Position numbers and translations under genes: made by a program | The notes under the pieces: model-generated | Database searches by the model: none | Told to the model about the DNA's origin: nothing | Seen by the model: the letters and a program-made list of their open reading frames with translations, nothing else | DNA from: a virus | Lineage: Duplodnaviria; Caudoviricetes | Direction: 5' to 3' (one strand) | IMG/VR virus record: IMGVR_UViG_3300009370_000001 | DNA: 64,000 bases | Shown here: one piece after another, positions 1-64,000 of the stretch | Numbering within the stretch: the first letter of the stretch is position 1 | Layout of the letters: every line of letters begins with the position of its first letter

Positions 1-171
1 TGTGTTTGATGAAACTGTTAAGTCCCATCAACAACTTCAAGATGATTACATTGAGGCATTCTTAGATCAAGACGACGAAAAGATGCGTGCCATTAATAGA
101 GAGTTAGTTGTTGTGGAGTCGGCATTTGAAGTTACAGCTAATATGATAGACGCTGTTGAGGAAGTGTATTC

Positions 172-438
172 TTGACCAAGATTTATTGTTATTGTCTCTT
201 TGATGGACGAGGCAATTTTCACGGGGTCTACTCTTCGGTAACTGCTGTCCATCGAGATGCGTTAAAGATCTGCAACAAAGGTTCTGGGCATGTCACGATG
301 GAGACTTCTACCGGACCCATTCCTCCTTCTGCCACTCTCCTCCGAAATGCTTTTAAGGGTGCGTTTGATGTGCAGGTGCATTATTCGGGCGGGCCCGGAA
401 ACCAAGCTAAGATTATAAAGACTAAACTAAAGGAGTAA
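172..438 (+). CDS. hypothetical protein
   Basis: ORF track; abuts next gene. Confidence 0.55.
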   Translation: MTKIYCYCLFDGRGNFHGVYSSVTAVHRDALKICNKGSGHVTMETSTGPIPPSATLLRNAFKGAFDVQVHYSGGPGNQAKIIKTKLKE

Positions 439-439
439 G

Positions 440-685
440 ATGACCTATTTTGTATATGGGATTACGGACTGTCCGGCCTGTCTCCGAGCGTGTGCAGACT
501 TGATGGAAGCAGATTTAGAATATGTTTTTATAGAAACTGATTTTGCACCCACTTATCGATCTCAACTCAAAAAGCAATATCGACGCTCCACATTTCCTAT
601 TATTATTAGAGAGAGTGGGCCCGAAACGTTAATAATTGGGGGCCATGACGATTTAACCATCCATTTAGCCAAGCGTTCTGGTTGA
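440..685 (+). CDS. glutaredoxin-like protein
   Basis: CPAC motif, TFP cis-Pro region, IGGHDDL. Confidence 0.75.
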   Translation: MTYFVYGITDCPACLRACADLMEADLEYVFIETDFAPTYRSQLKKQYRRSTFPIIIRESGPETLIIGGHDDLTIHLAKRSG

Positions 686-726
686 CAAAAACTTTACTTG
701 CAACTGATCCTCACGCGTGCTATATT
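682..726 (+). promoter_or_regulatory. sigma70-type promoter, partial version of the repeated element
   Basis: TTGACA 682, TTGCAA 698, 17 bp spacer, TG-C-TATATT 721. Confidence 0.65.
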
Positions 727-998
727 ATGATCAGACACATACTTACTATGTGGAACTTAAACGAGGAGACTTAGTAAGATGGGTAACAGACTGGGGGATT
801 TATGCAGCGAGCGCGGATGGGTACGTCCAACGAGAATACCCACAATATGCTTACGGCGTCATAATGGAAGTATCCCATCGAGACCCCGATGCTGTAGTGG
901 TTTATTGCTACGATTCCAAACACGAATTCGCGGAACAAGACACGTGGGTTATCCTGCATCTGGTTCACGACGAATTCGAGTTAGTAAGCGAGGGTTAA
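717..998 (+). CDS. KOW/SH3-like microprotein (true start is downstream of 717)
   Basis: LKRGDLV...YGVIMEV...FELVS; track start lies inside the promoter. Confidence 0.6.
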   Translation: MLYYDQTHTYYVELKRGDLVRWVTDWGIYAASADGYVQREYPQYAYGVIMEVSHRDPDAVVVYCYDSKHEFAEQDTWVILHLVHDEFELVSEG

Positions 999-1001
999 AA
1001 T

Positions 1002-1277
1002 GTGTCTAAGGCGACCGAAGAAGAGGCGCTGGAAGCGCTTAAAAAAGAAATCCGGGTATGGTGTCACACACCATTTTTGGTTAATACAGGAACAGATGAC
1101 GGGGGGCGTTATCTGCAAATCTGGATCGAACGCCAGGAACCATCAGCACGTTTGGACGCCTGGATGGTAGAAATGCTCCCCGGTAGTAAATATATGGGTT
1201 GGCGCTTAATTGTAAGCAAGTGCCCACCCGACTATATAAGATTATTTATTTTAAATAAAAAACAAAAGGATTGGTAA
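1002..1277 (+). CDS. hypothetical protein
   Basis: ORF track; coupled to neighbours. Confidence 0.6.
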   Translation: MSKATEEEALEALKKEIRVWCHTPFLVNTGTDDGGRYLQIWIERQEPSARLDAWMVEMLPGSKYMGWRLIVSKCPPDYIRLFILNKKQKDW

Positions 1278-1621
1278 TGGAGGTTGGGGAACTGGTTTGT
1301 TTATACCGACGAAAGCATAAAGGGATTGGAATCGTCTTAGAAAAAGAAACGATTAGCGATGAAAAAATAAGAATAATAGAGATTGCTCAAAAAGCCGACT
1401 GGAAACAAAAAGAAGAACTAAAACGCAAAGCTCTTAGTGGGGCGTCTCAAAAAGGATTAATCGAAGCGGCCTTTCTCTATAACTTGTGGCAAGCGAACGC
1501 GAAGCTCAAAAAGGATTTTGTTTATATTAAATGGTTTCAGTGTCCCTCGGAGTATGAACAGACAAAAACTACCACGGATGCTGATTGGTTTCCGGTTGAT
1601 TGGGTGGGAAGAATAAACTAA
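1271..1621 (+). CDS. KOW/SH3-like protein
   Basis: MEVGELV...GIGIVLE. Confidence 0.6.
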   Translation: MVMEVGELVCLYRRKHKGIGIVLEKETISDEKIRIIEIAQKADWKQKEELKRKALSGASQKGLIEAAFLYNLWQANAKLKKDFVYIKWFQCPSEYEQTKTTTDADWFPVDWVGRIN

Positions 1622-1637
1622 CTCTATACTTAGTTAT

Positions 1638-1907
1638 GTGGCAACTACTCACATTCCAGTCTACAAAATCGGGGATCTTGTAAAGTGTATTTATGATCTA
1701 TTCGATCACTACCAGTATTTCTGGGATCAAGAGCCCGCAAGTGGCTATCCTTTCCACGGGATTATCATAGATATCCAAGACAATATGCTGATGGACGAAG
1801 AGGTTCACGAATACGGTTATGAGAAACTTTATATTGTTCGCTGTTTCGATGGACACGTCAGATTTTTTGCTCACTGGGAAATGCGGCTCGTGTCAACATC
1901 TTCTTGA
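1638..1907 (+). CDS. KOW/SH3-like protein
   Basis: YKIGDLVK...GIIIDI...MRLVS. Confidence 0.65.
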   Translation: MATTHIPVYKIGDLVKCIYDLFDHYQYFWDQEPASGYPFHGIIIDIQDNMLMDEEVHEYGYEKLYIVRCFDGHVRFFAHWEMRLVSTSS

Positions 1908-1947
1908 CAACTTTGTGGTTGACACCGGTATTAGAAGATGCTATATT
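1893..1947 (+). promoter_or_regulatory. triple-TTGACA promoter element
   Basis: boxes at 1893 (TCAACA), 1904, 1919; TATATT 1942; would drive tRNA-Leu. Confidence 0.8.
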
Positions 1948-1955
1948 AAGAACAT

Positions 1956-2043
1956 GGCCGAGTGGTGGAATAGGTAGACACACCGGACTTAAAATCCGTT
2001 GATCATTATGATCGTGAGGGTTCAAGTCCCTCCTCGGCTACCA
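1956..2043 (+). tRNA. tRNA-Leu (anticodon TAA)
   Basis: GGCCGAG/CTCGGCT acceptor, CT-TAA-AA loop, long variable arm, GTTCAAGTC T-loop, encoded CCA. Confidence 0.95.
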
Positions 2044-2044
2044 C

Positions 2045-2099
2045 CTTACATCTTCTTGACAACTTTTGGCTTGACCACACAAACTGGGCATGCTATATT
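2045..2099 (+). promoter_or_regulatory. triple-TTGACA promoter element
   Basis: boxes at 2045 (CTTACA), 2056, 2071; TATATT 2094. Confidence 0.8.
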
Positions 2100-2156
2100 A
2101 TGAACACTGACCACATTAACATCTTCACCGACGAAGAAATCAACAAGGAGCTACGG

Positions 2157-2540
2157 ATGGGCACCCGCTCACACATTTATATTGAAACCGAACCAGGAAG
2201 ATTTCTGGGAACTTACTGTCAGTTTGACGGCTATCCTTCCCATATGTTTCCACAACTTGAAAAGCGCAGCCATGACGAAGTATATAGTATTATCGTCAGA
2301 GGACAAACACGCGGTGGCTTGGTAGGCATTGCTGCTACGCCGTCTTCTCCTATTGAATATCAAGATGGAATGGGGGAAGCATCTTTTCTTTTTAATCCGA
2401 CAGACTATCTCGAAAGCACCTGCGTTAACTACGTTTATGTAAAGCGACTGGATGGAACGGTACTATGGCGGGAAACCCGCAACGCTGAACCTGGAATCCC
2501 GATGCCCTGGTATAACACAGCACCCGAGGAGGAAGAATAA
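2157..2540 (+). CDS. phage hypothetical protein (MGTRS...DGYP type)
   Basis: AAGGAG RBS before ATG 2157; start corrected from the track. Confidence 0.65.
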   Translation: MGTRSHIYIETEPGRFLGTYCQFDGYPSHMFPQLEKRSHDEVYSIIVRGQTRGGLVGIAATPSSPIEYQDGMGEASFLFNPTDYLESTCVNYVYVKRLDGTVLWRETRNAEPGIPMPWYNTAPEEEE

Positions 2541-2541
2541 A

Positions 2542-2763
2542 ATGATGTTTGAAGCAGGCGAAAAAGTTATTGTAATGGCAGGCAGTGTTCATTCTCCGTC
2601 CTATCTACAGGGCGAGAGCGGAATGATCCTTGAAGTATCGGGATCATCTGATTATGTACCTGAACATTATACTATTAAGTTTGAGAAAGAGACTCATATT
2701 CTTTATGGGTCCGAACTACGGAGAGAAGAAAGTGAACAAGACGTGACGTATGAACTAAAATAA
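2542..2763 (+). CDS. KOW/SH3-like microprotein
   Basis: FEAGEKV...GMILEV...SELR; GGAGG RBS. Confidence 0.65.
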   Translation: MMFEAGEKVIVMAGSVHSPSYLQGESGMILEVSGSSDYVPEHYTIKFEKETHILYGSELRREESEQDVTYELK

Positions 2764-2769
2764 GTGGTT

Positions 2770-2924
2770 GGCCCCTGGAGTAATACTTAAGGACATTCGG
2801 GTTCAATGTCTACAATGAACCTTGTACCCATCTGGTGAGGTGAAACCTGCGAGGGTAATGCAGGAGTGGAAAGTAGGCTAACGAGTGGAAGACGCGGTGA
2901 AGACAGCGTTCCTCTCCAGGGGCC
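2770..2924 (+). ncRNA. candidate structured ncRNA of unknown family
   Basis: 11-bp closing stem 2770-2780/2914-2924, internal H-type pseudoknot and two hairpins in an intergenic gap. Confidence 0.55.
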
Positions 2925-2969
2925 TTTACATTGATTTGACTTGACAAAGAGAAGAAAATGAGATATATT
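2925..2969 (+). promoter_or_regulatory. sigma70 promoter with extra upstream boxes
   Basis: TTTACA 2925, TTGACT 2936, TTGACA 2941, 17 bp spacer, TATATT 2964. Confidence 0.7.
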
Positions 2970-2975
2970 ATACAT

Positions 2976-3182
2976 ATGAAAAAGGGTGACGTAGTTAAGT
3001 TTGTTTCTCCCCCAGGACTTCACCACTTGGATTCGGTGATGAACTGGAAACAGCAGAGTCCTGGTTTGGTCGTGGGGAGCAAAGACACTTCTCTCAAGAA
3101 GCGGTCTTATGAAGTGCTGTGGAAGAACGGCGAAAGAACTTTTGAATGGGAATCATATTTGGAGATTATTAGTAAAGCATGA
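2976..3182 (+). CDS. KOW/SH3-like microprotein, probably leaderless
   Basis: MKKGDVVK...GLVVG...LEIISKA; ATG 7 nt after the -10. Confidence 0.7.
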   Translation: MKKGDVVKFVSPPGLHHLDSVMNWKQQSPGLVVGSKDTSLKKRSYEVLWKNGERTFEWESYLEIISKA

Positions 3183-3358
3183 TTTATACAGTTATTTATA
3201 CAGATTACAAAAACGATTTGAAGTCCGAGGTAACGGATGGTCCGATGGACCGACCCGAAGCCTGGAAGGAAATGAAACGAGAATACGGCACAGTGCTGGC
3301 AATGGTGCCTGGGAGTCATCCCGTGTATACCAGCGGCTCAATGGAGCGAAAAGATTAG
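3179..3358 (+). CDS. hypothetical protein, 59 aa (below track cutoff)
   Basis: ATGA overlap with upstream stop; MIYTVIYTDYKND... Confidence 0.5.
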   Translation: MIYTVIYTDYKNDLKSEVTDGPMDRPEAWKEMKREYGTVLAMVPGSHPVYTSGSMERKD

Positions 3359-3418
3359 GAGACTGCTTACAGAGCATAAACAGTAAAGCTGGACGCTCAA
3401 AACATTAACCCCTATCCT

Positions 3419-3494
3419 GCGCCGGTAGCTCAGGGGTTAGAGCGTTGTTCTTATAAAGCAAATGTCGGTGGTTCAAGTCCACCCCGGCGTACCA
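3419..3494 (+). tRNA. tRNA-Ile (anticodon TAT)
   Basis: GCGCCGG/CCGGCGT acceptor, TTGTT-CT-TAT-AA-AGCAA anticodon arm, encoded CCA. Confidence 0.92.
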
Positions 3495-3522
3495 TTTTTT
3501 TATGACGAGGATATATACTAAT

Positions 3523-3711
3523 ATGAGCCATCACTATGGAGAATACTGGTCAAGCTGGAGCCACCAGCCTGCCACACCTAAAGAGCCTGAACTGCTTGAA
3601 GAGATTAAAACATTTCTTTTGACTCTCCATGAGAGTGATAAAGCTGCGGAGTTACTCCAAAAAATAGAGGCGGAAGCCGCCAAAGCGAATAAGCCTAAAA
3701 CTGATTTTTAA
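3523..3711 (+). CDS. hypothetical protein
   Basis: ORF track frame; start may be 3502 or 3523. Confidence 0.55.
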   Translation: MSHHYGEYWSSWSHQPATPKEPELLEEIKTFLLTLHESDKAAELLQKIEAEAAKANKPKTDF

Positions 3712-3935
3712 TGTTACCAGAGATTGACTGGCTTGAACACCAAATAGCGCAACTGCGAGAGCGGTGCGATCAGCTTGAGAAAGAAAACTTTGAGCTTAAG
3801 CGATGCATTGGCCGAGCTATCACAAACCTGGAACGAGATAATCAGCAGACCCGAGAATACATTGAGAAAGAAGAAACGAAAATCGTAGCGTTCGCCCCCA
3901 ACTTCAAGAAGCCGAAGTGGGAAACGCAAGATTAA
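3711..3935 (+). CDS. coiled-coil hypothetical protein
   Basis: heptad pattern; TAATG overlap. Confidence 0.6.
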   Translation: MLPEIDWLEHQIAQLRERCDQLEKENFELKRCIGRAITNLERDNQQTREYIEKEETKIVAFAPNFKKPKWETQD

Positions 3936-3946
3936 CCTTTCAATTT

Positions 3947-4022
3947 GGGTCCATAGCTCAATAGGTAGAGCATCGGACTTTTAATCCGCAGGTCGTGGGT
4001 TCGATTCCCACTGGACCCACCA
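3947..4022 (+). tRNA. tRNA-Lys (anticodon TTT)
   Basis: GGGTCCA/TGGACCC acceptor, CT-TTT-AA loop, encoded CCA. Confidence 0.95.
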
Positions 4023-4040
4023 TTTTTTTAAGAGAGAACA

Positions 4041-4217
4041 ATGAAACAAGAACACTATATTATTCAAGAATATAATCGCAAGACTCAAAAATATACGACG
4101 ATAGGTGAAGCTCAAGGGCTCACTGCCGACGCTGCCAAACTCAAGTTTATTGAGCAGACCAACTGGAAGCCGCGCCGCAACATTATCCTTTTCGTCCAGC
4201 ACCCCCTCTGTCGTTGA
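4041..4217 (+). CDS. hypothetical protein, 58 aa
   Basis: GAGAG RBS; stop lies inside the TTGACA box at 4214. Confidence 0.5.
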   Translation: MKQEHYIIQEYNRKTQKYTTIGEAQGLTADAAKLKFIEQTNWKPRRNIILFVQHPLCR

Positions 4218-4268
4218 CATTTACTTGACAACTTTGGGGTGGACAAGTGGCTTGCCCTATGCTATATT
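4214..4268 (+). promoter_or_regulatory. triple-TTGACA promoter element
   Basis: boxes at 4214, 4225, 4240 (TGGACA); TATATT 4263. Confidence 0.85.
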
Positions 4269-4274
4269 GTATGT

Positions 4275-4364
4275 ATGATCAGCAAATGGCTATGGATTCC
4301 GATTCTTCTGGTATACGGTTTCATCTTTGGAGCCAGCTACCTTCTAACCTCGTGGATGGTCTAA
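4275..4364 (+). CDS. 29-aa single-TM peptide, probably leaderless
   Basis: MISKWLWIPILLVYGFIFGASYLLTSWMV; ATG 7 nt after the -10; TAATG coupling. Confidence 0.55.
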   Translation: MISKWLWIPILLVYGFIFGASYLLTSWMV

Positions 4365-4561
4365 TGAGCCCAGGCAACCTTGTAATGATTAAGCGTGCTG
4401 CTATCGGCGTGCCTGCTGGCACCCTCGCACTATGCTTGAAGCGCGACGAGAAGCGCGGAGATTATGACGAAGGCCATGAGATTTGGACAGTCCAGCTTAT
4501 GCATGGGCAGCTACGGGGCATTGAGCGCCGGTATCTTGATATTGATTTGGAGATATTGTGA
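4364..4561 (+). CDS. KOW/SH3-like microprotein
   Basis: MSPGNLV...LEIL; start corrected from the track. Confidence 0.55.
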   Translation: MSPGNLVMIKRAAIGVPAGTLALCLKRDEKRGDYDEGHEIWTVQLMHGQLRGIERRYLDIDLEIL

Positions 4562-4761
4562 AAGTCGGTGACTTGGTAAAGAGCGCAGATCGTTTAGTTG
4601 GCAATCGGAATCGCATGCGCCTGGGAGTGATCGTAGAGGTAGACCCCGATAAAGCCGATCAACCGGGTTGTTTCGGGAGTTGTTTTATCCAGTGGATAGG
4701 CGATGCAGATTGGACATTCGTGTACGAAGAAGATATTGAGGTAATCAATGAAGGTCGGTGA
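4558..4761 (+). CDS. KOW/SH3-like microprotein
   Basis: MKVGDLVK...LGVIVEV...IEVINEGR. Confidence 0.75.
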   Translation: MKVGDLVKSADRLVGNRNRMRLGVIVEVDPDKADQPGCFGSCFIQWIGDADWTFVYEEDIEVINEGR

Positions 4762-4936
4762 TTTAGTAAGAAACCTTAACTCGGAAAGCGGTCTGCTTGG
4801 CGTTATTGTTTACTGGACAGATACCAAATGGCCCGACAACAATCAATGTACGAACCATCCAGTCGTACACTGGAACGACGGGCGCACAAGTTGGATTATG
4901 GCGCATCGTGTGGAGATTATAAATGCAAATCGGTGA
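4748..4936 (+). CDS. KOW/SH3-like microprotein
   Basis: MKVGDLVR...VEIINANR; 14-nt overlap. Confidence 0.75.
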   Translation: MKVGDLVRNLNSESGLLGVIVYWTDTKWPDNNQCTNHPVVHWNDGRTSWIMAHRVEIINANR

Positions 4937-5147
4937 CATTGTAAGGGTACATTGGGGCGCATGCGACTGGTCCGGCACGGAAGGTGTTGACTGGGGATAT
5001 GGCGTTGGCGTTGTGACGGGCGATATTGTGTGGTGGGAGAACACACGGCGTCTTGTGTCTCCGTGCGGCGACGTAGAGATTCTATTTCGCGGCGAGCGCG
5101 TAAACTATAACCTTGGTCGGCTGGAGATTGTAAATGAAAGTCGGTGA
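4923..5147 (+). CDS. KOW/SH3-like microprotein
   Basis: MQIGDIVR...LEIVNESR; 14-nt overlap. Confidence 0.75.
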   Translation: MQIGDIVRVHWGACDWSGTEGVDWGYGVGVVTGDIVWWENTRRLVSPCGDVEILFRGERVNYNLGRLEIVNESR

Positions 5148-5316
5148 CTTGGTGAGATATAAAGATTCACTCCGCGATGACGTGGGAGTTGTAATGAAAA
5201 TACAAACCGAGGGATCGTGTTCAATCTTTGGTCACACAGTGATCGTACAGACAACCGATGGGATTTGCCGTCAATATACCGAAAAGAATCTGGAGATTTT
5301 AAATGCAAGTCGGTGA
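5134..5316 (+). CDS. KOW/SH3-like microprotein
   Basis: MKVGDLVR...LEILNASR; 14-nt overlap. Confidence 0.75.
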   Translation: MKVGDLVRYKDSLRDDVGVVMKIQTEGSCSIFGHTVIVQTTDGICRQYTEKNLEILNASR

Positions 5317-5491
5317 CTTGGTAAAGATTGTGCAGTCAGCAATAGATCCGCTCAAGACTCCATTTTTGGAACAGGTCGGTGTGATTGTTAGAAAGACTAC
5401 ACTTGAATCAGAACAAAACGATTGGTATGATGTATTAACGCGGGATAGGATTCACTCATTCCGCGCAGACTATTTGGAGAAGATAAAATGA
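5303..5491 (+). CDS. KOW/SH3-like microprotein
   Basis: MQVGDLVK...YLEKIK; 14-nt overlap. Confidence 0.75.
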   Translation: MQVGDLVKIVQSAIDPLKTPFLEQVGVIVRKTTLESEQNDWYDVLTRDRIHSFRADYLEKIK

Positions 5492-5751
5492 AAGCAGGAG
5501 ATTTAGTAACACTTTCGGCGTATGCGAATGGGCTTCAAGCCCTCCAGCGGTGGTCAGACCGCTTCCGCCAATACCATAAAAAGCAGCCCCTGGTGGGATT
5601 GGTGATTAAAATCTCCCCGTCTCGGTGGGCGTGGGAAGGGATGCAGTATGAAGTACGATGGATGGAGCCGCATGGGCCGAAAGGTCGGGAGGGTAACTAC
5701 GGCGTACACACATTCAACCGCAAAGATTTGAAGTTTGTGAGTCGAGGATAG
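5488..5751 (+). CDS. KOW/SH3-like microprotein
   Basis: MKAGDLVT...GLVIKI...LKFVS. Confidence 0.72.
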   Translation: MKAGDLVTLSAYANGLQALQRWSDRFRQYHKKQPLVGLVIKISPSRWAWEGMQYEVRWMEPHGPKGREGNYGVHTFNRKDLKFVSRG

Positions 5752-6128
5752 TGGAAAATCTCACTCCAGAAAATTTTTTCCTGGTATTCCAGGTATTTAT
5801 CAAAGTTTTAGTTATATGGAGTCCCGTATTGTTTGGGACGTGGCTTTATATGTATTACACGCGCCCTAAAAAGCGCACAACCCAACGCAACAAAGGAAAG
5901 AAGATAATGAGAGCAGGCGAAGTATTTGAATGGCTGGATCAGGGACCAGCGGTATTGTTGGCACCATGTAAGATTGCCGATCCTATTCCCGTAGAAAAGA
6001 AGACCGAGTTTCTAAAAGATCCCGAAGGATTCTTGAAGGCATGGCCCAGCGAACAAGGCTGGACTATTAAACTTCTGGAAAGCGGCGACATCATCGACGT
6101 GCATGAAGACACGTTGACATACTCTTGA
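5751..6128 (+). CDS. hypothetical protein with N-terminal TM helix
   Basis: hydrophobic N-terminus; possible internal start at MRAGEV. Confidence 0.55.
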   Translation: MENLTPENFFLVFQVFIKVLVIWSPVLFGTWLYMYYTRPKKRTTQRNKGKKIMRAGEVFEWLDQGPAVLLAPCKIADPIPVEKKTEFLKDPEGFLKAWPSEQGWTIKLLESGDIIDVHEDTLTYS

Positions 6129-6168
6129 CAAGATTAACCTTGACTTACCGTCGCTGGCATGGTATATT
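6114..6168 (+). promoter_or_regulatory. triple-TTGACA promoter element
   Basis: boxes at 6114, 6125, 6140; TATATT 6163. Confidence 0.85.
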
Positions 6169-6174
6169 ATTAGC

Positions 6175-6306
6175 ATGAAAACGAAGAAAGTACCCAAGGC
6201 TCGTAACTGGCTCGCTGTCCATGCGTGGAATCGCAAGGGTGGAGCTATCCCTAACAAGAAGAAAGTTATGAATAAGAAGGCATGCAGGAAGAAGGTGCGA
6301 GCATGA
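6175..6306 (+). CDS. 43-aa very basic peptide, probably leaderless
   Basis: MKTKKVPKARNWLAVHAWNRKGGAIPNKKK...; ATG 7 nt after the -10; ATGA overlap with next gene. Confidence 0.6.
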   Translation: MKTKKVPKARNWLAVHAWNRKGGAIPNKKKVMNKKACRKKVRA

Positions 6307-6503
6307 GCAAATATGATTATGTTCCGTTTTTTGAGCGCGGCGATCTGGTAGAGATCAGCTTTGGCTATGGAGCTAAGAGCCTGGGCCTTTTTATGCATTA
6401 TGAAGGATGGGCTGACGATCTTCGCGCTAAGGTTTTTTGGGATGGTCAAGACCTTTCCACTCCGGTCGTGCAACTTACACTAATCAAGAGAGCAGCAGAA
6501 TGA
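6303..6503 (+). CDS. KOW/SH3-like microprotein
   Basis: FERGDLVE...LGLF...LTLIK. Confidence 0.65.
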   Translation: MSKYDYVPFFERGDLVEISFGYGAKSLGLFMHYEGWADDLRAKVFWDGQDLSTPVVQLTLIKRAAE

Positions 6504-6799
6504 ATATCTGGGTATTTATGGGACGCTGCGAAGGGGATCTATTCGCCACCACACACCTAACGGAGAAAGGCGCAGTCCTGGCGGCACTGGCGGATATTCT
6601 GGAATATCTGGGAATCGACAGCGACGAAGATGCGCGATCTAACCCCGAAGATGCCGATGCCCTCTTGCCCTGGGATTACGACGAGCTTAAAACATTTCCC
6701 ACCACGCAGCTATGGGAAGTCTACGCAGGATATCGTGAACATTTGTGGGATGATTTTTCGTATGAGATTGACATTCATCAGACACAGGTGACAGGATGA
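6500..6799 (+). CDS. acidic hypothetical protein
   Basis: D/E-rich; ATGA overlap; start corrected from the track. Confidence 0.6.
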   Translation: MNIWVFMGRCEGDLFATTHLTEKGAVLAALADILEYLGIDSDEDARSNPEDADALLPWDYDELKTFPTTQLWEVYAGYREHLWDDFSYEIDIHQTQVTG

Positions 6800-7083
6800 A
6801 ACTGGTTAGAGATAACATTCCCAAGATCATTAATGACTCGGGACGCGAATGTAAATATCATAAAGCTGACGAAGCTGAACATATAGCACGCCTCAAGGAT
6901 AAAATGGAGGAGGAGCTAACAGAGTTTATGCTTGAGCCATCTTGTGAAGAAGCAGCCGACATGCTGGAAGTGGTGCGCGGTTTGTGTCACATTCACGGCA
7001 TTGATTTTATGGATGCGCTGGATGCAGCCAACAATAAACATGCTCGACGTGGTGGCTTCGATGGAGGGATCGTATTGTGGTAA
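6796..7083 (+). CDS. MazG-like/phosphoribosyl-ATP pyrophosphohydrolase family protein
   Basis: KLVRDNIP and EELTEF...EEAADMLE motifs. Confidence 0.85.
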   Translation: MKLVRDNIPKIINDSGRECKYHKADEAEHIARLKDKMEEELTEFMLEPSCEEAADMLEVVRGLCHIHGIDFMDALDAANNKHARRGGFDGGIVLW

Positions 7084-7298
7084 AAGATACACTGCTGCAA
7101 GTCGGTGACTTGATAAGACATAAAACTTTGGGACACACCGGGTTGATTCTTCAAAGCGATCCGCGTTCCCTATGCAGTGAAATGATCCCAAGCTATTTTT
7201 TGATTGTGTGGAGCGATTGGCCTCGACTGCCCCAAGCAGATAACCAGACGTGGGCACTTGCAGATGATATAGAGGTGATTAATGCTGCAAGTAGGTGA
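7077..7298 (+). CDS. KOW/SH3-like microprotein
   Basis: LQVGDLIR...IEVINAASR. Confidence 0.72.
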   Translation: MVKDTLLQVGDLIRHKTLGHTGLILQSDPRSLCSEMIPSYFLIVWSDWPRLPQADNQTWALADDIEVINAASR

Positions 7299-7530
7299 TA
7301 TCGTTAAGTTTTTTGACTATGACTATGCCGCATTTCACCGCGATACGTCTGGTGAATGTTGGCGCATCGGTGTTGTGTCGGAGATCCGTCACGAGGTGTG
7401 GGATGAAGATTGGGATCCCGCATGTCTTCCGCTTGTCGTTGTCGTTCACGACGGACACAGCCAACCCCTCGTGATGCCAAACGAAAAAAATATCGGAACC
7501 TGGGTGGAGCTTATAAGTGCCCGTAAGTGA
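7282..7530 (+). CDS. KOW/SH3-like microprotein
   Basis: LQVGDIVK...IGVVSEI...VELIS. Confidence 0.72.
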   Translation: MLQVGDIVKFFDYDYAAFHRDTSGECWRIGVVSEIRHEVWDEDWDPACLPLVVVVHDGHSQPLVMPNEKNIGTWVELISARK

Positions 7531-7605
7531 TCGAATGTGGGTTATTGTTTCATTGGCGTTGGCCGTGACGGTGTGGTATTATGTGCGCTTCGGGGGAGGG
7601 GCATT

Positions 7606-7815
7606 ATGAAGGTCGGTGATTTGGTGCGACAGCGCGACGTTGGCATGCCTCGGCAGAATCGGAGAGTGGGCGTGGTGCGCGAGATCCGAAAGAAGGATCA
7701 CGCACGCTGGAAGGGTGATGGCTGGGATTCAGTCAGAGTATATTGGGGCGACAACCAGCGCATGAACGAGCGGTGGACTGTGCGCGGGTCATTAGAAGTT
7801 ATTGATGGCGCTTGA
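7606..7815 (+). CDS. KOW/SH3-like microprotein
   Basis: GGAGG RBS; MKVGDLVR...LEVID. Confidence 0.75.
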   Translation: MKVGDLVRQRDVGMPRQNRRVGVVREIRKKDHARWKGDGWDSVRVYWGDNQRMNERWTVRGSLEVIDGA

Positions 7816-7866
7816 CATTCTCTTTACAACATTAACCTTGACTACACCCCATTTACATGCTATATT
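7812..7866 (+). promoter_or_regulatory. triple-TTGACA promoter element
   Basis: boxes at 7812, 7823 (TTTACA), 7838; TATATT 7861. Confidence 0.85.
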
Positions 7867-7890
7867 ATAGGGGCAATCAGGAGAAAATAG

Positions 7891-8124
7891 ATGGCAGTTT
7901 ATGAAGCAACCGTCACCCGTGTGCGCTATGTTCACACAGTTATCGAGGTAGAAGCCGATAGCCCCGAGGAGGCACGAGAACAGGCACAACAAGTTATTGA
8001 TGCTGGCGTCTTTGGTCAACCAAATGTGACGCACCCTTATCCAGAACCCGTTTATCAATGGACAACGCACAACCGCGAAGGTGTGCTGGGTCACGACGAA
8101 TATGAGATTGTCGACATCGCTTGA
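7891..8124 (+). CDS. hypothetical protein (DpnD/PcfM-like beta hairpin, tentative)
   Basis: AGGAG RBS; IEVEADSPEEA. Confidence 0.65.
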   Translation: MAVYEATVTRVRYVHTVIEVEADSPEEAREQAQQVIDAGVFGQPNVTHPYPEPVYQWTTHNREGVLGHDEYEIVDIA

Positions 8125-8175
8125 CATTTACTTTACAACTTAACGATTGACAAACCCCCTGAAAAATGGTATATT
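8121..8175 (+). promoter_or_regulatory. triple-TTGACA promoter element
   Basis: boxes at 8121, 8132, 8147; TATATT 8170. Confidence 0.85.
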
Positions 8176-8202
8176 ATAGGGGTAATCAAGGAGAACACTA
8201 AC

Positions 8203-8553
8203 ATGGCCTATCTTCACAAACAAGACATCGTAATCATTCGCCAGGGCGGCAAGACCATCCAGGCTCGCGTGGTAGACATGCGTTTCCGGCGCTTTAGACG
8301 CGCCTGGAAGGACCGCAAGACCGGCGAGAACAAGTCACGCTGGAAGTCGGTGCCCTACGCAGTGTGCGAGGTATTTGCGGGGCTTCCCGTGGGGACCGAG
8401 TTTATTATTGCAGGCTACAAGCTGAAGAACGAAACCAAAGACGGCGAAAAGCTGCTGGTGCTGCGCGACAAGTATGCAGCCGAGTTTAATGGCGCGTGGG
8501 TAAACACCCTATTGGCCGAGAGCAAGAATATCCGTGCAAAGAGGAGTGCATAA
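8203..8553 (+). CDS. basic hypothetical protein
   Basis: AAGGAG RBS. Confidence 0.65.
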   Translation: MAYLHKQDIVIIRQGGKTIQARVVDMRFRRFRRAWKDRKTGENKSRWKSVPYAVCEVFAGLPVGTEFIIAGYKLKNETKDGEKLLVLRDKYAAEFNGAWVNTLLAESKNIRAKRSA

Positions 8554-8922
8554 ATGGGTTATCGATCACAAGTAGTATTGGCTATCGGAGAAGCATTGAT
8601 TCCACAGTTTATGGTGACAATGGCTAAATGTCCCGAGGCGCGAGCTATGTGCTTTGGGGATGCCGATCAGACGCGAGATTTCCAGGGAGAAAAGGGCAGT
8701 CTCTTTTTTGAATGGGATCATATTAAATGGTATGCCGGTTATGAAGAGGTCCAAGCCATCGAGGATTTTCTAAACTGGGCTGAAGATAAGCTGAAGATCG
8801 ACGGCAAAGAGATTGATGGCGACGAGCATTTTCGTTTCGTTCGCATTGGCGAGGAATATGATGATATTGAAACCCGTGGGTGGGGGTTTGACATTCACCC
8901 TGTTAGAAGTATTGAGTATTAA
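8554..8922 (+). CDS. acidic phage hypothetical protein (MGYRS type)
   Basis: RBS and coupling; KWY...RIGEEYDDIE. Confidence 0.65.
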   Translation: MGYRSQVVLAIGEALIPQFMVTMAKCPEARAMCFGDADQTRDFQGEKGSLFFEWDHIKWYAGYEEVQAIEDFLNWAEDKLKIDGKEIDGDEHFRFVRIGEEYDDIETRGWGFDIHPVRSIEY

Positions 8923-9033
8923 GGAAGGATAACATGACAGGTATGGCAACATTCACATTTATTTGTATTGCGACGGGATTTAGCGCGTTTGCAGTTGCAG
9001 TAAAACGAGAGATTTGTATTAAAAGAGGAAAAA

Positions 9034-9282
9034 ATGAATACTAAAGTATGTAAACACTGCGATGAGATTTTTAATCTTGATTCGATTGCTAAAAAAGCAG
9101 CGGGTGGAAAGATTAACGAGTGCCCCGACTGCGTTGAGGAGTTGGGCACCGAGACTGCTGTAAAATATACAGGGCTTCAGATTGAAGAAACAGGATCGTT
9201 TGCGATCAGTCGGCATGCTACAGAAGCAGACCGGCAGAAACACATGAACGACCGGCTGAAAATGGATGACTTGTCAAAATGA
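9034..9282 (+). CDS. zinc-ribbon protein
   Basis: CKHC and CPDC pairs. Confidence 0.65.
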   Translation: MNTKVCKHCDEIFNLDSIAKKAAGGKINECPDCVEELGTETAVKYTGLQIEETGSFAISRHATEADRQKHMNDRLKMDDLSK

Positions 9283-9530
9283 AAATGACACTTGTTATTG
9301 ATAGTGAAGATTTGGATGGTATTAAAGATTCATTTAAGATCATCAAGATGATGAACGATAAATATAACACGCCAGCGCGTCAGTATAATGATCGTTCATT
9401 CGGAAAGATTCGCTACATTAAACTTCTGCGTAAATACGCGAAGTTTGCGGCTGATGAAGATTTTGACGTTGATTCGCTCAAAGCCGCTAAACGCTTTGCC
9501 GATGCGTTGTGGGCAGGCGATTTTGATTGA
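9279..9530 (+). CDS. hypothetical protein
   Basis: ATGA overlap; stop in the TTGACA box. Confidence 0.6.
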   Translation: MKMTLVIDSEDLDGIKDSFKIIKMMNDKYNTPARQYNDRSFGKIRYIKLLRKYAKFAADEDFDVDSLKAAKRFADALWAGDFD

Positions 9531-9581
9531 CATTTACTTGACATGATAATGATTGACAGCAACGCCTTTTCATGCTATATT
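9527..9581 (+). promoter_or_regulatory. triple-TTGACA promoter element (three perfect boxes)
   Basis: TTGACA at 9527, 9538, 9553; TATATT 9576. Confidence 0.88.
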
Positions 9582-9608
9582 ATAGGGGCAAATAAGGAGA
9601 GAACCACA

Positions 9609-9935
9609 ATGAGATTTGAGTTTACAGAAGAAGAAGTCGGCGCTTTGATCGAGGCACTCGGCGCGTGGATGGAGCAACCGAGCGAATGGGAAGGCGAGGA
9701 GTGGTTGCGACGGCAGGACATCGGCGCAGACCTTGACCTTGAGTTGCGCGAGGGGCTGGCCACTGGTGATGGAAACGTCGTCGATGATGCAGCCGAGGCT
9801 TTTATTCAGGCAGGCATCGACGCCCGCGAACAAGCTAAGGCAACATCCCGGGCCGCAACGCGCCGTGAACAAAGGCTGGCCGAACTGGCGAAAGGCACCA
9901 CGGCTACCCTCGCCAACGACCCCGCAGACTGGTAG
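9609..9935 (+). CDS. acidic helical hypothetical protein
   Basis: AAGGAG RBS; start corrected from the track. Confidence 0.65.
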   Translation: MRFEFTEEEVGALIEALGAWMEQPSEWEGEEWLRRQDIGADLDLELREGLATGDGNVVDDAAEAFIQAGIDAREQAKATSRAATRREQRLAELAKGTTATLANDPADW

Positions 9936-9941
9936 CATAAA

Positions 9942-10151
9942 ATGAAAGTCGGTGATTTGGTTAAATGGTCCTGGCACCTTGATACAGATTGGGCGACGAC
10001 GCATTTTATGGGCGTCATCGTGGGCTCCAAGCTATACAAGATGGCGAATGGGCTGGATAAATGTATCGTGCTGCAAGTATTGACCAGGAATGGCCAAACC
10101 ATCCAGGTCCGAGAAGACGAAGCAACCTTAAAGTTGATCGCCGCGTCTTGA
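9942..10151 (+). CDS. KOW/SH3-like microprotein
   Basis: MKVGDLVK...MGVIVG...LKLIA. Confidence 0.72.
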   Translation: MKVGDLVKWSWHLDTDWATTHFMGVIVGSKLYKMANGLDKCIVLQVLTRNGQTIQVREDEATLKLIAAS

Positions 10152-10202
10152 CATTCTCTTGACAACTTTCCTATTGACTCTCACCTATCCAGGTGGTATA
10201 AT
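10148..10202 (+). promoter_or_regulatory. triple-TTGACA promoter element
   Basis: boxes at 10148, 10159, 10174; TATAAT 10197. Confidence 0.88.
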
Positions 10203-10231
10203 GATGGCATATCAAGTAAGGAGATATATCA

Positions 10232-10453
10232 ATGGCTACTAACCTTCCCTATGTAATGACCTTTGCACAAGCGTGCGACTACTTCACCGACGAGATTCTG
10301 CCCTTGGTTCAAGAGCAGCATGAGCAAGACGGTGTACCCGATTGGCCCGCCCGATGCGAAACCTGGAACAACTGGACCGATAGCCTATGCAAAGACGGAC
10401 AGATCAGCGACTGGCAGTATATGAACTGGACACACCCGCCCTGCAACGGTTGA
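10232..10453 (+). CDS. acidic Trp-rich phage hypothetical protein
   Basis: AAGGAG RBS; WNNWTDSLCKDGQI. Confidence 0.65.
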   Translation: MATNLPYVMTFAQACDYFTDEILPLVQEQHEQDGVPDWPARCETWNNWTDSLCKDGQISDWQYMNWTHPPCNG

Positions 10454-10504
10454 CATTCACTTTACAACATTAACCTTGACATCCACACCCCAGCATGCTA
10501 TATT
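10450..10504 (+). promoter_or_regulatory. triple-TTGACA promoter element
   Basis: boxes at 10450, 10461, 10476; TATATT 10499. Confidence 0.88.
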
Positions 10505-10529
10505 GTATGCATAGAACGGAGAAAACTAT

Positions 10530-11318
10530 ATGGGAAACTATAACGGAACAGTCCACTGCGGGCATTGCTACCAACAAGGACACAACCGGAGATCGTGCCC
10601 GAGAAAACTGGAGAGCCTGCAACGGCAATACGCCGAGGCTAAGGAAAGCGGCAATGACAATAGCTATACACAGTATTACGCGCAGCAGATTGCAAAGATG
10701 ACCGGCACGAACCCCGAGACTGGGGCGACACGCAAGCGTCGGAATGAAAGCTATGGGCGCAAGTGTTCCTATTGCCGCGAGGGTGGCCATTCGCGCCGGA
10801 CTTGTCCAACGCTCAAAGAAGACCAGCGCAACTATCGCCGCATGTCGTCAGTAGTGCGGAAAGATATGCTGGCTCGCATGCAGGAGCATGGTTTCGGTGT
10901 CGGTTCCCTGGTAACGATGACAGCGAACCAGTGGAATCAAGCAGCAGGCGAGTATCAGGAGGTAAAGAACGCTTATCTGGTGACAAACATTAAGTGGGAC
11001 AGCATTGGACCCCACAACCAGCACGGCAATAGCTGTGTCAAAGTGATGTCGGTCAAAGACCCGAGCAATCAAGTCTGGATGACGATGCCCACGGAGGTCA
11101 GCGGAAGCGAAGAGAACCGCTACAGCCGCGCCCCGGAGATTGTTGGGGCTACAGCCCCGGAAAAGATTAACCCTCCGTCAGCGTGGACAGCAGGAGCCCG
11201 AGCAGAAGAAGGCGAGAACGCACCTTTTGAGAAGGGTGCCCAGCGTCAAGGATACTGGTGGCACAACGAGGGCAGCGTTCTCCTGGATCGCTGGGCAGGG
11301 ATCGAGTCAACCGAGTAG
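10530..11318 (+). CDS. protein with two CCHC zinc knuckles
   Basis: CGHCYQQGHNRRSC and CSYCREGGHSRRTC, both CX2CX4HX4C. Confidence 0.8.
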   Translation: MGNYNGTVHCGHCYQQGHNRRSCPRKLESLQRQYAEAKESGNDNSYTQYYAQQIAKMTGTNPETGATRKRRNESYGRKCSYCREGGHSRRTCPTLKEDQRNYRRMSSVVRKDMLARMQEHGFGVGSLVTMTANQWNQAAGEYQEVKNAYLVTNIKWDSIGPHNQHGNSCVKVMSVKDPSNQVWMTMPTEVSGSEENRYSRAPEIVGATAPEKINPPSAWTAGARAEEGENAPFEKGAQRQGYWWHNEGSVLLDRWAGIESTE

Positions 11319-11373
11319 TTGACATTCCCTTTACAACTTGGGGGTAGACAGCCCCCAGGTTCTATGGTATAAT
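11319..11373 (+). promoter_or_regulatory. triple-TTGACA promoter element with inverted repeat around the -35
   Basis: boxes at 11319, 11330, 11345 (TAGACA); TATAAT 11368; G-run/C-run flank the -35. Confidence 0.85.
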
Positions 11374-11375
11374 GC

Positions 11376-11561
11376 TTGCATACGATGGAGAAAGCGATGA
11401 GCCCCTGGATGACCGAGAGACTAAACACCTTGAAAACAGAGAACCAGCCCGAGCGTCCCGCGCTCCGCATCCCGACACCGCGCCCGGCACCGGCACGTCG
11501 CCCCGAGCGTCGGCCCGAACCCACTCGCGGCGTTATTATCGTTGACTTGACAATCAGTTGA
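11376..11561 (+). CDS. small Pro/Arg-rich protein
   Basis: ERPALRIPTPRP...RGVIIVDL; start uncertain. Confidence 0.5.
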   Translation: MHTMEKAMSPWMTERLNTLKTENQPERPALRIPTPRPAPARRPERRPEPTRGVIIVDLTIS

Positions 11562-11601
11562 CAACTTCCTTGTTGACAGACCTATTTACCCATGCTATAT
11601 T
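11547..11601 (+). promoter_or_regulatory. triple-TTGACA promoter element
   Basis: TTGACA at 11547, 11558, 11573 (plus TTGACT 11542); TATATT 11596. Confidence 0.88.
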
Positions 11602-11642
11602 ATTAGCGTAAGAAACAAAGAACCCCGAACCCGGAACCAATC

Positions 11643-12731
11643 ATGTCAGTAGACTTCAAGACCTTTCAAACCGTAGTAGCTCATATCCTCGATTACAAGT
11701 TTCCCGTGCTGGTGCGCGGTAGGCATGGCGTCGGCAAATCCGAGGTAGTGTATCAGATTGCTGCTGATCGCAACCTTCCGATTGTCGAGCGTCGTGCAAG
11801 CCAGATGACAGAGGGTGACTTGCTTGGTCTTCCCGATACCTGTGACACCGCTATCAGTGGGCGCAAGGCTACCACGTGGAACGCTCCAGATTGGCTTGTG
11901 ACGGCTTGTGAGCAACCCGTGGTACTCTTCCTCGATGAAGTGGACCGGGCAACGATGGAAGTCCGTCAGGGACTCTTTGAGTTGACCGACAGTCGCAAGA
12001 TCAACGGCTGGAAGCTGCACCCCGAAACCCTCATTGTCGCCGCTGTCAACGGTGGCGAGCATGGCGCACAATATCAGGTAGGAGAAATGGACCCTGCCGA
12101 GTTGGATCGCTGGACCGTGTTCGATGTCGAGCCTTCCGTAGAAGACTGGCTCACCTGGGGCAAGGACAATGTTAATGAAGTGCTGTGGGACTTCGTGAAC
12201 CACAACCGTCAACACCTTGAGCATCAGGGCGAGCATGAGCCGAACAAAGTTTATCCTTCTCGCCGTAGCTGGAAGCGGTTTAATGATACCGCTGTTCCCA
12301 CTGGCGCGTTTACCGAGGATGGACAGAACGGCGAGTTGCTGTATCAGCTTGCAACCGCCTTTGTCGGCTTTGAAGCCGCTGTAGCACTTAAGGACTTCGT
12401 TGAGAAGTATGAGTGGCAAGTGACGGTAGAGGATCTGCTTGACAACGGACAGATCGAGCGCACCGAGAAGTGGGGCATCAATGACCATGCTGCGATGATC
12501 GAGAAGCTGGACGCCTCCGGTGTCCTGGCTGAAACGCTCAACGAGACACAGGTTAGTAACCTTGCCACCTATTTCGTCTCGCTGCCCTCGGAAGTGGCCA
12601 TGAAGTTGTGGACCGTCCTGGGAGACACCGACAACATTGAAAATGTCGTAGCACTCCACAAGGCAGAATCGGCCTCTGGACAGAAGGTTAGTGAACACCT
12701 TGTGGAAATCCTGGGAGGCTCCCAGGAGTGA
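11643..12731 (+). CDS. MoxR-like AAA+ ATPase
   Basis: Walker A GRHGVGKS, Walker B LFLDEVDR, DPAELDRW. Confidence 0.9.
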   Translation: MSVDFKTFQTVVAHILDYKFPVLVRGRHGVGKSEVVYQIAADRNLPIVERRASQMTEGDLLGLPDTCDTAISGRKATTWNAPDWLVTACEQPVVLFLDEVDRATMEVRQGLFELTDSRKINGWKLHPETLIVAAVNGGEHGAQYQVGEMDPAELDRWTVFDVEPSVEDWLTWGKDNVNEVLWDFVNHNRQHLEHQGEHEPNKVYPSRRSWKRFNDTAVPTGAFTEDGQNGELLYQLATAFVGFEAAVALKDFVEKYEWQVTVEDLLDNGQIERTEKWGINDHAAMIEKLDASGVLAETLNETQVSNLATYFVSLPSEVAMKLWTVLGDTDNIENVVALHKAESASGQKVSEHLVEILGGSQE

Positions 12732-12937
12732 GGATCTTGAAGGCTGGCGACCTACTAATCAGGGAGCGCGATAAGCGCCCCTGTATCGTCTTGGAGGTCC
12801 AAGAGAGTACGAAACCCCAGTGGGGCACCCTGGACGCCAGCAGACGGCGATACAGGCTCTTTGAGAGCCATTCTGGAGTGTCCCGCTGGGTAGTCGATAC
12901 CGAGGTTGCCGTCAAATACACCCTAACAACCGATTGA
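12728..12937 (+). CDS. KOW/SH3-like microprotein
   Basis: LKAGDLL...CIVLEV; inserted between the AAA and VWA genes. Confidence 0.6.
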   Translation: MRILKAGDLLIRERDKRPCIVLEVQESTKPQWGTLDASRRRYRLFESHSGVSRWVVDTEVAVKYTLTTD

Positions 12938-12988
12938 CATTCACTTGACAACTTTTCCCTGGACAAACCTACGTACCCATGCTATATT
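12934..12988 (+). promoter_or_regulatory. triple-TTGACA promoter element
   Basis: boxes at 12934, 12945, 12960; TATATT 12983. Confidence 0.85.
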
Positions 12989-13013
12989 GTATGTGTAGAA
13001 AGGAAAGAACCCT

Positions 13014-14270
13014 ATGAGCGACGACAAACCCACTCCCTTTGACTTGAACAAGCACACGGCGCGGCTGCTTATGCGCGAGCCGTTTTTCGCTGGGCTGTCT
13101 CGGCGGATCGACAAGACCCCGACGACTGAGATCCCGACTGCCGGTGTTCGCATTAATCCCGAACGGGCACAGTTTGAGTTGATGTATAACCCTGACTTCA
13201 TGGCGAGCCTTAGCGACAAGCACCGACTTGCGATCTTGAAGCATGAGTTTTACCATATCATCTTTGAGCATGTGACACACCGCAAGCCTGCCGATGGCAT
13301 TAGCCGCCTGGACAACATTGCGATGGATCTGGCAATCAACGGCTTGCCCGACATGAAGACTAACCTTCCCAACGATGCCGAGCCAGGACCACCGACCGGA
13401 TCGGCTGGTGAGCCCATGAAGGCATGCATCCCCGGAGAAGGGCCATTCGCTCACTTGCCTTGTGAGAAGTCCTATGAGTGGTACAAGGCAGCACTCCAAG
13501 ACATGCAGAAAGAGAAGCCAGAAGGCGAGCCAGGGGAGCCAGGACAAGGCGAGCCCGGTGATGGCGATCCCTTCGGCGGCATGGATGCGCTGGACGATCA
13601 CGGCGAGTTTGGCGAGGGTCAAGGCACCGCAGACGAGATCGCTAAGGAACGTCTGAAGGAAGCGGTAAAGCAGGCAGCAGAGGAAGCCGAGAAGGCTAAT
13701 AACTGGGGCACTGTTTCAGGAAACACCCGGCGCGACATTATGGATCGCATCGCTACTAAGGTTGACTGGCGCAAGGTGTTGCGTTATTTCGTGAAGACCA
13801 CGCAACGCTCCGACAAGACCAGCACGCCGAGGAAACTGAACCGCAGATTTCCACGCATCCACGCAGGAAAGCGCGTCCGTCGTCACGCTCGCATTGCTAT
13901 CAGCATCGACCAGTCTGGATCGGTGGATGATAAAATGCTTCAAGCGTTCTTCTCCGAGTTGAACAAGTTGGCCGAGATTGCCGAGTTTACTGTTATCCCA
14001 TTCGATTCAGTAGTGGGCGAGGATAAGATTTATGTATGGAAGAAGGGTGCAACCCGCAGAACCGAGCGCGTTATGTGCGGCGGGACTTGCTTTAATGCTC
14101 CAACCAAGTACGTGAACGAACACGGATTCGATGGACATATTATCCTTACTGACCTGATGGCACCTAAGCCGATGGCGAGCAAGTGTCAACGCATGTGGAT
14201 GACGACTAAGGCATACGCGGCGCGTCCCTACTTCCAGACTAACGAGCGAGTCATCGCAATCGACAGTTGA
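13014..14270 (+). CDS. DUF2201-type metallopeptidase plus VWA-like domain protein
   Basis: HEFYH (HExxH), NIAMDLAIN, MIDAS-like IDQSGS, GGT, TD. Confidence 0.88.
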   Translation: MSDDKPTPFDLNKHTARLLMREPFFAGLSRRIDKTPTTEIPTAGVRINPERAQFELMYNPDFMASLSDKHRLAILKHEFYHIIFEHVTHRKPADGISRLDNIAMDLAINGLPDMKTNLPNDAEPGPPTGSAGEPMKACIPGEGPFAHLPCEKSYEWYKAALQDMQKEKPEGEPGEPGQGEPGDGDPFGGMDALDDHGEFGEGQGTADEIAKERLKEAVKQAAEEAEKANNWGTVSGNTRRDIMDRIATKVDWRKVLRYFVKTTQRSDKTSTPRKLNRRFPRIHAGKRVRRHARIAISIDQSGSVDDKMLQAFFSELNKLAEIAEFTVIPFDSVVGEDKIYVWKKGATRRTERVMCGGTCFNAPTKYVNEHGFDGHIILTDLMAPKPMASKCQRMWMTTKAYAARPYFQTNERVIAIDS

Positions 14271-14320
14271 CAAGCACTTGACATTTCGGGGTAGACAACC
14301 TGCCCCGAATATGTTATATT
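14267..14320 (+). promoter_or_regulatory. triple-TTGACA promoter element with hairpin
   Basis: boxes at 14267, 14278, 14292; TATATT 14315; TTCGGGG...CCCCGAA inverted repeat around the -35. Confidence 0.85.
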
Positions 14321-14348
14321 GCTATATACAAACAGGAGATCCCTACTT

Positions 14349-15158
14349 ATGGCTCGCACAACCTACGCCGACCGCTTGAAAGCCCTTATCACCAACCCCG
14401 CTATGTCTGCGCGTGACTGCCAGTTTGCAAGCAGCTTGCTTGCCTACTACGTCAAGCGCAAGTCGCTGACCAGTGGCCGCGCTCGCTGTGTGCGCGAGCT
14501 TGAGGCACGGTACAGCGCCGAGGCAGTAGCCGAGCGTGCAGCCCGCACCGCACCGCTAACGGCTCGATTGCAGGCGCTCACTGCCCGTGTGACCGAGGGT
14601 TCATGGGCTGGCGGGTTCGTGGAGTCTTTGACCGAGCAAGTGGCGTCAGGACGCAACCTAAGCCCACGCCAGATCGAGATCCTGGAGAAGATCGAGAGCG
14701 AGCATAGCGACGAGGCTATTAATGCTGCCGCTTCCTGGGATGCCGACTTCTCCGATGACATGCGCGACCGGCTGACCGTTGCGGCACGTTATTATCGTCG
14801 CACTGGCTACTTTACTAACCTTGTGGATCGTGCGTTGACCCCTGATGGCCAACCGACCGCATTTATTCCGACTGAAAAGCAGTATCGGAAGGTCACCGAA
14901 AACAAGTATGCACAGAAGGTATTGACCGCGCACTATGACGCGCCAAAGTACGCCACTGGCTCGATGGTGCAACTGCGCCCGAGTTGCGGCTATCTCGCAC
15001 GTTCCAAAGCAGGCGACAAGCCCTGTGTCGTTATCTCGACCACGGAGCCCATCGTGAGCGCGTGCAAGGGTGCAAAGATGTATCGGATCTTGCCCATCGG
15101 ATCCGCAACTATGATCACAATCGAGGAGCGTCACATTAAGAAGGCGCGAGGAGTATAA
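14349..15158 (+). CDS. hypothetical protein with C-terminal KOW-like segment
   Basis: AGGAG RBS; start corrected from the track; YATGSMV. Confidence 0.7.
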   Translation: MARTTYADRLKALITNPAMSARDCQFASSLLAYYVKRKSLTSGRARCVRELEARYSAEAVAERAARTAPLTARLQALTARVTEGSWAGGFVESLTEQVASGRNLSPRQIEILEKIESEHSDEAINAAASWDADFSDDMRDRLTVAARYYRRTGYFTNLVDRALTPDGQPTAFIPTEKQYRKVTENKYAQKVLTAHYDAPKYATGSMVQLRPSCGYLARSKAGDKPCVVISTTEPIVSACKGAKMYRILPIGSATMITIEERHIKKARGV

Positions 15159-15160
15159 AC

Positions 15161-15466
15161 ATGAAGAGAATCCTAACCAACAGTAAAGTGATCGAGGCAT
15201 GGCAGCGCGGAGAACGCGCCGCTAACCATCGTGGCACACTTCAATGTTACAGTGATGGCACGCTGTATAGCTACAACCTGCATATCGGCCAGCGCACACC
15301 GTCAGGAGTGTGCATTGTGGGCGATTACACGGCTCCTGGCGGGGGGTTCAAGTCAGTGACTACCTCGTGCCATGTCGGACGCGCCAAGCGCGTTCCTGGG
15401 GTCACTGTGATGCACCCGCTTGTGTGGGTCGATTCTCCGTTGAGTAACGAGGAAATCCCATTCTAA
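15161..15466 (+). CDS. phage hypothetical protein
   Basis: GAGGAG RBS. Confidence 0.65.
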   Translation: MKRILTNSKVIEAWQRGERAANHRGTLQCYSDGTLYSYNLHIGQRTPSGVCIVGDYTAPGGGFKSVTTSCHVGRAKRVPGVTVMHPLVWVDSPLSNEEIPF

Positions 15467-15479
15467 CCCGAGACAGATT

Positions 15480-15725
15480 ATGGAAGACAACAATATCATT
15501 AACCTTGTCGAAATCCTTGAGGAGAAGGAAAGACAGAAAGAGAGAGAAGAAGAAATGGAAAAGGCCGAGCTACGCGATCAACTGCAATGGGTGTTGCAGA
15601 AACTCCATGAGAAGAACATCACCTATCGAGCAGAAGACGAAGAAGAAATAGGGTTTGATGCTTATGAGCGAGTTCCTAAACGTAACTGGTTCCAGCGTTT
15701 TCTGGACCGCTTTCGATACGATTGA
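15480..15725 (+). CDS. charged hypothetical protein
   Basis: ORF track; stop in the TTGACA box. Confidence 0.6.
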   Translation: MEDNNIINLVEILEEKERQKEREEEMEKAELRDQLQWVLQKLHEKNITYRAEDEEEIGFDAYERVPKRNWFQRFLDRFRYD

Positions 15726-15776
15726 CACACACTTGACAACCTAAACCTTGACAGTCACCCCGAAAAGTGCTATATT
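15722..15776 (+). promoter_or_regulatory. triple-TTGACA promoter element (three perfect boxes)
   Basis: TTGACA at 15722, 15733, 15748; TATATT 15771. Confidence 0.88.
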
Positions 15777-15799
15777 GTATGCATACAACGGAGAGAACT

Positions 15800-15991
15800 A
15801 TGACCACTTTGCCCCTTGAATCCGCCGCATATGCCTGTGAGGGCGTTATTACCGCTGTCGCAGTCCTGTCGCAAGTGCTGGAAGTCCAGCGCGTTGCGCC
15901 TGAAGACCCGCAGACCCCTGACGCAGTTAATCTGCTGTTGGAAGCCTATGCACTCGCATGCGTTGGTAGCGGCTGCGTAGCGGAGGCTTAG
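15800..15991 (+). CDS. hypothetical protein
   Basis: GGAG RBS; start corrected from the track. Confidence 0.55.
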   Translation: MTTLPLESAAYACEGVITAVAVLSQVLEVQRVAPEDPQTPDAVNLLLEAYALACVGSGCVAEA

Positions 15992-15992
15992 A

Positions 15993-16238
15993 ATGACTAT
16001 TAAAGTTGTACGCGAGAACCGCAACCCCCGAGATCATCAGATCCGAGTGGGTGATCTGATTCGGATCGTTAATCACGATCCAACAATGTCGATCCCCCTG
16101 GCGGCTGTCCCGCACACTCTCGGCCTTGTCACAGAAATGGGAGAACCGGCGACGTGCCCCGACTACGTGATCGCTGTCTTCCCGCACCTGGGCGAGACAG
16201 TCGTATACGAAGACGAATGGGAAGTGATTAGTGTTTGA
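15993..16238 (+). CDS. KOW/SH3-like microprotein
   Basis: IRVGDLIR...LGLVTE...WEVIS. Confidence 0.7.
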   Translation: MTIKVVRENRNPRDHQIRVGDLIRIVNHDPTMSIPLAAVPHTLGLVTEMGEPATCPDYVIAVFPHLGETVVYEDEWEVISV

Positions 16239-16470
16239 CGTGGGAACCATTGTATCAGTTATTTCGACCGACCAGCCACTTAAAGGGATCGTCGTGCCGA
16301 ATGGTTTTGATCCACCCGTGCATATCAACGCGGATCTTAAGACTCCGCCCTATCCGTGGGATGATCTTCCCGGTGTATCAATGGTGCTGATTACAAGTAG
16401 CGGAGAGTATCAAGGAAAAGTGTATCCCTTTCAGAAGCATCAACTGGAGATTATAAGTGACTCAAGTTAA
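16231..16470 (+). CDS. KOW/SH3-like microprotein
   Basis: FDVGTIV...KGIVV...LEIIS. Confidence 0.65.
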   Translation: MFDVGTIVSVISTDQPLKGIVVPNGFDPPVHINADLKTPPYPWDDLPGVSMVLITSSGEYQGKVYPFQKHQLEIISDSS

Positions 16471-16768
16471 AGTCAGTATCCCGCCCGCGCTGTTCACAGC
16501 CCCGAGCGGTCAACGCTATGCGGTTGCAGGCTCACAGTGGATTCGTGTGCCCCTGGACACGACTCACGCGACCCTTGACCAGTTTGTGAGCTACTCGCCG
16601 CCAGAAGTCCAGCAGGACGACAATAATGGATCGTGGCAAGTGCAAGGCTCCAAGGGCAACACTTATACTGTGCGCGTTCGCGCCGGTCAGTGGTTCTGCT
16701 CCTGTCCTGGCTATGGCTTTCGGCGCAAGTGCCGACACATCGAGGAGACAAGAAATGCAAATCGGTGA
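16457..16768 (+). CDS. SWIM zinc-finger protein
   Basis: YTV...WFCSCPGYGFRRKCRHI. Confidence 0.85.
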   Translation: MTQVKVSIPPALFTAPSGQRYAVAGSQWIRVPLDTTHATLDQFVSYSPPEVQQDDNNGSWQVQGSKGNTYTVRVRAGQWFCSCPGYGFRRKCRHIEETRNANR

Positions 16769-16964
16769 TTTGATTCGTTTTGTTAATACGGGTTGTCATG
16801 GCGTGGTTCTGTCCGTCCGTCCGTCCCGCCACCACATCGATCCCGACTGGATTTATGTCTTGTGCGGTCCTGATGCTGATGGCCACCGGGCAACAGGCGA
16901 ACCTACGGCTTTTCCCAGGGACTACCTCGCAAGAGTGTCGGAGGTTATAAATGCAAGTCGGTGA
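16755..16964 (+). CDS. KOW/SH3-like microprotein
   Basis: MQIGDLIR...SEVINASR; 14-nt overlap. Confidence 0.72.
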   Translation: MQIGDLIRFVNTGCHGVVLSVRPSRHHIDPDWIYVLCGPDADGHRATGEPTAFPRDYLARVSEVINASR

Positions 16965-17139
16965 TCTCGTAGTGTTTAGGGATGACCGGGTGCCTGGAGT
17001 GATTGTAGCAGAAAGGCGCGACGATCCGCTCCCCAAGAAACTCCGTGTGGGTGTATTGTGGATCGATTGTAATGATGTGTCGTGGGAGCCAATCCAATAC
17101 TTGCGAGTGATAAGCGAGACAGATAATGAAAATCGGTGA
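16951..17139 (+). CDS. KOW/SH3-like microprotein
   Basis: MQVGDLVV...LRVIS; 14-nt overlap. Confidence 0.75.
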   Translation: MQVGDLVVFRDDRVPGVIVAERRDDPLPKKLRVGVLWIDCNDVSWEPIQYLRVISETDNENR

Positions 17140-17308
17140 TCTAATAACATTTCAGATTGACTATGATTCAGAGTGTATTGAAGATATAGGGATTGTCACA
17201 GAAATAGAACCGACTCTTGGTTATGCCATAATCGCATGGCCGTGGGGACAGGGGCGACACCGCACATGCGGGTTGCATATATTAAGCGAGAACGGAGAAC
17301 AAGAATGA
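17126..17308 (+). CDS. KOW/SH3-like microprotein
   Basis: MKIGDLIT...IGIVTEI; 14-nt overlap. Confidence 0.72.
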   Translation: MKIGDLITFQIDYDSECIEDIGIVTEIEPTLGYAIIAWPWGQGRHRTCGLHILSENGEQE

Positions 17309-17406
17309 ATATGAGAAAAGCATATATTATGATCGCAGTGGATATTGCGCTGTGGATCATTATGTTGGGCTTAACGTGGCATTATGTAACATGCCCGTTG
17401 ACGTAA
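17305..17406 (+). CDS. 33-aa single-TM peptide
   Basis: MNMRKAYIMIAVDIALWIIMLGLTWHYVTCPLT; ATGA overlap. Confidence 0.5.
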   Translation: MNMRKAYIMIAVDIALWIIMLGLTWHYVTCPLT

Positions 17407-17420
17407 AAGAGGGAAGAGGA

Positions 17421-17717
17421 ATGTATAAAAGAATCGAATGTAAAGACGGCTTCAGTATGAGCGTTCAAGCAGGACAGGGACACTATTGTGATCCCCGTGA
17501 CGATACTGGCCCATATAATAGTGTTGAGTGTGGATTCCCAAGCGAATACGAAGAGTTGATCATAGCCTACGCAGAGTCAAGGCACGAACCGACTAAAAGT
17601 GTATACGGTTGGGTGCCTGTCGGTGTCGTGACTAATGTAATCGCCAAGCATGGCGGCCTCGTCGGCGGAACAGTGCCTAATGGCGTAGCACCACTAAAAG
17701 GGGGCGAGAGTGATTAA
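17421..17717 (+). CDS. phage hypothetical protein
   Basis: DGFSMSVQAG...HYCDPR...VECGFPS; GAGG RBS. Confidence 0.7.
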   Translation: MYKRIECKDGFSMSVQAGQGHYCDPRDDTGPYNSVECGFPSEYEELIIAYAESRHEPTKSVYGWVPVGVVTNVIAKHGGLVGGTVPNGVAPLKGGESD

Positions 17718-17796
17718 AAATATACTATTAGTATTAGGTATCATCATAGTATGGGAACACAGGTATGGTATCATTAAGTTAATAGAAGGTATTTGA
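17710..17796 (+). CDS. 28-aa hydrophobic peptide
   Basis: MIKNILLVLGIIIVWEHRYGIIKLIEGI; overlaps upstream stop. Confidence 0.4.
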   Translation: MIKNILLVLGIIIVWEHRYGIIKLIEGI

Positions 17797-17876
17797 TGTT
17801 TCTGTTTGTCTTTGCTAATGTGGTTATACTTGTATCAATGTGGTACGTAGTGGATCAAAGTGGAGCGTGGTGGTAG
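17796..17876 (+). CDS. 26-aa hydrophobic peptide
   Basis: MFLFVFANVVILVSMWYVVDQSGAWW; TGATG overlap. Confidence 0.35.
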   Translation: MFLFVFANVVILVSMWYVVDQSGAWW

Positions 17877-18085
17877 TGTGGATGTATGTGATATGGATAT
17901 TTCTATTCTAAATGTATATTTATTTGTGTTGGTTTGCGGTGGTATGTGGTTTAATACTTTATACCCTGCCCGGATCGCGCTGTCAACGGGTGCGTTTTGA
18001 TACGCCCACGCCGTCGCATTAAACCGCATGCCGTATACATTCTTATACGGTGCGCCGGGATTGATGGCCGAGAGAAGAAAACATA

Positions 18086-18217
18086 ATGATTAAACGTATC
18101 AAGAAAGCAGCGTGCCTATCCCACAGAGTGCTGGGGTATAGTATCTTACTCGCCGCCATATATGCGACAGCGTTGGGTTACATGTATAGTAACGCCAAGC
18201 ATGACAAGAAACATTAA
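18086..18217 (+). CDS. 43-aa single-TM peptide
   Basis: MIKRIKK...GYSILLAAIYATALGYMY; purine-rich RBS. Confidence 0.45.
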   Translation: MIKRIKKAACLSHRVLGYSILLAAIYATALGYMYSNAKHDKKH

Positions 18218-18519
18218 CCTTTAATATGTGTACGGTCAGCTCACGAACATTAACCTTAGCCGACCTGAGCCAAGCGAGCGCAGCGAGCGATTAATGGCCG
18301 AGAGTAACAAAAATATATATATAAAACATATATAACAGACAAAGCTTTTACGCGACAGCAGTACCCCCCACCCCCCTCCTACCCGGAATCTATGTCACAC
18401 TATAGGAATAGATGTATCAGCCGGGCTAGATCCCTTTTCGATATCGCTAAGAAAAAATCAGAATATTGAGTTTGTTAAAAATGCGCCGGTAAAAATTTCC
18501 CAAACCTACCTACTACAGG
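18218..18519. other. non-coding boundary region, candidate origin or genome end
   Basis: GCGAGCGCAGCGAGCG, (AT)n run, C6-A-C6 tract; compositional shift. Confidence 0.35.
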
Positions 18520-18762
18520 ATGGAGACTAAAGAAAAGCGCTTTCGATGCCGCATGATGGCCGCAGACTCAAAGTGTCCAAAGTGTGGTTTCCGAGTACAT
18601 TGGAGTTGCAACGGAACCAAAGGCTATGCCTACTGCGGACATTCACCCACCGCCACACGTATGTGGATCCCAGGTTCCCCCATAACGTTTTGTGAGTGGG
18701 AAGGCAAGTGTAAGCGCAGACCAGACGGAAGAGTAGAAATATTTTATTTAGAAGAGATATAG
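18520..18762 (+). CDS. Cys-rich zinc-ribbon protein
   Basis: CPKC plus further Cys/His. Confidence 0.6.
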   Translation: METKEKRFRCRMMAADSKCPKCGFRVHWSCNGTKGYAYCGHSPTATRMWIPGSPITFCEWEGKCKRRPDGRVEIFYLEEI

Positions 18763-18763
18763 C

Positions 18764-19009
18764 ATGCCATTCGACAAGCTATATCTCAAAGTCAAGTGCA
18801 ATGTGTGCGACGGTACGCGCCTTCACAACCACGGACACCATGACCCACATGAGCCGTACAAGTGGAAGAGGTGCCCATATTGCGATCCTAACGGGCACGT
18901 CGTCATTGAGGCAACCCCAGACCTTATTGCCGACTACATCGCCGGCACAGACGATTTAACGCGCCAACGATTGTGGGAGAAACTAGTCGAGATTCAAGAA
19001 AAGAAATAG
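18764..19009 (+). CDS. zinc-finger protein (DnaJ-type CxxCxG, tentative)
   Basis: CNVCDG and CPYCD. Confidence 0.6.
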   Translation: MPFDKLYLKVKCNVCDGTRLHNHGHHDPHEPYKWKRCPYCDPNGHVVIEATPDLIADYIAGTDDLTRQRLWEKLVEIQEKK

Positions 19010-19017
19010 TTATAGGC

Positions 19018-19257
19018 ATGAGGGCCCGCTATAAGAAGCAGCAATTCGTTGTTGGAGACTTAGTATACTACCGAGGATTCGAGATATTCGAACGCCACCC
19101 ACCCGACAATTACGTTGGCATTGTGGTAGGAGAGCCTTCAGATGCATATGCTTCCGGAACATATTATGTATTTTGGTTTAAATCAGGCTTGACAACAAGG
19201 ATGCATTGTGATAATATGACATTAGTATATGAAACAGAGCGCGCACCAAAAGAGTGA
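19018..19257 (+). CDS. KOW/SH3-like microprotein
   Basis: FVVGDLV...VGIVV...MTLV. Confidence 0.68.
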   Translation: MRARYKKQQFVVGDLVYYRGFEIFERHPPDNYVGIVVGEPSDAYASGTYYVFWFKSGLTTRMHCDNMTLVYETERAPKE

Positions 19258-19447
19258 TTTAGTCAGATGGTATGACTACTATGAAGATAGAATTGTGCGA
19301 GATGCAGGACTGGGCGTCGTTGTACAAGATCGTGGACATGGCGGTATGTACTTGGTGTATAGATTTAAACACGGTAATACGATGTGGTACGACTCATATG
19401 ACCTGGCCCCTATAGAGGAAATAAATGCTCCAGTTCCCGAAAGGTAA
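19229..19447 (+). CDS. KOW/SH3-like microprotein
   Basis: KSDLVRW...LGVVV...LAPIEE. Confidence 0.62.
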   Translation: MKQSAHQKSDLVRWYDYYEDRIVRDAGLGVVVQDRGHGGMYLVYRFKHGNTMWYDSYDLAPIEEINAPVPER

Positions 19448-19454
19448 ACTATTT

Positions 19455-19742
19455 ATGAATATGGCTGATGAACAAACTTTACCGCTTCGCAATCTTCGTT
19501 ATCTTATCCGAGAAGCTTTGACAAAAACTGATAAAGCTGAAATTAAGAGTATTGTTCGCAAGGAACTTGAGAGCGAACTTAAAGCTAAGCTTTCCAAAGC
19601 TGTTGAGGATGAAGTTGCAAAAGCGCTTAAGGACAAGTCGACGAAAGAAGAGATTGGCGAGATCGCCAAGAAGGTCCTTAAAAAGCTTTACAAGGACCTC
19701 TCCATGCATCACCCATACATTATCGACCGAATCAAGGTGTAA
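19455..19742 (+). CDS. helical Lys/Glu-rich protein
   Basis: LRYLIRE...VRKELE; start corrected from the track. Confidence 0.65.
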   Translation: MNMADEQTLPLRNLRYLIREALTKTDKAEIKSIVRKELESELKAKLSKAVEDEVAKALKDKSTKEEIGEIAKKVLKKLYKDLSMHHPYIIDRIKV

Positions 19743-19743
19743 T

Positions 19744-19947
19744 TTGAAAGATATTTTTACTGTATTGAACCAATTTGCGTATGCAGGGTCTTTTATCAAG
19801 GATCTCACTCATCAAAAGAGATCGCTTGGTTATGTGCTTGAGGTCAATAAAGAAACCAACATGATGCGAGTGCGGTTTCCTAAGATCGGTCGAGATGCTT
19901 GGATAGTGTGGGGAAATCACGGCCATTATAGAGTTATTGGTAAATAA
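19744..19947 (+). CDS. KOW/SH3-like microprotein
   Basis: LGYVLEV...VRFP...YRVIG; TTG start tentative. Confidence 0.5.
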   Translation: MKDIFTVLNQFAYAGSFIKDLTHQKRSLGYVLEVNKETNMMRVRFPKIGRDAWIVWGNHGHYRVIGK

Positions 19948-19992
19948 CGAACTATTTATCACCTAAGAGCCAAAAAACAAAGGATTTTTGCA

Positions 19993-20232
19993 ATGAAACT
20001 AATTTACTGGAGTGCGACGGCGATTGCGCTTGGTGCTGTTGCTCCGCAACCTCACTATTTTCAAAGTAACGTTATAGAGCGCGATCATGTGGAGGTGGTT
20101 TATTTACCAAACAACACATGTCATATTACGGGACCTTTGATTACACCTGCTGCAAATTATAAGGATTATGTGAGAGCATGCCTTAATAATCAACATTTAA
20201 GAAAAAAGATCAACACTTACCTCCCTAATTAA
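19993..20232 (+). CDS. hypothetical exported protein
   Basis: signal-peptide-like N-terminus. Confidence 0.5.
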   Translation: MKLIYWSATAIALGAVAPQPHYFQSNVIERDHVEVVYLPNNTCHITGPLITPAANYKDYVRACLNNQHLRKKINTYLPN

Positions 20233-20238
20233 GGGAGA

Positions 20239-20481
20239 ATGGAATTAACTTTAACTGTCGGTGATATCGTCATCGATAAAATAAGTGGTGAGATTGGTTT
20301 ATTGGTAGAACGCTATTTGCTTACTAATAAGGGCCCGGATGATCCTATCGCCTTGTGGGCATGGGATGTGTACTGGGTAGGTGCGAAAATTATACCTGAA
20401 AAAAGATTAACTCCGTGGACTGAGTATGGGCTAACCAATATAATTAAAGCTGGTACTTTTATGCATTATCGGAATATTTAA
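20239..20481 (+). CDS. KOW/SH3-like microprotein
   Basis: LTVGDIV...IGLLVE. Confidence 0.65.
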   Translation: MELTLTVGDIVIDKISGEIGLLVERYLLTNKGPDDPIALWAWDVYWVGAKIIPEKRLTPWTEYGLTNIIKAGTFMHYRNI

Positions 20482-20538
20482 TGTTGCATTGATGACCAAT
20501 AAGTGTTATATTATTAATATTCAATCATAGGAGATATA

Positions 20539-20991
20539 ATGAATTGGAATGTTTACAAGGTGTTTAAAAACGGCAAACGTGCTAAAGCACCGATAATAAC
20601 CTTTAAACATGCGGGCAAGAAAGAAGAAGTAACTCAATATTTTAATGCAAATATTAAGAAAAATTTTAACGAAAAAAATCGCGGATTAGAGTTTGTGGTT
20701 CTTCGAGAGGATGAATGCCAAGATCGTGCCGAAGAAAAAACCCACCAACAAGAAGAGGTCGCGCTTAAAAAACAAACCATTGTCCTGGCGCGCCTCTTAA
20801 AAGAGTCCGGCGTCAAATCAAAGCATAGGATGGTTGGCGGCCTTATTTTTGCGTCTGCCACAAACTGGAAGTGGCAATGGTGTGCACTGGAAGCCGGCTC
20901 AAATAATTATATCGAGGGACTTTCTCCTCGATTCGATAACCCCACGGAAGCGCATCGATGGATGAACCAACAAGTCCAAACTTTAACATAG
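20539..20991 (+). CDS. hypothetical protein
   Basis: AGGAG RBS. Confidence 0.65.
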   Translation: MNWNVYKVFKNGKRAKAPIITFKHAGKKEEVTQYFNANIKKNFNEKNRGLEFVVLREDECQDRAEEKTHQQEEVALKKQTIVLARLLKESGVKSKHRMVGGLIFASATNWKWQWCALEAGSNNYIEGLSPRFDNPTEAHRWMNQQVQTLT

Positions 20992-21194
20992 AGTGGCGGA
21001 TTAAGATTGGGGATATCGTAAAAATAATGCGTTATGATTATGACGCTTATAGTGTTCCGGTTTATGGAGTTGTAGTTAGTAGAGAGGAAACAAATCAAAT
21101 CTATATGTTTCCGGCCGTCGAGGTCTTTTTATTTGAATCCCAGCAAATTGAGATGTTCCCTGCCGGCACAGTGGAAGTAATCTCTAGTGCTTAA
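20958..21194 (+). CDS. KOW/SH3-like microprotein (start uncertain)
   Basis: IKIGDIVK...YGVVV...VEVISS. Confidence 0.65.
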   Translation: MDEPTSPNFNIEWRIKIGDIVKIMRYDYDAYSVPVYGVVVSREETNQIYMFPAVEVFLFESQQIEMFPAGTVEVISSA

Positions 21195-21363
21195 AACAAA
21201 CTTTAACATTCTTTCTTATGGCGCCATTTTTTTAAATTTAGGAATCTTGTTTGTAGCATGGCACACAAATGAGGTACAATTACAGTTTTTAGCAATTTTC
21301 AACATGATTATGCTCACAATTGGTCTTTTATTAAGATCACCGGAGAAAAAAGACAAGCAATAA
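21187..21363 (+). CDS. 58-aa two-TM protein
   Basis: two hydrophobic segments; overlap coupling. Confidence 0.5.
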   Translation: MLKTNFNILSYGAIFLNLGILFVAWHTNEVQLQFLAIFNMIMLTIGLLLRSPEKKDKQ

Positions 21364-21375
21364 CATAGTTATTGT

Positions 21376-22983
21376 ATGAAGAATTTAAAAAAAATTGCCA
21401 TTTTGTGTGCTAGCCTACTAATAAGCTGCAGCGATTATGAGTTAAATCCAAAAGTAGAAGAAATTCCTATTATTGAATCGCCCAATATTGAGGTGACACC
21501 TTCTTCTCTTAATTTTGGACACTTAGATGCCGGCGTGGGCGAGTCCAAAGCCCAAGTCATTACAATTACCAACGTGGGGAACAAAGATCTTAACTTATCC
21601 CATGTTGGCTTAGATGCCGCTGACTTAGTGTATACAATTACACTCCCCCATTTAACGACGCTAGAGCCCGATCAAGCGACTCGTGTGACAGTTACTTATA
21701 TACCGCGCACGTATGAGACGAATTCCAATAGTGTTCTCATTAATTCTAATGACCCTGACGAAGCAGTGGTGAAAGTACCCCTAAGAGGTGAAAGCTCGGC
21801 GCCGGTTATTGAAATCGATCCGACTTATTATGATTTCGGCACAACCTATATTGGATGCGAAGCTAAAACTGTAGTCGGCATTACCAACGTTGGTGATTCT
21901 GATTTAGTGATCACTGACATCCAATATTTTGTTTCTTACCCTCCGGAACTTTCCATTGAAATCGACACCGCCGCCATGGGTCCCTTTCCATGGACATTAG
22001 AACCCAACGAGAGGCAGCTTGTTACTATCTATCATGAACCATGGGACATCCAGGAAGATTCTGGCTTTGTCGAAGTACACTCCAGCGACCCGGCTACGCC
22101 TATAGCTCAAGCCGATCAAGAAGCTATGGGGGATTATTATGCCTGGGCCTCTGACTTTTACGAACAAGAAGAAGTAGCGAATGCCGATATCTTGTTTATA
22201 ATTGATAATTCGTGTTCAATGCACAGCCATCAAACCAATCTTAGTAACAACTTTTCTTCTTTTATAAGTGTCTTTGCTAATTCTGGTGTAGATTATCAAA
22301 TCGCCTTCATTACGACCGATAATGAAAATTTTGTTAATGGAAAGATAATACGCAGTACAGATGCCGATCCCATCGGAGATGTTACGGATATTATCAGCCA
22401 AATTAGCATTACGGGCCATGGTCTTGAGCGAGGATTATGGGAAAGCTATGAAGCCACGCAGGCTGGTGCAGACGCAGGTCCTGGAAGTACCTTTCTTCGA
22501 AATGACTCTCGACTTGTGATGGTTTACCTCTCGGATGAGCGCGACGGTTCCACCACATATTCGTCGATGACACCTACTGATTATGCCAACCATCTCCTGA
22601 CACTGAAACCTTTATCCGATCAATTATCAATTAACGCAGTTGCTGGCGATCATCCGAATGGCTGCAGCCCTCCATACGCCCAGCATGGCGCCGGCTATTA
22701 TGAAGTCGTCCAACAACTGGGAGGAACGTTTATGTCTATTTGTGCTACTGACTATGGATTACAGATGGATACCTTGGCGCGAGATTCAATTTTATTAAGC
22801 GCGTTTGAGCTTTCAGATATTCCCATTGAAGAAAGCATTATTGTAACAGTAGATGGCTACCAGTCGACCAACTGGACCTACAATTCCACCGAGAATGCCA
22901 TTTATTTTGACGCGTCGGCTATTCCTCCTACAGATGCAGAGATTTATATAGATTATGCGGTTTTAGCCGAATGCCCCCAATAA
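21376..22983 (+). CDS. lipoprotein with two ASH/choice-of-anchor D Ig-like domains and a VWA domain
   Basis: lipobox LISC; PSSLNFG...ITNVG...SNDPDE repeats; DILFIIDNSCSM MIDAS. Confidence 0.85.
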   Translation: MKNLKKIAILCASLLISCSDYELNPKVEEIPIIESPNIEVTPSSLNFGHLDAGVGESKAQVITITNVGNKDLNLSHVGLDAADLVYTITLPHLTTLEPDQATRVTVTYIPRTYETNSNSVLINSNDPDEAVVKVPLRGESSAPVIEIDPTYYDFGTTYIGCEAKTVVGITNVGDSDLVITDIQYFVSYPPELSIEIDTAAMGPFPWTLEPNERQLVTIYHEPWDIQEDSGFVEVHSSDPATPIAQADQEAMGDYYAWASDFYEQEEVANADILFIIDNSCSMHSHQTNLSNNFSSFISVFANSGVDYQIAFITTDNENFVNGKIIRSTDADPIGDVTDIISQISITGHGLERGLWESYEATQAGADAGPGSTFLRNDSRLVMVYLSDERDGSTTYSSMTPTDYANHLLTLKPLSDQLSINAVAGDHPNGCSPPYAQHGAGYYEVVQQLGGTFMSICATDYGLQMDTLARDSILLSAFELSDIPIEESIIVTVDGYQSTNWTYNSTENAIYFDASAIPPTDAEIYIDYAVLAECPQ

Positions 22984-23028
22984 CCCACTAGTTAATGTGT
23001 TAGAGAACACTGAAAAGGAGACACATTA

Positions 23029-23757
23029 ATGAAATTTTTAAGTATAGTACTCGGCGCGCTGTTAGTAAGTCCCACTCACGCCACCGAAATCATTAAAACC
23101 CACGATACTGACACCCGGACAATTGAGATAAGTTCGCAGATGTCTGACACTGAAATGGCCGTGCGGGGTGCCGCAGTGCGAGTAACGAGATTTGGAGAAG
23201 GCGGCCATGGCTCGGGTTCCCTGGTGCAGTATAAGGACGTCCAACTTGTTTTGACAGCCCAGCATGTAGCTGACGCCATTATTGGTACACCTTATCGTAT
23301 TACCCATGATGGTGAAATACGCGAAGGTATTTTAATATATTCAAATGAGGCACACGATATTGCAGTTTTATGGGTACAAGTGCCATGGCCACGTGGACAC
23401 GCACTAAAGTGGGATCCCACCACAGAAGTTGCTGAGGTGGGATCAAAAATAACTTATTCGGGCTTTCCCGGGCCACATAGTTTGATGACTTATCGTGGCC
23501 GTGTTGCGGGTTATGAGTTAATGCCTGATGGCTCTACTAACATTTTACTCCACACTTATGGATATTTTGGATGTTCAGGCGCCGTAATTTACAACGCAGA
23601 CAAAGAAATTGTAGGAATCCTATGGGGAATCGATAGAGGGCGTATTGCCCCTATAGAAGATATGATATGGGTATCTCCGATACAGAATTTAAATATTGAT
23701 TTATCATTGCGAGGATTGTGTCAGACATTACGTAATGAACCACGCGCATGCCGATGA
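23029..23757 (+). CDS. exported trypsin-like serine protease
   Basis: signal peptide; TAQH, HDIA, GCSG catalytic triad motifs. Confidence 0.85.
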   Translation: MKFLSIVLGALLVSPTHATEIIKTHDTDTRTIEISSQMSDTEMAVRGAAVRVTRFGEGGHGSGSLVQYKDVQLVLTAQHVADAIIGTPYRITHDGEIREGILIYSNEAHDIAVLWVQVPWPRGHALKWDPTTEVAEVGSKITYSGFPGPHSLMTYRGRVAGYELMPDGSTNILLHTYGYFGCSGAVIYNADKEIVGILWGIDRGRIAPIEDMIWVSPIQNLNIDLSLRGLCQTLRNEPRACR

Positions 23758-24209
23758 AATATTCATGGAAAGGCTTTCTTGGCGAAGGCAAAGAATCAGA
23801 AGTTGGAATTGTTGCTTGTCTAAACGATGAGCAACAATTTCTTATTTTAAGACGTTCAGAGATGGATGATCGAGCAGGGCAATGGACAATGCCGGGAGGA
23901 CATATTGATCCAGAAGACAGTTCTATAGAAGCCGGCACACTTCGAGAATTGAACGAGGAAGCTAATTTAACGTGTAAAATTAGTAATTTAATGTATTTGG
24001 GCTCTCCAAAAAAGAAAAAATACTATTTTTTGGCTCTTAAGTGGTCGGGAGAAGTAAGTGTAGATAAGCCAAATCCAAAAACTGACGAAATTGAACACGA
24101 TGACTACAAATGGGCAACAATTAATGAGATAAAAGACATTGACGATACTAATATTCCGATCTATTTACTGGAGAAAGCTTTAGAAATCCAAAAGGAAGGT
24201 GAAGAATGA
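23754..24209 (+). CDS. Nudix hydrolase with degenerate tag (MKYSWKGFLGE)
   Basis: Nudix box GGHIDPEDSSIEAGTLRELNEEANL. Confidence 0.9.
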   Translation: MKYSWKGFLGEGKESEVGIVACLNDEQQFLILRRSEMDDRAGQWTMPGGHIDPEDSSIEAGTLRELNEEANLTCKISNLMYLGSPKKKKYYFLALKWSGEVSVDKPNPKTDEIEHDDYKWATINEIKDIDDTNIPIYLLEKALEIQKEGEE

Positions 24210-24463
24210 GGTTTTTAACACTATTTTTGATGTTCTCGACCACTGCGATGGCAGACACGCCAGAAGAACCAACAAACGAGCGACAAATCGTTTACAAACA
24301 ACGCACAGAAATTGACTTTGAAGGTCTTGAAATCGAGGGAACACTCGTTCGACCTCAAGGCGCCCTAATCTTAGACAGAACGGCTGGATCATTTAATCCT
24401 CTTATCCGTTTAAGAATGGATTTCGAGCCAGAATTAAACAACTCGGTGAATTACATAAAATGA
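24206..24463 (+). CDS. cglF: adventurous gliding motility protein CglF/GltF-like
   Basis: signal peptide plus VYKQRTEIDFEGLEIEGTLVRPQG...FNPLIRLRMDFEPEL, matching the recalled CglF pattern. Confidence 0.75.
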   Translation: MRFLTLFLMFSTTAMADTPEEPTNERQIVYKQRTEIDFEGLEIEGTLVRPQGALILDRTAGSFNPLIRLRMDFEPELNNSVNYIK

Positions 24464-24557
24464 AAACTCTCGATAAAGCTTTAGAAGAACTTTCAGCCGC
24501 AGAACTGGCGGAATACGAAGAAGTCATCGAACTTTGGATTACATATGGTGGCGACTG

Positions 24558-25052
24558 ATGAAACTTATAATGGAAAATTGGCGGCGTTATTTAACAGAAC
24601 AAGAAGCTTCTTGGGGAGACTGGACAATTGAAGAACTCGAAGACTTAATTAAAAATGCTCGTGAAGAAGAGAATGTACAAGCCAAAAAATGGCTTGGGAA
24701 AACAATGGGTATTGAATTTATAAAACTCATTCCTGTTCTTGGTCACGCATTAACTGGAGGTGAGGTCTTGAGCGGTCTTTATAAGAAGCACAAGCGATCT
24801 GAGGCAGAATCCGATGATAATCCTGAAGATTTTCCAATTTTAGATATTTTAGACGTCGATCCTTATCTTATTCAAACACTCGATCAAGAAATTTTAAATA
24901 GTATTGATGAAGAATATGAAAAATATTTACATGGCTTGCCGGCCGGAACGCGCATAAAAGACATCACCGATATTAATGATTTTATTCGAGGAATCGTTGC
25001 GCGCCAAACGAAGAAGCATGTTACCATTGTTGATCAAAGCGGAGAAGGTTAA
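24558..25052 (+). CDS. tagged hypothetical protein (MKLIMENWRRYLTE)
   Basis: tag motif at the start; start corrected from the track. Confidence 0.7.
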   Translation: MKLIMENWRRYLTEQEASWGDWTIEELEDLIKNAREEENVQAKKWLGKTMGIEFIKLIPVLGHALTGGEVLSGLYKKHKRSEAESDDNPEDFPILDILDVDPYLIQTLDQEILNSIDEEYEKYLHGLPAGTRIKDITDINDFIRGIVARQTKKHVTIVDQSGEG

Positions 25053-27652
25053 TGATCAAGGTCCGTATTGGAAAAAAGAAATCGCATTGCGGCGAAGCCA
25101 AGAAAATAGGCTTTGGTCAGGGCACACCTCCAAAAGGTGAATGGTATAAGAAGCAAGAGATCGTCGTTGAAGACACAAAACTCCTCCGCGAACTCACTGA
25201 AGACGAGCTTGAGCGCGCGCTAGCTGCCGTCGAGGAAATCGATCCCGACGAATTGGCTTTTAACCAAATCTTTGGCGATAAAAAGCGCCTCGTTATTGAT
25301 TTTCCTGTCGCTAATTTAGATTCAGAAGCGGGACGCTTCATTAACATGTGGGGCGATCTGGATGATGTGGAGACCGGCAGCGGCTATAGCGCCGATTGGC
25401 AAAAAGGAATTATCTCAGGACTGCGCACTATCAAAGATGAAAGTCTTGTTGGTGTGCCTGCCGAGATAGAGCGCGCCGCGTTTGGTTTCGGTGGCGAGAA
25501 AGAAAAAGGCCCGAAACAGAAGAAAGTCCAAATGAAAATTGGAAAATTCTTTGCCAAAATACACGATTTAGCCACAAAGCGTCAAGAGATTATTCAACTA
25601 TATTGGAAAAAGCACCACGAAAAGCATTTTAAAGGCGACCGACCTTATAGAGGGGGCCAAGCAAACTTTTCTCACATTCCAGTCGGAGAGATCCGAGACC
25701 TAATTGGAGACGAAAAAGTGGAGCGTTACGATCAACTGACCAATCAGCTTAAAATGTATTTAGGCACCAAAGGAATGACCCGATTTGCCCAATTTCCAGA
25801 CACCGCCCTCCGCGCTGGCGAATACTGGCAGAAAAACGCAGGTTTTATTAAGAAAAACATCGACGGGATGACTAACGATAAATACGCCATCGTTATTACG
25901 CGTGATCCAGTCGATATGTTTCGCATGAGCGACTTCAATCAAATTACTTCATGCCACTCTCCACCATCAAGACCTTCGGAATCGGGCAATTCATATTATA
26001 AATGCGCGGTTGCTGAGGCTATGGGTCACGGAGCAGTCGCCTATGTAGTCGACAAGACCGATTTGCTGGCTGCTGCTGACGCTGAGGCGCTTCCAGAAGC
26101 AGAAGACAATATCCAGGAAGGAGAACTTTTTGCGGACGAGACACGGGGCTCTCACGTCGGTTATGAAATGGATCTGGTTCCGCTCTCGCGCATTCGTTTG
26201 CGTCAGTATCGCTATTACGACAGCACCGCTCTAGCAACTGACGCAGCAGACTATGCAAAACCTAGCATTGAAGGCGGCACACAACTGGCTGTGCCTGAAA
26301 TTGGAACCACACCATATGGTCTTAATATCCCAGGCTTCCTTGAACGCTTAGAAGGCTGGGCGAGAGAAAACCAGCAAGAGGCCATGACCCAAGTACCCAA
26401 GACGAGCAAAGGTAAAATAGAGTCGGGAGCCTTTGTACTTTATGGAGGAGCTTATGAAGAAGCTAGAACGAGCGGAGGCATGGGCCGCCGCAAAATGCTT
26501 GCAAGCTTTTTTGAAGTGCGCTTTGATGAAATGACAGGCGAGCCTCGACAAGACACGTCGACGGAACGCAAACTGCCAAAAGATATTGGAAAAGGAATAA
26601 TTGAGTTTACTGAAGAAGCAGTCGCACGAGTTGCGATGCAATGGAATGACTCTTGGCATCGGAGTTCACCCGGAACTGCCGAACACCCAGGCATGCAGGT
26701 CTTCGCCCGAGTAGAAGACATGGGACAAAACGAGGATGGCGGATATGATTTTGCTATCGAGGGATCCGCAGTGATGCGTGTATTTTGGGATGCCGATGAG
26801 TGGGAGAGGCTACCAAGAGCCGATGAGACAGATTGGATAGATCGCGAGGTTGCAGAATATGGCTTTGGCTTTGTTCAGGATTTAGTGGTCATTAGGCGTG
26901 GAGATATGATATATGCTAAATTCGATATTAACAATAATGGGGTTTATAATCTCTATCATTACGGTACGTCTATCGAAGTTGATTTAGTACATACTGGGGT
27001 AACTCACTCGCCAGACGGCTTCGAAGAATATTGTCTGGAAATTAACAAGATAGATGATGTTCGAGAAGGACTCAAGGCTGTTCTCTCCACCTTTTTTAAA
27101 CGCCAAGGCTGGCTTCAAGGGGGCGCCTACATGCAGTTAGCCATGGATATTGAAAACGACGAACTGACCTCTTATGAATGGGATCTCCGAACAGACGGAG
27201 AATATGAAGACTCCTATGAAGCCACCGCCACCGTTACACATGACTTTGATCCCGAAGAGTTAAATATCAATCCTGAAGTGTTATTGGGGATTCTTGAAGA
27301 CCGGGAATTTAGATTGCTGGTACGCACTCAATTCTTGCATGCGTTGCAGAAAACGACAGGCATAGACTTTCAGTTGGATATCGTGCCCGAGAAAGTAACG
27401 AATATTGGTGGGACGCTGCGGTTTCCATTTACTTTTCAAGTTACAGCCGATGACCCCACTGAACGTGTAGAATTATTTCGCGCTCTCGTTGAAGAGATCG
27501 ACGACGAAGATGATATTGCGGCGCGCTTCGAGAAAGCGATGGCTCACGCACTAAACAACATGAAGCCCGTAGCGTATCGACAGAATTTGGACGAGAACAA
27601 AAAATATGATGCCGATTGGGCACTAAAAAGATGGAAACAAAATTTTAACTAA
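25052..27652 (+). CDS. 866-aa acidic protein of unknown function
   Basis: long ORF; ITRDPVDMFRMSDF...SCHS segment. Confidence 0.8.
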   Translation: MIKVRIGKKKSHCGEAKKIGFGQGTPPKGEWYKKQEIVVEDTKLLRELTEDELERALAAVEEIDPDELAFNQIFGDKKRLVIDFPVANLDSEAGRFINMWGDLDDVETGSGYSADWQKGIISGLRTIKDESLVGVPAEIERAAFGFGGEKEKGPKQKKVQMKIGKFFAKIHDLATKRQEIIQLYWKKHHEKHFKGDRPYRGGQANFSHIPVGEIRDLIGDEKVERYDQLTNQLKMYLGTKGMTRFAQFPDTALRAGEYWQKNAGFIKKNIDGMTNDKYAIVITRDPVDMFRMSDFNQITSCHSPPSRPSESGNSYYKCAVAEAMGHGAVAYVVDKTDLLAAADAEALPEAEDNIQEGELFADETRGSHVGYEMDLVPLSRIRLRQYRYYDSTALATDAADYAKPSIEGGTQLAVPEIGTTPYGLNIPGFLERLEGWARENQQEAMTQVPKTSKGKIESGAFVLYGGAYEEARTSGGMGRRKMLASFFEVRFDEMTGEPRQDTSTERKLPKDIGKGIIEFTEEAVARVAMQWNDSWHRSSPGTAEHPGMQVFARVEDMGQNEDGGYDFAIEGSAVMRVFWDADEWERLPRADETDWIDREVAEYGFGFVQDLVVIRRGDMIYAKFDINNNGVYNLYHYGTSIEVDLVHTGVTHSPDGFEEYCLEINKIDDVREGLKAVLSTFFKRQGWLQGGAYMQLAMDIENDELTSYEWDLRTDGEYEDSYEATATVTHDFDPEELNINPEVLLGILEDREFRLLVRTQFLHALQKTTGIDFQLDIVPEKVTNIGGTLRFPFTFQVTADDPTERVELFRALVEEIDDEDDIAARFEKAMAHALNNMKPVAYRQNLDENKKYDADWALKRWKQNFN

Positions 27653-27663
27653 AGGAAGAGAAA

Positions 27664-28314
27664 ATGAGAAAGAGATTAATCGAAGCATGTGCATTTATGC
27701 TTTTGTTAGTAGCATGCACAACGTTAGTGTTTGGTATTGCAGGATGCAAGCCCAAGTTAACTACCGACGATAGCACAACCCCACCTATCCCCCAGGTAGA
27801 TGATTCTGCTATTACAATTTCCCCCACCGATAGCGATGATCGCTCTTGGGTAACTTGGGAGACTTGTTCACAAAAACCAGGAGATCATCCCTGTGATTTT
27901 GAATTGATGGATCAGCATGGAGATATGGTGAGTCTATACGATTATCACGGAAAGGTTATTGTAATTGATCTGTCAACAATTTGGTGTGGGGTGTGTAACA
28001 ACATCGCACAAGAAGGTGATGAGTGGCTCAATGATTATGGTGCGGAAAACTTTATCTGGCTAACTATCTTAATTGATAATGCTACAGGCGATCCTCCCAC
28101 ATTAGCTGATATCCAGCATTGGGCTACGGTATACGGCATCGAAGTGCCTGTGCTAGTAGGCGACCGAAGCTTAGTAGATCTAACCGCTGAAACGGGTTAT
28201 CCGTGCACCGGTTGGCCAACACTAGTTGTAATCGACCGAGAGATGGTTTTACAATACGGTATTAATGGATGGAATGAAACAACCATTCGTGGGTGGGTGC
28301 AAAGTCTGTTATGA
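27664..28314 (+). CDS. TlpA/redoxin-family lipoprotein
   Basis: lipobox IAGC; WCGVC; DFELMDQHG; GWPTLVVID. Confidence 0.85.
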   Translation: MRKRLIEACAFMLLLVACTTLVFGIAGCKPKLTTDDSTTPPIPQVDDSAITISPTDSDDRSWVTWETCSQKPGDHPCDFELMDQHGDMVSLYDYHGKVIVIDLSTIWCGVCNNIAQEGDEWLNDYGAENFIWLTILIDNATGDPPTLADIQHWATVYGIEVPVLVGDRSLVDLTAETGYPCTGWPTLVVIDREMVLQYGINGWNETTIRGWVQSLL

Positions 28315-28880
28315 TGTCCTTGTTGCTACTCTTGGGGTGCACCAACGCGCCTGTCATCGTAGTGCAAGAGACAACTACGCATGAAGAACGCCAACTCCAT
28401 AAAGTATCAGAGACTATTGATGCTTCGTTCTTTAATCGTGGCCCACAAAGTCAAGGAGGATGGCAGGGCACCCCCGACATCCGTGTGTGCACCACCGCAC
28501 CCATTTCTCAGCGGAGAGTAGAAAAAGGACTTGACTTTTGGCGAGAACTAGGTTATAGTTTTGGTAGGATATATTATAATGATGTATCGAGACATTGTAT
28601 TGAAGATATATTTTCATATAATACAATAATCATTGATTTGATTGACGGAACACACAGAGAGCCAGCGCTCGCCACCACAACGTCGTGGATTGACCGAGAA
28701 ACCCGAGAGATTTTGAAAGCCAAAATTGCGCTTAAAAATACATGGGGCGAAGCCGACCGAATTCTAGAACACGAGCTTGGGCATGCGCTAGGCTGGCTCG
28801 ACTATAATCAAACTGGTCATATTATGCACCACGAATGGAGTCGAGGAGGACTAAATACCATGGGAGTGGAAGTCCAATGA
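28311..28880 (+). CDS. matrixin-like zinc metalloprotease lipoprotein
   Basis: lipobox LLGC; HELGHALGWLD...HIM. Confidence 0.8.
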   Translation: MMSLLLLLGCTNAPVIVVQETTTHEERQLHKVSETIDASFFNRGPQSQGGWQGTPDIRVCTTAPISQRRVEKGLDFWRELGYSFGRIYYNDVSRHCIEDIFSYNTIIIDLIDGTHREPALATTTSWIDRETREILKAKIALKNTWGEADRILEHELGHALGWLDYNQTGHIMHHEWSRGGLNTMGVEVQ

Positions 28881-29506
28881 AACTTTTAATGGAAAATTGG
28901 CGAGAGTTTTTGAATGAGACCTCACCTCCTTTTGAAGAGATTCAATCTATTATTGATCAAAATCCTTATTTAAAAGGCAAAGTTAGTGCAACTGAGGAGA
29001 CAGTCTACGATATGGGGGATAAATATCTCCTGATGTCGGGGGTTTCCCACATAGCCGAGCGCCACCAAGATAAATGTTTTCCAGGCTCTCTTTTTCTCCA
29101 AGATGAGGAAGTGATAAAGAAAGCAATTCTCAATATTGTAGCCCAAATGCCCCCTGCGGAAGGAAAAGCGCTAGCTATGCCTTCGGGGATTTCTGGACTT
29201 GGAATGGAGAGATTAGTCAAAACAACACCTGAAGAAGTCGCCGGACTTGAAGATTACACGATGAATGATGGTACAATTGTTAAAATTAAACGCGAAGGCA
29301 ATAATCCCGGGCAAGTAACCGATAAATTAACAGTTATTGCTCCCTCTATTGGCAACATAGGTGGAAAGCCTCTACTTTCTCTAATAACTGCGTTTCCGGG
29401 TTTCATGGGAACTGGGCGCGGCGGTGACGGAGATATTGAGATCCTTGACCGCAGCGATTTTACAAAAAATGGATATTATTTTTTAATCCCAGAGGATTGT
29501 AAATGA
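28877..29506 (+). CDS. tagged protein with possible toxin-type RNase fold
   Basis: MKLLMENWREFLNE; HIAERH...SLF and ITAFP motifs. Confidence 0.5.
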   Translation: MKLLMENWREFLNETSPPFEEIQSIIDQNPYLKGKVSATEETVYDMGDKYLLMSGVSHIAERHQDKCFPGSLFLQDEEVIKKAILNIVAQMPPAEGKALAMPSGISGLGMERLVKTTPEEVAGLEDYTMNDGTIVKIKREGNNPGQVTDKLTVIAPSIGNIGGKPLLSLITAFPGFMGTGRGGDGDIEILDRSDFTKNGYYFLIPEDCK

Positions 29507-29949
29507 AACTCCTACTTGAAAATTGGCGGAAGTATTTGACGGAGACAATCGGATTAGACGATAATCCTGATTTATCACAAGACGGCTTTGAAACGGCAAA
29601 ATTGCCTATTCCCTTAGAATTTAGATATGCAGAAACAGACGAGACCATTGAAACAAAAGAAGGTCCAGTAAACGCAACCGCCGGCGATGCTATCATGACC
29701 GGCACTGAAGGTGAACAATGGCCGATCCCCGCAGAGAAATTTGCAGAGACTTATGATGATTTAGGCGACGGAACAGCCGCAAAGAAAAACATTCCTGTTT
29801 TTGCTAAAGAAATGGCTGAGCCCTTCCAAGTTAAAGTATCATGGTCAGATGATTTATTACAAGGCGAAGCAGGAGACTATTTAGTTCAATACGGCGTGGG
29901 TGACTACGGCGTTGTGGGCAGAGAAATATTTGGAAAAACATATAAATGA
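29503..29949 (+). CDS. tagged PGDYG-family protein
   Basis: MKLLLENWRKYLTE; TKEG...AGDAI...GEQWPI...F..TY duplicated; GDY. Confidence 0.8.
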   Translation: MKLLLENWRKYLTETIGLDDNPDLSQDGFETAKLPIPLEFRYAETDETIETKEGPVNATAGDAIMTGTEGEQWPIPAEKFAETYDDLGDGTAAKKNIPVFAKEMAEPFQVKVSWSDDLLQGEAGDYLVQYGVGDYGVVGREIFGKTYK

Positions 29950-30674
29950 AACTCCTACTTGAAAATTGGCGAGAGTTCATAAATGAAAACCAAGAAGGAT
30001 CTGGGCTGCTTTACCACGCCACCTTGTCTGGTGAGAATAACAGCATTGTTCGTTCATTTATTGATAACGGGATCGATCCAACGCGCGCTGGGGGCTTTGG
30101 TCAAGGTGGAGGCTTCTATCTTTGGACCGATATAAAGGATGCCCATCATTATATTAAAGGCTTGGTTTACGGCATGAAGGGCGCTTCGAAAGAGGAGGAG
30201 GTCGAAGGCAAGCCCATTATAGTAGTGGTTGACGAACCAGTTACTCCTCAAAACTTTGATATTGATTATGAACTGTATGCTAAGGGGCTTATTGGTTTTA
30301 TCGAAGGTAACCTTGATTACTTTAAACAAAATGGTGAAGCCCTAGGTATTATAACAAAAAAGCTTGACAGTCATTTGAGTGTTGATAAAAAAGCACTTGG
30401 CCTCCAGGGCGGGAGGAAGACTGTTGCTCGATGGGATTCTCGCGCTTCGTGGGATAGTGACATACATGGAGAAGACTACGGAATTGATATTGGCACTGGT
30501 GAACTGTTGGGAATGGTGGCATCTAAACTTCATGAATTGGACCCCACAAAATATGAAGAGTTTGAGAAGCAGGCTCTCCCGCCTGCCCGGGCTTTAAAAT
30601 ACAATGGCGAAACAAAGATTTGGCCATTACGCATTGAAGATGCCGAAGGCAATGTTCTGTGGAGCAGAGAATGA
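29946..30674 (+). CDS. tagged putative ADP-ribosyltransferase-fold protein
   Basis: MKLLLENWREFINE; LYHAT...NGID...GGGFYL (H-Y ART signature). Confidence 0.55.
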   Translation: MKLLLENWREFINENQEGSGLLYHATLSGENNSIVRSFIDNGIDPTRAGGFGQGGGFYLWTDIKDAHHYIKGLVYGMKGASKEEEVEGKPIIVVVDEPVTPQNFDIDYELYAKGLIGFIEGNLDYFKQNGEALGIITKKLDSHLSVDKKALGLQGGRKTVARWDSRASWDSDIHGEDYGIDIGTGELLGMVASKLHELDPTKYEEFEKQALPPARALKYNGETKIWPLRIEDAEGNVLWSRE

Positions 30675-31297
30675 AACTCCTACTTGAAAATTGGCGGAAG
30701 TTTTTAAACGAGAAAAAATGGGAAGACTTTGATCATCCCAAGAATCAATGGGCCGATGTTTCACCCAGTGATATCAAAGCCGCACAACATCCGATTAATG
30801 TAGACTTATCTGATGAATTATATGATCTGATTGATGTTGCATATGCTGCCATAGGAGGCAATTTTGATTTTGCTAACTCTGGCGATCTTCCTGGCGATCA
30901 TGATCAGTGGGGAGCTATTGACATCGATGATGATCCGGAACCAGATGCACTTCGTGTTTCCAAAACAAAGCCGGCCGGCTCAAAGATGACTGTCGCAGGT
31001 CATGACGGGTCCAAGTCTGGAAAAGATGCCTATATTAGCAGGACTGCCGAATTATTATCACAACCGGGACACTATGCGGAAATGTCCAAGAAAATTGCGG
31101 ATATTATGATAAAATATTATGATATCCCGGCGGTCACCGACCCCGAAAAAGTACAGCAAGTATTGGGTCCTAATAAGTCTATCAAATGGCTCGGACCCCA
31201 CCCAGAAGGAAAGCATCCTGGCATTGACGGCTGGTATACGAGAGACATCGGTCCCAATAAAGATATTCTCAAGATTATGCTTGGGAATCCAAAATGA
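30671..31297 (+). CDS. tagged protein, possible GNAT-like fold
   Basis: MKLLLENWRKFLNE; AYAAIGG...GHDGSKSGK. Confidence 0.45.
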   Translation: MKLLLENWRKFLNEKKWEDFDHPKNQWADVSPSDIKAAQHPINVDLSDELYDLIDVAYAAIGGNFDFANSGDLPGDHDQWGAIDIDDDPEPDALRVSKTKPAGSKMTVAGHDGSKSGKDAYISRTAELLSQPGHYAEMSKKIADIMIKYYDIPAVTDPEKVQQVLGPNKSIKWLGPHPEGKHPGIDGWYTRDIGPNKDILKIMLGNPK

Positions 31298-31743
31298 AAA
31301 TTCTATTTTTACACGGACTTGAATCAACCCCAGGCGGAAGAAAGCCCACGACCATCTCAGATGCTGGCTACGAAGTGATTGAGCCAATTCTTCCTGCGAA
31401 CAGTTGGAACGATAGTATCAGCGCAGCCCAAGAGGCATATGATGAAGAACAACCAGATATCATAGTTGGTTCGTCCCGGGGAGGAGCAGTTGCTATGGCC
31501 GCTAATCTTCCTGCACGTAAAATGATTTTAATTGCGCCGGCGTGGAAAAAGTATTGCCCTGGTTGTACTATTGCTCCCAATACAATTATTCTTCATTCGC
31601 CTGATGACGAGGTAATAGCCTTTGCAGACAGCAGACTATTGTCGAAGATGTTCGGCGCCGAACTAGTTATAGCGGGCGATGACCACCGCATGAATGATAG
31701 CGGAGCATTGGCTAAGATGATGCAGGCAATAGATAACTCATGA
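31294..31743 (+). CDS. alpha/beta hydrolase (YqiA-like esterase)
   Basis: FLHGLES, GSSRGG nucleophile elbow, DDEVI, DH. Confidence 0.85.
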   Translation: MKILFLHGLESTPGGRKPTTISDAGYEVIEPILPANSWNDSISAAQEAYDEEQPDIIVGSSRGGAVAMAANLPARKMILIAPAWKKYCPGCTIAPNTIILHSPDDEVIAFADSRLLSKMFGAELVIAGDDHRMNDSGALAKMMQAIDNS

Positions 31744-31775
31744 AACTCCTACTTGAAAATTGGCGAGGGCTATAA
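31740..31775 (+). CDS. 11-codon ORF consisting only of the tag (MKLLLENWRGL)
   Basis: exact 26-nt repeat copy followed by TAA, then the next ATG. Confidence 0.5.
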   Translation: MKLLLENWRGL

Positions 31776-33221
31776 ATGGCAATAACTCTAGAATATATGA
31801 GGCGTAAACAAAAACAACTGGAAAGAAAAATGCGGCGCGAAGCTGAATTGGAAGCTGAAAAAGAGGCAGAACGAGTTGCTGAGATAGAGGCCGAACTTCG
31901 CGAACAGGAAGAAATTGCTGCAAGGGCGCGCCTTCTTGTGGAACAACAGGAAGATAAGCGCCTTCATCAGAGGTATCTTAAAAGAAAGCAAAAAATAGCA
32001 GATCAAAAATGGGATAACCAGTTTGACGCTTTAATGACTCAGATAAAAAATCAAACCCAAAAGGATAATAAGCTTGAAGAAATAAGGTTTATAATCCAAA
32101 ATCGCGAACCCTCTCTTCAACAGCTTGATTGGGATACGTGGTTATCCGTTCCTTTCAATCAAAGGCTCGCTGAATTGGATTTTGAGCGGGCGATGGAAAT
32201 GTTTAAGCGCGATAATCTAATGTCTGCACGGCGTAAGAAAACGCGCGGGAAGTCTCCCAAGATCGATGCTGCTGTTAATTATGCATTATCATTCACTGGC
32301 AATGATGCAGTAGGCGCCCGCGCAGATTTGGTCGCAACATCGTTTACTCCTAATGATCCTACAAATAAAGGCTTTTCAAGTTCTGACAGAAAACCACTTG
32401 CAGAATCAGGATTTACTATATCATTTTGGTGGAGACCAGACCAAAACTATCAGGATTCATTTCCTATTGGCTGGAAAAGAGATACACATGCCAGATTTGA
32501 CTTTGGAATAAGAAATGCATCAAAACCATGGTTTGGTTTAGGCAGTTCAGAATTAAAAGGCGTAACTTGGGAAACTATGTTTGATGATTCAGGTAATTCA
32601 GATTTAAAAAACACATTATTGGATAGTGGCGAAGGAACAGACCCCGGCTCTGGTAATCATTTAATACTGGGTAAATGGTATCATCTTGTAGCAACATATG
32701 CAGGTACTGATAATCCTGATGGTGATGGTTACATGCTCCGTAAAATATATTTAAATGGATATCACATATATGGGGGATTTGGTGAAGCAAAGCAATCTGT
32801 GAACTGGACGAGCCACACTGGCGCTCAGATGGCCCGGGGTTTAGCTTTTGGTATGCGCGTAGTAGTAGCTTCAGGAACGGACTCAGAATCAGGACTAAGA
32901 AATGCTAAATATAACAACGGAAACGCATGTGGGCTTGATGAAATAGCTATTTATAGTGAAGCCAAAGATGCCGATTGGGTTACGAATGTATATAATGGTG
33001 GTGTGGATTACAATCATAAAGATTCGGGCGGCGATGGTCTTGTAGGATATTGGAGACTTAATGAAGGTAATGGAAATACTGTTAAAGATTTATCAGGATA
33101 TGGTTGGCACGGAACATTCACTAATGCTTCATACGGAACAAAGATTGATGCCGCTATAGCCGATCTACCACCTTCAGGAACACCAACTTGGATCAAGGTA
33201 CCAACAGGATACGGTCAATAA
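31776..33221 (+). CDS. coiled-coil plus LamG/concanavalin A-like domain protein
   Basis: FTISFWW, WYHLVATY, IYLNG, LDEIAIY, LVGYWRLNEG. Confidence 0.85.
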   Translation: MAITLEYMRRKQKQLERKMRREAELEAEKEAERVAEIEAELREQEEIAARARLLVEQQEDKRLHQRYLKRKQKIADQKWDNQFDALMTQIKNQTQKDNKLEEIRFIIQNREPSLQQLDWDTWLSVPFNQRLAELDFERAMEMFKRDNLMSARRKKTRGKSPKIDAAVNYALSFTGNDAVGARADLVATSFTPNDPTNKGFSSSDRKPLAESGFTISFWWRPDQNYQDSFPIGWKRDTHARFDFGIRNASKPWFGLGSSELKGVTWETMFDDSGNSDLKNTLLDSGEGTDPGSGNHLILGKWYHLVATYAGTDNPDGDGYMLRKIYLNGYHIYGGFGEAKQSVNWTSHTGAQMARGLAFGMRVVVASGTDSESGLRNAKYNNGNACGLDEIAIYSEAKDADWVTNVYNGGVDYNHKDSGGDGLVGYWRLNEGNGNTVKDLSGYGWHGTFTNASYGTKIDAAIADLPPSGTPTWIKVPTGYGQ

Positions 33222-33805
33222 TGAAACTCCTACTTGAAAATTGGCGACGATTTTTAAATGAGGAGCAGGAGTACGAGATTTACTGTGACATGGATGGTGT
33301 GCTTGTAGACTTCGAATTAGGGGCCGTAGAGCACATCACAAGCGACTTAAAAAGCGGAAAGGCTTCCGAGCTAGAGGAAGAGCTTGGACGCGATTATATC
33401 ACCGCTGAGGATATTAGGTCAAATAAGTCCGTTAGAAATTATATGTACAAAGAATTAGAACATAACGCAGAATTTTGGGAGAACTTGCCTTGGATAGAAA
33501 ATGGTCCCGAATTGTGGGCCGCAATTGCTCCATATAATCCGAATATATTAACAACCCCTATGGGATATGGATCCGAAATTGGCAAACAAGCTTGGATTGA
33601 TAAAAACTTAAGCCCCCTCCCCCAACAAGTTTTTATGTCGAGAGATAAATATCGCTGGGCCGATAAAAATAGTATTTTGATCGATGATTGGACAAAAAAC
33701 ACCATTCCTTGGGAAGAACACGGCGGCATAGCTATTTTACATCGAGATTCAGACATAGAAAAAACACTGTCAACACTGCAGGAACTCGGACTGCAAACTA
33801 ATTAA
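33221..33805 (+). CDS. tagged HAD-family 5'(3')-deoxyribonucleotidase
   Basis: MKLLLENWRRFLNE; CDMDGVLVDF; LIDD. Confidence 0.88.
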   Translation: MKLLLENWRRFLNEEQEYEIYCDMDGVLVDFELGAVEHITSDLKSGKASELEEELGRDYITAEDIRSNKSVRNYMYKELEHNAEFWENLPWIENGPELWAAIAPYNPNILTTPMGYGSEIGKQAWIDKNLSPLPQQVFMSRDKYRWADKNSILIDDWTKNTIPWEEHGGIAILHRDSDIEKTLSTLQELGLQTN

Positions 33806-33829
33806 AAGAGTGCGGCAGGAGGCAACAAT

Positions 33830-34147
33830 ATGGCTGATGGAGAATCTTGGGATCAATATTCCCGACTAGTTTTACAACAACTAGAAACACTTTCAAATGG
33901 CATTGAAGCTTTGCGTGGAGAGCTTCAAGATGTCAAAAACCAACTCACAGAATTAAAAGCAAAAGAGGATCGGGTACAAGACTTAAAAGATTGGAAAGAG
34001 AAGATTGACGAGGTCGCGTCTCCTTCTCAGCTACAAAATGCGCTACAAGAAATAGAAGATTTAAAGACCTTTAAGACAAAAGCGGTCACTATTTTTGCTG
34101 TAGTGCAGTTTTTGATGGCTGCAGCAATAGCTTTATCTAGGATATAG
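33830..34147 (+). CDS. coiled-coil protein with C-terminal TM helix
   Basis: heptads then AVTIFAVVQFLMAAAIAL. Confidence 0.65.
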   Translation: MADGESWDQYSRLVLQQLETLSNGIEALRGELQDVKNQLTELKAKEDRVQDLKDWKEKIDEVASPSQLQNALQEIEDLKTFKTKAVTIFAVVQFLMAAAIALSRI

Positions 34148-34161
34148 TAGCTATTTATCAT

Positions 34162-34452
34162 ATGGGATTTGACTACATAGATGAAAAAAAATTTAAGCGA
34201 TTGGTTAAGCAAATTAGTGGAACCATCACTGAGAGAGATGGAGAATTAGTCCCCTATCACTCCATAATCGGTAGTGGTGCGATGTGGTGCTATCAACCGA
34301 GTAACAAAACTATGGTAAGAGTTCTTCGCGGTACAAAAATCTTTGTTTTAGATTATGGAGACGAAACAGACGAACGCTGTCTGGCGTTAACCACGGATGG
34401 GGTACCCATTTTGATAAAAAAAGACGAAATTATAGAAATAGGCTTTGATTAG
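34162..34452 (+). CDS. hypothetical protein, possible SH3-like
   Basis: ORF track. Confidence 0.6.
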   Translation: MGFDYIDEKKFKRLVKQISGTITERDGELVPYHSIIGSGAMWCYQPSNKTMVRVLRGTKIFVLDYGDETDERCLALTTDGVPILIKKDEIIEIGFD

Positions 34453-34616
34453 TGTTATTTAAATTTGATAAATTTTGGAAAATTATTTTAGTAACGATAA
34501 GTTCGTGGCTTGTCTACGCCTGCGCAGGTTATGAATTTACTACTATCACCTTGTTATCCCTTATATTAGCGGATAACCTTTTTAGTGCGACAAACGATGG
34601 CAAAAAAAAGAAATAA
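34452..34616 (+). CDS. 54-aa membrane protein
   Basis: MLFKFDKFWKIILVTISSWLVY...; overlap coupling. Confidence 0.45.
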   Translation: MLFKFDKFWKIILVTISSWLVYACAGYEFTTITLLSLILADNLFSATNDGKKKK

Positions 34617-34833
34617 AAGTAAAAATTATGACATCACAGGAATTGTAGAAGTCATTAATATTACTCCGGGACATCGGAAAGCAACTATATTGAACTTAGA
34701 TGAACGTCGTTCGGTAGAAAAAACGGAAATTTCTGGCTCAATAGTTATAAAAAGAGCTATTTATGAAGCAAATGCTACAAAAGAACTCTCGAACCAAGAA
34801 ATACCTGCCGAACGACCCAGCGATGAAAGGTAA
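34585..34833 (+). CDS. hypothetical protein
   Basis: ORF track; start uncertain. Confidence 0.4.
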   Translation: MRQTMAKKRNKSKNYDITGIVEVINITPGHRKATILNLDERRSVEKTEISGSIVIKRAIYEANATKELSNQEIPAERPSDER

Positions 34834-34981
34834 GACACTATATATTCTTTATCAATTTGATATGAACAAAGACGAATTAGTGTCTGATGGCCCTTATTTA
34901 AAAAAGGAAGAAGCTTATAATCACATGCACGGTTTTTTGAAGAAAGGTATATGTGCCTGGGTAGTCGTCTATAATGGATGA
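34823..34981 (+). CDS. hypothetical protein
   Basis: start corrected to MKGKTLY. Confidence 0.5.
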   Translation: MKGKTLYILYQFDMNKDELVSDGPYLKKEEAYNHMHGFLKKGICAWVVVYNG

Positions 34982-35234
34982 ACAGGAACCATTTGGCACG
35001 ATAGCTGCTAATAGTTTAAAAGTAGGAGATATTGTAGAATGGTCGACGTGGGATCCTAGCCGTGATAATTGGGAATTGAATTATGGAATTATTATGGAAA
35101 TTAAAAATGAGGTAAAGGGCAATCGATTGGTTTCGGTTTCCGTAGTGATGCCGTTAGTAGGTCCAAAACAAGAAATTGAATTTTTTACTCCAACTTTAAA
35201 ACTTATTTCTGAGGCCTCTAAAGTAGGCGACTAA
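34974..35234 (+). CDS. KOW/SH3-like microprotein
   Basis: LKVGDIVEW...YGIIMEI...LKLIS. Confidence 0.7.
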   Translation: MDEQEPFGTIAANSLKVGDIVEWSTWDPSRDNWELNYGIIMEIKNEVKGNRLVSVSVVMPLVGPKQEIEFFTPTLKLISEASKVGD

Positions 35235-35579
35235 ATGAAATCGATTATAGACCATATAGCCCTTAAAGTTGAGGATCTAAAGATCGCAGAAGAGTGGTAT
35301 TGCAACAATTTAGATGCTGAAGTCACTTTTCGAGATAAAAAGTACACAAGATTAAAGGTAGAAAATACTAACATTGCCTTAATCGACAAAAAATACTATC
35401 CTTGGGAGCATATTGCAATTTTGATAGAGAACAAAGAGGATTTGCCTCATGATTTAGGAAAAACTATAGAACATCGCGATGGAACGGTGGGAGTTTATGT
35501 AAAAGACCCATTTGGTAACTATTTAGAGTATATCTGGTACTCTGAAGAGCAAAAAAAGGTATTTTTAGATAATGATTGA
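35235..35579 (+). CDS. VOC/glyoxalase-family protein
   Basis: IDHIALKVEDL...YVKDPFGNYLEY. Confidence 0.88.
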   Translation: MKSIIDHIALKVEDLKIAEEWYCNNLDAEVTFRDKKYTRLKVENTNIALIDKKYYPWEHIAILIENKEDLPHDLGKTIEHRDGTVGVYVKDPFGNYLEYIWYSEEQKKVFLDND

Positions 35580-36522
35580 TATTATTAATCCGATGATTAA
35601 GCAATTTATGCCTTTTGCACAGGAAAAAATGGGTTTTCACAAGCCCCCTAAATTGTTTTTGCGTGGATCTCCTAAGAACGCTGCTAACCCACTGGGGAAA
35701 ACGGCATTCTATGATCCTGCCGCACAAGCTATTACCATATATATTACAGATCGTCACCCTAAAGACGTTATGAGGTCACTATCACACGAATTAGTACACC
35801 ATACACAAAACTGTCGGGGTGACTTTGACAATGTCGGAGAAATGGGTGAAGGATATGCCCAAAACGACGAATATCTGCGCGAAATGGAGCGCGAAGCATA
35901 CGAAAAAGGAAATATGTGCTTTCGAGACTGGGAAGACAGCATCAAAAGTACTATTTATTTTGAACATCTACAAAAAGGAGCTAAGAAAACGATGTCTACT
36001 AAAGAATGGAGAAATGGAGAATTAACCACGATTCTCTCAGAAGCTTTTGGTTTTAAGTTTAATCTTGACCATCTTACTGAGGAACGAACTGGTTCAGGAA
36101 TCGATCACGGTGGTGACGATGATGAAGAGGCTGAGGAAGAGACCGAAGGCACAGCCGATAGCAAACGCGAAGAAAAAGGTCTTCGTGATGAAGGACAAGT
36201 TTCAAGCGGTCGCAATGGGCCAAATGACAGGCGCCCAGATCCACGGAAGCGTCCGATGGAAGAGGAAGAAGAGCCTTGGGGAATGGATACGGTTAAAGAT
36301 CCGAAGCCCCACAAGCGCCAGGATACCCTTGCACTCCCCGCTCGTAAAAAATGTGAGGATGGTTCGAAACCTGATCGACGAACGGGCAACTGCCCTGATG
36401 AGCGTGTACAGGTCGATTATCGAGCGTCCCCCTACGGACTTGAAGAAAAAGCTGAAATTACTGAGGTTCAAATCCGCGAAGCTGCCAAACGTGTTTTGGC
36501 TCGGCTCAAAGGAGGAAAATAA
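35572..36522 (+). CDS. zincin metallopeptidase with acidic C-terminal half
   Basis: HELVH plus downstream EREAY; internal RBS and ATG at 35992. Confidence 0.75.
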   Translation: MIDIINPMIKQFMPFAQEKMGFHKPPKLFLRGSPKNAANPLGKTAFYDPAAQAITIYITDRHPKDVMRSLSHELVHHTQNCRGDFDNVGEMGEGYAQNDEYLREMEREAYEKGNMCFRDWEDSIKSTIYFEHLQKGAKKTMSTKEWRNGELTTILSEAFGFKFNLDHLTEERTGSGIDHGGDDDEEAEEETEGTADSKREEKGLRDEGQVSSGRNGPNDRRPDPRKRPMEEEEEPWGMDTVKDPKPHKRQDTLALPARKKCEDGSKPDRRTGNCPDERVQVDYRASPYGLEEKAEITEVQIREAAKRVLARLKGGK

Positions 36523-36816
36523 ATGGGAAAATCATGGAAAAGACGCTGGAACGCCGCCCGGTTGGCCTCGTATAACACTACTACGACTGACACGGTTACA
36601 ACTACGGCACCAGAAGTAGAGACAATCACAGTAGAAACAACGACTCCCATAGTGGAAGCGACAGCGGCAGAGGAAAAAACAACTTCCCCTCAAACCACTA
36701 CAAAGAAAAAGACAACTACTTCGACTCGTACTGCCCGAAAAAAGGTAACCAATACAACAAAACGCCAAACACGCAAGAAAACCACTACTACCGAAGCCAC
36801 AACTCACACTACTTAA
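36523..36816 (+). CDS. Thr/Lys-rich low-complexity protein
   Basis: GGAGG RBS. Confidence 0.65.
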   Translation: MGKSWKRRWNAARLASYNTTTTDTVTTTAPEVETITVETTTPIVEATAAEEKTTSPQTTTKKKTTTSTRTARKKVTNTTKRQTRKKTTTTEATTHTT

Positions 36817-36830
36817 AGGAATAAGCAAAA

Positions 36831-37088
36831 ATGTCGTTAAATAAAGTCTGGAATGATTTCTTACTGAATGAAAATCTTCAAGATAAAAATATTTTTACTT
36901 ATTTGCAAGGTTTAGAAGAAATAATCTCCAATATTAAGCCAAAATCGATGACAGAAGAGCGTCGTTTGTCTTTGGCGAGGCAGCATCTGAAAGAAGCTCG
37001 CAGATCTGCACGCAGAATGCAAAACGAACTCCAAGTTCTAGAAGAAAGGCTTAATGTATTGGAAGAAAGCCTAAACGAGGGCTCGTAA
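36831..37088 (+). CDS. coiled-coil protein with tag-like start (VWNDFLLNE)
   Basis: AAGGA RBS; LxE motifs. Confidence 0.65.
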   Translation: MSLNKVWNDFLLNENLQDKNIFTYLQGLEEIISNIKPKSMTEERRLSLARQHLKEARRSARRMQNELQVLEERLNVLEESLNEGS

Positions 37089-39013
37089 TGGGTGGTGCGG
37101 CGGGCCATATGGCTCATCCCTTCGATTTGGGATGGGTAAACTCGGGTTCTGACCTCTTAGATTTCTTTGAGAAGGCAAAAACCTATGTTGAGAAGAAGGG
37201 CGCTGGCTCCGTCAAGATAGATGGCGTCAATGTATCGTTCAAAGTGGTCGGAGACGACGAAAACAAGCAATTTGCGGTTGATCGCGGCTCCTTAAAGCCA
37301 ATAGACATCGATGGAATTACGATGGACCGCGTTGATGACCGTTTTCCAGAAGGCCACGGCATGCGGCCGGCGATCCGGACCCTTTTGACCATTTTAAATG
37401 AAGCTTTGCCCGATATTCAACAAGAATTAGAAGAATTAGGCATGTGGGACGACCCATCGCGCTTTTTAAACACCGAATATGTCGCCGGAACGACAAATGT
37501 GACTCAATATGATGAAAATTTCCTTGCAATTCACGGATTAAGCCAATTTTATCAAAAAACCGCTAAATCTGGACCCAGCAAAGGAAATATACGCCCTGGA
37601 ATGGCGCGCCCGGAAGGAGTAAAGGCTCCAAGCGTCGAAGTGGCCTATGATCCTCAAACAATGGACAAATTAGTCACGAAACTCAATTCTGTAGCCGAAA
37701 ACTACGGTTTTAAGGTATATGGCTCCGTTCCAACCGAAAAAATCGACGAAATCGACTTTTCATCGACTTTATCGCAACCTTTTACAGTAAACGTGTCTCC
37801 TGATCGCCAAATCACTAAATCTTTGGAAGAATGGTTGCGCGAAGTCCAAAATCCACGTTATAAAGTGGTCAAATTAAAAGATGGGACCAAAATACACTCT
37901 CTACATAAACAACTTTATCTTAATATCTTAAATGGAGAGACCCCAGTGGTAGATTTACTTGATCAGGCAGATGCGCAAGATGCTATTTATGGTGCAGTGC
38001 TGATGCACGCCACTCGAATGCTTGGAAATGATGTTATGAAGGCCCTGACAAGCCCGATGGGCGATGTAATGAACCATGAAGGTATTGTTATGCGAGATGA
38101 GAAACTTTTTGGACCAAATCCTGTCAAAATCACCGGAGACTTTATTGTTGGTAACCTCGGAGGCGGATTTGGACAGGTCACTGAAGAAGAAGAAGAAATA
38201 GAGGTCATCGACAACGAAGATGCAGATCCTGTGGGAGAATTTGCTGGTGGTGAAACGGTTGCTATTGTCCCCGGCGCATTTAAGCCGCCACACCGCGGCC
38301 ATCTTGCAATGGTAGAACAATATGCCGATGAAGCAGACCGTGTAATAGTGTTAATTTCAGCCCCTGTGTTAGCAGGTAGAAAACTACCTAATGGGCGCGA
38401 AATTACTGCTGCAGATTCTCAAAAGATTTGGGAATTGTATGTTGATCACTTACCAAACGTTGAAGTAGAGATTTCCTCGCATGCTTCTCCCATAAATGCA
38501 GCTTATGAATATGTTGGAGAGGAAGGACCACTCAATGCGGGCGATAGTGTTATTCTCGGCTGCAGCAAAAAGGATTGTGATTGGAAACGATGGATGGGCG
38601 CTGAAAAATATATTAAAGATGGGGTAAGCCTGCTACCGCCCGAAGGTGTTTCCCCGACATATCGGGATAATGGTGAGCCATTTAGTGCTACCGAAATGAG
38701 AGACTTGCTTGGGCGCGCACAAGAAGACTCAGATGCAATTGAAGAATTAGAAGAATTTACCGGCGAAGATAATGTTTTTGATGTTTTGTCTATTTTGGGC
38801 CTAAATGTTGGTTTAAGTGAGATGTCTTCAATGGGTGGCGGGGCCGTCCAAGGTGCAGCCGTAGGAGCCAAGGGAGGACCTTGGCGCCACACTGATATTG
38901 AAGCCGAGAACGAAAAAGAAAAGAAACGTAGTAGACTTAAAAAAGAAAATATAGATTTATCTATGGTTGATGAAGTAATGAGACTATTTATGGAAAGAGG
39001 GATTATCCAATGA
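37088..39013 (+). CDS. RNA-ligase-like nucleotidyltransferase fused to a HxGH cytidylyltransferase-like domain
   Basis: KIDGVN, EGIVMR, VKIT; PGAFKPPHRGH. Confidence 0.7.
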   Translation: MGGAAGHMAHPFDLGWVNSGSDLLDFFEKAKTYVEKKGAGSVKIDGVNVSFKVVGDDENKQFAVDRGSLKPIDIDGITMDRVDDRFPEGHGMRPAIRTLLTILNEALPDIQQELEELGMWDDPSRFLNTEYVAGTTNVTQYDENFLAIHGLSQFYQKTAKSGPSKGNIRPGMARPEGVKAPSVEVAYDPQTMDKLVTKLNSVAENYGFKVYGSVPTEKIDEIDFSSTLSQPFTVNVSPDRQITKSLEEWLREVQNPRYKVVKLKDGTKIHSLHKQLYLNILNGETPVVDLLDQADAQDAIYGAVLMHATRMLGNDVMKALTSPMGDVMNHEGIVMRDEKLFGPNPVKITGDFIVGNLGGGFGQVTEEEEEIEVIDNEDADPVGEFAGGETVAIVPGAFKPPHRGHLAMVEQYADEADRVIVLISAPVLAGRKLPNGREITAADSQKIWELYVDHLPNVEVEISSHASPINAAYEYVGEEGPLNAGDSVILGCSKKDCDWKRWMGAEKYIKDGVSLLPPEGVSPTYRDNGEPFSATEMRDLLGRAQEDSDAIEELEEFTGEDNVFDVLSILGLNVGLSEMSSMGGGAVQGAAVGAKGGPWRHTDIEAENEKEKKRSRLKKENIDLSMVDEVMRLFMERGIIQ

Positions 39014-39831
39014 AAGCTGAGCAAGAGCAAATCTTAAGAGAGAATATAAGACAGTTAATTGAAGTTGTCAAGCAAAAAAGAAGTACAGTCCAAGAAACAC
39101 TGTTATTAGAAGAAGAACGCCTCCGCGGGATCGTTAGAGACTTAATTGATGTTGAACTCCAATCGCTCCGCGAGGATACTACCCCTGACAACGACCCGGT
39201 GCCCAATAAGTCTACTGGCATTAACGTTCTCGAAGATCTTTTGAAGAAAATTATTCCTGTCCTAGAGACTGATTATAAATTACTTACTACCGATGCCGAA
39301 CAGCGCCAATCATTCCGCGCGCATGTTATTAATGCTGTAGTTGATGCCTTAACACCTGCTGAAGTTAATAATGAGGCTGGTGAGGAGGTTGCTGCAGCGG
39401 ATGCACTAGAAGAAGAAGTAGATATAGCTATTGGCGATGAAGATAAGTTTATCGATATTCGAACTGATGCAGAAAAAAGTGCTGATGATGAAGAAGTCGA
39501 AGAGGACCCCCGCGATGGTTTTGGCGTCGCCGGCGAAGATGAAACTGGACGCAATGTAGCTTATAATGCCTTTAAAAAGATTCAAACTTCAATTATTGAT
39601 TCTTATGAATTATTATCTAATCCTGAAGACCAAGAATTGTTTTATGATTATTTGATCGCCAATCTTAAATTGTATTTTGATAAATTCGAAGGCGAATTGG
39701 CGCCAGACGTAGAAGAGCCCACAAATCAAGCCTATGACGATGCTAAGAGCGAAGAAGGCGATATGGGCGCGCCAGATGACACTGAGATGGATTTCGGTGG
39801 TGATGAAGAAGAGATAGAATTAGAATTATGA
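39010..39831 (+). CDS. highly acidic protein, head core/scaffold-like
   Basis: D/E-rich; multiple LxE motifs. Confidence 0.6.
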   Translation: MKAEQEQILRENIRQLIEVVKQKRSTVQETLLLEEERLRGIVRDLIDVELQSLREDTTPDNDPVPNKSTGINVLEDLLKKIIPVLETDYKLLTTDAEQRQSFRAHVINAVVDALTPAEVNNEAGEEVAAADALEEEVDIAIGDEDKFIDIRTDAEKSADDEEVEEDPRDGFGVAGEDETGRNVAYNAFKKIQTSIIDSYELLSNPEDQELFYDYLIANLKLYFDKFEGELAPDVEEPTNQAYDDAKSEEGDMGAPDDTEMDFGGDEEEIELEL

Positions 39832-40592
39832 AAATTTTAATGGAGAATTGGCGCCAATTTATAGAACATGGCGCGTCGACACCTGAGAATGGAAAAATAT
39901 ATCTTTTCGAAGATGAAAAGATCACAGAAGCATCTTTTAGCATAAGATTAAATCTATTAACAGAATCCACCACAGAGATAGAAGGCTTTTTGCGAGAATG
40001 GGAGACGTCTGCCGATTATGTGTTAAGCAAGAATGTTCTTAATGAGGGCGTAATGGATTTAGTTTCTCAGGCGGCTGCAGTGTTGAAAACACTCGCAGAG
40101 AAATCTTGGGATACGGTCACAAGTGTCACTTCAAAAGTTTTAAATTTTATTGAGAAATTTAAAGAAAAACACCCCAAAATATATAGCGCCCTCAAATGGG
40201 CCTGTATAGCAATAATATGTATAGCGGCACTTTATCTAATAGCCAAAGCCACAGGAATGACAGCTGTTGTCCAAGCTATGGAATCACTTGCTACATTCCA
40301 ATGGCCCGATGTAGCAATTTCTGAATTGGTAAGAGATCTAACCAACCAACAGACAGTAGATGCTCTTCGAAACCTACAAGACGCATTATTAAATCGAGCA
40401 GGAGACATAGGAGTAGATCTGGTGCAAAGTGATCATCAAATCCTTCAGGATCTAGGAGATAAAATCTTAGATTCTATTCCATCGGAGCAGTCGGCTGAAG
40501 CAGTATCGGATTTCTGGGGTCAGGCGATGGAACGGTTACAGCAAGGCGCCCAGGCCGGCACGGGACAAATTGAGACCTTCACTCCAAATTAG
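39828..40592 (+). CDS. tagged protein with central TM helix
   Basis: MKILMENWRQFIE; WACIAIICIAALYLIA. Confidence 0.7.
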   Translation: MKILMENWRQFIEHGASTPENGKIYLFEDEKITEASFSIRLNLLTESTTEIEGFLREWETSADYVLSKNVLNEGVMDLVSQAAAVLKTLAEKSWDTVTSVTSKVLNFIEKFKEKHPKIYSALKWACIAIICIAALYLIAKATGMTAVVQAMESLATFQWPDVAISELVRDLTNQQTVDALRNLQDALLNRAGDIGVDLVQSDHQILQDLGDKILDSIPSEQSAEAVSDFWGQAMERLQQGAQAGTGQIETFTPN

Positions 40593-40609
40593 ATATCTCT
40601 GAGAAAAAA

Positions 40610-40972
40610 ATGATAAAAAGTTCAAAAAAGAACTTGACAACCAAAAATAAGAGCGTTATACTAGCATTGAAGGCTAAAAACCTTATAGATGATAGTTTGT
40701 TAGTTTCTATTAATAGTTTAACTTTAGAAGATCTAATAGCTATAAAGTTTGAACTTTCAGCTAACCATATAAATAATAGACCTTATGGATTTGACATTTG
40801 GAGAAAATCAAGTTATATTATAAAAGAGGCTTTACTAAAGTTTGCGCTTTCAACCACCAACTCTAAAAAAGACGCGGCAAGGTTTTTAGGTTTAACCTAC
40901 AGTGATTTTAAAAAAGCCATTAAAAAATACAAGGTAACCAACTTTTTTAACGACGATGTGGAAGGTTTATAA
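40610..40972 (+). CDS. Fis-type HTH protein (start uncertain)
   Basis: ALSTTNSKKDAARFLGLTYSDFKKAIKKY. Confidence 0.65.
   Translation: MIKSSKKNLTTKNKSVILALKAKNLIDDSLLVSINSLTLEDLIAIKFELSANHINNRPYGFDIWRKSSYIIKEALLKFALSTTNSKKDAARFLGLTYSDFKKAIKKYKVTNFFNDDVEGL
40634..40662 (+). promoter_or_regulatory. sigma70 promoter
   Basis: TTGACA-17-TATACT. Confidence 0.65.
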
Positions 40973-41198
40973 ATATAACGGACACTATATCATGGGCGAC
41001 TTGGTCGGCTCACACAAAACAGAAGCTGCCGCCATGAAAAAAGCAAAGAAAGAAATAAAATTTAAATTTTCTGTGAGAGAAAAGAAAAAGAACGAGATAC
41101 TTATTTGGCTTGATGGTGAAAACCACGAACCACTAGGAGTTATCACACACGAATTAAAGGGGACGAAACGGCCTCGACAGGGTAAGGAGAAAGGATAG
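40956..41198 (+). CDS. hypothetical protein whose 3' end overlaps the tmRNA
   Basis: ORF track. Confidence 0.55.
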   Translation: MWKVYKYNGHYIMGDLVGSHKTEAAAMKKAKKEIKFKFSVREKKKNEILIWLDGENHEPLGVITHELKGTKRPRQGKEKG

Positions 41199-41580
41199 TG
41201 CAAGTAGTCAAACGTACCAGCAGACTTTAAATGCAGATACAAAACATAATTGCTAATAATAATAACAATTTCGAATCTGTCCGCTTAGCGGCTTAATCGG
41301 GTGGTTACCTAAAGCCATCAATCCAATTTAGGTATTTATCGCAACAGGATGGTAAGCGATATCTTATAGCCATCTATCTTTTTGTTAGTTTCTGATAGCA
41401 AACTGACGCATCGATTGGAAAGGGTGAGGGTTTAGCTTGTCAGTCGATTAATCACCCCGCTTTTGTTGATTTTCACATAGCGGATGCCGGCCGTCAGACC
41501 GGTAAAAATCAACTAAACTTGTGAATGACTTGAATTTTAATATGCTTTGGACGCGGGTTCGACTCCCGCCGTCTCCACCA
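41159..41580 (+). ncRNA. ssrA: tmRNA; tag peptide ANNNNNFESVRLAA encoded at 41252-41296
   Basis: GGGGACG/CGTCTCC-ACCA acceptor with G3:U70, GGTTCGACTCC T-arm, ATAATT-GCT resume context, tag ends LAA. Confidence 0.93.
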
Positions 41581-41592
41581 TCTTACTAAGGA

Positions 41593-42291
41593 ATGCGTAT
41601 ATATCAAAATAAAACTAAGACAGCCATATTGCTTATTAATTTAAAGGCGGCTTCTACATCTGCTGCGACACATTGCCGAAAAGGCGAAATTTCACAGGTT
41701 ACGAATTCATCAACAGAATATCGTAAAGTTGCAAGAGATCCACTATTATATAAACTAATGATAGTGCGAGAGCCCTACCAACGAATTGAAAGTTTTTATA
41801 AAAGTCGTTTTTATGTGCCTTACTCTCAAGATGAATGGCAAAAGCTCTTAAACACAATCACAGACTTAGAAATATATCAATGCCCTCTAACAGGCAAGTT
41901 TAAAGAGAGAAAATCCGGAAATAAATTACCGTTTTGGGTACGTATGGTAAATCATATATGTGAATATTTTGATAAAGAAGAATATTTTGCTGAAAAAATA
42001 GATTTTGAACAGTTTGTTATAAATGGGGTAGGAAAGGGATATCACGGACTTGGGCATTTATATGAACAAACCCGACTCTTGGAGCGCTCCCAAATTAACG
42101 CCGCGGCGGTAAATGAAATTATAAAACTTGAAAATCCGGATTTTACAAACTTAAACTCTTATTTTAATATAAATTTTGCTCATGAGAATAAAAGCTCGAT
42201 AGACACGACCTTAATTTGGACGTCCGAAATGAGGCAAATAGCTTATGAAAAATACAAAAAAGATTTCGAAGAATTTAAATATACAAGATAA
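41593..42291 (+). CDS. sulfotransferase family 2 protein
   Basis: NLKAASTS 5'-PSB-like; VREPYQRIES.Y. Confidence 0.7.
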   Translation: MRIYQNKTKTAILLINLKAASTSAATHCRKGEISQVTNSSTEYRKVARDPLLYKLMIVREPYQRIESFYKSRFYVPYSQDEWQKLLNTITDLEIYQCPLTGKFKERKSGNKLPFWVRMVNHICEYFDKEEYFAEKIDFEQFVINGVGKGYHGLGHLYEQTRLLERSQINAAAVNEIIKLENPDFTNLNSYFNINFAHENKSSIDTTLIWTSEMRQIAYEKYKKDFEEFKYTR

Positions 42292-42408
42292 TGAATTAAC
42301 AGACGAACAATTAGAAATAGTATGTGGCGGAATGAGAAAAGAAACATTCGACATATACGCAACAGATTTAATAAATAAAAATTTATTCTACAAACAAAAG
42401 GAAAAACA

Positions 42409-42849
42409 ATGAAAACAGTAGAAGTTGGAAACAACGTAAAAGTCCATTACGTAGGAACCCTTACAGATGGCACAGAATTTGATAGCTCGCATAAGCGAGG
42501 CGAGGCACTTCTTGTAGAAGTGGGCTCTCCTGGGCTATTAAAAGCTTTTGACGAAGCAATCGTGGGAATGACCGAGGGCGAAACAAAAGAGATCGTACTC
42601 TCCGCTGAGGAAGGATATGGTCCCCGAAACCCCGAAGCAATGCAAACGGTTCCCAAGGAAGCCTTTGGCCCTGAATTTGAATTTGAAGAAGGTCAGACTG
42701 TCCAAGGCAATGGCCCGTATGGACCTTTTTTAGCTACAATCAAGCAACTGGAAGAAACTCAAGTGGTATTGGATATGAACCATCCTCTTGCTGGTGAAAC
42801 ACTCAAATTTCAAATTGAAATGTTAGAAATTATTACGGAAGGAGAGTAA
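42409..42849 (+). CDS. FKBP-type peptidyl-prolyl isomerase (SlyD-like)
   Basis: VKVHYVGTLTDGTEFDSS; DMNHPLAG. Confidence 0.92.
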   Translation: MKTVEVGNNVKVHYVGTLTDGTEFDSSHKRGEALLVEVGSPGLLKAFDEAIVGMTEGETKEIVLSAEEGYGPRNPEAMQTVPKEAFGPEFEFEEGQTVQGNGPYGPFLATIKQLEETQVVLDMNHPLAGETLKFQIEMLEIITEGE

Positions 42850-42850
42850 A

Positions 42851-43066
42851 ATGAGCTTTTTAGACAAATTTAAGAGTATTATTACATTTGATAGGCTAAC
42901 AGTAGGAAATAAGGAAGTAGAATCAACACCAACAACCTCTACTTCCTCCGCTCCCGATCTGTCGACGCTTAAGGTTACGGAACTGAAGGCTCTGGCTAAA
43001 GAGCGAGGCATAAAAGGCTATTCTACATTAAAGAAGGCAGAACTGTTAAGCTTGTTGAGTGAATGA
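42851..43066 (+). CDS. Rho N-terminal/HeH domain protein
   Basis: DLSTLKVTELKALAKERGIKGYSTLKKAELL. Confidence 0.85.
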   Translation: MSFLDKFKSIITFDRLTVGNKEVESTPTTSTSSAPDLSTLKVTELKALAKERGIKGYSTLKKAELLSLLSE

Positions 43067-43413
43067 CTTATTTGTTATTATTGCTAATCGGATGTCTTCC
43101 GCCATTAGCTTATAGAAATTACGCCGGATCTAATTTCGATACTACTCGAAGTCCTTGCGTAGATGCTCTGTACGTTAATTTGGATAATTCCACCTGTGAT
43201 GATGCTTTAATTTTCGATTTTCCTTATCATGATTATTTCATGGTTAGATGTATTGACGATAACCCTGGAATAATTGATAATTGGACAATCCACTCTTTTT
43301 ATATCACTTCTCGATATAACACCTCTACATGGACCACGTTTATGATGGATGAATCATATACGTGGTTCTGTTCTGACCAGCAAATGGTCGTATATACCAA
43401 ACCAAGGAATTAA
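43063..43413 (+). CDS. putative lipoprotein
   Basis: lipobox LIGC. Confidence 0.6.
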   Translation: MTYLLLLLIGCLPPLAYRNYAGSNFDTTRSPCVDALYVNLDNSTCDDALIFDFPYHDYFMVRCIDDNPGIIDNWTIHSFYITSRYNTSTWTTFMMDESYTWFCSDQQMVVYTKPRN

Positions 43414-43414
43414 A

Positions 43415-43537
43415 ATGGATATAATTTCACAAATGTGTTTTCTAATGGCCGCACTTACATTCGGTGCTTTAGCAGGACACTACACAACCAAAGATTACTA
43501 TATCAAACAACTATTAACAAGGAAGGAAAATGAATAG
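43415..43537 (+). CDS. 40-aa single-TM peptide
   Basis: AAGGA RBS; hydrophobic stretch. Confidence 0.5.
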   Translation: MDIISQMCFLMAALTFGALAGHYTTKDYYIKQLLTRKENE

Positions 43538-45434
43538 ATTAATTTTATTACCCTTGTTGCTTGTTCCAGCATGCAACAAGGACTCGGGAAAGGATGCTCC
43601 CGACAGTGGCGACAGTGCCGCTGTAACTCCATTAGACCCACAAGGTCGAATTGGAGGATTTGTGACGGATGAAAATGGACAACCTATCGAAGGGGTTCTC
43701 ATTTCTGCACAAGAAACCACGGCTACGTCGGCCGCAGATGGCTCCTATACTCTTTTAGAGATGGAGCCACAAACTGACATCGTGCTTAAATTTAGTAAGC
43801 GCGGCTATGCGTCTAATTATAAGGTCACTTCATTGATGACTTGGGAAACAGTCGCATCCAACGCAACTCTTTTGTCAATTGACGGAAGCGAGACGTTCTC
43901 TAGCTTTGATGAATCTTATTTTATCATTGAGGATACTACTGTAGCTTTTGAGCCTAATAGTTTCACGGATAAATCCACAGGACAGCGTTACAATGGCGAT
44001 GTTACTGCTGAAGTTACTCACGTTGACCCGTCAACTGACGAGCTTTCTGGCGCACCCCGCGATCTGTCTGCTATTTCTAACAGTGAAGACTCTCAACTAG
44101 TTTCTTATGGAATGGTTGACGTGTCATTGTTTGGCGAGAATGGCGAAGAGCTTTCGATTGACTTGGATAAGCCCGCAACCCTGCGCATTCCAATCACCAA
44201 TGGAAGCCTTCCAGACGGTCTCAAATTGGAGCCCGGAGACATTCAGAATACTTGGTCCTTTGATCCCCTCCAGGGAACCTGGATCGAAGAAGCAACCGGC
44301 ACTGTCAGCGCCACTGACGATCAGTTGTATTTCATTTTTGAAGCTCCGCACTTTTCGTGGTGGAACTGCGATATGGGATTCGTTCCATCGTGCGCAGAAG
44401 GTCGTGTAATCGACTTTCAGGGCTTTCCGGTACGTGGAGCCGATGTGACGTGCGCCGGCGGTCAGACGACCTCTACGGCGGTCACAAATGACGATGGAGA
44501 GTATCAATGCAGCATCATGGTTGGCGATTATGTCAGCTTCACCGGCCACACTTTTGTCGGTGGACAAGATTGGCAAAAGACGAAGGGATCTATCTTTATG
44601 GATAGTGAAGGTTCATCGGCTGCAGACTGCGAACCGATTCCAGACATTCAGATTGATGTCTGTCGCATTGCGGGAGCAGTTAATATTGAAAACTATGATT
44701 CTATTGTAGATATCAATGAGCCTCAAGGCGTCGGAGCAGACGGAATTTCTGCTGTCTTTTGGGAACCCCCCGGACCTATTTCATATTGTGAAAACCCTTG
44801 GGATAGCTTAGAAGCCGGCGAATGCTGGAGTGGAACTAATGAAGAAATTGTTTCTATGTTCCCAGAGAGCGCTTTCCCTGGAATTCCCGATAGTGCCCGT
44901 TCCGCAGGCAACTGGGTTGAACTTTCCAATGATTATCGTTCTTATCGAATGGAGAAAAGCTTTGAAGGAACTTTGCCCTTTTATGTTTGGAATTCTCACG
45001 AAATGGAAGAAGGTCGTATCTTAACAGATCGCCCGGACTTCAAGCAAGGACAAAATATCAGCGTCGAAGCCGATGGCGACTTTACGTCGTATTTTGGCAC
45101 CTGGAGCGTCGAAGAATTTGCGACCATACCTGACCAAGTATATTTTTCTGCAGACAATCTAGTGTACAATGGCGGCGGCTTACTCGTAGATTATGGCAAC
45201 GCTAGTGGAGATCATGTCTTCTTTGCAGCCATTTTAGGAGAAAACCAAATGCTTTGCAAGTTTGATAACGATGGTGGGTTTATGGTACCCGCTGACGCTC
45301 TCAACAAGCTAGATGCAGGATGGGGAGGAGCATCGGTATTTAATCTATCGATGGAACTTTCCGCAGGTCCCGATGGCTTGCCAATTTATTCGCAAGTATT
45401 TTCAGGAGAAACTGTTCCTCTGCGAGTTGAGTAG
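43530..45434 (+). CDS. large lipoprotein with carboxypeptidase-regulatory-like domains
   Basis: lipobox VPAC; IGGFVTDENGQPIEG; HFSWWNCD; EGRVID...PVRGA. Confidence 0.8.
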   Translation: MNRLILLPLLLVPACNKDSGKDAPDSGDSAAVTPLDPQGRIGGFVTDENGQPIEGVLISAQETTATSAADGSYTLLEMEPQTDIVLKFSKRGYASNYKVTSLMTWETVASNATLLSIDGSETFSSFDESYFIIEDTTVAFEPNSFTDKSTGQRYNGDVTAEVTHVDPSTDELSGAPRDLSAISNSEDSQLVSYGMVDVSLFGENGEELSIDLDKPATLRIPITNGSLPDGLKLEPGDIQNTWSFDPLQGTWIEEATGTVSATDDQLYFIFEAPHFSWWNCDMGFVPSCAEGRVIDFQGFPVRGADVTCAGGQTTSTAVTNDDGEYQCSIMVGDYVSFTGHTFVGGQDWQKTKGSIFMDSEGSSAADCEPIPDIQIDVCRIAGAVNIENYDSIVDINEPQGVGADGISAVFWEPPGPISYCENPWDSLEAGECWSGTNEEIVSMFPESAFPGIPDSARSAGNWVELSNDYRSYRMEKSFEGTLPFYVWNSHEMEEGRILTDRPDFKQGQNISVEADGDFTSYFGTWSVEEFATIPDQVYFSADNLVYNGGGLLVDYGNASGDHVFFAAILGENQMLCKFDNDGGFMVPADALNKLDAGWGGASVFNLSMELSAGPDGLPIYSQVFSGETVPLRVE

Positions 45435-45453
45435 ACTAAGTAATAGGAACTTC

Positions 45454-45483
45454 GGGGGCCAGAGCAATCTGGCTCCCTTTTTT
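45454..45483 (+). terminator. intrinsic terminator
   Basis: GGGGGCCAGA-GCAA-TCTGGCTCCC followed by T6. Confidence 0.8.
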
Positions 45484-45498
45484 ATAGGAGACAAGAAA

Positions 45499-45714
45499 AT
45501 GGACAGACTTCAACAAAGGCGCGATCAAATTCGTGCACGCAACCGGGTTCGTTATACTGCGGACCAAGAAATCATGAGAACATATCACATTAATGCTGAT
45601 TTAACTCGTGAAACTACCGATGAAATCGAGAAGGCTCTGTGGGAGTTAAAAGACTCGATGGATCTGCCAACAGAAGAGATTGAATTGGCTATTGCTTCAC
45701 GTCGATTAAAATAA
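45499..45714 (+). CDS. hypothetical protein
   Basis: AGGAG RBS; start corrected from the track. Confidence 0.6.
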   Translation: MDRLQQRRDQIRARNRVRYTADQEIMRTYHINADLTRETTDEIEKALWELKDSMDLPTEEIELAIASRRLK

Positions 45715-45775
45715 ATTATTTTTTTATCCTTCTGTTAAAAAATATGGTATAATTATTAATGAAGGAGAATTATGA

Positions 45776-46222
45776 GTGGGAACTATTTTTGCGTTTAGTC
45801 TCGGATTACTTTATGCAAATTTCATGGAATGGTACGTCCACAAATATTTCTTTCATGGTCTTGGAAAAAAACAAAATAGTATTTTCGCTTTTCACCTAAG
45901 ACAGCACCATATTGAATCACGCAATAATAAGTTCCTAGATACTCGCGTAACCAAGCGCGAAACACTGGGGCTTTTAGCGTTTCTGGCGCTCTATCTGCCG
46001 CTCTATTCTGTAGTGCCCGCGTTTTATATAGCGCTGGTGGTATATGGGGCGGCATTTGTAATTGTGCACAAACTTTTACATATATACCCCCATATAGCTA
46101 AAAGGCATTTTTGGTGGCATTGGAACCACCATATGCATAATCAAAATAAAAGTTGGAACGTCGTCTTTCCTCTAATGGACTGGATCACGGGTACTTTGGA
46201 GGAACGCCAAGATGAAAGTTAA
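45776..46222 (+). CDS. fatty acid hydroxylase/sterol desaturase family protein
   Basis: His boxes EWYVHK..FH, QHH, HK..H, HWNHH; TM segments. Confidence 0.8.
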   Translation: MGTIFAFSLGLLYANFMEWYVHKYFFHGLGKKQNSIFAFHLRQHHIESRNNKFLDTRVTKRETLGLLAFLALYLPLYSVVPAFYIALVVYGAAFVIVHKLLHIYPHIAKRHFWWHWNHHMHNQNKSWNVVFPLMDWITGTLEERQDES

Positions 46223-46706
46223 AGTCGCGTTCTACAAAGGAAAGGGCAACTGGAAACATAAGATAGTGCGGTGGTGGACAAAAAGTCCCTATAGCCATGC
46301 CGAACTTATCATGCCAGACAATTACACATGGATAAGTATCAGCCCTCTTTTGACGGCCACAGTTTCAAAAAGGATTAAAACTGATTTTGATTTAGACAAT
46401 TGGGATTTTGTATCTTTAGAAATTGATGAAGTACAACATGAAGTTATTCAAGATTTTTATCAAGAAACAGAAGGGTGTAAATACGACTGGGTGGGAATGA
46501 TTTTATCTCAATTGTTGTCTTTTAATATTAAACAAAAAAACAAATGGTATTGTAGTGAATGGATCGCTTATGCTCTCCGTATTGCTGGCATAATCGATTG
46601 GAGAGTAATAAAAATTTATGATCAAAGTGATTTGTCTCCCAAAAAGCTTTATGAGATTATAACAAGCCAAAAAGAGGAACAACAAGAATGTCCTCCGGAA
46701 AATTAA
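46212..46706 (+). CDS. permuted papain-like (YiiX/YebB-type) amidase
   Basis: SPYSHAEL and KWYCSEW; YD. Confidence 0.7.
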   Translation: MKVKVAFYKGKGNWKHKIVRWWTKSPYSHAELIMPDNYTWISISPLLTATVSKRIKTDFDLDNWDFVSLEIDEVQHEVIQDFYQETEGCKYDWVGMILSQLLSFNIKQKNKWYCSEWIAYALRIAGIIDWRVIKIYDQSDLSPKKLYEIITSQKEEQQECPPEN

Positions 46707-46936
46707 TCGAAGAAATCAAGGCGGGCGATTTGGTTCTCTTAAGAGAGCGCCGCAAAAAATATAAGAAAAGGCCCGCATTAATATTAAAAGTTTTGAGCGA
46801 TCATGAGCGGATTTTTGTTGAATCTACGATCTGGACCGATTTTCACTATATGGTATACACTGAAGGAAAGACTATGTACGTGTCGGAGGGTCACATAGAT
46901 CGAGTTATAAGCAGTAATGAAGAGCCGGAAATTTAA
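46688..46936 (+). CDS. KOW/SH3-like microprotein
   Basis: IKAGDLV...ALILKV...RVIS. Confidence 0.65.
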   Translation: MSSGKLIEEIKAGDLVLLRERRKKYKKRPALILKVLSDHERIFVESTIWTDFHYMVYTEGKTMYVSEGHIDRVISSNEEPEI

Positions 46937-47123
46937 AATAGACGAATGGGTACTATATGACCCTTATCTATCTGGTGAAAACACTACACTACGACTCAAA
47001 GCAGTGGTCCTGGAGGTGCTAGAAAATGATTTATTCTATGATTACAGGATTTTTATCGACGGTAGGGGTACTATTACAAAAGTGCGGGAGGAGAATCTCT
47101 TTCTTTGTGAAGAAACTACGTAA
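46917..47123 (+). CDS. KOW/SH3-like microprotein
   Basis: FKIDEWV...AVVLEV...EENL. Confidence 0.65.
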   Translation: MKSRKFKIDEWVLYDPYLSGENTTLRLKAVVLEVLENDLFYDYRIFIDGRGTITKVREENLFLCEETT

Positions 47124-47179
47124 TAATGAGGAGCCACCATTCCGTTGCCCTTGCTGCGGTTTTGCTCCTTGCGACTGCG

Positions 47180-48076
47180 ATGACCATTAAAAAGATAAAA
47201 TTACTACTTTTAACAGCTTTAATAGTGCTCGGTTGCCAGCCAGATTATGGTATGCAGTACGAGGTGATAGAAGAGATCCAGCCAACTGAGGTAGTTGTAG
47301 ATTCGTTCGTACAACCAAGCCCTCCGACCAAATTAGATGTATTGATTGTGCTTGATACTTCGGGTTCAATGAACGATAATTTTCAACAAGTAAGCACAGG
47401 AGTGGAGTTGTTGCGCGGAGATATCGAAGCCCTAACACTTGATTATAAAATTGGCTTTATAAACTCAGGATTGGTCAGTCCGTATTTTGCTGGTCCTTAT
47501 GACTATAATTCGGATTCTATTGATTTTTTGTTGGCCCCTTATATATTGGGCGCTGATTGGTACGAAAGAGCGTTCCAGACAATGCATGGGTTCGTCTCAA
47601 GCACACCTGAAGGCATCGCATTCTTTCGAGATGATGCAGACAAATTAATTATTTTTGTTTCTGATGAAGACGAGCAAGGAGCCATCCCAACAAATACTTT
47701 TCATGATTGGCTTGTAGACAAGTTTAAAGGAGTGCAACATGACGTAGTGGCCATTGTGCAAGTTGAAGATGGTGAATGCGCAAGCACTTGGCAATATGAT
47801 GTAGGTCAGAAATTTATTGATTTAGTAGCTTATTATGGAAAAGTGGGAATTGACATTTGCAGCGATTGGGAAGCGTGGCTAGCCGACAGCACATTTTTAG
47901 TAGGTGAGATTAATTATATAAACCTCACTCAAAAACCACTCGAAGACAGCCTTGTAGTTTATAGAAACGGTCTGGAAACCGCACTATGGTATTATTTGCC
48001 TAGTACTAACACGGTATATTTAGACTTTGTGCCGGATCCGGGAGAACTCATTGAAGTAGGATATGTTGTTTTATAA
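47180..48076 (+). CDS. VWA-domain lipoprotein
   Basis: lipobox VLGC; DVLIVLDTSGSM; FVSDEDEQ; paralog of the C-terminal half of 21376. Confidence 0.82.
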   Translation: MTIKKIKLLLLTALIVLGCQPDYGMQYEVIEEIQPTEVVVDSFVQPSPPTKLDVLIVLDTSGSMNDNFQQVSTGVELLRGDIEALTLDYKIGFINSGLVSPYFAGPYDYNSDSIDFLLAPYILGADWYERAFQTMHGFVSSTPEGIAFFRDDADKLIIFVSDEDEQGAIPTNTFHDWLVDKFKGVQHDVVAIVQVEDGECASTWQYDVGQKFIDLVAYYGKVGIDICSDWEAWLADSTFLVGEINYINLTQKPLEDSLVVYRNGLETALWYYLPSTNTVYLDFVPDPGELIEVGYVVL

Positions 48077-48082
48077 AAATAC

Positions 48083-48110
48083 TTGACTTTCTTTTAGATG
48101 GTGTTATAAT
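48083..48110 (+). promoter_or_regulatory. sigma70 promoter
   Basis: TTGACT-16-TG-T-TATAAT. Confidence 0.6.
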
Positions 48111-48134
48111 ATAAAAGGAGTCAAGGAGGAAATA

Positions 48135-48350
48135 GTGGACCCGAATAACGAAAACAATAAAAGCTGGAAACAAGAAGGTATTTTTGATACTTATAACGAG
48201 GCTGATAGTACACGAGCAGTAATGCTCTCAATGAATACTGATAATAAGCTATTAGTAAAAGTAAAAAGGTGCGGACCTGGAGGAACGCGATTTAAGGTTA
48301 AATCGTACTATCCACCCGAACCTAAAAAAAATAAGAAGAGGAAAAATTAA
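48135..48350 (+). CDS. hypothetical protein
   Basis: GGAGG RBS. Confidence 0.6.
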   Translation: MDPNNENNKSWKQEGIFDTYNEADSTRAVMLSMNTDNKLLVKVKRCGPGGTRFKVKSYYPPEPKKNKKRKN

Positions 48351-48844
48351 TGACGATTCACCGCGATATGTATGATGTTAAGAAAGAAAAGCCAACTGTA
48401 ATGGTTTCTGGAGGATTTGATCCAGTGCATGCCGGACACATTCGATTAATTCGTGCGGCTGCAGAACATGGTGATGTAATCGTTATCGCCAATTCAGATG
48501 AATGGTTGTTCCGTAAAAAAGGATTTGTATTTATGGATTTTGATGCCCGGGCAGAAATTTTAAATGCAGTTAAGGGTGTTGTGGTGGTAGATTCGGTTGA
48601 TGATAGTGATGGCACTGTTTGTGATGCTATATATCGCCATCGGCCTACCTATTTTGCCAATGGTGGTGATCGAGGCCGAAATAATACTCCGGAGCAATCA
48701 GTTTGCGAAGAATTGGGAGTAGAATTATTGTGGGGAGTTGGTGGAGATAAAAAACTAGCAAGCTCCTCCGATCTTGTCGAGAACGCACGCAGTTTTGAGG
48801 AGAAGCCTCCGCGCCGGTATACTAGTAAAGTTTCCGAAAAATAA
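48350..48844 (+). CDS. cytidylyltransferase-like protein
   Basis: SGGFDPVHAGH (HxGH); ANGGDR; SSS. Confidence 0.9.
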   Translation: MTIHRDMYDVKKEKPTVMVSGGFDPVHAGHIRLIRAAAEHGDVIVIANSDEWLFRKKGFVFMDFDARAEILNAVKGVVVVDSVDDSDGTVCDAIYRHRPTYFANGGDRGRNNTPEQSVCEELGVELLWGVGGDKKLASSSDLVENARSFEEKPPRRYTSKVSEK

Positions 48845-48862
48845 TTATTTATGGAAAAGTAC

Positions 48863-48891
48863 TTGACAAATGCCAAATTTTAGATTATATT
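48863..48891 (+). promoter_or_regulatory. sigma70 promoter
   Basis: TTGACA-17-TATATT. Confidence 0.65.
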
Positions 48892-48955
48892 GTGAATTAG
48901 TGTTATTTTCCCTCGCAGGATTTATAATATGTTATATAATTGATGGAGGGTTAGG

Positions 48956-49225
48956 ATAGACTATCAAAAAAACGATATTGTGTTGGTAAAATCAGTTGCA
49001 GGCGATGCAATTCCGCTAATTCATGTTCGCCTACTAGAAAGAGAGATCAGACCGCCCTCTAAGGGAAGCACTTTTGATTGGCCCGGATATTCAGGATGGA
49101 TGGCAACGCCAATTTATCAAAAAGAGATCGAGATTTTAAAAAAAGAATGGAACATTCCATTTAAAAAAGCAAACAAAGATTTAACATTTGTTTATGATAA
49201 AAATATCATTAAAAAAATTATTTAA
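48956..49225 (+). CDS. KOW/SH3-like microprotein, possible ATA start
   Basis: GGAGG 6 nt before ATA; IDYQKNDIVLVK. Confidence 0.5.
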   Translation: MDYQKNDIVLVKSVAGDAIPLIHVRLLEREIRPPSKGSTFDWPGYSGWMATPIYQKEIEILKKEWNIPFKKANKDLTFVYDKNIIKKII

Positions 49226-49229
49226 AAAT

Positions 49230-49305
49230 TGGGGTGTAGTTCAATCGGCAGAACGTCTGACTGTTAATCAGAAAGTTGCAGGTTCGAGTCCTGCTGCCCC
49301 AGCCA
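49230..49305 (+). tRNA. tRNA-Asn (anticodon GTT)
   Basis: TGGGGTG/TGCCCCA acceptor, TCTGA-CT-GTT-AA-TCAGA, G discriminator, encoded CCA. Confidence 0.93.
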
Positions 49306-49325
49306 CACACCATAAAGGAGAAAAC

Positions 49326-49502
49326 ATGACTGTTGCAAACAATACACAGCAACTTAAAGAAGCAAAACAAGAGATTTTACAATTGCGCTTACGTATTAGC
49401 CAATTGGTTGACGAGATCACAACATTGAAGGCAGACGTTCGCACGTTCAAGAATAGTGTTGCAGAAGATGTAAAGTATTTGACCACCCGCGTCGATGGCT
49501 AA
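49326..49502 (+). CDS. short coiled-coil protein
   Basis: AAGGAG RBS; start corrected to avoid the tRNA. Confidence 0.65.
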   Translation: MTVANNTQQLKEAKQEILQLRLRISQLVDEITTLKADVRTFKNSVAEDVKYLTTRVDG

Positions 49503-49698
49503 GTGGAAAAAATTTAGTAAATTTTCACTAATTTGGTATAGCCAGCAATTTGCAATTCCTTTTTGGATTGTTGGACATATTCACTTGCATCTTAATGATT
49601 ACCGTGATATAATAGAATTATCAAGTTCGGCTGTAATGCATTTTATGGTCGCACTTGGTTTTTGGTTTGATTGGAAAAATTATGATAAAGGAGAATAA
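49495..49698 (+). CDS. small membrane protein
   Basis: two hydrophobic segments with His residues. Confidence 0.55.
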   Translation: MAKWKKFSKFSLIWYSQQFAIPFWIVGHIHLHLNDYRDIIELSSSAVMHFMVALGFWFDWKNYDKGE

Positions 49699-50172
49699 AT
49701 GTCATTTACTCAAAAATTAAAGAACCTGGAAGTTGATCCTTCCACAACGGCAACGTTGACTTATATTGATGGGGTCGATGTATTCGTACACAATGAGACA
49801 GAGATTGAAACCGCCCTGGCCGAGACCAATGTGGTAAATCAATTATGTGAATTAGTAGCCACACCCGGTTTAAATGTAACGACTGCATATGGAACTCATA
49901 TTTTGCAAGAATTGCGCAACTCCCACCTTCTCGAAGAATATGAACGTGGTAGTTTTGAGTTTTCAGATTATCTTACTGGTGTTGTCAGTGAGAATTTCTA
50001 TGAATTTGATTTCATCGATGCAAACATTCAAAAATTTGATCATAAGCGTGGCTTTTGCGAATTGCGCGCCGAGGTTAAAGTTCCAGTTGGTGAATTGATC
50101 GACGCGAGCGCTTTCTTGAGTACCTGGACCGTTTCTGTGCCGACAGAAAATGGCGTCCTTACTCTAGAGTAA
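49699..50172 (+). CDS. acidic hypothetical protein
   Basis: AAGGAG RBS. Confidence 0.7.
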   Translation: MSFTQKLKNLEVDPSTTATLTYIDGVDVFVHNETEIETALAETNVVNQLCELVATPGLNVTTAYGTHILQELRNSHLLEEYERGSFEFSDYLTGVVSENFYEFDFIDANIQKFDHKRGFCELRAEVKVPVGELIDASAFLSTWTVSVPTENGVLTLE

Positions 50173-50277
50173 AGCGCGTCCGCTGTATCGTCGGGTAAAT
50201 AATAACGATACGTGGCTGCCGAACGTCACGCAGGCAGGGGTTTACGGTCATCCTTGGACGCTTAAAACCGTTTCCTC
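50172..50277 (+). ncRNA. candidate structured RNA element
   Basis: GCGTCC/GGACGC closing stem with GTATCGT/ACGATAC and CTGCC/GGCAG hairpins in a GC-rich gap. Confidence 0.4.
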
Positions 50278-50292
50278 ATAGGCTAAACACAA

Positions 50293-51030
50293 ATGATTAT
50301 TTTTCATCAATACGGTGCACGAAGAACTGGCACCAATTATATTCAAGCCTTGTTAGAAGAAAACTATTCTAATGTAATGGTGTTAGATAATATTGTATGG
50401 AAGCACGGCCCGGCCCCATCGGCAGACGAATTTATTGGGTATTTTCTTCAAGATAGAGAAGAGCATTTTAACAACACATGCGCAGGACGCCAAGACTTAT
50501 ATGAATGTCTACAGAAAAAAGTACTTACTAATGAAGTTATACCTCTCTTAACCATTAAAAATCCCTACGCCTGGGTCGAGAGCATGTGGCGCTATGCGAA
50601 AAATTTAAGGCTATGCGATCCCCACGAATTAGGAACTAAATATGTTTTTTTGGATCCTACACAAAAATTAAGCTCTCAAGAAGAGAACATCACTGAATTA
50701 ATGAACTCATATAATCAGAGATATCAACAGTGGGGGCATACTACACGTTTTGTTGTACGATATGAGGATTTATTGATTGATTATAAATCAATTCTTTCTT
50801 TTTTCGAAGAGCAATATTCCTTGCAGCGAATTAATAAAGATTTGTTAAATATTAAAAGCGGCTGTGATCCTATACCTGTAAATTTAAAACGCATTAATCC
50901 GGATTGGGATTATGCAAATTATTATTTAACTGAAAGTTACTTAAAAAATCTACCCTCAAACATCATTGAATGTATTACAGAAGCCACAGATTGGGGCTTG
51001 TTTGAGAAATATCAATATAGTGCAATTTAG
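50293..51030 (+). CDS. sulfotransferase-like protein
   Basis: GARRTGTNY, WKHG, KNPYAW, VRYEDLL. Confidence 0.75.
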   Translation: MIIFHQYGARRTGTNYIQALLEENYSNVMVLDNIVWKHGPAPSADEFIGYFLQDREEHFNNTCAGRQDLYECLQKKVLTNEVIPLLTIKNPYAWVESMWRYAKNLRLCDPHELGTKYVFLDPTQKLSSQEENITELMNSYNQRYQQWGHTTRFVVRYEDLLIDYKSILSFFEEQYSLQRINKDLLNIKSGCDPIPVNLKRINPDWDYANYYLTESYLKNLPSNIIECITEATDWGLFEKYQYSAI

Positions 51031-51079
51031 GCAAGTGAACTATATAAGAACAGCATAAAGGCCTTTCACTTTAATTATA

Positions 51080-52417
51080 ATGGCTAAAAAAAATTACGTT
51101 TTAGATACAAGCGTGTACCTTACTGATGCAGAAGCAATTTATAGCTTTGACAATCACGATATCTTTATTCCACTGAAGGTGCTTGAAGAGGTTGACAAAC
51201 ATAAAAAACGTCAGGATTCAGTCGGGGTTAACGCACGCAAGATTATTCGCATACTAGATGAATTACGCTCTAAAGGAGATCTCCACAAGGGGATTCGTAT
51301 AGCGAAAGGAAAAGGCATTTTAAAGGTAATGTCTTATGGTTGCCTTAAAAATTCATTACAATTTCCGCCCGATCTTGATTTACGCATTCCAGATCATACA
51401 ATCATAGCGACAGCTTTGGCTGTTAAAACACTAGAACCAAAGCGTCCTATCGTTTTAGTTTCTAGAGACATTAACATGCGTGTTATTTGTGATTCTATTG
51501 GAATCGCAGCACAAGATTATATTATTGAGAGCGCAGTCACATCCTCATCAGAATTATATCAAGGGTTCATTGAATATCTGGTAGATGATGCTGTGGTTGA
51601 TAGATTTTATAATGGCGACGATATTCTTATCGAAGCAGATGAGATTGAGAGCGAGTGGCATCCGAACCAATATGTTATGATGGTATCCAATGCTCATCCT
51701 AAGAAATCAGCTTTAGCGCGCTTTGACGGTCACCACACGCCTCTTAAAAAAGTAATACATAGTAGCATTCCGGATTGGAAAATTAATTCAAGAAACAAAG
51801 AGCAGGCGTTTGCAATTGATTTGTTGATGGATCCTCGGGTGAAAATTATTAGTTTAGTAGGCAGAGCAGGCTCAGGCAAAACATTATTAGCAATTGCTGC
51901 TGGTCTTCAACAAACAATTGGTTTGAGACAAGACGAAAATTATTATTCTCGACTTATCGTGTCACGACCCGTGCAGCCTCTTGGAAAAGATATTGGCTTC
52001 CTTCCCGGAACAATGGAAGAAAAGATGCTGCCATGGCTGATGCCCATTCAAGATAATCTCAAGTTTTTAATGGGGGATAGAACGAATCTAGAAATGTATA
52101 TCGATAAAGGAAAAATCGAAATAGAAGCTTTGACATATATTCGAGGGCGCTCTATTGCCAATGCGTTTATGATCATTGACGAAGCCCAGAATCTCACTAT
52201 GCATGAAATTAAAACAATTATTACCCGGGTAGGAGATAATACTAAAATTGTATTAACTGGTGATATTGAGCAAATTGATAATATTTATGTAAATGAAACT
52301 TCTAACGGTTTGGCCCACGCAGTTGAAAAATTTAAAGAATATCCCATAGCAGGACACGTTACCTTTAAAAAAGGTGAAAGAAGCGAAGTTTCCACTCTCG
52401 CATCAAAAGTATTATAA
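51080..52417 (+). CDS. phoH: PIN-domain PhoH-family ATPase
   Basis: YVLDTSV PIN; GRAGSGKT; YIRGRS; IIDEAQN; GDIEQID. Confidence 0.93.
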   Translation: MAKKNYVLDTSVYLTDAEAIYSFDNHDIFIPLKVLEEVDKHKKRQDSVGVNARKIIRILDELRSKGDLHKGIRIAKGKGILKVMSYGCLKNSLQFPPDLDLRIPDHTIIATALAVKTLEPKRPIVLVSRDINMRVICDSIGIAAQDYIIESAVTSSSELYQGFIEYLVDDAVVDRFYNGDDILIEADEIESEWHPNQYVMMVSNAHPKKSALARFDGHHTPLKKVIHSSIPDWKINSRNKEQAFAIDLLMDPRVKIISLVGRAGSGKTLLAIAAGLQQTIGLRQDENYYSRLIVSRPVQPLGKDIGFLPGTMEEKMLPWLMPIQDNLKFLMGDRTNLEMYIDKGKIEIEALTYIRGRSIANAFMIIDEAQNLTMHEIKTIITRVGDNTKIVLTGDIEQIDNIYVNETSNGLAHAVEKFKEYPIAGHVTFKKGERSEVSTLASKVL

Positions 52418-52468
52418 AAAAAGTTGCATAATCAATAAAGGTATGTTATAAATAAAATAGGAGTTATT

Positions 52469-52768
52469 ATGAGCGACACAGATACCACAGTCACAGAAGA
52501 AGATTTGCATTCAAATCCTCTCTTGGCCGCACCAGTTGAAGGGACCACAGAACTTAAAGAATTTTTGGTTAATTATACTGGCACCAAATTACAACCAGAA
52601 GATGAGCAGGTCACTGTTCATATGATAGCTGAAACAGTGGCAGCGGAATTCCCAGAGTTTATGTTCGCAATCGCAGAAGAAAACTTTTTAAGAGGATACC
52701 AACTAGGATTAGAAGATGCTACAACACTTGAAACAGAAACAGAAGCAGATACAGGAAATGAAGAGTGA
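52469..52768 (+). CDS. acidic hypothetical protein
   Basis: AGGAG RBS. Confidence 0.65.
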   Translation: MSDTDTTVTEEDLHSNPLLAAPVEGTTELKEFLVNYTGTKLQPEDEQVTVHMIAETVAAEFPEFMFAIAEENFLRGYQLGLEDATTLETETEADTGNEE

Positions 52769-53414
52769 TTTTTACACTTCGCGCGGAACACACGTATACT
52801 TTAAAGACGACTTAGAGAATGACGAAATAGATACTGAAAGAGTTGTATCAAAAGTAGAGAGCGCAATTCCAGATCACTTATTATCCGAATTAGAAATGAT
52901 AATTATCGGATGGTTTGATGAATTTGAAGAACGTAATATTAATGCTTTTTATAAAGATGGAATTTTGCATGTTTCTAATATACAAGATGATGAAAAAGAC
53001 ATGTTTGATGATTTTGTGCACGAAATAGCCCACTCAATTGAGTCGCCCTATAGTTATGAAATCTACGGAGACCAAGAGGTGCGAGATGAATTCCTCCGAA
53101 AACGCACACTCTTACACGATAAGTTGTGGGCCCTAGATTATAAGGCGCCTCTTAAGTGGTTTTTGAATACCGAGTATAATAAAGAGTTTGATGATTTTCT
53201 GTTTAGTACTGTAGGAAAAGACAAGTTGCGTTTAATTTGTATGGGATTGTTTATCAATGCCTATGCCGCTGTCTCTTTAAGAGAGTATTTTGCGACCGGG
53301 TTTACAGATTATTATCTACACCCCAATCATAATTTTTTCAAAAAAGTAAGCCCGCAACTTTATAAAAAACTAACTTTTTTGAATGAAATAAAAAATCTTG
53401 ACACCGCCTTCTAA
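52758..53414 (+). CDS. putative zincin metallopeptidase
   Basis: HEIAH and REYFA. Confidence 0.65.
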   Translation: MKSDFYTSRGTHVYFKDDLENDEIDTERVVSKVESAIPDHLLSELEMIIIGWFDEFEERNINAFYKDGILHVSNIQDDEKDMFDDFVHEIAHSIESPYSYEIYGDQEVRDEFLRKRTLLHDKLWALDYKAPLKWFLNTEYNKEFDDFLFSTVGKDKLRLICMGLFINAYAAVSLREYFATGFTDYYLHPNHNFFKKVSPQLYKKLTFLNEIKNLDTAF

Positions 53415-53426
53415 ACAGGCTATAAT
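53398..53426 (+). promoter_or_regulatory. sigma70 promoter
   Basis: TTGACA-17-TATAAT. Confidence 0.72.
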
Positions 53427-53438
53427 ATATAAAATGGA

Positions 53439-54218
53439 GTGCCTGTGCCGCATATATCTTATTCTGAACTCAAAGACTGGGTTCATTGCGCCTTTTATCA
53501 CAAACTAACAAGAATCGATAAAATCGATGGATTCAAAGGAAACGCCTTCACAGCGTTTGGAACCGCAATTCACGATGTTTGCGAAAAGAAGTTATTAAAG
53601 GAAGACATCAACGATGATGAACATTTTCTCAAATCTTTTGAGGATAACTTAGCTAAACTACCTGCTGATGTTGAAGTTGACCCAAAGCTCGTATCGGACA
53701 TGCGAGAACAAGGAAAAAAGATCTTGCCCGAGATTCAAGAGGCTTTAGATGATTATTTTGAGGAATATGAAGTACTTGCAGTAGAATTTCCCTTAATGAT
53801 GGATATTGAGGGCGAAGAAGATTATAAATTTAAAGGTTATATCGATGCGATTGTCGTAACACCTGATGGTAAGATTCACATCTTTGATTGGAAGACTTGT
53901 TCATGGGGCTGGGATTCACGCAAGAAGAATGACAAGATGGTGACTTATCAGCTTACTTTATATAAGCACTTTTTTGCCTTGGGCGCCTGTCAAGATCCCA
54001 AGAATATTGAAACGCACTTCGCGCTTCTTAAGAGAACAGCAAAGAACAACAGAGTAGAGTTCTTTCGAGTCACAAGTGGTCCCAAAAAGACACAAAATGC
54101 GCTTAAAACACTCCATATGGCAATTTGGAATATTAAAAAGAAGCGTTATATCAAAAACAGATTATCATGCACTGCCGGTTATGGTTGTAAATTTCATAAC
54201 ACCAAGCACTGCCCATAA
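53439..54218 (+). CDS. PD-(D/E)XK (RecB/Cas4-like) nuclease
   Basis: GTAIH, KGYIDAI, FDWKT, QLTLY; four Cys as a possible Fe-S staple. Confidence 0.88.
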   Translation: MPVPHISYSELKDWVHCAFYHKLTRIDKIDGFKGNAFTAFGTAIHDVCEKKLLKEDINDDEHFLKSFEDNLAKLPADVEVDPKLVSDMREQGKKILPEIQEALDDYFEEYEVLAVEFPLMMDIEGEEDYKFKGYIDAIVVTPDGKIHIFDWKTCSWGWDSRKKNDKMVTYQLTLYKHFFALGACQDPKNIETHFALLKRTAKNNRVEFFRVTSGPKKTQNALKTLHMAIWNIKKKRYIKNRLSCTAGYGCKFHNTKHCP

Positions 54219-54226
54219 GGAACCAA

Positions 54227-55498
54227 ATGAAAAAAACAAAAATCTTAACTATATCGGATCACCCTTTAAGTCCATCCGGAGTTGGAACACAAACCAAATA
54301 TGTGATTGAGGCATTATTGAAGACAGGCCGATATCAAATTATCTCTTTGGGAGGAGCTATGAAACATGACGATTATACTCCCAAAGCTGTAAGCCCCTAT
54401 AACGATGATTGGAAAATATTTCCTGTAGATGGTTATGGGAACCAAGAAGCCATTAGGTCTATTCTGCAAAAAGAAAAACCTGATATGGTATGGTTTATGA
54501 CCGATCCTAGATTTTATGGCTGGCTTTGGGAAATTGAAAATGAAGTTAGAGCCGTGTGCCCTATGGTATATTACCATGTTTGGGATAACTTTCCAGCGCC
54601 CAAGTATAACGCTCAATTCTACGATTCAACCGACGAAATCATATGTATATCTAAGGTTACAGCGGCAATAGTAAAAGAAGTATCTCCGAATGTATCATCT
54701 TGCTATATTCCTCACGCAGTTAATTCAAACATATTTTATAAGTTTAAAACTGACGAAAAGCTCAAAGTTGTGGCAGAACTCAGAACACGCGTTTTGGGAA
54801 CCGACAATTCTCCCAAGAAATTATTCTTTTGGAACAATCGCAATGCACGCCGGAAGCAATCAGGTACTATTATTTGGTGGTTTAAAGAGTTTTTAGACGA
54901 TGTGGGGCACGATAAAGCTGTCTTGTTAATGCATACAGACGCGCGCGATCCTCACGGACAAGACTTGCCTCATTTGATTGAAACGCTAGGGCTAACCGAA
55001 GGACAAGTATTGATTTCTACTCAGAAAGTTCCCCCCGAAGATTTGGCCAATATGTATAATGCATCAGACTTTACCATAAATATTTCGGATGCTGAAGGTT
55101 TTGGACTGGCTACTTTAGAATCCCTGTCTTGCGGTACACCCATCATCGTTAATATGACCGGCGGGCTCCAAGAACAAGTGACTGATGGTGAAAACTGGTT
55201 TGGCTTTGGTATTCAGCCAGCTTCAAAAGCGATTATTGGTTCTCTGCAAGTACCTTATATTTATGAAGACCGCCTTGCTCAAAAAGATTTTCACAACGCA
55301 CTTAAAAAGGCAATATCAATGACTCCCAAGGCTTATAAGAAAGTTTCGATACAAGGTCGAGAACACGTTAGAAAAAATTATAATTTTGATAATTTTGAAA
55401 AGCAATGGGTCAGTAAGATTGATGAAATTGTAGAGAAATATGGTTCGTGGGAAAATAGACAAGGTTATAAACGCTGGCATTTATTGGAGGTGGCATAA
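54227..55498 (+). CDS. glycosyltransferase family 4 (GT-B)
   Basis: EGFGLATLESLSCGTP. Confidence 0.9.
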   Translation: MKKTKILTISDHPLSPSGVGTQTKYVIEALLKTGRYQIISLGGAMKHDDYTPKAVSPYNDDWKIFPVDGYGNQEAIRSILQKEKPDMVWFMTDPRFYGWLWEIENEVRAVCPMVYYHVWDNFPAPKYNAQFYDSTDEIICISKVTAAIVKEVSPNVSSCYIPHAVNSNIFYKFKTDEKLKVVAELRTRVLGTDNSPKKLFFWNNRNARRKQSGTIIWWFKEFLDDVGHDKAVLLMHTDARDPHGQDLPHLIETLGLTEGQVLISTQKVPPEDLANMYNASDFTINISDAEGFGLATLESLSCGTPIIVNMTGGLQEQVTDGENWFGFGIQPASKAIIGSLQVPYIYEDRLAQKDFHNALKKAISMTPKAYKKVSIQGREHVRKNYNFDNFEKQWVSKIDEIVEKYGSWENRQGYKRWHLLEVA

Positions 55499-57441
55499 TG
55501 CGTAAGAAAATTATTTTAAAGGGTCCTCTTTTGACTCGTTCTGGTTATGGTGAACAAGCACGTTTCGCTCTTCGGGCTCTCCGGAGCCGGCAGGATCTAT
55601 TTGATATCTATATCCAGCCGTTACAATGGGGCCAAACTTCTTGGCTAAGCGATTTAGATGAGGAACGTGTTTGGATCGATCAAGCTATTGAAAAAACAAT
55701 TCATCATGTTCATGCCGGCGGCAAGTTTGATATGTCCCTTCAAGTGACCATTCCAAATGAATGGGAACCAATGGCGCCAATAAATATTGGGTACACAGCC
55801 GGAATGGAAACAACAGCCGTAGATCCTGCATGGCTCATAAAAGCAGAAGAAGTGATTGATAGAATAATTGTTGTTTCAAGCCACTCTAAAAATACCTACG
55901 CTTATACCGCTTATGATGCCACAGATAACCACACCAATCAGAGCGTCACTCTCAAGCTAACAAAACCAATTGCAGCAGTCAACTATCCGACTAAGACATA
56001 TGAGGATTTGCCCGAAGTTGAATTAGAGCTTAAGCCCGATTTTAACTTTTTAGTTGTAGCTCAAATGGGCCCTAGGAAAAATTTAATGAATACAGTTAAA
56101 TGGTTTGTTGAAGAATTTCAAGATGAAGAAGTGGGTTTGGTGCTTAAGGCAAATATGATGAAAAATTGTCATATGGATAAGCTTAGAACTCATCAGGATT
56201 TAAAGGCCTTTGTTGCACAGCTTAATAAGAGTGATATGAAATGTAAGATTTATCTTCTCCATGGAGATATGACCGATAAAGAGATGCACAGCTTGTATAA
56301 TCACCCTAAGATTTCGGCTTTTGTTACATTCGCTCACGGCGAAGGCTTCGGGCTTCCCATTTTTGAAGCAGCATACTCGGGTGTTCCAGTAGTTGCTACA
56401 GGTTGGTCCGGACAATTAGATTTTCTCGTTTCGTCCGACAAGAAAGAAAATTTTTATAATGTTTCATATGATTTAGGACCCATTCCAAAAGAAGCTGTTT
56501 GGGAAAATGTGGTTCGCGAAGGAACAATGTGGGCTTATCCCCGAGAACAGTCTGCCAAAGAAAAGATGCGCGCCTGCTACGAAGATAATAAAAAGAAACG
56601 CCAAGCACGGTGGAGCAAGAATGCCAAACGCTTGCATGAAGAATTTACGCCCGAGAAACAATACGCAGCGTTTGTAGAGGGAATGTTAGGCGAAGCGCCC
56701 AAGAAGATTGATTTAGAGGACATCCCTAAGATCTCTATTATTACTTCGGTATATGACGGAGACGAATATATTCGACCATTTATGGAAGATATTACTCGAC
56801 AAACGATCTTTAAAGAAAAATGCGAATTAATTATGATTAATGCGAATTCTCCTGGAAATGAAGAAGAGACTATTCTAGAGTATCAAGAAAAATATCCCGA
56901 TAATATTATATACAAAAAGCTTGATGAGGATCCCGGGATTTATAGTACATGGAACATAGGCATTGAATTGGCCACCGGTGATTATATCACAAACGCAAAT
57001 TTGGATGATCGTAAAGCTGCTCACTCGTTAGAGCGTCACGCGACGGAACTGACCACTAATGAAGATGTAGATTTAGTGTACGCAGATATGCTTATTACAG
57101 ATCAACCTAACGAATTGTATGAGAATAATAATTCTAATGGTCGCCGATATAACTTTCCCCCCTTCTCTCTGGAAAATCTCAAGATGGTTAATATGCCCCA
57201 CGCTAGTCCAATGTGGAGAAAAGAGCTACATGACAAGTATGGGAAATTTGACGATAAGTATAAATCCGCCGGAGATTGGGAAATGTGGCTCCGAGCAGCA
57301 TCTCAAGGAAGCCGGTTTAAGAAGATAGAAAATGAAGTTTTGGGATTATACTATTTCAACCCCACAGGAATCTCCACAAACCCCGACAACTTTGGTTGGA
57401 AACAGAAGGAAGAAACAGAGGTTTACGAACGCTATAAATAA
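55498..57441 (+). CDS. fused GT4 plus GT2 glycosyltransferase
   Basis: EGFGLPIFEAAYSG; ISIITSVY...DPGIYSTWN...NLDD. Confidence 0.9.
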   Translation: MRKKIILKGPLLTRSGYGEQARFALRALRSRQDLFDIYIQPLQWGQTSWLSDLDEERVWIDQAIEKTIHHVHAGGKFDMSLQVTIPNEWEPMAPINIGYTAGMETTAVDPAWLIKAEEVIDRIIVVSSHSKNTYAYTAYDATDNHTNQSVTLKLTKPIAAVNYPTKTYEDLPEVELELKPDFNFLVVAQMGPRKNLMNTVKWFVEEFQDEEVGLVLKANMMKNCHMDKLRTHQDLKAFVAQLNKSDMKCKIYLLHGDMTDKEMHSLYNHPKISAFVTFAHGEGFGLPIFEAAYSGVPVVATGWSGQLDFLVSSDKKENFYNVSYDLGPIPKEAVWENVVREGTMWAYPREQSAKEKMRACYEDNKKKRQARWSKNAKRLHEEFTPEKQYAAFVEGMLGEAPKKIDLEDIPKISIITSVYDGDEYIRPFMEDITRQTIFKEKCELIMINANSPGNEEETILEYQEKYPDNIIYKKLDEDPGIYSTWNIGIELATGDYITNANLDDRKAAHSLERHATELTTNEDVDLVYADMLITDQPNELYENNNSNGRRYNFPPFSLENLKMVNMPHASPMWRKELHDKYGKFDDKYKSAGDWEMWLRAASQGSRFKKIENEVLGLYYFNPTGISTNPDNFGWKQKEETEVYERYK

Positions 57442-57444
57442 GAT

Positions 57445-58110
57445 ATGAATTCAAAAAAATTAATAACTTTTTCTTTATGGGGGCAAGATCCCAAATATTT
57501 AGTAGGAGCCATTAGAAATGCTGAGTTGGCTCAAGAGATATATCCCGATTGGATATGTCGATTTTATTTAGGAGCTAGCGTGCCGCTTCCTATTAAATTG
57601 CAATTAAAAAAATTAGAGAATGTAGAAATCGTAACAATGGATCAATGGGGCGATTGGCGTGGTATGTTTTGGCGTTTTCTCCCTGCCTCTGAGTCAGGAG
57701 TAGAGGCTATGATTTCTCGTGACACAGATTCGAGATTAAACTTCCGTGAAAAAGCGGCCGTTGATGAATGGCTGGAAAGCGATAAGGGATTTCATATTAT
57801 GAGAGACCACCCATTTCACAAGTTTCCAGTGCTGGGAGGAATGTGGGGAGTAAAGGCAGGAATTCTTCCCAATATGGCTCACATGATTAATCAATTTGCA
57901 CAAGAAGATAAATATGGCACTGATTATGAGTTTTTTGCTCAAGTTGTTGTCCCTCATATTCAAAACAATGCGCTTGTTCATGATGAATTTTTTGGTGGAA
58001 AGCCTTTTCCCACCCCAAGAGAAAATTATCAATTTGTCGGTCAAGTCTTCGACGAGAATGAAATAACTGTTGAAGAACACATAGCCGCGCTTCGAGCGCA
58101 CTCGAAATGA
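57445..58110 (+). CDS. glycosyltransferase-like protein
   Basis: ITFSLWG, MFWRFLP, SRDTDSR DxD. Confidence 0.65.
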   Translation: MNSKKLITFSLWGQDPKYLVGAIRNAELAQEIYPDWICRFYLGASVPLPIKLQLKKLENVEIVTMDQWGDWRGMFWRFLPASESGVEAMISRDTDSRLNFREKAAVDEWLESDKGFHIMRDHPFHKFPVLGGMWGVKAGILPNMAHMINQFAQEDKYGTDYEFFAQVVVPHIQNNALVHDEFFGGKPFPTPRENYQFVGQVFDENEITVEEHIAALRAHSK

Positions 58111-59174
58111 AGTTTTTTAATTTAGACTTGCACATATCAGTTATCGCCGATATAAAGCGCATTTTCACAGATTTGGGACATTCAGTAGACAATTGGAGTA
58201 TCTCGGGCCACGCTCATTTGATGGGATCTCCCACAGATCAAGTAGATATAGTCAACCAGCATACTTGGCGCCACCTTGATTCTGAAATGATAGAAGAATT
58301 TTATAAGCGCTATGAGTCAGACTTAAAACATTATGATGGATTTATTGTTACGCATACTCCGTGTTTCGCGATGCTGTATGAAAAATTTAATAAACCGATC
58401 ATCACAGTCGCAAGTACACGATACGAAGATCCCTTTTCGAATGATATGATTAAGTGGACAAAGTTTAATCGTTATCTGCAAGGGCAAATAGATAAGAATC
58501 TAGTCATTCCGGTTGCCAATAATAAATACGACAAAAAATATACGCAATTATTTACACAACGAGAGTGGCAGCATATTCCAAGCCTATGTGAATACACAGA
58601 AGCTCAATATACAGGCACCACTAATCAATTTTTATATTCCTCTAAATTTAAACCGCAAATTCAAATCGAAAATTTAATAGAAAAAGAAAGAGCATTTCCC
58701 CAAGGATACACTTGGCAGCAATTAGCTGATTATAAAGGCATTGTTCATATACCTTATAATATCTCTACTATGTCAATATTTGAGCAATATATGGCAAATA
58801 TTCCTTTATTTTTTCCGTCCTGGGAATTATTGTATAAATTACGCGAAAAACATGGTAACCATGGAGTTCTGTCTGAGACATCCTGGAACCAAATACATCG
58901 ATTAAGCTCTAATTCGATTCTTTTTCCGGGAATGAAAGATCCTAATAATTTTAACAACACCGCCGATATGATGGAATGGGCCAGACTCTCAGATTTTTAT
59001 GATGAAGATAATATGCCCTATATTCAATATTTTAATTCATTCGAACATTTAGGTGAATTATTAAAAACAGTTGATTTAAAAATCATATCCGAAAATATGA
59101 AAGAACACAACAAAAAAAGAAAAGAAAAAGTATATGAATCTTGGAAGGAGATTTTATCAAGGATAGAACAATGA
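58107..59174 (+). CDS. GT-B-like hypothetical protein
   Basis: cluster context; HIPYNISTMSIFE. Confidence 0.5.
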   Translation: MKFFNLDLHISVIADIKRIFTDLGHSVDNWSISGHAHLMGSPTDQVDIVNQHTWRHLDSEMIEEFYKRYESDLKHYDGFIVTHTPCFAMLYEKFNKPIITVASTRYEDPFSNDMIKWTKFNRYLQGQIDKNLVIPVANNKYDKKYTQLFTQREWQHIPSLCEYTEAQYTGTTNQFLYSSKFKPQIQIENLIEKERAFPQGYTWQQLADYKGIVHIPYNISTMSIFEQYMANIPLFFPSWELLYKLREKHGNHGVLSETSWNQIHRLSSNSILFPGMKDPNNFNNTADMMEWARLSDFYDEDNMPYIQYFNSFEHLGELLKTVDLKIISENMKEHNKKRKEKVYESWKEILSRIEQ

Positions 59175-60049
59175 AATACATCTGTTATAATTGGATGCCC
59201 CTAATGGCCACACAAGGTTTAGATCTGCCACCGCAGTTTTATACAAATGCCGGTACCTCTCGACTGCACGACTTGCCTCCCCTCAATCCTGCGAGTTTAC
59301 AAACAAATGAAACAATTTTTGTTAAAACAGATTATGTTGTAAATGGATATTTCCAAAATCATTATTTACGGCAAATCAATACAAAATTTAATCTTATTAC
59401 CGGCGTATCTGCTTATCATCTGGGGAGGGATGGAGGAAATGTTTATCAAGCAATTTTGGATCATCCCCACTTAAATAAGTGGATTTGTTCGAATCCTCCA
59501 GATATTGATGATGACCGAATCATTCCGATGCCTATTGGTTTTCAAGAACCAGATCGACAGGGAGGATATCAAGAATTTCTAGAACAAATTCAAGAATGTC
59601 GAACTCCTTTCGAGAAGAAAGAAGACGGTGTTTTTTTGCCTTATCATGATTTGAGCACAAACCCTCAAAGGGCTCAATTATTTCAAAAGCTCAGCCAGTT
59701 GCCCTTTGTACATGTACAAACAGAAAAACAAGATTTAATAGAATATTATGCGAGCTTAGATAAGTATAAATTTGTAATTGGTCTTGAGGGCCGCGGCCCC
59801 GATATTCATAGGAATTATGAGACCCTGCTCGTTGGCTCCATACCAATCGGTGTTAAAAATGTGATAAAACGCGTATTTGATTATCATCAGGTTGAGAGCG
59901 TCTTTTTAAATAATTGGGATGAATTAAATAATAATTTATTTGACACGTTGCTGCAAGCCGGTTATAATACTACTATAAATGATGATTTTTTAATAATAGA
60001 CAAGCACGTTTCTCATCTTAAAAAAATGCTTACTAAAGGAACACAATAA
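59171..60049 (+). CDS. exostosin/GT47-like protein
   Basis: YKFVIGLEGRGPDIHRNYETLLVGSIP. Confidence 0.7.
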   Translation: MKYICYNWMPLMATQGLDLPPQFYTNAGTSRLHDLPPLNPASLQTNETIFVKTDYVVNGYFQNHYLRQINTKFNLITGVSAYHLGRDGGNVYQAILDHPHLNKWICSNPPDIDDDRIIPMPIGFQEPDRQGGYQEFLEQIQECRTPFEKKEDGVFLPYHDLSTNPQRAQLFQKLSQLPFVHVQTEKQDLIEYYASLDKYKFVIGLEGRGPDIHRNYETLLVGSIPIGVKNVIKRVFDYHQVESVFLNNWDELNNNLFDTLLQAGYNTTINDDFLIIDKHVSHLKKMLTKGTQ

Positions 60050-60705
60050 TGCCCGGCCAAATAAATCGAGGTACATTTTTTGGAGATCAAGTTTATAACT
60101 TATCACTTAATAAAAATTTTAAAAATTATGTGGAAGTAGGCACTTGGAACGGTGAAGGGAGCACCAAGTGTTTTATGGATGCACTTCTACAGCGCCACGA
60201 CGAGTCCGTTCTGTATTCACTAGAAGCGAATATTGAGTTTTATACTCAGGCGCGGAGCTATTGGGATCCTTTCATGCTTTTAGTGCGCTCCCCCACGCCT
60301 AAATTACATTTATTATACGGGCGTATTATTGAAGCAGAAGAATTGGTATCCGCAGAAGAAGTACAAAATCACTCTCGATTCCACCAGCATCCCTGGCTGG
60401 AATGGCGTACTCGAAATATTAAAGAGTATGGCGAGTGTGAAAATGTTATAGGGCAGCTGCCATCTGAAATTGATGTATTACTATTGGATGGTGGACAGTT
60501 CTCAACACGGTCGGAATTCAATAAATTAAAAGATCGAACAAAGATTGTATTATTAGACGACACACTGTCTTTTAAGACAGAAAAAGCCCGTGAAGATATT
60601 TTGGCAGACCCTGATTCGTGGACCGTAATCTTTGATAATGTCGCGGATCGCCATGGCGTTTTTATGGCATGCCGCAGCGAATTTGCCCACCTCTTGCGAG
60701 ATTAA
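60049..60705 (+). CDS. class I SAM methyltransferase-like protein
   Basis: VEVGTWNGEGST; LLDGG. Confidence 0.65.
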   Translation: MPGQINRGTFFGDQVYNLSLNKNFKNYVEVGTWNGEGSTKCFMDALLQRHDESVLYSLEANIEFYTQARSYWDPFMLLVRSPTPKLHLLYGRIIEAEELVSAEEVQNHSRFHQHPWLEWRTRNIKEYGECENVIGQLPSEIDVLLLDGGQFSTRSEFNKLKDRTKIVLLDDTLSFKTEKAREDILADPDSWTVIFDNVADRHGVFMACRSEFAHLLRD

Positions 60706-60706
60706 A

Positions 60707-61420
60707 ATGAAAACAGCAATTTGTTTCACGGGCACCTGTAGGAGCTTGGAGCACACACACGAGAACATCAAAAATCTTCTGGTGAACACAACAGGGGCAG
60801 ATGTATTTTTATTGATAGCCGACAATCCGCATGCGCACAAAGTACATGAGTATTTTAATTTGCCTCAAACCAAAAAACTTATAATAGAAGAAGAGCCTAG
60901 CTATGACTTGACAGGATTACAGTTTCGACCCGGCTGGCCTCCCCCTACAACAACCACACAAATATACTATAAAATGATCAAATCGCGCCAACGATGTGAT
61001 GAAGTTTTGAAAGCCTATGAAGAAGAAGAGGGAGAGGAATATGAACGAGTCATATTTTCGAGATTAGACGTTAAATATTTTAATGACGTAGCACCACTTA
61101 TAGACAAAACCGATCTAAACAATTTATATGTACCGGATTTTCATAACACTTTCGGAGGCGCTATTGATGGGTATAATGATCGATTTGCAGTAAGCAATAG
61201 AAAAAATATGCACATCTATTTTGATGCTGTAGAAAGTGCTCACCCCTTTGTAGATAGCGGAGGCCGAATCACGGCCGAGACGCTTTTAAAATGGCACTTA
61301 ACAAACTCCCAGGTGAACGTTATGCACGTACCAGTGCGTTTCACCCGCGTCCGACCAGACGGTAGTGAAATTGACGAACGCCTTAAGAATTTCCAACCCG
61401 GTGTACATCGAGACTCATGA
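60707..61420 (+). CDS. putative glycosyltransferase-like protein
   Basis: AICFTGTCR, SRLD, NDRFA; start corrected from the track. Confidence 0.55.
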   Translation: MKTAICFTGTCRSLEHTHENIKNLLVNTTGADVFLLIADNPHAHKVHEYFNLPQTKKLIIEEEPSYDLTGLQFRPGWPPPTTTTQIYYKMIKSRQRCDEVLKAYEEEEGEEYERVIFSRLDVKYFNDVAPLIDKTDLNNLYVPDFHNTFGGAIDGYNDRFAVSNRKNMHIYFDAVESAHPFVDSGGRITAETLLKWHLTNSQVNVMHVPVRFTRVRPDGSEIDERLKNFQPGVHRDS

Positions 61421-62262
61421 ATAAATATTTAGTACTTGGTTCCTCGGGGCAGATTGGTGCCCCCCTAGTTGAGTTTTTGCGCGCTCGTGATCACGAGGTA
61501 TATACTTTAGATATTGTTGAAGATAAAGCAGAGGATCTGCGCTTAGCGCATAACGAGCTTCTTCTCAAATACGCTGCGCAGGCAGACTTTGTATTTTTCT
61601 TGGCTTTTGATGTAGGAGGCGCAAAGTATTTAAGCAAGTATCAAGATACCTTTAATTTTATACAAAACAATATTCAAATTATGTCAAACACGTTTGAGAC
61701 CTTGCGGCATCTTAAAAAACCCTTTATTTTTGCATCAAGTCAAATGTCGGATATGAATCATTCCACATATGGATTATGTAAAGCCATCGGTGAACGCTAT
61801 ACTAATGCGCTGGGGGGACTTAACATTAAATTGTGGAATGTTTATGGGTATGAAAAAGATTTAGAAAAGTCACATGTTATAACTGACTTTGTTTTAAAAG
61901 CTCTGCAAACCGGAACAATAGATATGCTAACAGATGGTCGTGAAGAACGCCAATTGTTGCATGTAGAAGACTGTTGTCGTGCGCTCTATACACTGAGCAC
62001 GCAATTTGAAAAAATTGATAAAAGCATAGATTACCATCTAACGAGTTTTGTATGGGACTCTATAATGGATGTGGCTGTCCAAGTAGCTTCAAATTATGAA
62101 GATATAGTTATAGAACCCGCAACGAGCACTGACTTAACTCATGGTAATTGGCGCAAAGAACCACCGGAGCATATTTTGCAATATTGGTCGCCATCTATCA
62201 CCCTGCAAGAGGGGATCAAGAGGGTTATTAAGGAAATTGAAAGTGGACTATCAACTAAATAA
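61417..62262 (+). CDS. NAD-dependent epimerase/dehydratase
   Basis: GSSGQIG, YGLCK, NVYG. Confidence 0.9.
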   Translation: MNKYLVLGSSGQIGAPLVEFLRARDHEVYTLDIVEDKAEDLRLAHNELLLKYAAQADFVFFLAFDVGGAKYLSKYQDTFNFIQNNIQIMSNTFETLRHLKKPFIFASSQMSDMNHSTYGLCKAIGERYTNALGGLNIKLWNVYGYEKDLEKSHVITDFVLKALQTGTIDMLTDGREERQLLHVEDCCRALYTLSTQFEKIDKSIDYHLTSFVWDSIMDVAVQVASNYEDIVIEPATSTDLTHGNWRKEPPEHILQYWSPSITLQEGIKRVIKEIESGLSTK

Positions 62263-62989
62263 AGATTTATTAAGCATCTTAAAAGGTAAGAGAGTTGCCA
62301 TAGTAGGACCCTCTCCACATTTAATGGGACATAATATCGGCGAATTGATTGATTCTTATGATATTGTATGCCGCGTTAATGAGGTGCACCCCACTGGATA
62401 TGAAAGTGATTACGGGGATAGAACCGATATTGTATTTCACAATTGCGGTGGCGCCTTTATAGATTTCTTTGGCCGACAACTAGTGGCTAAGTCTATTATA
62501 TCGAAATATCTCAAATTTGTGATATGCCCTTGCGTAAAAAATAATGGGAGTGATAATAATTGGTCTACATGGCCTGATGACTATGAGAGTGGGGTTGTTG
62601 CTAATTTTAGAAAAATTAATATATTTAATATCCCCTTTCACTGGATAGGGATGAAAAACTATAGACAAGTATATAATCTATACAGTGTAGAGCCAAACAC
62701 CGGCCAAGTAGCAATTTTAATGTTACTGAAGCATCAGGTTGAAGAATTGTTTATCACGGGATTCTCTTTTTACCAACAAGGAGATATGCCTAGTGACGCG
62801 CACCGTCCTGGTCACACCCAACTCGGGCGCGAGAATATTGCAGTTGGCAATTCAAGTCATTCTCAAAACCCTCAAATGCAGACATTCTCACAGAATATAT
62901 TAAAGGACTATGGAGAACGTATCGTACTGGACTCTGTTCTGAATGATTTATTACAGTGTGAACATTCTAACGTAGTAGAGTTGGCTTAA
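62243..62989 (+). CDS. GT29 sialyltransferase-like protein
   Basis: KRVAIVGPS...GELIDSYDIVCRVN (sialylmotif L-like); PNTG; GFSFY. Confidence 0.7.
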   Translation: MDYQLNKDLLSILKGKRVAIVGPSPHLMGHNIGELIDSYDIVCRVNEVHPTGYESDYGDRTDIVFHNCGGAFIDFFGRQLVAKSIISKYLKFVICPCVKNNGSDNNWSTWPDDYESGVVANFRKINIFNIPFHWIGMKNYRQVYNLYSVEPNTGQVAILMLLKHQVEELFITGFSFYQQGDMPSDAHRPGHTQLGRENIAVGNSSHSQNPQMQTFSQNILKDYGERIVLDSVLNDLLQCEHSNVVELA

Positions 62990-63636
62990 TGAAGATAGTT
63001 TCTTTAATTTTAGCCCGCGGCGGCAGCAAGGGAATACCAAGAAAAAACTTAATCCCACTGAATGGAAAGCCTCTCTTATATTACAGTATTACAAATTCAC
63101 TAAAAGCAGAGGTAAATGAAACCTGGGTCAGTACAGAAGATAGTGAAATGAAAAAGACATCTTTAAGGTATGGAGCAAAAGTGCTTGATCGACCACTTGA
63201 GATATCTACGGATACCTCAAAATGTGAGGAAGCTTTGTTACATTTTGCCGCTAATGTTGATTTTGATATTTTGGTTTTTATACAAAATACATCTCCGTTG
63301 GTTAGCCCCGAAGAAATAAACAATGGCATTAGGAAAGTTAAATCTGGCGAGTTTGATTCGGTATTCAGTGCTTACTTAGAGCACTGGGTGCCACGATGGT
63401 CCACGGATATCACCCCAATTGGGTGGAATACTAGCGCACGCCCGAGAAGACAGCAAAAGCCAGAAGTATACGTAGAGAATGGAGCCTTTTATATAACCAC
63501 CCGGCAAAATCTTTTAGAGTCTGGGGTTCGATATAGCGGTAAGATAGGGATTGTTGAAATGCCGTTTTCCAGGAGTTTTCAGATAGACACAATAGACGAG
63601 GCAAGATTAATAGAAAAACTGATGAGGGCAGTATGA
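62989..63636 (+). CDS. neuA: acylneuraminate cytidylyltransferase
   Basis: ILARGGSKGIPRKN; ENGAFY; IDT. Confidence 0.9.
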   Translation: MKIVSLILARGGSKGIPRKNLIPLNGKPLLYYSITNSLKAEVNETWVSTEDSEMKKTSLRYGAKVLDRPLEISTDTSKCEEALLHFAANVDFDILVFIQNTSPLVSPEEINNGIRKVKSGEFDSVFSAYLEHWVPRWSTDITPIGWNTSARPRRQQKPEVYVENGAFYITTRQNLLESGVRYSGKIGIVEMPFSRSFQIDTIDEARLIEKLMRAV

Positions 63637-64000
63637 TAATAGCAGAGATTGGCCTGAACCATATGGGTGTTGAGGCGTACGCCGAATATTATGTAAATCA
63701 ATTATTAGAAACCTCAGTAGATGCCATTACTTTTCAAATTAGAGAGCCAGATTTTTATTTGCGAAAAGAGAGAAAAGCTTTTGTTTTAGATATAGAGCTA
63801 TACCATAAATTAAGTAATAAGATCCAGAGACAAGGTAAAAGCTTTGGCCTCGCGTTATCCGATATTAGTTTGCTTAGCGACTTAGATAGATCTGTAGATT
63901 TTTATAAAATTTTAAGCAAAGACTTTAATGATAAGTTTATAAAAGAATTTACGGAAACAACCGAAAAACCAATTTTCATTTCAACGGGCCTTAGCTCGAT
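63633..64000 (+). CDS. neuB: N-acetylneuraminate synthase family, truncated by window end
   Basis: MIIAEIGLNH...TFQ...PIFISTG; ATGA overlap with neuA. Confidence 0.8.
   Translation, partial: MIIAEIGLNHMGVEAYAEYYVNQLLETSVDAITFQIREPDFYLRKERKAFVLDIELYHKLSNKIQRQGKSFGLALSDISLLSDLDRSVDFYKILSKDFNDKFIKEFTETTEKPIFISTGLSS

Follow-up and report, generated by a model that had tools for sequence, protein, structure and literature searches.

A portable N-terminal tag on unrelated proteins of uncultured marine T4-like phages as a probable capsid-targeting, protease-cleaved leader

The internal proteins of phage T4 are small and basic. Their short N-terminal capsid-targeting sequence (CTS), which reads MKTYQEFIAE in IPII and IPIII and MKTFKEF...ITE in IPI, is removed by the prohead protease gp21 (PMC9026906, PMC3012670). 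Residues 4 and 7 of this leader, the aromatics Y4 and F7, are in charge of targeting, and residues 8 and 10 (I8 and E10) direct processing, in which gp21 cuts after L/I-x-E (PMC9026906). The identical leaders of ipII and ipIII (NC_000866) also share about 32 nt of identical DNA. The T4 internal protein genes are located far from the head genes, next to a tRNA cluster. In the giant phages phiKZ, 201phi2-1 and SPN3US, the propeptides are long and different for each protein. Head and inner-body (ejection) propeptides of these phages are cut after a short Glu-ending motif by gp21-related proteases (PMC9026906, PMC5694885).

The window, i.e., the whole 64,000-nt stretch of viral DNA analysed here, harbors seven full ORFs that start with the consensus MK[LI][LI][LM]ENWRx[FY][LI]xE (Table 1). 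At least eight tagged ORFs had been claimed in the original prediction, of which seven full-length ones hold up, and the one at 31740 turned out to be an 11-codon stub before an untagged gene. The tag HMM scan proposed there as a check was performed with a model built on contigs other than the window and then run on the six-frame translation of the window, which recovered the seven full copies at 21-29 bits (E <= 2e-5), the next-best match reaching 7.5 bits. Moreover, the 26 nt described as identical in five copies are confirmed, with 0 expected from 100 shuffles, and the bodies of the seven ORFs fall into seven separate BLAST clusters. Two degenerate copies, reported at 23754 and 36831, obtained no tag HMM score and are both supported by orthologue comparison. 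The tag-like end ascribed to the 866-aa ORF, which the 24558 ORF directly adjoins, is weak and received no significant score.

Table 1. Tagged ORFs, variant leaders and associated sequence features in the window
Feature	Position	Strand	Remarks
Two late-promoter-like ACTATTTA motifs	19448 and 19951 (19448..19958)	+	Left edge of tag-bearing block; comparison with G001
Nudix hydrolase, short leader MKYSWKGFLGEG from ATG 23754	23748..24209	+	PF00293; orthologue comparison
Tagged ORF, 164 aa	24558..25052	+	Leader MKLIMENWRRYLTE...; tag HMM 26.4 bits
Tagged ORF, 209 aa	28877..29506	+	Leader MKLLMENWREFLNE...; tag HMM match
Tagged ORF, 148 aa	29503..29949	+	PGDYG domain, residues 54-148
Tagged ORF, 242 aa	29946..30674	+	ADP-ribosyltransferase (ART)-like fold (LYHAT...GFY...DYE)
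Tagged ORF, 208 aa	30671..31297	+	Tag HMM match
Tag stub, 11-codon mini-ORF	31740..31775	+	MKLLLENWRGL-TAA, next gene's ATG (31776) directly after
Untagged 481-aa gene, coiled coil and Laminin_G_3	31776..33221	+	PF13385, 5.7e-07
Tagged ORF, 194 aa	33221..33805	+	5'-3' deoxyribonucleotidase (HAD)
Late-promoter-like ACTACTTA	36808	+	23 nt 5' of 36831 ORF
85-aa ORF, short leader MSLNKVWNDFLLNE	36831..37088	+	Orthologue comparison
ACTATTTA motif	38983..38990	+	27 nt 5' of 39010 ORF, which precedes tagged 39828
Tagged ORF, 254 aa	39828..40592	+	Leader MKILMENWRQFIEH...; tag HMM 21.2 bits

Over the viral set, the consensus is the 14-residue M-K-L-L-[L/F/M]-E-N-W-R-x-[Y/F]-[L/I]-x-E. The search pattern prescribed W8 and left positions 11, 12 and 14 free; these three are occupied by Y/F in 93%, by L/I/V/M in 95% and by Glu in 81% of the copies, respectively, and conservation collapses past position 14, right at the Glu. 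The L-x-E ending first noticed in the window proved to be general, as a [LIVM]-x-E with its Glu at positions 13-17 closes 212 of the 232 copies (91%), and the [LI]-x-E site is preserved even in one-residue-shifted variants. The other 20 copies have no such site nearby, which speaks against a CTS, and they include the window copy at 39828, where the Glu at position 14 is missing. The tag reads as amphipathic and charged (E6, R9, K10 and E14), and internal and C-terminal copies that have no ATG also exist.

The tag copies the layout of the T4 load-then-cut signal, so that the packing of enzymes into the virus particle is its most likely role. It is best interpreted, at a probability of roughly 0.57, as a T4-type capsid-targeting, protease-cleaved leader, which would constitute a new sequence family in uncultured marine T4-like myoviruses. 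The likeness to MKTYQEFIAE is a pattern-level match (MK...Ar-x-x-F-[IL]-x-E) with no significant sequence homology, and L-x-E is a short motif, both of which count against this interpretation.

Short W[NK]xFLTE forms, in which W8 is kept as well, were found on the Nudix gene and the 85-aa gene. About twenty Nudix orthologues possess M..W[NK]xFLTEGE, and the 11-residue MKYxWNxFLTE stands where two further orthologues have the full tag. For the 85-aa gene, whose family is present in 23 loci, one orthologue begins with MSLDKQWRDFLNE (contig L113). Judged by the hallmarks of secretion or lipoprotein signal peptides (a basic n-region, then a hydrophobic h-region at least 10 residues long and a signal-peptidase site), the tag is not a signal peptide, and true signal peptides are borne by neighbouring untagged genes, e.g., 21376, 23029 and 27664.

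Among the domains named in the original prediction, PGDYG (29503; PF14083, 2.3e-18), the nucleotidase (33221; phrog_2643, 2.3e-24) and Nudix (1.8e-17) are upheld, and 39828 has a single TM-like hydrophobic stretch from residue 118. The ART-like assignment of 29946 is weak and consistent, with fold matches to Tpt1, tankyrase, PltA, DarT and ART-PolyVal. An Atlas match of 28877 to an RNAse_A_bac cluster (0.86) gives a weak lead toward a body resembling bacterial toxin-type RNases, and the GNAT-like label of 30671 is unsupported, the Atlas search with this protein having returned no match and its AF2 model having a pLDDT of 49. Pfam and PHROG searches with the 24558 body gave no match. Over the tag-bearing set, the body types comprise HAD, NT5C, 2H-phosphoesterase, protein kinase, RNase T, PGDYG and the ART-like fold. 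The mature cargo is mostly acidic (median pI 4.9, 78% below 6, versus 5.6-5.8 for the genomes), unlike the small basic T4 internal proteins, and some of the cargo, e.g., the dNMP nucleotidase and the Nudix hydrolase, has no obvious use once injected; neither observation favors a CTS.

The tag is predicted to be an add-on in the form of a detached N-terminal helix. In the AF2 model of 29946 (pLDDT 77), it forms a helix at residues 2-15 followed by a linker at residues 16-21. Alignment to the top fold match in AlphaFold DB starts only at residue 21; homologues of this protein with about 40% identical bodies keep the tag. In addition, tag-free orthologues of tagged genes exist. The 33221 orthologues in Melnitz and HTVC008M align only from residue 12-20, the tag being missing, and the nucleotidase of Flavobacterium phage immuto aligns from residue 1, but its leader differs and starts with MKKVMGNLADLLLEE. 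A removable pro-sequence or degron, by which potentially toxic enzymes would stay inactive or short-lived until a phage or host protease acts, would place the function of the tag in timing and not in location, and it could account for the protease-type site at the tag end, the flexible linker after it and the toxin-like nature of several bodies, namely the ART-like fold and the RNase-like lead. This explanation is quite improbable, however, as a 14-residue helix on a linker, lying outside the best AlphaFold DB fold match, is unlikely to inhibit about 100 unrelated folds, the C-terminal and internal copies are unfit for an N-degron, and the T4-like precedent for the exact architecture is targeting plus cleavage (PMC9026906).

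More than 117 viral stretches of IMG/VR contain the tag; 242 tag ORFs were counted in 117 loci plus the window, with 1-8 canonical copies per genome, besides short variants. The 231 tag ORFs of at least 60 aa are distributed over 96 BLAST-unrelated protein groups, and a 30-column profile search matched 1,360 clusters among 1.84 billion representatives; in the top 150 of these clusters, the tag almost always starts at residue 1-3. The portability proposed from the window alone is borne out by these counts. In 596 Gb of prokaryote contigs, true tags were encountered in only four short MAG contigs, and the remaining matches are due to chance, e.g., inside a G6PD-like sequence; the tag is thus essentially absent from prokaryote DNA. 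The tag is therefore portable and confined to viral contigs, the carriers forming a clade of T4-like marine myoviruses that has no cultured member. Among cultured phages, tblastn with three tagged proteins and a 20-residue tag peptide, the latter near the sensitivity limit, revealed no tag in 50,697 phage records, and the searched literature contains no description of the motif or of CTS-like tags in marine or metagenomic phages.

At the DNA level, the same 26-mer occurs five times each in the window and G002 and a single time in G011, and the tags strongly prefer the otherwise uncommon codons CTC (53%), CTA (62%) and CGA (53%), which have genome-wide shares of 9-18%. Such features would suit a repeat that acts chiefly as DNA or RNA, be it a linker for recombination or a translation-start module common to gene cassettes, with the peptide as a by-product, and so would the stub at 31740, which keeps its first 27 nt and is placed to pass ribosomes to the next gene. 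This possibility is very improbable nonetheless. Leu3-5 and Arg9 are encoded by many synonymous codons, all six Leu and all six Arg codons occurring at fixed residues, positions 11, 12 and 14 are conserved despite varied codons, and internal copies have no start codon. Moreover, no conservation was found in the DNA 5' of the tags, where only an ordinary Shine-Dalgarno sequence is seen, and the start regions of tagged genes show the same folding stability as other start regions (-5.8 vs -5.8 kcal/mol). The tag is evidently under selection at the protein level, as judged from codon usage, and homogenisation of the DNA is more plausibly secondary, as in T4 ipII/ipIII. Since the coding DNA is near-identical among copies, the tag can also act as a homology patch, by which cargo cassettes may be swapped or added. 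Separately, an RNA hairpin or Shine-Dalgarno sequestering by the tag CTCC was considered and rejected, as no common structure emerged and the energy equals that of other start regions.

The stub-stop-ATG layout at 31740 is kept in the related contigs L134 and L096 (at least one related phage), where it reads MKLLLENWRGM-TAG-ATG, and a one-off insertion footprint was rejected on account of this identical arrangement. The first 27 nt of the stub are identical in relatives that share only 77% identity in the surrounding DNA. The position of the 31776 gene can allow its translation by coupling to the stub.

In G001, ACTAYTTA lies 20-50 nt 5' of the scaffold and several tail genes, and also at 6506, before the G001 tag cluster; by eye, its placement 5' of the head and tail genes of G001 is convincing. 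The window contains 8 such motifs versus 3.8 expected, a count reached in 4 of 100 shuffles; this enrichment is weak, which does not help the CTS interpretation, and a control of the distance to ORFs (79% vs 63%) is non-discriminating. The sites are only suggestive of a late timing of the tag genes.

A gp21-type prohead protease, the search for which had been recommended in the original prediction, is encoded as Peptidase_S77 in all seven tag-bearing genomes with a completeness of 83% or more (G001-G005, G010 and G011), and the Gp23 capsid protein is found in all five tag-bearing genomes checked. G011 and G012 share the gene island of the window, for which the protease is thus documented via relatives. 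A complex prediction that paired the N-terminal 45 residues of a tagged G001 protein with the gp22-like scaffold of G001 gave a score of 0.00, which speaks neither in favor of binding nor against it. The idea that the tag is a copy of the capsid propeptide helix (G001 ...ALLTKWERTGLLEG...) was dropped, because the tag HMM ranks no capsid or other head protein in G001, a result that also weighs against a CTS.

The tag genes belong to a conserved island, distant from the head genes, that also contains an RNA-ligase/NMNAT-like gene. This setting would also fit a docking helix that gathers many enzymes onto a non-capsid hub of phage or host origin during infection, be it a chaperone, a membrane site or a complex for replication, RNA repair or nucleotide metabolism; neither packaging nor injection would then take part. 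Many cargo proteins are indeed cytoplasmic nucleotide or RNA enzymes (NT5C, Nudix, 2H phosphoesterase, HAD_SAK-like, kinase and exonuclease), their acidity is unlike that of the T4 internal proteins, and the internal and C-terminal copies suit a position-independent binding motif. A hub of this kind is nevertheless unlikely. It leaves unexplained the near-invariant [LI]-x-E at the end of conservation, kept in shifted variants, as well as the spacing match to the mapped T4 CTS, and the internal protein genes of T4 are likewise distant from its head genes, by the tRNA cluster. Furthermore, no candidate hub gene is specific to the tag-bearing phages: the commonest untagged neighbour, a DUF6647-like gene found at 40 loci, is shared with two cyanophages and with Flavobacterium phage immuto, where the canonical tag was not seen. 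For the same reason, the idea of a dedicated partner or modifying enzyme (RiPP-like, radical-SAM-linked) was dropped, none being present among the clustered neighbours of the tags at 118 loci.

Under the capsid-targeting interpretation, the leader would fold into a short amphipathic helix, joined to the body by a flexible linker rich in acidic residues, and the aromatic pair of this helix, W8 and Y/F11, would dock the protein on the scaffolding core during prohead assembly. A prohead protease of the gp21 family would then cut behind the Glu that closes the terminal [L/I]-x-E, and the mature enzyme, set free in the head, would leave with the DNA at infection. Core binding, cleavage, virion presence and ejection of the tagged proteins are inferred steps. 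The original prediction is thus partly supported: those of its elements that are open to sequence analysis all turned out favorably, and its statement that any enzyme acquiring the tag becomes an injected effector exceeds the evidence. A wider proposal, the chance of which is put somewhat below even, is that one 14-residue code and its shorter dialects serve as both address label and recombination linker, so that tagged genes would be loaded, trimmed and delivered as an exchangeable first-strike kit of more than 1,000 protein families. Its proposed members are ART-like enzymes, kinases, RNA-repair enzymes, nucleotidases and Nudix hydrolases. Should tagged proteins really be loaded into the head, the capsid-targeting trick of T4 would be a general and evolvable system in abundant uncultured marine phages, with a cargo repertoire two orders of magnitude above the three internal proteins of T4 and far more enzymatic. 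More than 1,300 candidate injected effectors could then be mined for anti-defence and host-takeover functions, and a compact natural tag would be at hand for packaging foreign proteins in T4-like capsids.

Several described systems can be set beside the tag. The cargo-loading peptides of encapsulins are portable and load unrelated enzymes into an HK97-fold shell, which forms a compartment without DNA; they are usually C-terminal, bind the shell and are not known to be removed by a protease. Unlike these, the tag involves no encapsulin gene. In the Dar system of phage P1, antirestriction proteins are addressed to the capsid through an N-terminal region and are later injected with the DNA; packaging needs the dedicated Dar and Hdf proteins, and the leader is not known to be a shared cleaved consensus. 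The tag resembles Dar (P1 virion: PMC9024508) in that an N-terminal segment is proposed as the packaging address, whereas P1 is not T4-like. With the phiKZ-type phages, it would share head loading and post-Glu trimming of a large, diverse and partly enzymatic cargo by a gp21-family protease, and it differs in being one portable 14-residue tag in another phage lineage.

The closest likeness in layout is with T4 itself. Both leaders are short, N-terminal, start with MK and stand on unrelated proteins of a T4-type phage, and in both, aromatics three apart are followed by a closing Ile/Leu-x-Glu (W8, Y/F11, L/I12 and E14 in the tag). In both, paralogous leaders are identical in DNA, the genes are situated away from the head genes and near tRNA genes, and a gp21-family protease is encoded, here in the relatives of the window. 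Unlike the 10-residue T4 CTS, the tag has 14 residues, because MKLLLEN is added at its N-terminus and brings in a second L-x-E, it also occurs in internal and C-terminal copies, and it is known here from sequence alone. In contrast with the three small and basic internal proteins of T4, its cargo is mostly acidic and enzyme-sized, and overall it spans more than 1,000 clusters.

The window, which has a length of 64 kb, a G+C content of 43% and long ORFs almost all on the plus strand, looks like a portion of a large phage genome, encoding a PIN-PhoH gene, a MoxR-type AAA_5 ATPase adjoining a DUF2201 VWA-like gene, and a block of glycosyltransferase and sialic-acid-type genes. At least eight ORFs had been predicted to begin with the 14-residue leader MK[LI][LI][LM]ENWRx[FY][LI]xE, hereafter the tag; seven carry full copies, while the copy at 31740 stops early. 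A 14-column tag HMM, trained on the tags of other contigs and applied to the six-frame window, scored the seven ORFs at 21-29 bits with a runner-up at 7.5 bits, and the 26-mer ATGAAACTCCTACTTGAAAATTGGCG occurs five times in the window against none in 100 shuffles. Moreover, the bodies behind the tag are mutually unrelated as proposed, since the seven window proteins form seven separate BLAST clusters. The tag is real and far above chance. The ART-like assignment of the 29946 product was upheld in part: every fold match of its AF2 model (pLDDT 77) belongs to the ADP-ribosyltransferase superfamily (Tpt1/KptA, tankyrase, PltA, cholera toxin A, DarT and ART-PolyVal), but all of these matches are weak. 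For the 30671 product, proposed as GNAT-like, the Atlas gave no match and the AF2 model reached a pLDDT of 49.

Coordinates of tag copies, neighbouring genes and related features (window positions unless another source is named)
Position	Strand	Feature	Observation
1956, 3419, 3947, 49230		Four tRNA genes	
19448, 19951, 36808, 38983		ACTAYTTA motif	Intergenic; three more within genes
19458		Leader of second style	MADEQTLPLRNLRYLIREAL
21376-22983		Ig-like repeat protein	Signal-peptide/lipoprotein-like N-terminus
23029-23757		Trypsin-like protease	Signal-peptide/lipoprotein-like N-terminus
23748/23754		Nudix, degenerate tag	Pfam 1.8e-17; predicted domain confirmed
24206-24463		Small protein	Signal-peptide/lipoprotein-like N-terminus
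24558		Full tag	
27664-28314		Thioredoxin/AhpC-like protein	Signal-peptide/lipoprotein-like N-terminus
28293-28880		HExxH protein	Signal-peptide/lipoprotein-like N-terminus
28877		Full tag, toxin-RNase-like	Weak Atlas lead only
29503		Full tag, PGDYG	Pfam 2.3e-18; predicted domain confirmed
29946		Full tag, ART-like	
30671		Full tag	
31740-31775		Tag stub	MKLLLENWRGL, TAA, then immediately the start codon (ATG) of a 481-aa coiled-coil/Laminin_G_3 gene
33221		Full tag, HAD nucleotidase	PHROG 2.3e-24; predicted domain confirmed
35572-36522		DUF6647-like HExxH protein	Adjoins the 641-aa protein
36831		85-aa ORF, degenerate tag	
37088-39013		641-aa protein	Ligase-like KxDG motif and cytidylyltransferase/NMNAT-like HxGH domain
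39828		Full tag	Cleavage motif missing
41159-41580	+	Full-length tmRNA gene	Just past the tag-bearing block; tag peptide ANNNNNFESVRLAA
54227-63636		Sugar-modification run	GT4 and GT2 glycosyltransferases, NAD-dependent epimerase, GT29 sialyltransferase-like protein, CMP-sugar cytidylyltransferase
G001, C1: 119336, 116770, 122740, 108759, 101533, others		ACTAYTTA motif	20-50 nt ahead of the scaffold gene, of several tail-type genes and of others that look late
G001, 6506		ACTAYTTA motif	One small ORF ahead of the tag cluster
G001, 94610		Degenerate-tag gene	ACTAYTTA directly upstream
G002, C1: 114406, 116175, 118723, 147869, 148093		26-mer ATGAAACTCCTACTTGAAAATTGGCG	Five copies
G011, C1: 67555		26-mer ATGAAACTCCTACTTGAAAATTGGCG	
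L134, 13104-13139		Tag stub	MKLLLENWRGM-TAG-ATG
Phage immuto (L123, NC_055915), 110436-113946		Leaders of second style	MKKSQLRQIIKEAL, MKKQILSEQFRRMQ...ITE

Residues 1-9 of the tag are set by the pattern of the DNA scan and the later residues are unconstrained, among which position 11 is Y/F in 93% of copies, position 12 is L/I/V/M in 95% and position 14 is E in 81%. Conservation ends before position 15, beyond which an acid-rich linker follows. Copies devoid of E14 are often shifted by one residue and thereby regain the motif (...ILIKE, ...ILTE, ...MLKE), so that [LIVM]-x-E with its Glu at positions 13-17 is found in 212 of 232 copies and is missing in about 9% of tags. In the AF2 model, the tag forms a helix over residues 2-15, followed by a coil (16-21) and a first strand from residue 22; the best AlphaFold DB fold match covers nothing before residue 21, and the nucleotidase orthologues of Melnitz and HTVC008M align to the window protein only from residue 12-20. 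Hence the tag is an addition to domains that are already complete. In addition, in some database proteins (P0039-P0048, P0106) a second copy of the motif, minus Met-Lys, lies between two domains or closes the C-terminus (...GESLLFENWRRFLNEEH... and ...RLFDNWRNYLKEDKNETPT-end); these proteins look like fusions of adjacent tagged genes or have a polyprotein-like layout.

Across the viral contigs of IMG/VR (up to 204 kb), a degenerate DNA pattern encoding MKLLLENWR matched more than 117 stretches, many with multiple tag copies side by side. From the matched loci and the window 242 tag ORFs were taken, of which 231 reach at least 60 aa and make up 96 mutually BLAST-unrelated groups, 55 of them singletons; representative bodies comprise a HAD_SAK_1-like phosphatase, NT5C-like nucleotidases, 2H phosphoesterases (tRNA_lig_CPD), protein kinases and an RNase T-type exonuclease. 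A 40-tag profile retrieved 1,360 matches at E <= 0.001 from 1.84 billion cluster representatives, with the tag beginning at residue 1-3 in nearly all of the best 150. Among homologues of the 29946 product the tag is kept where the bodies are merely about 40% identical, and two remote homologues with additional C-terminal domains are without it. A tag common in non-phage cytosolic proteins would have spoken against the original prediction, and this was not what the scan showed: in 596 Gb of prokaryote contigs the same DNA pattern gave ten stretches, with genuine tags only in four short MAG contigs (1.5-11 kb), which are probably mis-binned phage DNA and two of which encode a nucleotidase N-terminus near-identical to that of the window. 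The remaining matches are due to chance, such as one within a G6PD-like gene. The search of 50,697 deposited phage genomes turned up no tag, and the literature searched makes no mention of the motif, or of CTS-like tags, in marine or metagenomic phages.

The five complete tag-bearing genomes of 181-204 kb (G001-G005) all encode a Gp23-family capsid protein and a prohead protease of the Peptidase_S77 family, to which T4 gp21 belongs. The protease, whose presence the original prediction had called for, was found in all seven near-complete tag-bearing genomes (G001-G005; G010, 83% complete; G011, complete) and is missing from most tag-bearing fragments, as is expected because these are incomplete. 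Among cultured phages, the nearest proteases (44-56% identical) come from Microcystis phage Mel-JY01, Flavobacterium phage immuto, cyanomyoviruses and Methylophilales phage Melnitz. Canonical tags number 1-8 per complete genome (five in G001), and the reversed control pattern gave none. We favour, at a probability of roughly 0.57, the reading that the tag is a new sequence family of T4-type capsid targeting sequence (CTS), combining docking with gp21-family cleavage and used at very large scale in an uncultured marine T4-like clade. The aromatic pair would dock the tagged protein onto the prohead core, and the gp21-family protease would then cut after [L/I]-x-E.

Several observations count against capsid loading. 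The internal proteins of T4 are basic, whereas the mature marine cargo is acidic, with a median pI of 4.9 as against 5.6-5.8 for all long ORFs; some tags lack the cleavage motif; and it is not obvious why a phage would inject a Nudix enzyme or a dNMP nucleotidase. Moreover, the tag HMM run on G001 picked up neither the capsid propeptide nor other head proteins. The capsid propeptides of G001-G005 (L154, L153, L155-L157) begin with MS[IV]L.KLTEG, include ALL.KWE.TGLLEG and contain several L-x-E sites, for example ELLRE directly ahead of the conserved mature N-terminal region; their resemblance to the tag by eye was discarded as a sign of kinship for want of support from the HMM. The main rival, in which the tag is a docking peptide for a hub other than the capsid, is nevertheless judged unlikely, and a control pro-peptide or degron is less likely than either docking to such a hub or capsid targeting.

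A purely nucleic-acid element is likewise less likely than these two. The tag does have preferred codons, CTC-CTA-CTT plus CGA, whose usage elsewhere in these genomes is only 9-22%, and the identical 26-mer recurs in two other tag-bearing genomes, G002 and G011. All six Leu and all six Arg codons occur at conserved tag positions, only an ordinary ribosome-binding site lies upstream of the tag ATG, and the folding of the tagged start regions is no more stable than at the starts of other genes; together with the copies lacking Met-Lys, these features argue for selection acting on the peptide. The 26-mer copies seem to undergo concerted evolution or exchange across genomes, and we read the identical DNA as probable homogenisation through recombination among copies, as in T4 ipII/ipIII, which would also make the tag a handy joint for cassette swapping. 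The stub at 31740 fits this reading. It was considered as a fresh scar and rejected as such, because the same layout is present in the related contigs L134 and L096 (MKLLLENWRGM-TAG-ATG in both, on the reverse strand in the latter), where the first 27 bases are unchanged and the surroundings are 77% identical to the window. A third contig, L026, has a decayed 7-codon version, and the stub may be retained as an upstream mini-ORF to which the Laminin_G gene is coupled.

Shorter leaders widen the family. About 20 Nudix orthologues in related contigs begin with MKYxWNxFLTEGE (11 residues to Glu), two further ones have the full MKLL[LF]ENW... tag in that position and one has none; the window Nudix begins with (MP)MKYSWKGFLGEG. 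Relatives of the 85-aa ORF begin with MSLDKQWRDFLNE, and the G001 homologues of the window Nudix and 866-aa protein with MKGYVKAWKEFLEEA and MMKMNFNNWREFLAEA, respectively. Because of these short leaders on the Nudix, 85-aa and 866-aa families, the core element can be written as W-[RKN]-x-[FY]-[LI]-x-E, and the copies at 23754 and 36831, once described as degenerate, prove to be genuine members of the wider family. Flavobacterium phage immuto, a cultured relative, has several unrelated proteins with a second leader style, which one window ORF shares; this style may be a further dialect of the system.

The tag genes occupy a conserved island, between whose genes variable tagged cassettes are placed. 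Seven island genes recur in 23-40 of 118 loci, encoding the Nudix, the 866-aa protein, a secreted trypsin-like protease, a small coiled-coil protein, a DUF6647-like HExxH protein, the 85-aa protein and a ligase-like/cytidylyltransferase-like 641-aa protein, and an acidic protein recurs in 19. G011 and the fragment G012 also have the island of the window, with about 70% nucleotide identity. No island neighbour is exclusive to tag-bearing phages; the DUF6647-like domain also occurs in phage immuto, as part of a large protein, and this phage showed no canonical tag. There, a single protein of 908 aa, annotated as NMN adenylyltransferase, includes both this domain and the counterpart of the 641-aa protein. 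The five exported-type proteins of the same block are an unusual set for a phage, and the genes of the sugar-modification run point to phage-encoded sialic-acid-type glycan synthesis. With regard to timing, ACTAYTTA occurs 28 times on the plus strand and three times on the minus strand of G001, and its enrichment in the window is weak (8 versus 3.8 expected). From its placement, this motif looks like the late promoter of the clade, replacing the TATAAATA of T4, and late expression of the tagged genes is suggested.

In the T4 record, ipII and ipIII begin with MKTYQEFIAE and share about 32 identical leading bases, and ipI begins with MKTFKEF...ITE. The first ten residues of IPIII are enough for head incorporation, targeting rests chiefly on residues 4 and 7 (Tyr and Phe), processing rests on residues 8 and 10 (Ile and Glu), and gp21 cleaves after L/I-x-E (PMC9026906). 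The marine tag is longer by four residues at the front, and its C-terminal end has the same residue spacing, W8 and Y/F11 corresponding to the targeting residues Y4 and F7 and L/I12 and E14 to the processing residues I8 and E10; the likeness is closer still in the short leader with 11 residues to Glu. The T-even internal proteins are diverse anti-defence proteins with the CTS as their sole common part (PMC3012670), and the CTS may allow T4-like phages to load varied proteins (PMC9026906). The T4-type principle proposed for the tag is already known, and what would be new is its sequence family.

Follow-up and report, generated by a model that had tools for sequence, protein, structure and literature searches.

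The gltF-like gene and its surroundings

The DNA analysed here is a 64-kb stretch of viral sequence (hereafter the window), and its focus is an 85-aa open reading frame (P0001) that runs from an ATG start to a TGA stop and encodes a protein of the GltF/CglF family (Table 1). An exported 85-aa protein had been proposed at this position in a sequence-only reading made without database searches, and both halves of that description hold: the open reading frame is exact, and the N-terminus, as judged by eye (MRFLTLFLMFSTTAMA, followed by DT), displays the charge, the hydrophobic core and the A-x-A end of a type I (Sec) signal peptide. Equivalent hydrophobic N-termini with an A-x-A end are present in all of the phage and cellular homologs.

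Several neighbours of the gene recur with it in related phages. The NUDIX hydrolase gene lies directly before gltF in loci L001, L002, and L015, and it belongs to the same module in L005–L008; the gene for the trypsin-like protease is kept in the gltF module of seven phage loci; and the 32-aa ORF is called in all 10 places that carry P0001, a 164-aa gene whose product begins with a MKLIMENW tag following directly 3' of it. Neither sigma-70-like promoters, nor terminators, nor the T4 late motif TATAAATA are enriched near gltF.

The window also encodes two lipoproteins with VWA domains and MIDAS motifs. The 535-aa protein is locally similar to CglD (1.4e-8) and a Bdellovibrio MIDAS adhesin (2.6e-10); its co-capture with the terminal Ig-like protein of the glt operon was considered and rejected, the 23% identity between the two being generic Ig-repeat similarity. 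For the 316-aa protein (P0269), the AF2 model has a pLDDT of 83.5, and integrin beta chains are the best fold matches (E about 1e-9). The VWA module of both lipoproteins is akin to that of the adhesin CglD. Large sets of glycan and nonulosonic-acid genes are also present in the phage and suggest envelope remodelling.

Table 1. Positions of gltF, its segments, and other genes of the window discussed in the text.
Feature	Position	Strand	Basis and remarks
535-aa lipoprotein, Ig-like (choice-of-anchor D/HYDIN) repeats and VWA-like domain, DxSxS MIDAS	21376..22983	+	Pfam, NCBIfam
Trypsin-like serine protease, secreted, same gene string	23029..23757	+	Pfam Trypsin_2, 2.6e-11
NUDIX hydrolase gene, upstream	23748..24209	+	Pfam NUDIX, 1.8e-17; stop overlaps gltF start (ATGA)
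Shine-Dalgarno-like AGGAAGGTGA	24193..24202	+	Read from sequence; 3 nt 5' of gltF ATG
gltF/cglF-like gene, 85 aa (P0001)	24206..24463, stop included	+	ORF; NF033764 match
Signal peptide, residues 1–16 MRFLTLFLMFSTTAMA	24206..24253	+	Predicted cleavage after A-M-A
Conserved core, residues 26–52 RQIVYKQRTEIDFEGLEIEGTLVRPQG	24281..24361	+	Invariant Y30, T34, D37, F38, G45, P50
C-terminal helix, residues 71–84 MDFEPELNNSVNYI	24416..24457	+	AF2 monomer; invariant E76, S80, near-invariant F73
32-aa ORF	24460..24558	+	Gene calls; its ATG overlaps gltF stop (ATGA)
tmRNA, tag ANNNNNFESVRLAA	41159..41580	+	ARAGORN
316-aa lipoprotein P0269, beta-integrin-like VWA, DTSGS MIDAS	47126..48076	+	AF2 model, fold matches

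Family identity and predicted contacts

In a profile search, the NCBIfam model NF033764 (gliding_CglF) matched P0001 with an E-value of 1.2e-11 and 44.5 bits, and residues 6–82 aligned with profile positions 8–86 of 88, that is, over the full length. The CglF pattern noticed in the earlier reading is therefore real, and the comparison with a CglF HMM that was proposed as its check returns significant full-length similarity. The score lies below the 90-bit equivalog cut-off of NF033764, which signifies functional equivalence with M. xanthus CglF; this cut-off parts the close Myxococcus relatives from the rest and is no outer boundary of the family, because 110 of the 113 Myxococcota genomes with a match (among 151 searched) also fall below it and only three reach at least 90 bits. 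Operon-borne glt copies score 45–59 bits. The model found no match in 14 control genomes, and neither Pfam nor PHROGs matched the 85-aa protein. P0001 is 32–43% identical to the copies above the CglF cut-off, and it retains all of the family-invariant residues (Y30, T34, D37, F38, G45, P50, F63, N64, P65, I67, R70, E76, and S80), the same 13 being present in every phage and cellular sequence compared. Judged by its sequence, P0001 is a phage-encoded protein of the GltF/CglF family.

The statement that this family belongs to the outer-membrane part of the gliding machinery stands only in part: GltF is a component of the Glt machine, but the literature describes it as a periplasmic linker between GltC and GltG/GltD (PMC11761067, PMC3169522) and not as an integral outer-membrane protein, although it has also been called 'OM(-associated)' (bioRxiv 10.1101/2023.10.19.562135).

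Cellular members of the family have a constant genomic setting. The operon order is fixed (gltA-B-C-D-E-F-G-H), and in 84 of 86 cellular loci the gltF homolog adjoins gltG, most of these loci having the complete gltA-H set. Many Myxococcota genomes have two or three CglF-family copies, and gltF is often accompanied by a second, tandem paralog in the operon. The nearest cellular homologs of P0001 belong to true glt operons, with gltE on one side and gltG on the other; compared with GltF from a Myxococcota MAG of marine origin, P0001 has an identity of 60% overall and 72% over the mature core (residues 26–85), and the neighbours of that MAG's gltF match models of GltC, GltE, GltG, and CglE(GltH). 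The phylum sample that contains the Myxococcota MAGs also includes one MAG labelled 'Oligoflexia'.

The AF2 monomer of P0001 is unstructured apart from helices at residues 53–58 and 71–84, in agreement with the published description of M. xanthus GltF as mostly disordered with a C-terminal helix (PMC11761067). In that study, a beta-strand of GltF was modelled as pairing with the TonB-like C-terminal domain (CTD) of GltG, and the helix was modelled in a crevice of GltC (PMC11761067). Residues 26–52 of P0001 overlap the GltG-pairing strand, as placed by offset from the published 147-residue numbering, and residues 71–84 correspond to the helix modelled in GltC.

Prediction of a complex between P0001 and the GltG CTD of MAG locus L016 gave a score of 0.40 (0.42, 0.40, and 0.40 in separate runs), with 0.00 for the best of three controls; at least 84% of contacts are common to the runs, and the partner has a pLDDT of 50 or more. 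Of 80 solved complexes, 58 reach the mark applied to such predictions, as do 2 of 110 mismatched pairs; these counts hold only roughly for the P0001 complex because our own alignments were used. Passing scores of 0.60 or less came from only seven of the 80 solved complexes and from both mismatches. Since P0001 and the GltF of the same MAG are 60% identical, likeness alone may also account for the pass. The prediction lends weak support to docking on GltG.

A gene of marine T4-like phages and their probable host

All genes of the window lie on one strand, four tRNAs, a tmRNA, and PhoH are present, and no ribosomal or core housekeeping genes were found among the ORFs scanned in it. The window probably represents part of the ~203-kb genome of an uncultured marine T4-like phage; it excludes the structural genes of that genome, and T4 hallmarks were seen only on relatives. 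The T4-type capsid protein gp23 (PF07068, 198–219 bits) shares a contig with gltF in six viral records (G003, G166, G169, G171, G172, and G173), four of which are 77–100% complete. Several GltF-bearing viral contigs, with completeness estimates of 7–50%, gave no match in searches for gp23 or portal; as fragments, they are no evidence of absence. Nor did gp23 find a match in G170 (GltF-bearing, 317 kb, 94% complete). One gp23 protein (P0419) comes from the same sampling project as the window's contig, and no contig shared by the two was found. A cellular contig, the outcome named earlier as fatal to a phage gene, is at odds with the single coding strand, the tRNAs, the tmRNA, PhoH, the viral orthologs, and gp23 on six related contigs.

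GltF relatives are encoded by 112 IMG/VR contigs as intact, full-length ORFs with 44–95% identity, including viral contigs with 85–95% identical orthologs and the same gene order as the window. Start codon and reading frame are conserved in 15 phage orthologs, and dN/dS among phage orthologs is 0.04–0.21. Base composition is phage-like (GC 41.5%, GC3 39.5%), as against medians of 59.6% and 86% for cellular gltF. No other glt genes were found within 10 kb on either side of gltF in 15 phage loci or in the 64-kb window, and in the tree the cellular copies form a clade (support 99/99) that contains no phage sequence. On these grounds, the phage gltF looks like a stand-alone, functional gene, which was probably taken from a Myxococcota lineage long ago and now resides in more than 100 related viral contigs. 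The DNA runs with matching sequence are marine metagenomes, four of them perhaps the samples from which the window came, with no RNA run among those listed.

Among GenBank phages, neither tblastn with P0001 and with a neighbouring 866-aa protein nor megablast with 10 kb of the window returned a match, and no cultured relatives were found among these records. The earlier remark that no phage motility gene of this kind had been described agrees with our searches: we found no description of a phage-encoded GltF-type gene in the literature and no GenBank phage record with a homolog.

The host had been proposed to be a member of the Myxococcota, and the evidence, which is suggestive, agrees. The nearest GltF homologs, the tmRNA tag, and the VWA lipoprotein family (P0269 has relatives in 34 of 151 Myxococcota genomes) all fit this phylum and point to a marine Myxococcota host; the phage tag (ANNNNNF...) resembles those of the MAGs with the nearest GltF, namely ANNNNNFALAA, ANNNNAFAIAA, and ANNNEGFALAA. 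Such an assignment would give a concrete host, marine Myxococcota, to a large, widespread set of uncultured T4-like marine phages of ~200–290 kb.

Possible roles and comparison with known systems

The reading that we favour, tentatively and with rather less than even confidence, is that the phage provides a working copy of GltF that docks on the host machine and stands in for the host protein. During infection, the 85-aa precursor would be exported by Sec and cut to a ~69-aa peptide. Through its conserved beta-segment this peptide would pair with the TonB-like CTD of GltG, and its C-terminal helix would sit in GltC, as modelled for host GltF. The phage copy would replace the host's linker, presumed to be short-lived, after host gene expression stops, and the inner-membrane motor would stay coupled to the outer-membrane platform through the phage linker. 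Cyanophage psbA and pstS work on this principle. A stand-in role is favoured because both partner-binding segments are kept, and because the phage subgroup L005–L008/L013 matches the GltF of MAGs L032, L047, and L067 with 80–83% identity, rising to 88–100% over the last 16 residues.

The window's own clade argues against a pure stand-in. E46 and M77 are invariant in 86 cellular sequences, 99% of which also have K49, whereas this clade changes E46 to T or A, K49 to R, and M77 to L; E46 is altered in 8 of 16 phage sequences as against 0 of 86 cellular ones, through few independent events. A linker carried without the rest of gltA-H would also be compatible with poisoning by excess adaptor. As for the effect on the machine, we slightly favour sustaining or re-tuning it, itself short of an even chance; jamming it is a serious contender, and some other effect is a lesser one. 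The altered motility and the masked receptor suggested in the earlier reading are likewise conjectural.

Jamming would be the work of a competitive mimic, a reading that we regard as possible rather than probable. Such a protein would dock in the same manner and uncouple the inner-membrane motor from the outer-membrane platform, either in excess, by saturating GltG and GltC separately (an adaptor 'prozone'), or by unproductive binding; gliding or adhesion would be stopped, or a surface adhesin or receptor kept masked, leading to superinfection exclusion or to less loss of progeny on debris. The phages carry the linker and none of the other glt genes, and the substitutions E46T/A, K49R, and M77L fall on fixed or near-fixed residues, as a mimic could explain. 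It is common for phages to shut down surface machines or receptors of the host; T5 Llp, which acts on FhuA, and the phage-encoded inhibitors of type IV pili are familiar cases. Assembly of GltD at focal adhesions in M. xanthus depends on GltF (PMC3169522), and the outer-membrane platform keeps the adhesin CglB masked until it is engaged (bioRxiv 10.1101/2023.10.19.562135). However, both interaction segments and the invariant residues are under strong purifying selection in the phages, whereas a classical dominant-negative protein usually loses one interface; other phage subgroups retain E46, and most of them also K49 and M77; and nothing in the data points to Glt parts as a receptor for the phage.

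That the GltF-like segments serve another end altogether, harnessing the TonB-like GltG/AglRQS motor to drive a process of the phage (for example, envelope remodelling or the display of its VWA lipoproteins) or acting as a decoy against a host response by which the machine is sensed, seems unlikely to us. It would accord with the company that the gene keeps: distant GltF-bearing phages share few genes with the 64-kb window, yet both VWA/MIDAS lipoproteins are among those few (P0269, for instance, is common to the window and the distant phage G003); of 15 phage loci, 8 have the gene for the 535-aa lipoprotein close to gltF; and the glycan and nonulosonic-acid gene sets are large. Against this, the VWA family has many copies in Myxococcota genomes with no tie to glt clusters, and its linkage to gltF is loose (38 kb between the two in G003). 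We likewise give a low probability, somewhat lower still, to a takeover set in which phage GltF and the two VWA lipoproteins together alter the sticking or movement of the infected cell; such a set might, for example, hold the cell on particles or on neighbouring hosts for transmission, or mask the phage receptor.

A misread piece or chimera of a Myxococcota genome is very improbable, even though several GenBank MAGs labelled as bacteria or archaea (for example, 'Flavobacteriales' and 'Pacearchaeota') have close homologs and one GltF-bearing IMG/VR record is flagged as a provirus. The GC content of the gene resembles that of its surroundings, unlike cellular gltF, and no glt neighbour is present; added to the viral features described above (one strand over 64 kb with tRNAs, tmRNA, and PhoH, and gp23 beside gltF in six records), contigs of ~202.5–203.7 kb recur in several samples, one apparently with a different start, and the 'Pacearchaeota' MAG is phage-contaminated, given that it also contains a T4 gp23. 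A decaying passenger without function in the phage, for which the location of gltF in a variable accessory region could speak, is the least credible of all in view of the intact ORFs in 112 divergent viral contigs, the low dN/dS, the retained invariant residues, and a base composition fully adjusted to the phage.

With P0001, a component of the Agl-Glt/Nfs envelope-spanning machines would for the first time be known from a virus, none having been found in the literature or among GenBank phages. No part of that machine is less well understood than GltF, and the phage variants, which number more than 100 and would have been selected either to match or to jam its partners, would amount to a ready-made mutational scan of the two proposed interfaces. 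It would also follow that a compact gltA-H machine matters enough in planktonic or particle-attached marine Myxococcota to be targeted by phages.

Of the known systems, the closest in kind is GltF (= CglF) of Myxococcus xanthus (MXAN_4868; NF033764), a protein of 89 aa with a signal peptide (PMC3169522), as compared with 85 aa here. The two have in common the signal peptide, the lack of a Pfam domain, the motifs Y-K-x-x-T-E-x-D-F, G-x-L-x-x-P, and F-N-P-L-I-x-L-R-x-x-F-x-x-E, and a mostly disordered chain with a C-terminal helix. The phage gene differs in being virus-encoded and solitary, not placed between gltE and gltG, and in its AT-rich codons; its protein is 32–43% identical to equivalog-passing copies and scores 44.5 bits against a cut-off of 90, and any role in gliding is putative. 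The nearest relatives are the GltF proteins of gltA-H operons in uncultured, largely marine or freshwater, Myxococcota MAGs, for example L016/L020 (XS_MAG130) and L032/L047/L067, which score in a similar HMM range (45–59 bits) but are always operon-borne, form their own clade, and have a GC3 of about 86%. NfsF-type paralogs of the Nfs spore-coat machine (nfsA-H) and other Glt-like clusters of M. xanthus belong to the same machine family, and the A-B-C-D-E-F-G-H order of the cellular glt loci is that of nfsA-H (PMC3169522); the nearest operons may serve gliding, coat assembly, or another role.

Two kinds of phage gene offer functional parallels. Cyanophage psbA (D1) and pstS (a periplasmic phosphate-binding protein) are phage genes that each encode one part of a host machine; like the phage gltF, they are host-derived single subunits under purifying selection in marine T4-like phages and must fit host partners, but they aid metabolism or nutrient uptake, whereas the machine concerned here would be one of motility, adhesion, or the envelope, and the effect may equally be inhibitory. 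With T5 Llp and the inhibitors of type IV pili, P0001 shares its small size and export, or envelope targeting, toward a host surface machine. Those proteins are not homologs of the subunits of their targets, whereas the phage GltF faithfully reproduces one.

A GltF homolog encoded on DNA of a probable T4-like phage

The 85-residue product of the gltF-like ORF matches the NCBIfam profile NF033764 (gliding_CglF) along its full length (E = 1.2e-11, 44.5 bits, profile positions 8–86 of 88) and has no match in Pfam or PHROGs. This significant profile match bears out the CglF pattern that the sequence-only reading had noticed, and the position and length given there were confirmed exactly on the plus strand. 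Because 44.5 bits lies below the 90-bit equivalog cut-off of the profile, the scores of genuine cellular copies were surveyed as well: matches were present in 113 of 151 genomes sampled from a Myxococcota MAG's phylum, and in just 3 of these did the score pass 90 bits; 0 of 14 control genomes matched. Every position invariant among the phage and cellular sequences compared is retained in phage GltF. The nearest cellular protein, P0098 (titled ‘Myxococcota bacterium’), is 60% identical to it, and GltF of the P0098 type is 72% identical over residues 26–85; identity to the copies passing the equivalog cut-off is 32–43%.

The start codon of gltF overlaps the stop codon of a NUDIX gene (ATGA), and a 32-aa ORF that abuts a 164-aa gene begins in the same overlapping manner at the gltF stop (ATGA); at 23748–25052, NUDIX, gltF, and the 32-aa ORF are thereby chained by start and stop codons that overlap or abut. 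The 164-aa gene begins with an MKLIMENW tag. Should this tag mark packaged proteins and the chain form a single transcript, gltF may be co-expressed with such proteins. The N-terminus of phage GltF, MRFLTLFLMFSTTAMA/DT, reads as a putative type I signal peptide, and the predicted mature protein is acidic, with 69 residues.

Features of the window that bear on the phage GltF
Feature	Position	Strand	Description
gltF-like ORF	24206–24463	+	85 aa, ATG to TGA
Shine-Dalgarno-like AGGAAGGTGA	3 nt upstream of gltF ATG	+	read from sequence
535-aa lipoprotein	21376–22983		Ig-like repeats and VWA domain, MIDAS DNSCS (DxSxS)
316-aa lipoprotein	47126–48076		beta-integrin-like VWA fold (model), MIDAS DTSGS
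tmRNA	41159–41580		tag ANNNNNFESVRLAA
tRNAs	1956–4022 and 49230–49305		Leu-TAA, Ile-TAT, Lys-TTT, Asn-GTT

The phage origin proposed from the sequence is supported by several observations. All large ORFs of the window lie on one strand; the window encodes four tRNAs, a tmRNA, PhoH, an exonuclease, and many glycosyltransferases, and no ribosomal or core housekeeping gene was found among its ORFs scanned against family libraries. IMG/VR orthologs (85–95% identity) preserve the order lipoprotein, protease, NUDIX, gltF, and the exact protein recurs on contigs of ~203 kb from several samples, one of which (202.5 kb) seems to begin at a different point than the source of the window, as expected of a circular or circularly permuted phage genome. 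In a profile scan of IMG/VR, GltF relatives were encoded by 112 viral contigs, six of which also carry T4-type gp23 (PF07068, 198–219 bits); four of these six are records of 196–289 kb with a CheckV completeness of 77–100%. In the window's own genome, the genes for structural proteins fall beyond the 64 kb. No second glt gene was found in the 64-kb window or within 10 kb on either side in 15 phage loci.

The gp23 capsid proteins of this GltF-bearing group are unusually long (587–677 aa; L105:4949–6913 in the distant phage G003, and relatives) and very diverse in marine metagenomes, with 8000 relatives at E < 1e-20. Two further GltF-bearing IMG/VR records, G170 (locus L179; 316,664 bp, 94% complete, without a gp23 match) and G163 (locus L003; classed as a provirus), may represent a different virus type or include host DNA able to name a host. 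Phage-type GltF is also held by ‘Flavobacteriales’ and ‘Pacearchaeota’ MAGs, the latter with T4 gp23 as well; these bins are phage-contaminated.

Neighboring genes and the host

Three secreted products loosely co-travel with gltF: the 535-aa lipoprotein, a secreted trypsin-like protease, and the NUDIX hydrolase. The 535-aa lipoprotein has local HMM matches with both CglD and a MIDAS adhesin from Bdellovibrio, and the model of the 316-aa lipoprotein (pLDDT 83.5) finds its best fold matches in integrin beta chains (E ~1e-9). G003 and the window have only five ORFs in common, among them gltF and both VWA lipoproteins, whose genes adjoin each other in G003. CglD, an adhesin of the Glt machine, has a beta-integrin-like VWA module (bioRxiv 10.1101/2023.10.19.562135). 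The sharing of the two lipoproteins and this resemblance are the ground for the rather unlikely proposal that the phage might re-tool the focal-adhesion machine; any functional link would be hypothetical. Farther along, a large surface-glycan gene set (~54227–63998, running ~10 kb past the window; L103:1–20648) comprises several glycosyltransferases, a sialyltransferase-like GT29, a CMP-sugar synthetase (CTP_transf_3), two NeuB genes, epimerases, dehydrogenases, and methyltransferases, and looks like a nonulosonic (sialic-like) acid pathway.

Four lines of evidence point to a Myxococcota host, as the sequence-only reading had supposed: the homologs, the distribution of gltF, the tmRNA tag, and the relatives of the VWA lipoproteins. 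The best 80 cellular GltF relatives all accompany a glt operon and are Myxococcota by their titles or by a shared phylum sample. Complete myxobacterial gltA-H operons also occur in MAGs whose records bear the titles ‘Enterobacterales’, ‘Klebsiella pneumoniae’, ‘Alphaproteobacteria’, or ‘Rhodobacterales’ (L021, L022, L025, L026, L062, L085, L098, and others), titles that look wrong. The gene has been described as confined to Myxococcales and Bdellovibrionales (PMC3169522), a distribution that bears on the host because a linker has no use in cells that lack its partners. A Bdellovibrionota host is a minority alternative. Over its first seven residues, the phage tmRNA tag agrees with those of the Myxococcota MAGs whose GltF is nearest (ANNNNNFALAA, ANNNNAFAIAA, and ANNNEGFALAA, compared within the phylum); outside its tRNA-like ends, the phage tmRNA is divergent. 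VWA lipoprotein relatives were detected in 34 of the 151 genomes, with up to 14 matches per genome.

The GC content of the phage is 43%, versus 52–70% in most candidate hosts, with a few marine MAG loci at 43–46%. AT-rich phages of GC-rich hosts usually carry tRNAs reading AT-rich codons, and the four phage tRNAs, which read TTA, ATA, AAA, and AAY (three of them A-ending), fit an AT-rich phage in a higher-GC host.

Selection and descent of the phage gene

Pairwise dN/dS among phage gltF orthologs, taken only from pairs with unsaturated dS, ranged from 0.04 to 0.21. The gene has 41.5% GC and 39.5% GC3 within surroundings of 43% GC, unlike cellular gltF (medians of 59.6% and 86%, respectively), which argues that it is an old resident of phage genomes; a recently captured gene or an assembly chimera would differ in composition. 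In the tree, a supported clade (99/99) unites 75 cellular primary copies and includes no phage member. The phage sequences branch around its base, and the window's GltF belongs to a supported phage group of seven sequences (98/80), far from true CglF and the tandem second paralogs. The alignment is short (62 conserved residues) and the cellular set was picked by likeness to the query, which limits what the tree says about the number and direction of transfers. GltF of one phage subgroup (L005–L008 and L013) is 80–83% identical to that of the Myxococcota MAG loci L032, L047, and L067, and 88–100% identical over the last 16 residues, which suggests that the subgroup either exchanged gltF with that lineage or tracks it.

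In many Myxococcota MAGs, the cluster also contains a second GltF-like gene that is far more divergent (L027, L029, L030, L036–L038, L046, L059, L072, L077, L085, L092, and L093); it lies upstream of gltF, by ~300–600 bp in most and ~1.8 kb in L085. This gene seems undescribed in the literature examined.

Candidate effects on the Glt machinery and comparison with cellular systems

Gliding of M. xanthus depends on GltF, which localizes to focal adhesions and is needed for GltD cluster formation (PMC3169522). A structural model has it bridging GltC to GltG and GltD: it adds a beta-strand to GltG's TonB-like C-terminal domain, and its own C-terminal helix occupies a crevice of GltC (PMC11761067). 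Both modeled contact segments are conserved in phage GltF. Complex prediction for the mature phage protein with the C-terminal domain of the nearest MAG's GltG scored 0.40, whereas the best of three controls scored 0.00; contact agreement between runs was at least 84%, and the partner pLDDT was at least 50. Of 80 solved complexes, 58 attained the mark applied, as did 2 of 110 mismatched pairs; at scores of 0.60 or less, the passes comprise only 7 of the 80 solved complexes and both mismatches; self-built alignments were used, for which these counts hold only roughly. The prediction thus weakly supports a possible pairing, and mainly shows likeness, because phage GltF is 60% identical to the MAG's own GltF.

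Most likely, the exported phage peptide would dock where host GltF docks. What would follow is less clear-cut: we tentatively place first, at somewhat short of an even chance, that phage GltF acts as a stand-in for host GltF, as suggested by its conservation along the full length, by both interfaces being kept, and by earlier examples of auxiliary genes that supply a single subunit. That it jams the host machine is only slightly less probable; the linker is the only Glt component carried by the phage, and the window's clade has E46T/A, K49R, and M77L at sites fixed or nearly fixed in cells. Some other effect is the least probable of the three.

No GltF homolog was found in 50,697 GenBank phage records, no published link between phages and GltF/CglF or Agl-Glt was found in full-text searches, and a 2026 preprint surveying auxiliary genes of myxophages does not report one, in keeping with the initial impression that no phage gene of this kind had been described. 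The GltF family is known; its stand-alone, phage-borne form is new to the searchable literature. In cells, P0098 lies on a 91-kb contig near ribosomal protein L3 and IMPDH, in a cluster with NCBIfam matches to OMP_myx_plus (twice), GltC (233 bits), GltE (170 bits), CglF (46.6 bits), GltG (324 bits), and CglE/GltH (99 bits, above its own cut-off). The 86 cellular loci share one fixed gene order, gltA-B-C-D-E-F-G-H plus an Ig-like gene, and in 84 of them gltG lies directly 3' of gltF. The M. xanthus nfsA-H operon has this order too (PMC3169522). The phage protein resembles its M. xanthus counterpart as well: the AF2 monomer model has helices at residues 53–58 and 71–84 with the remainder unstructured, which agrees with published work depicting M. 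xanthus GltF as a disordered linker that bears a helix at its C-terminus (PMC11761067).
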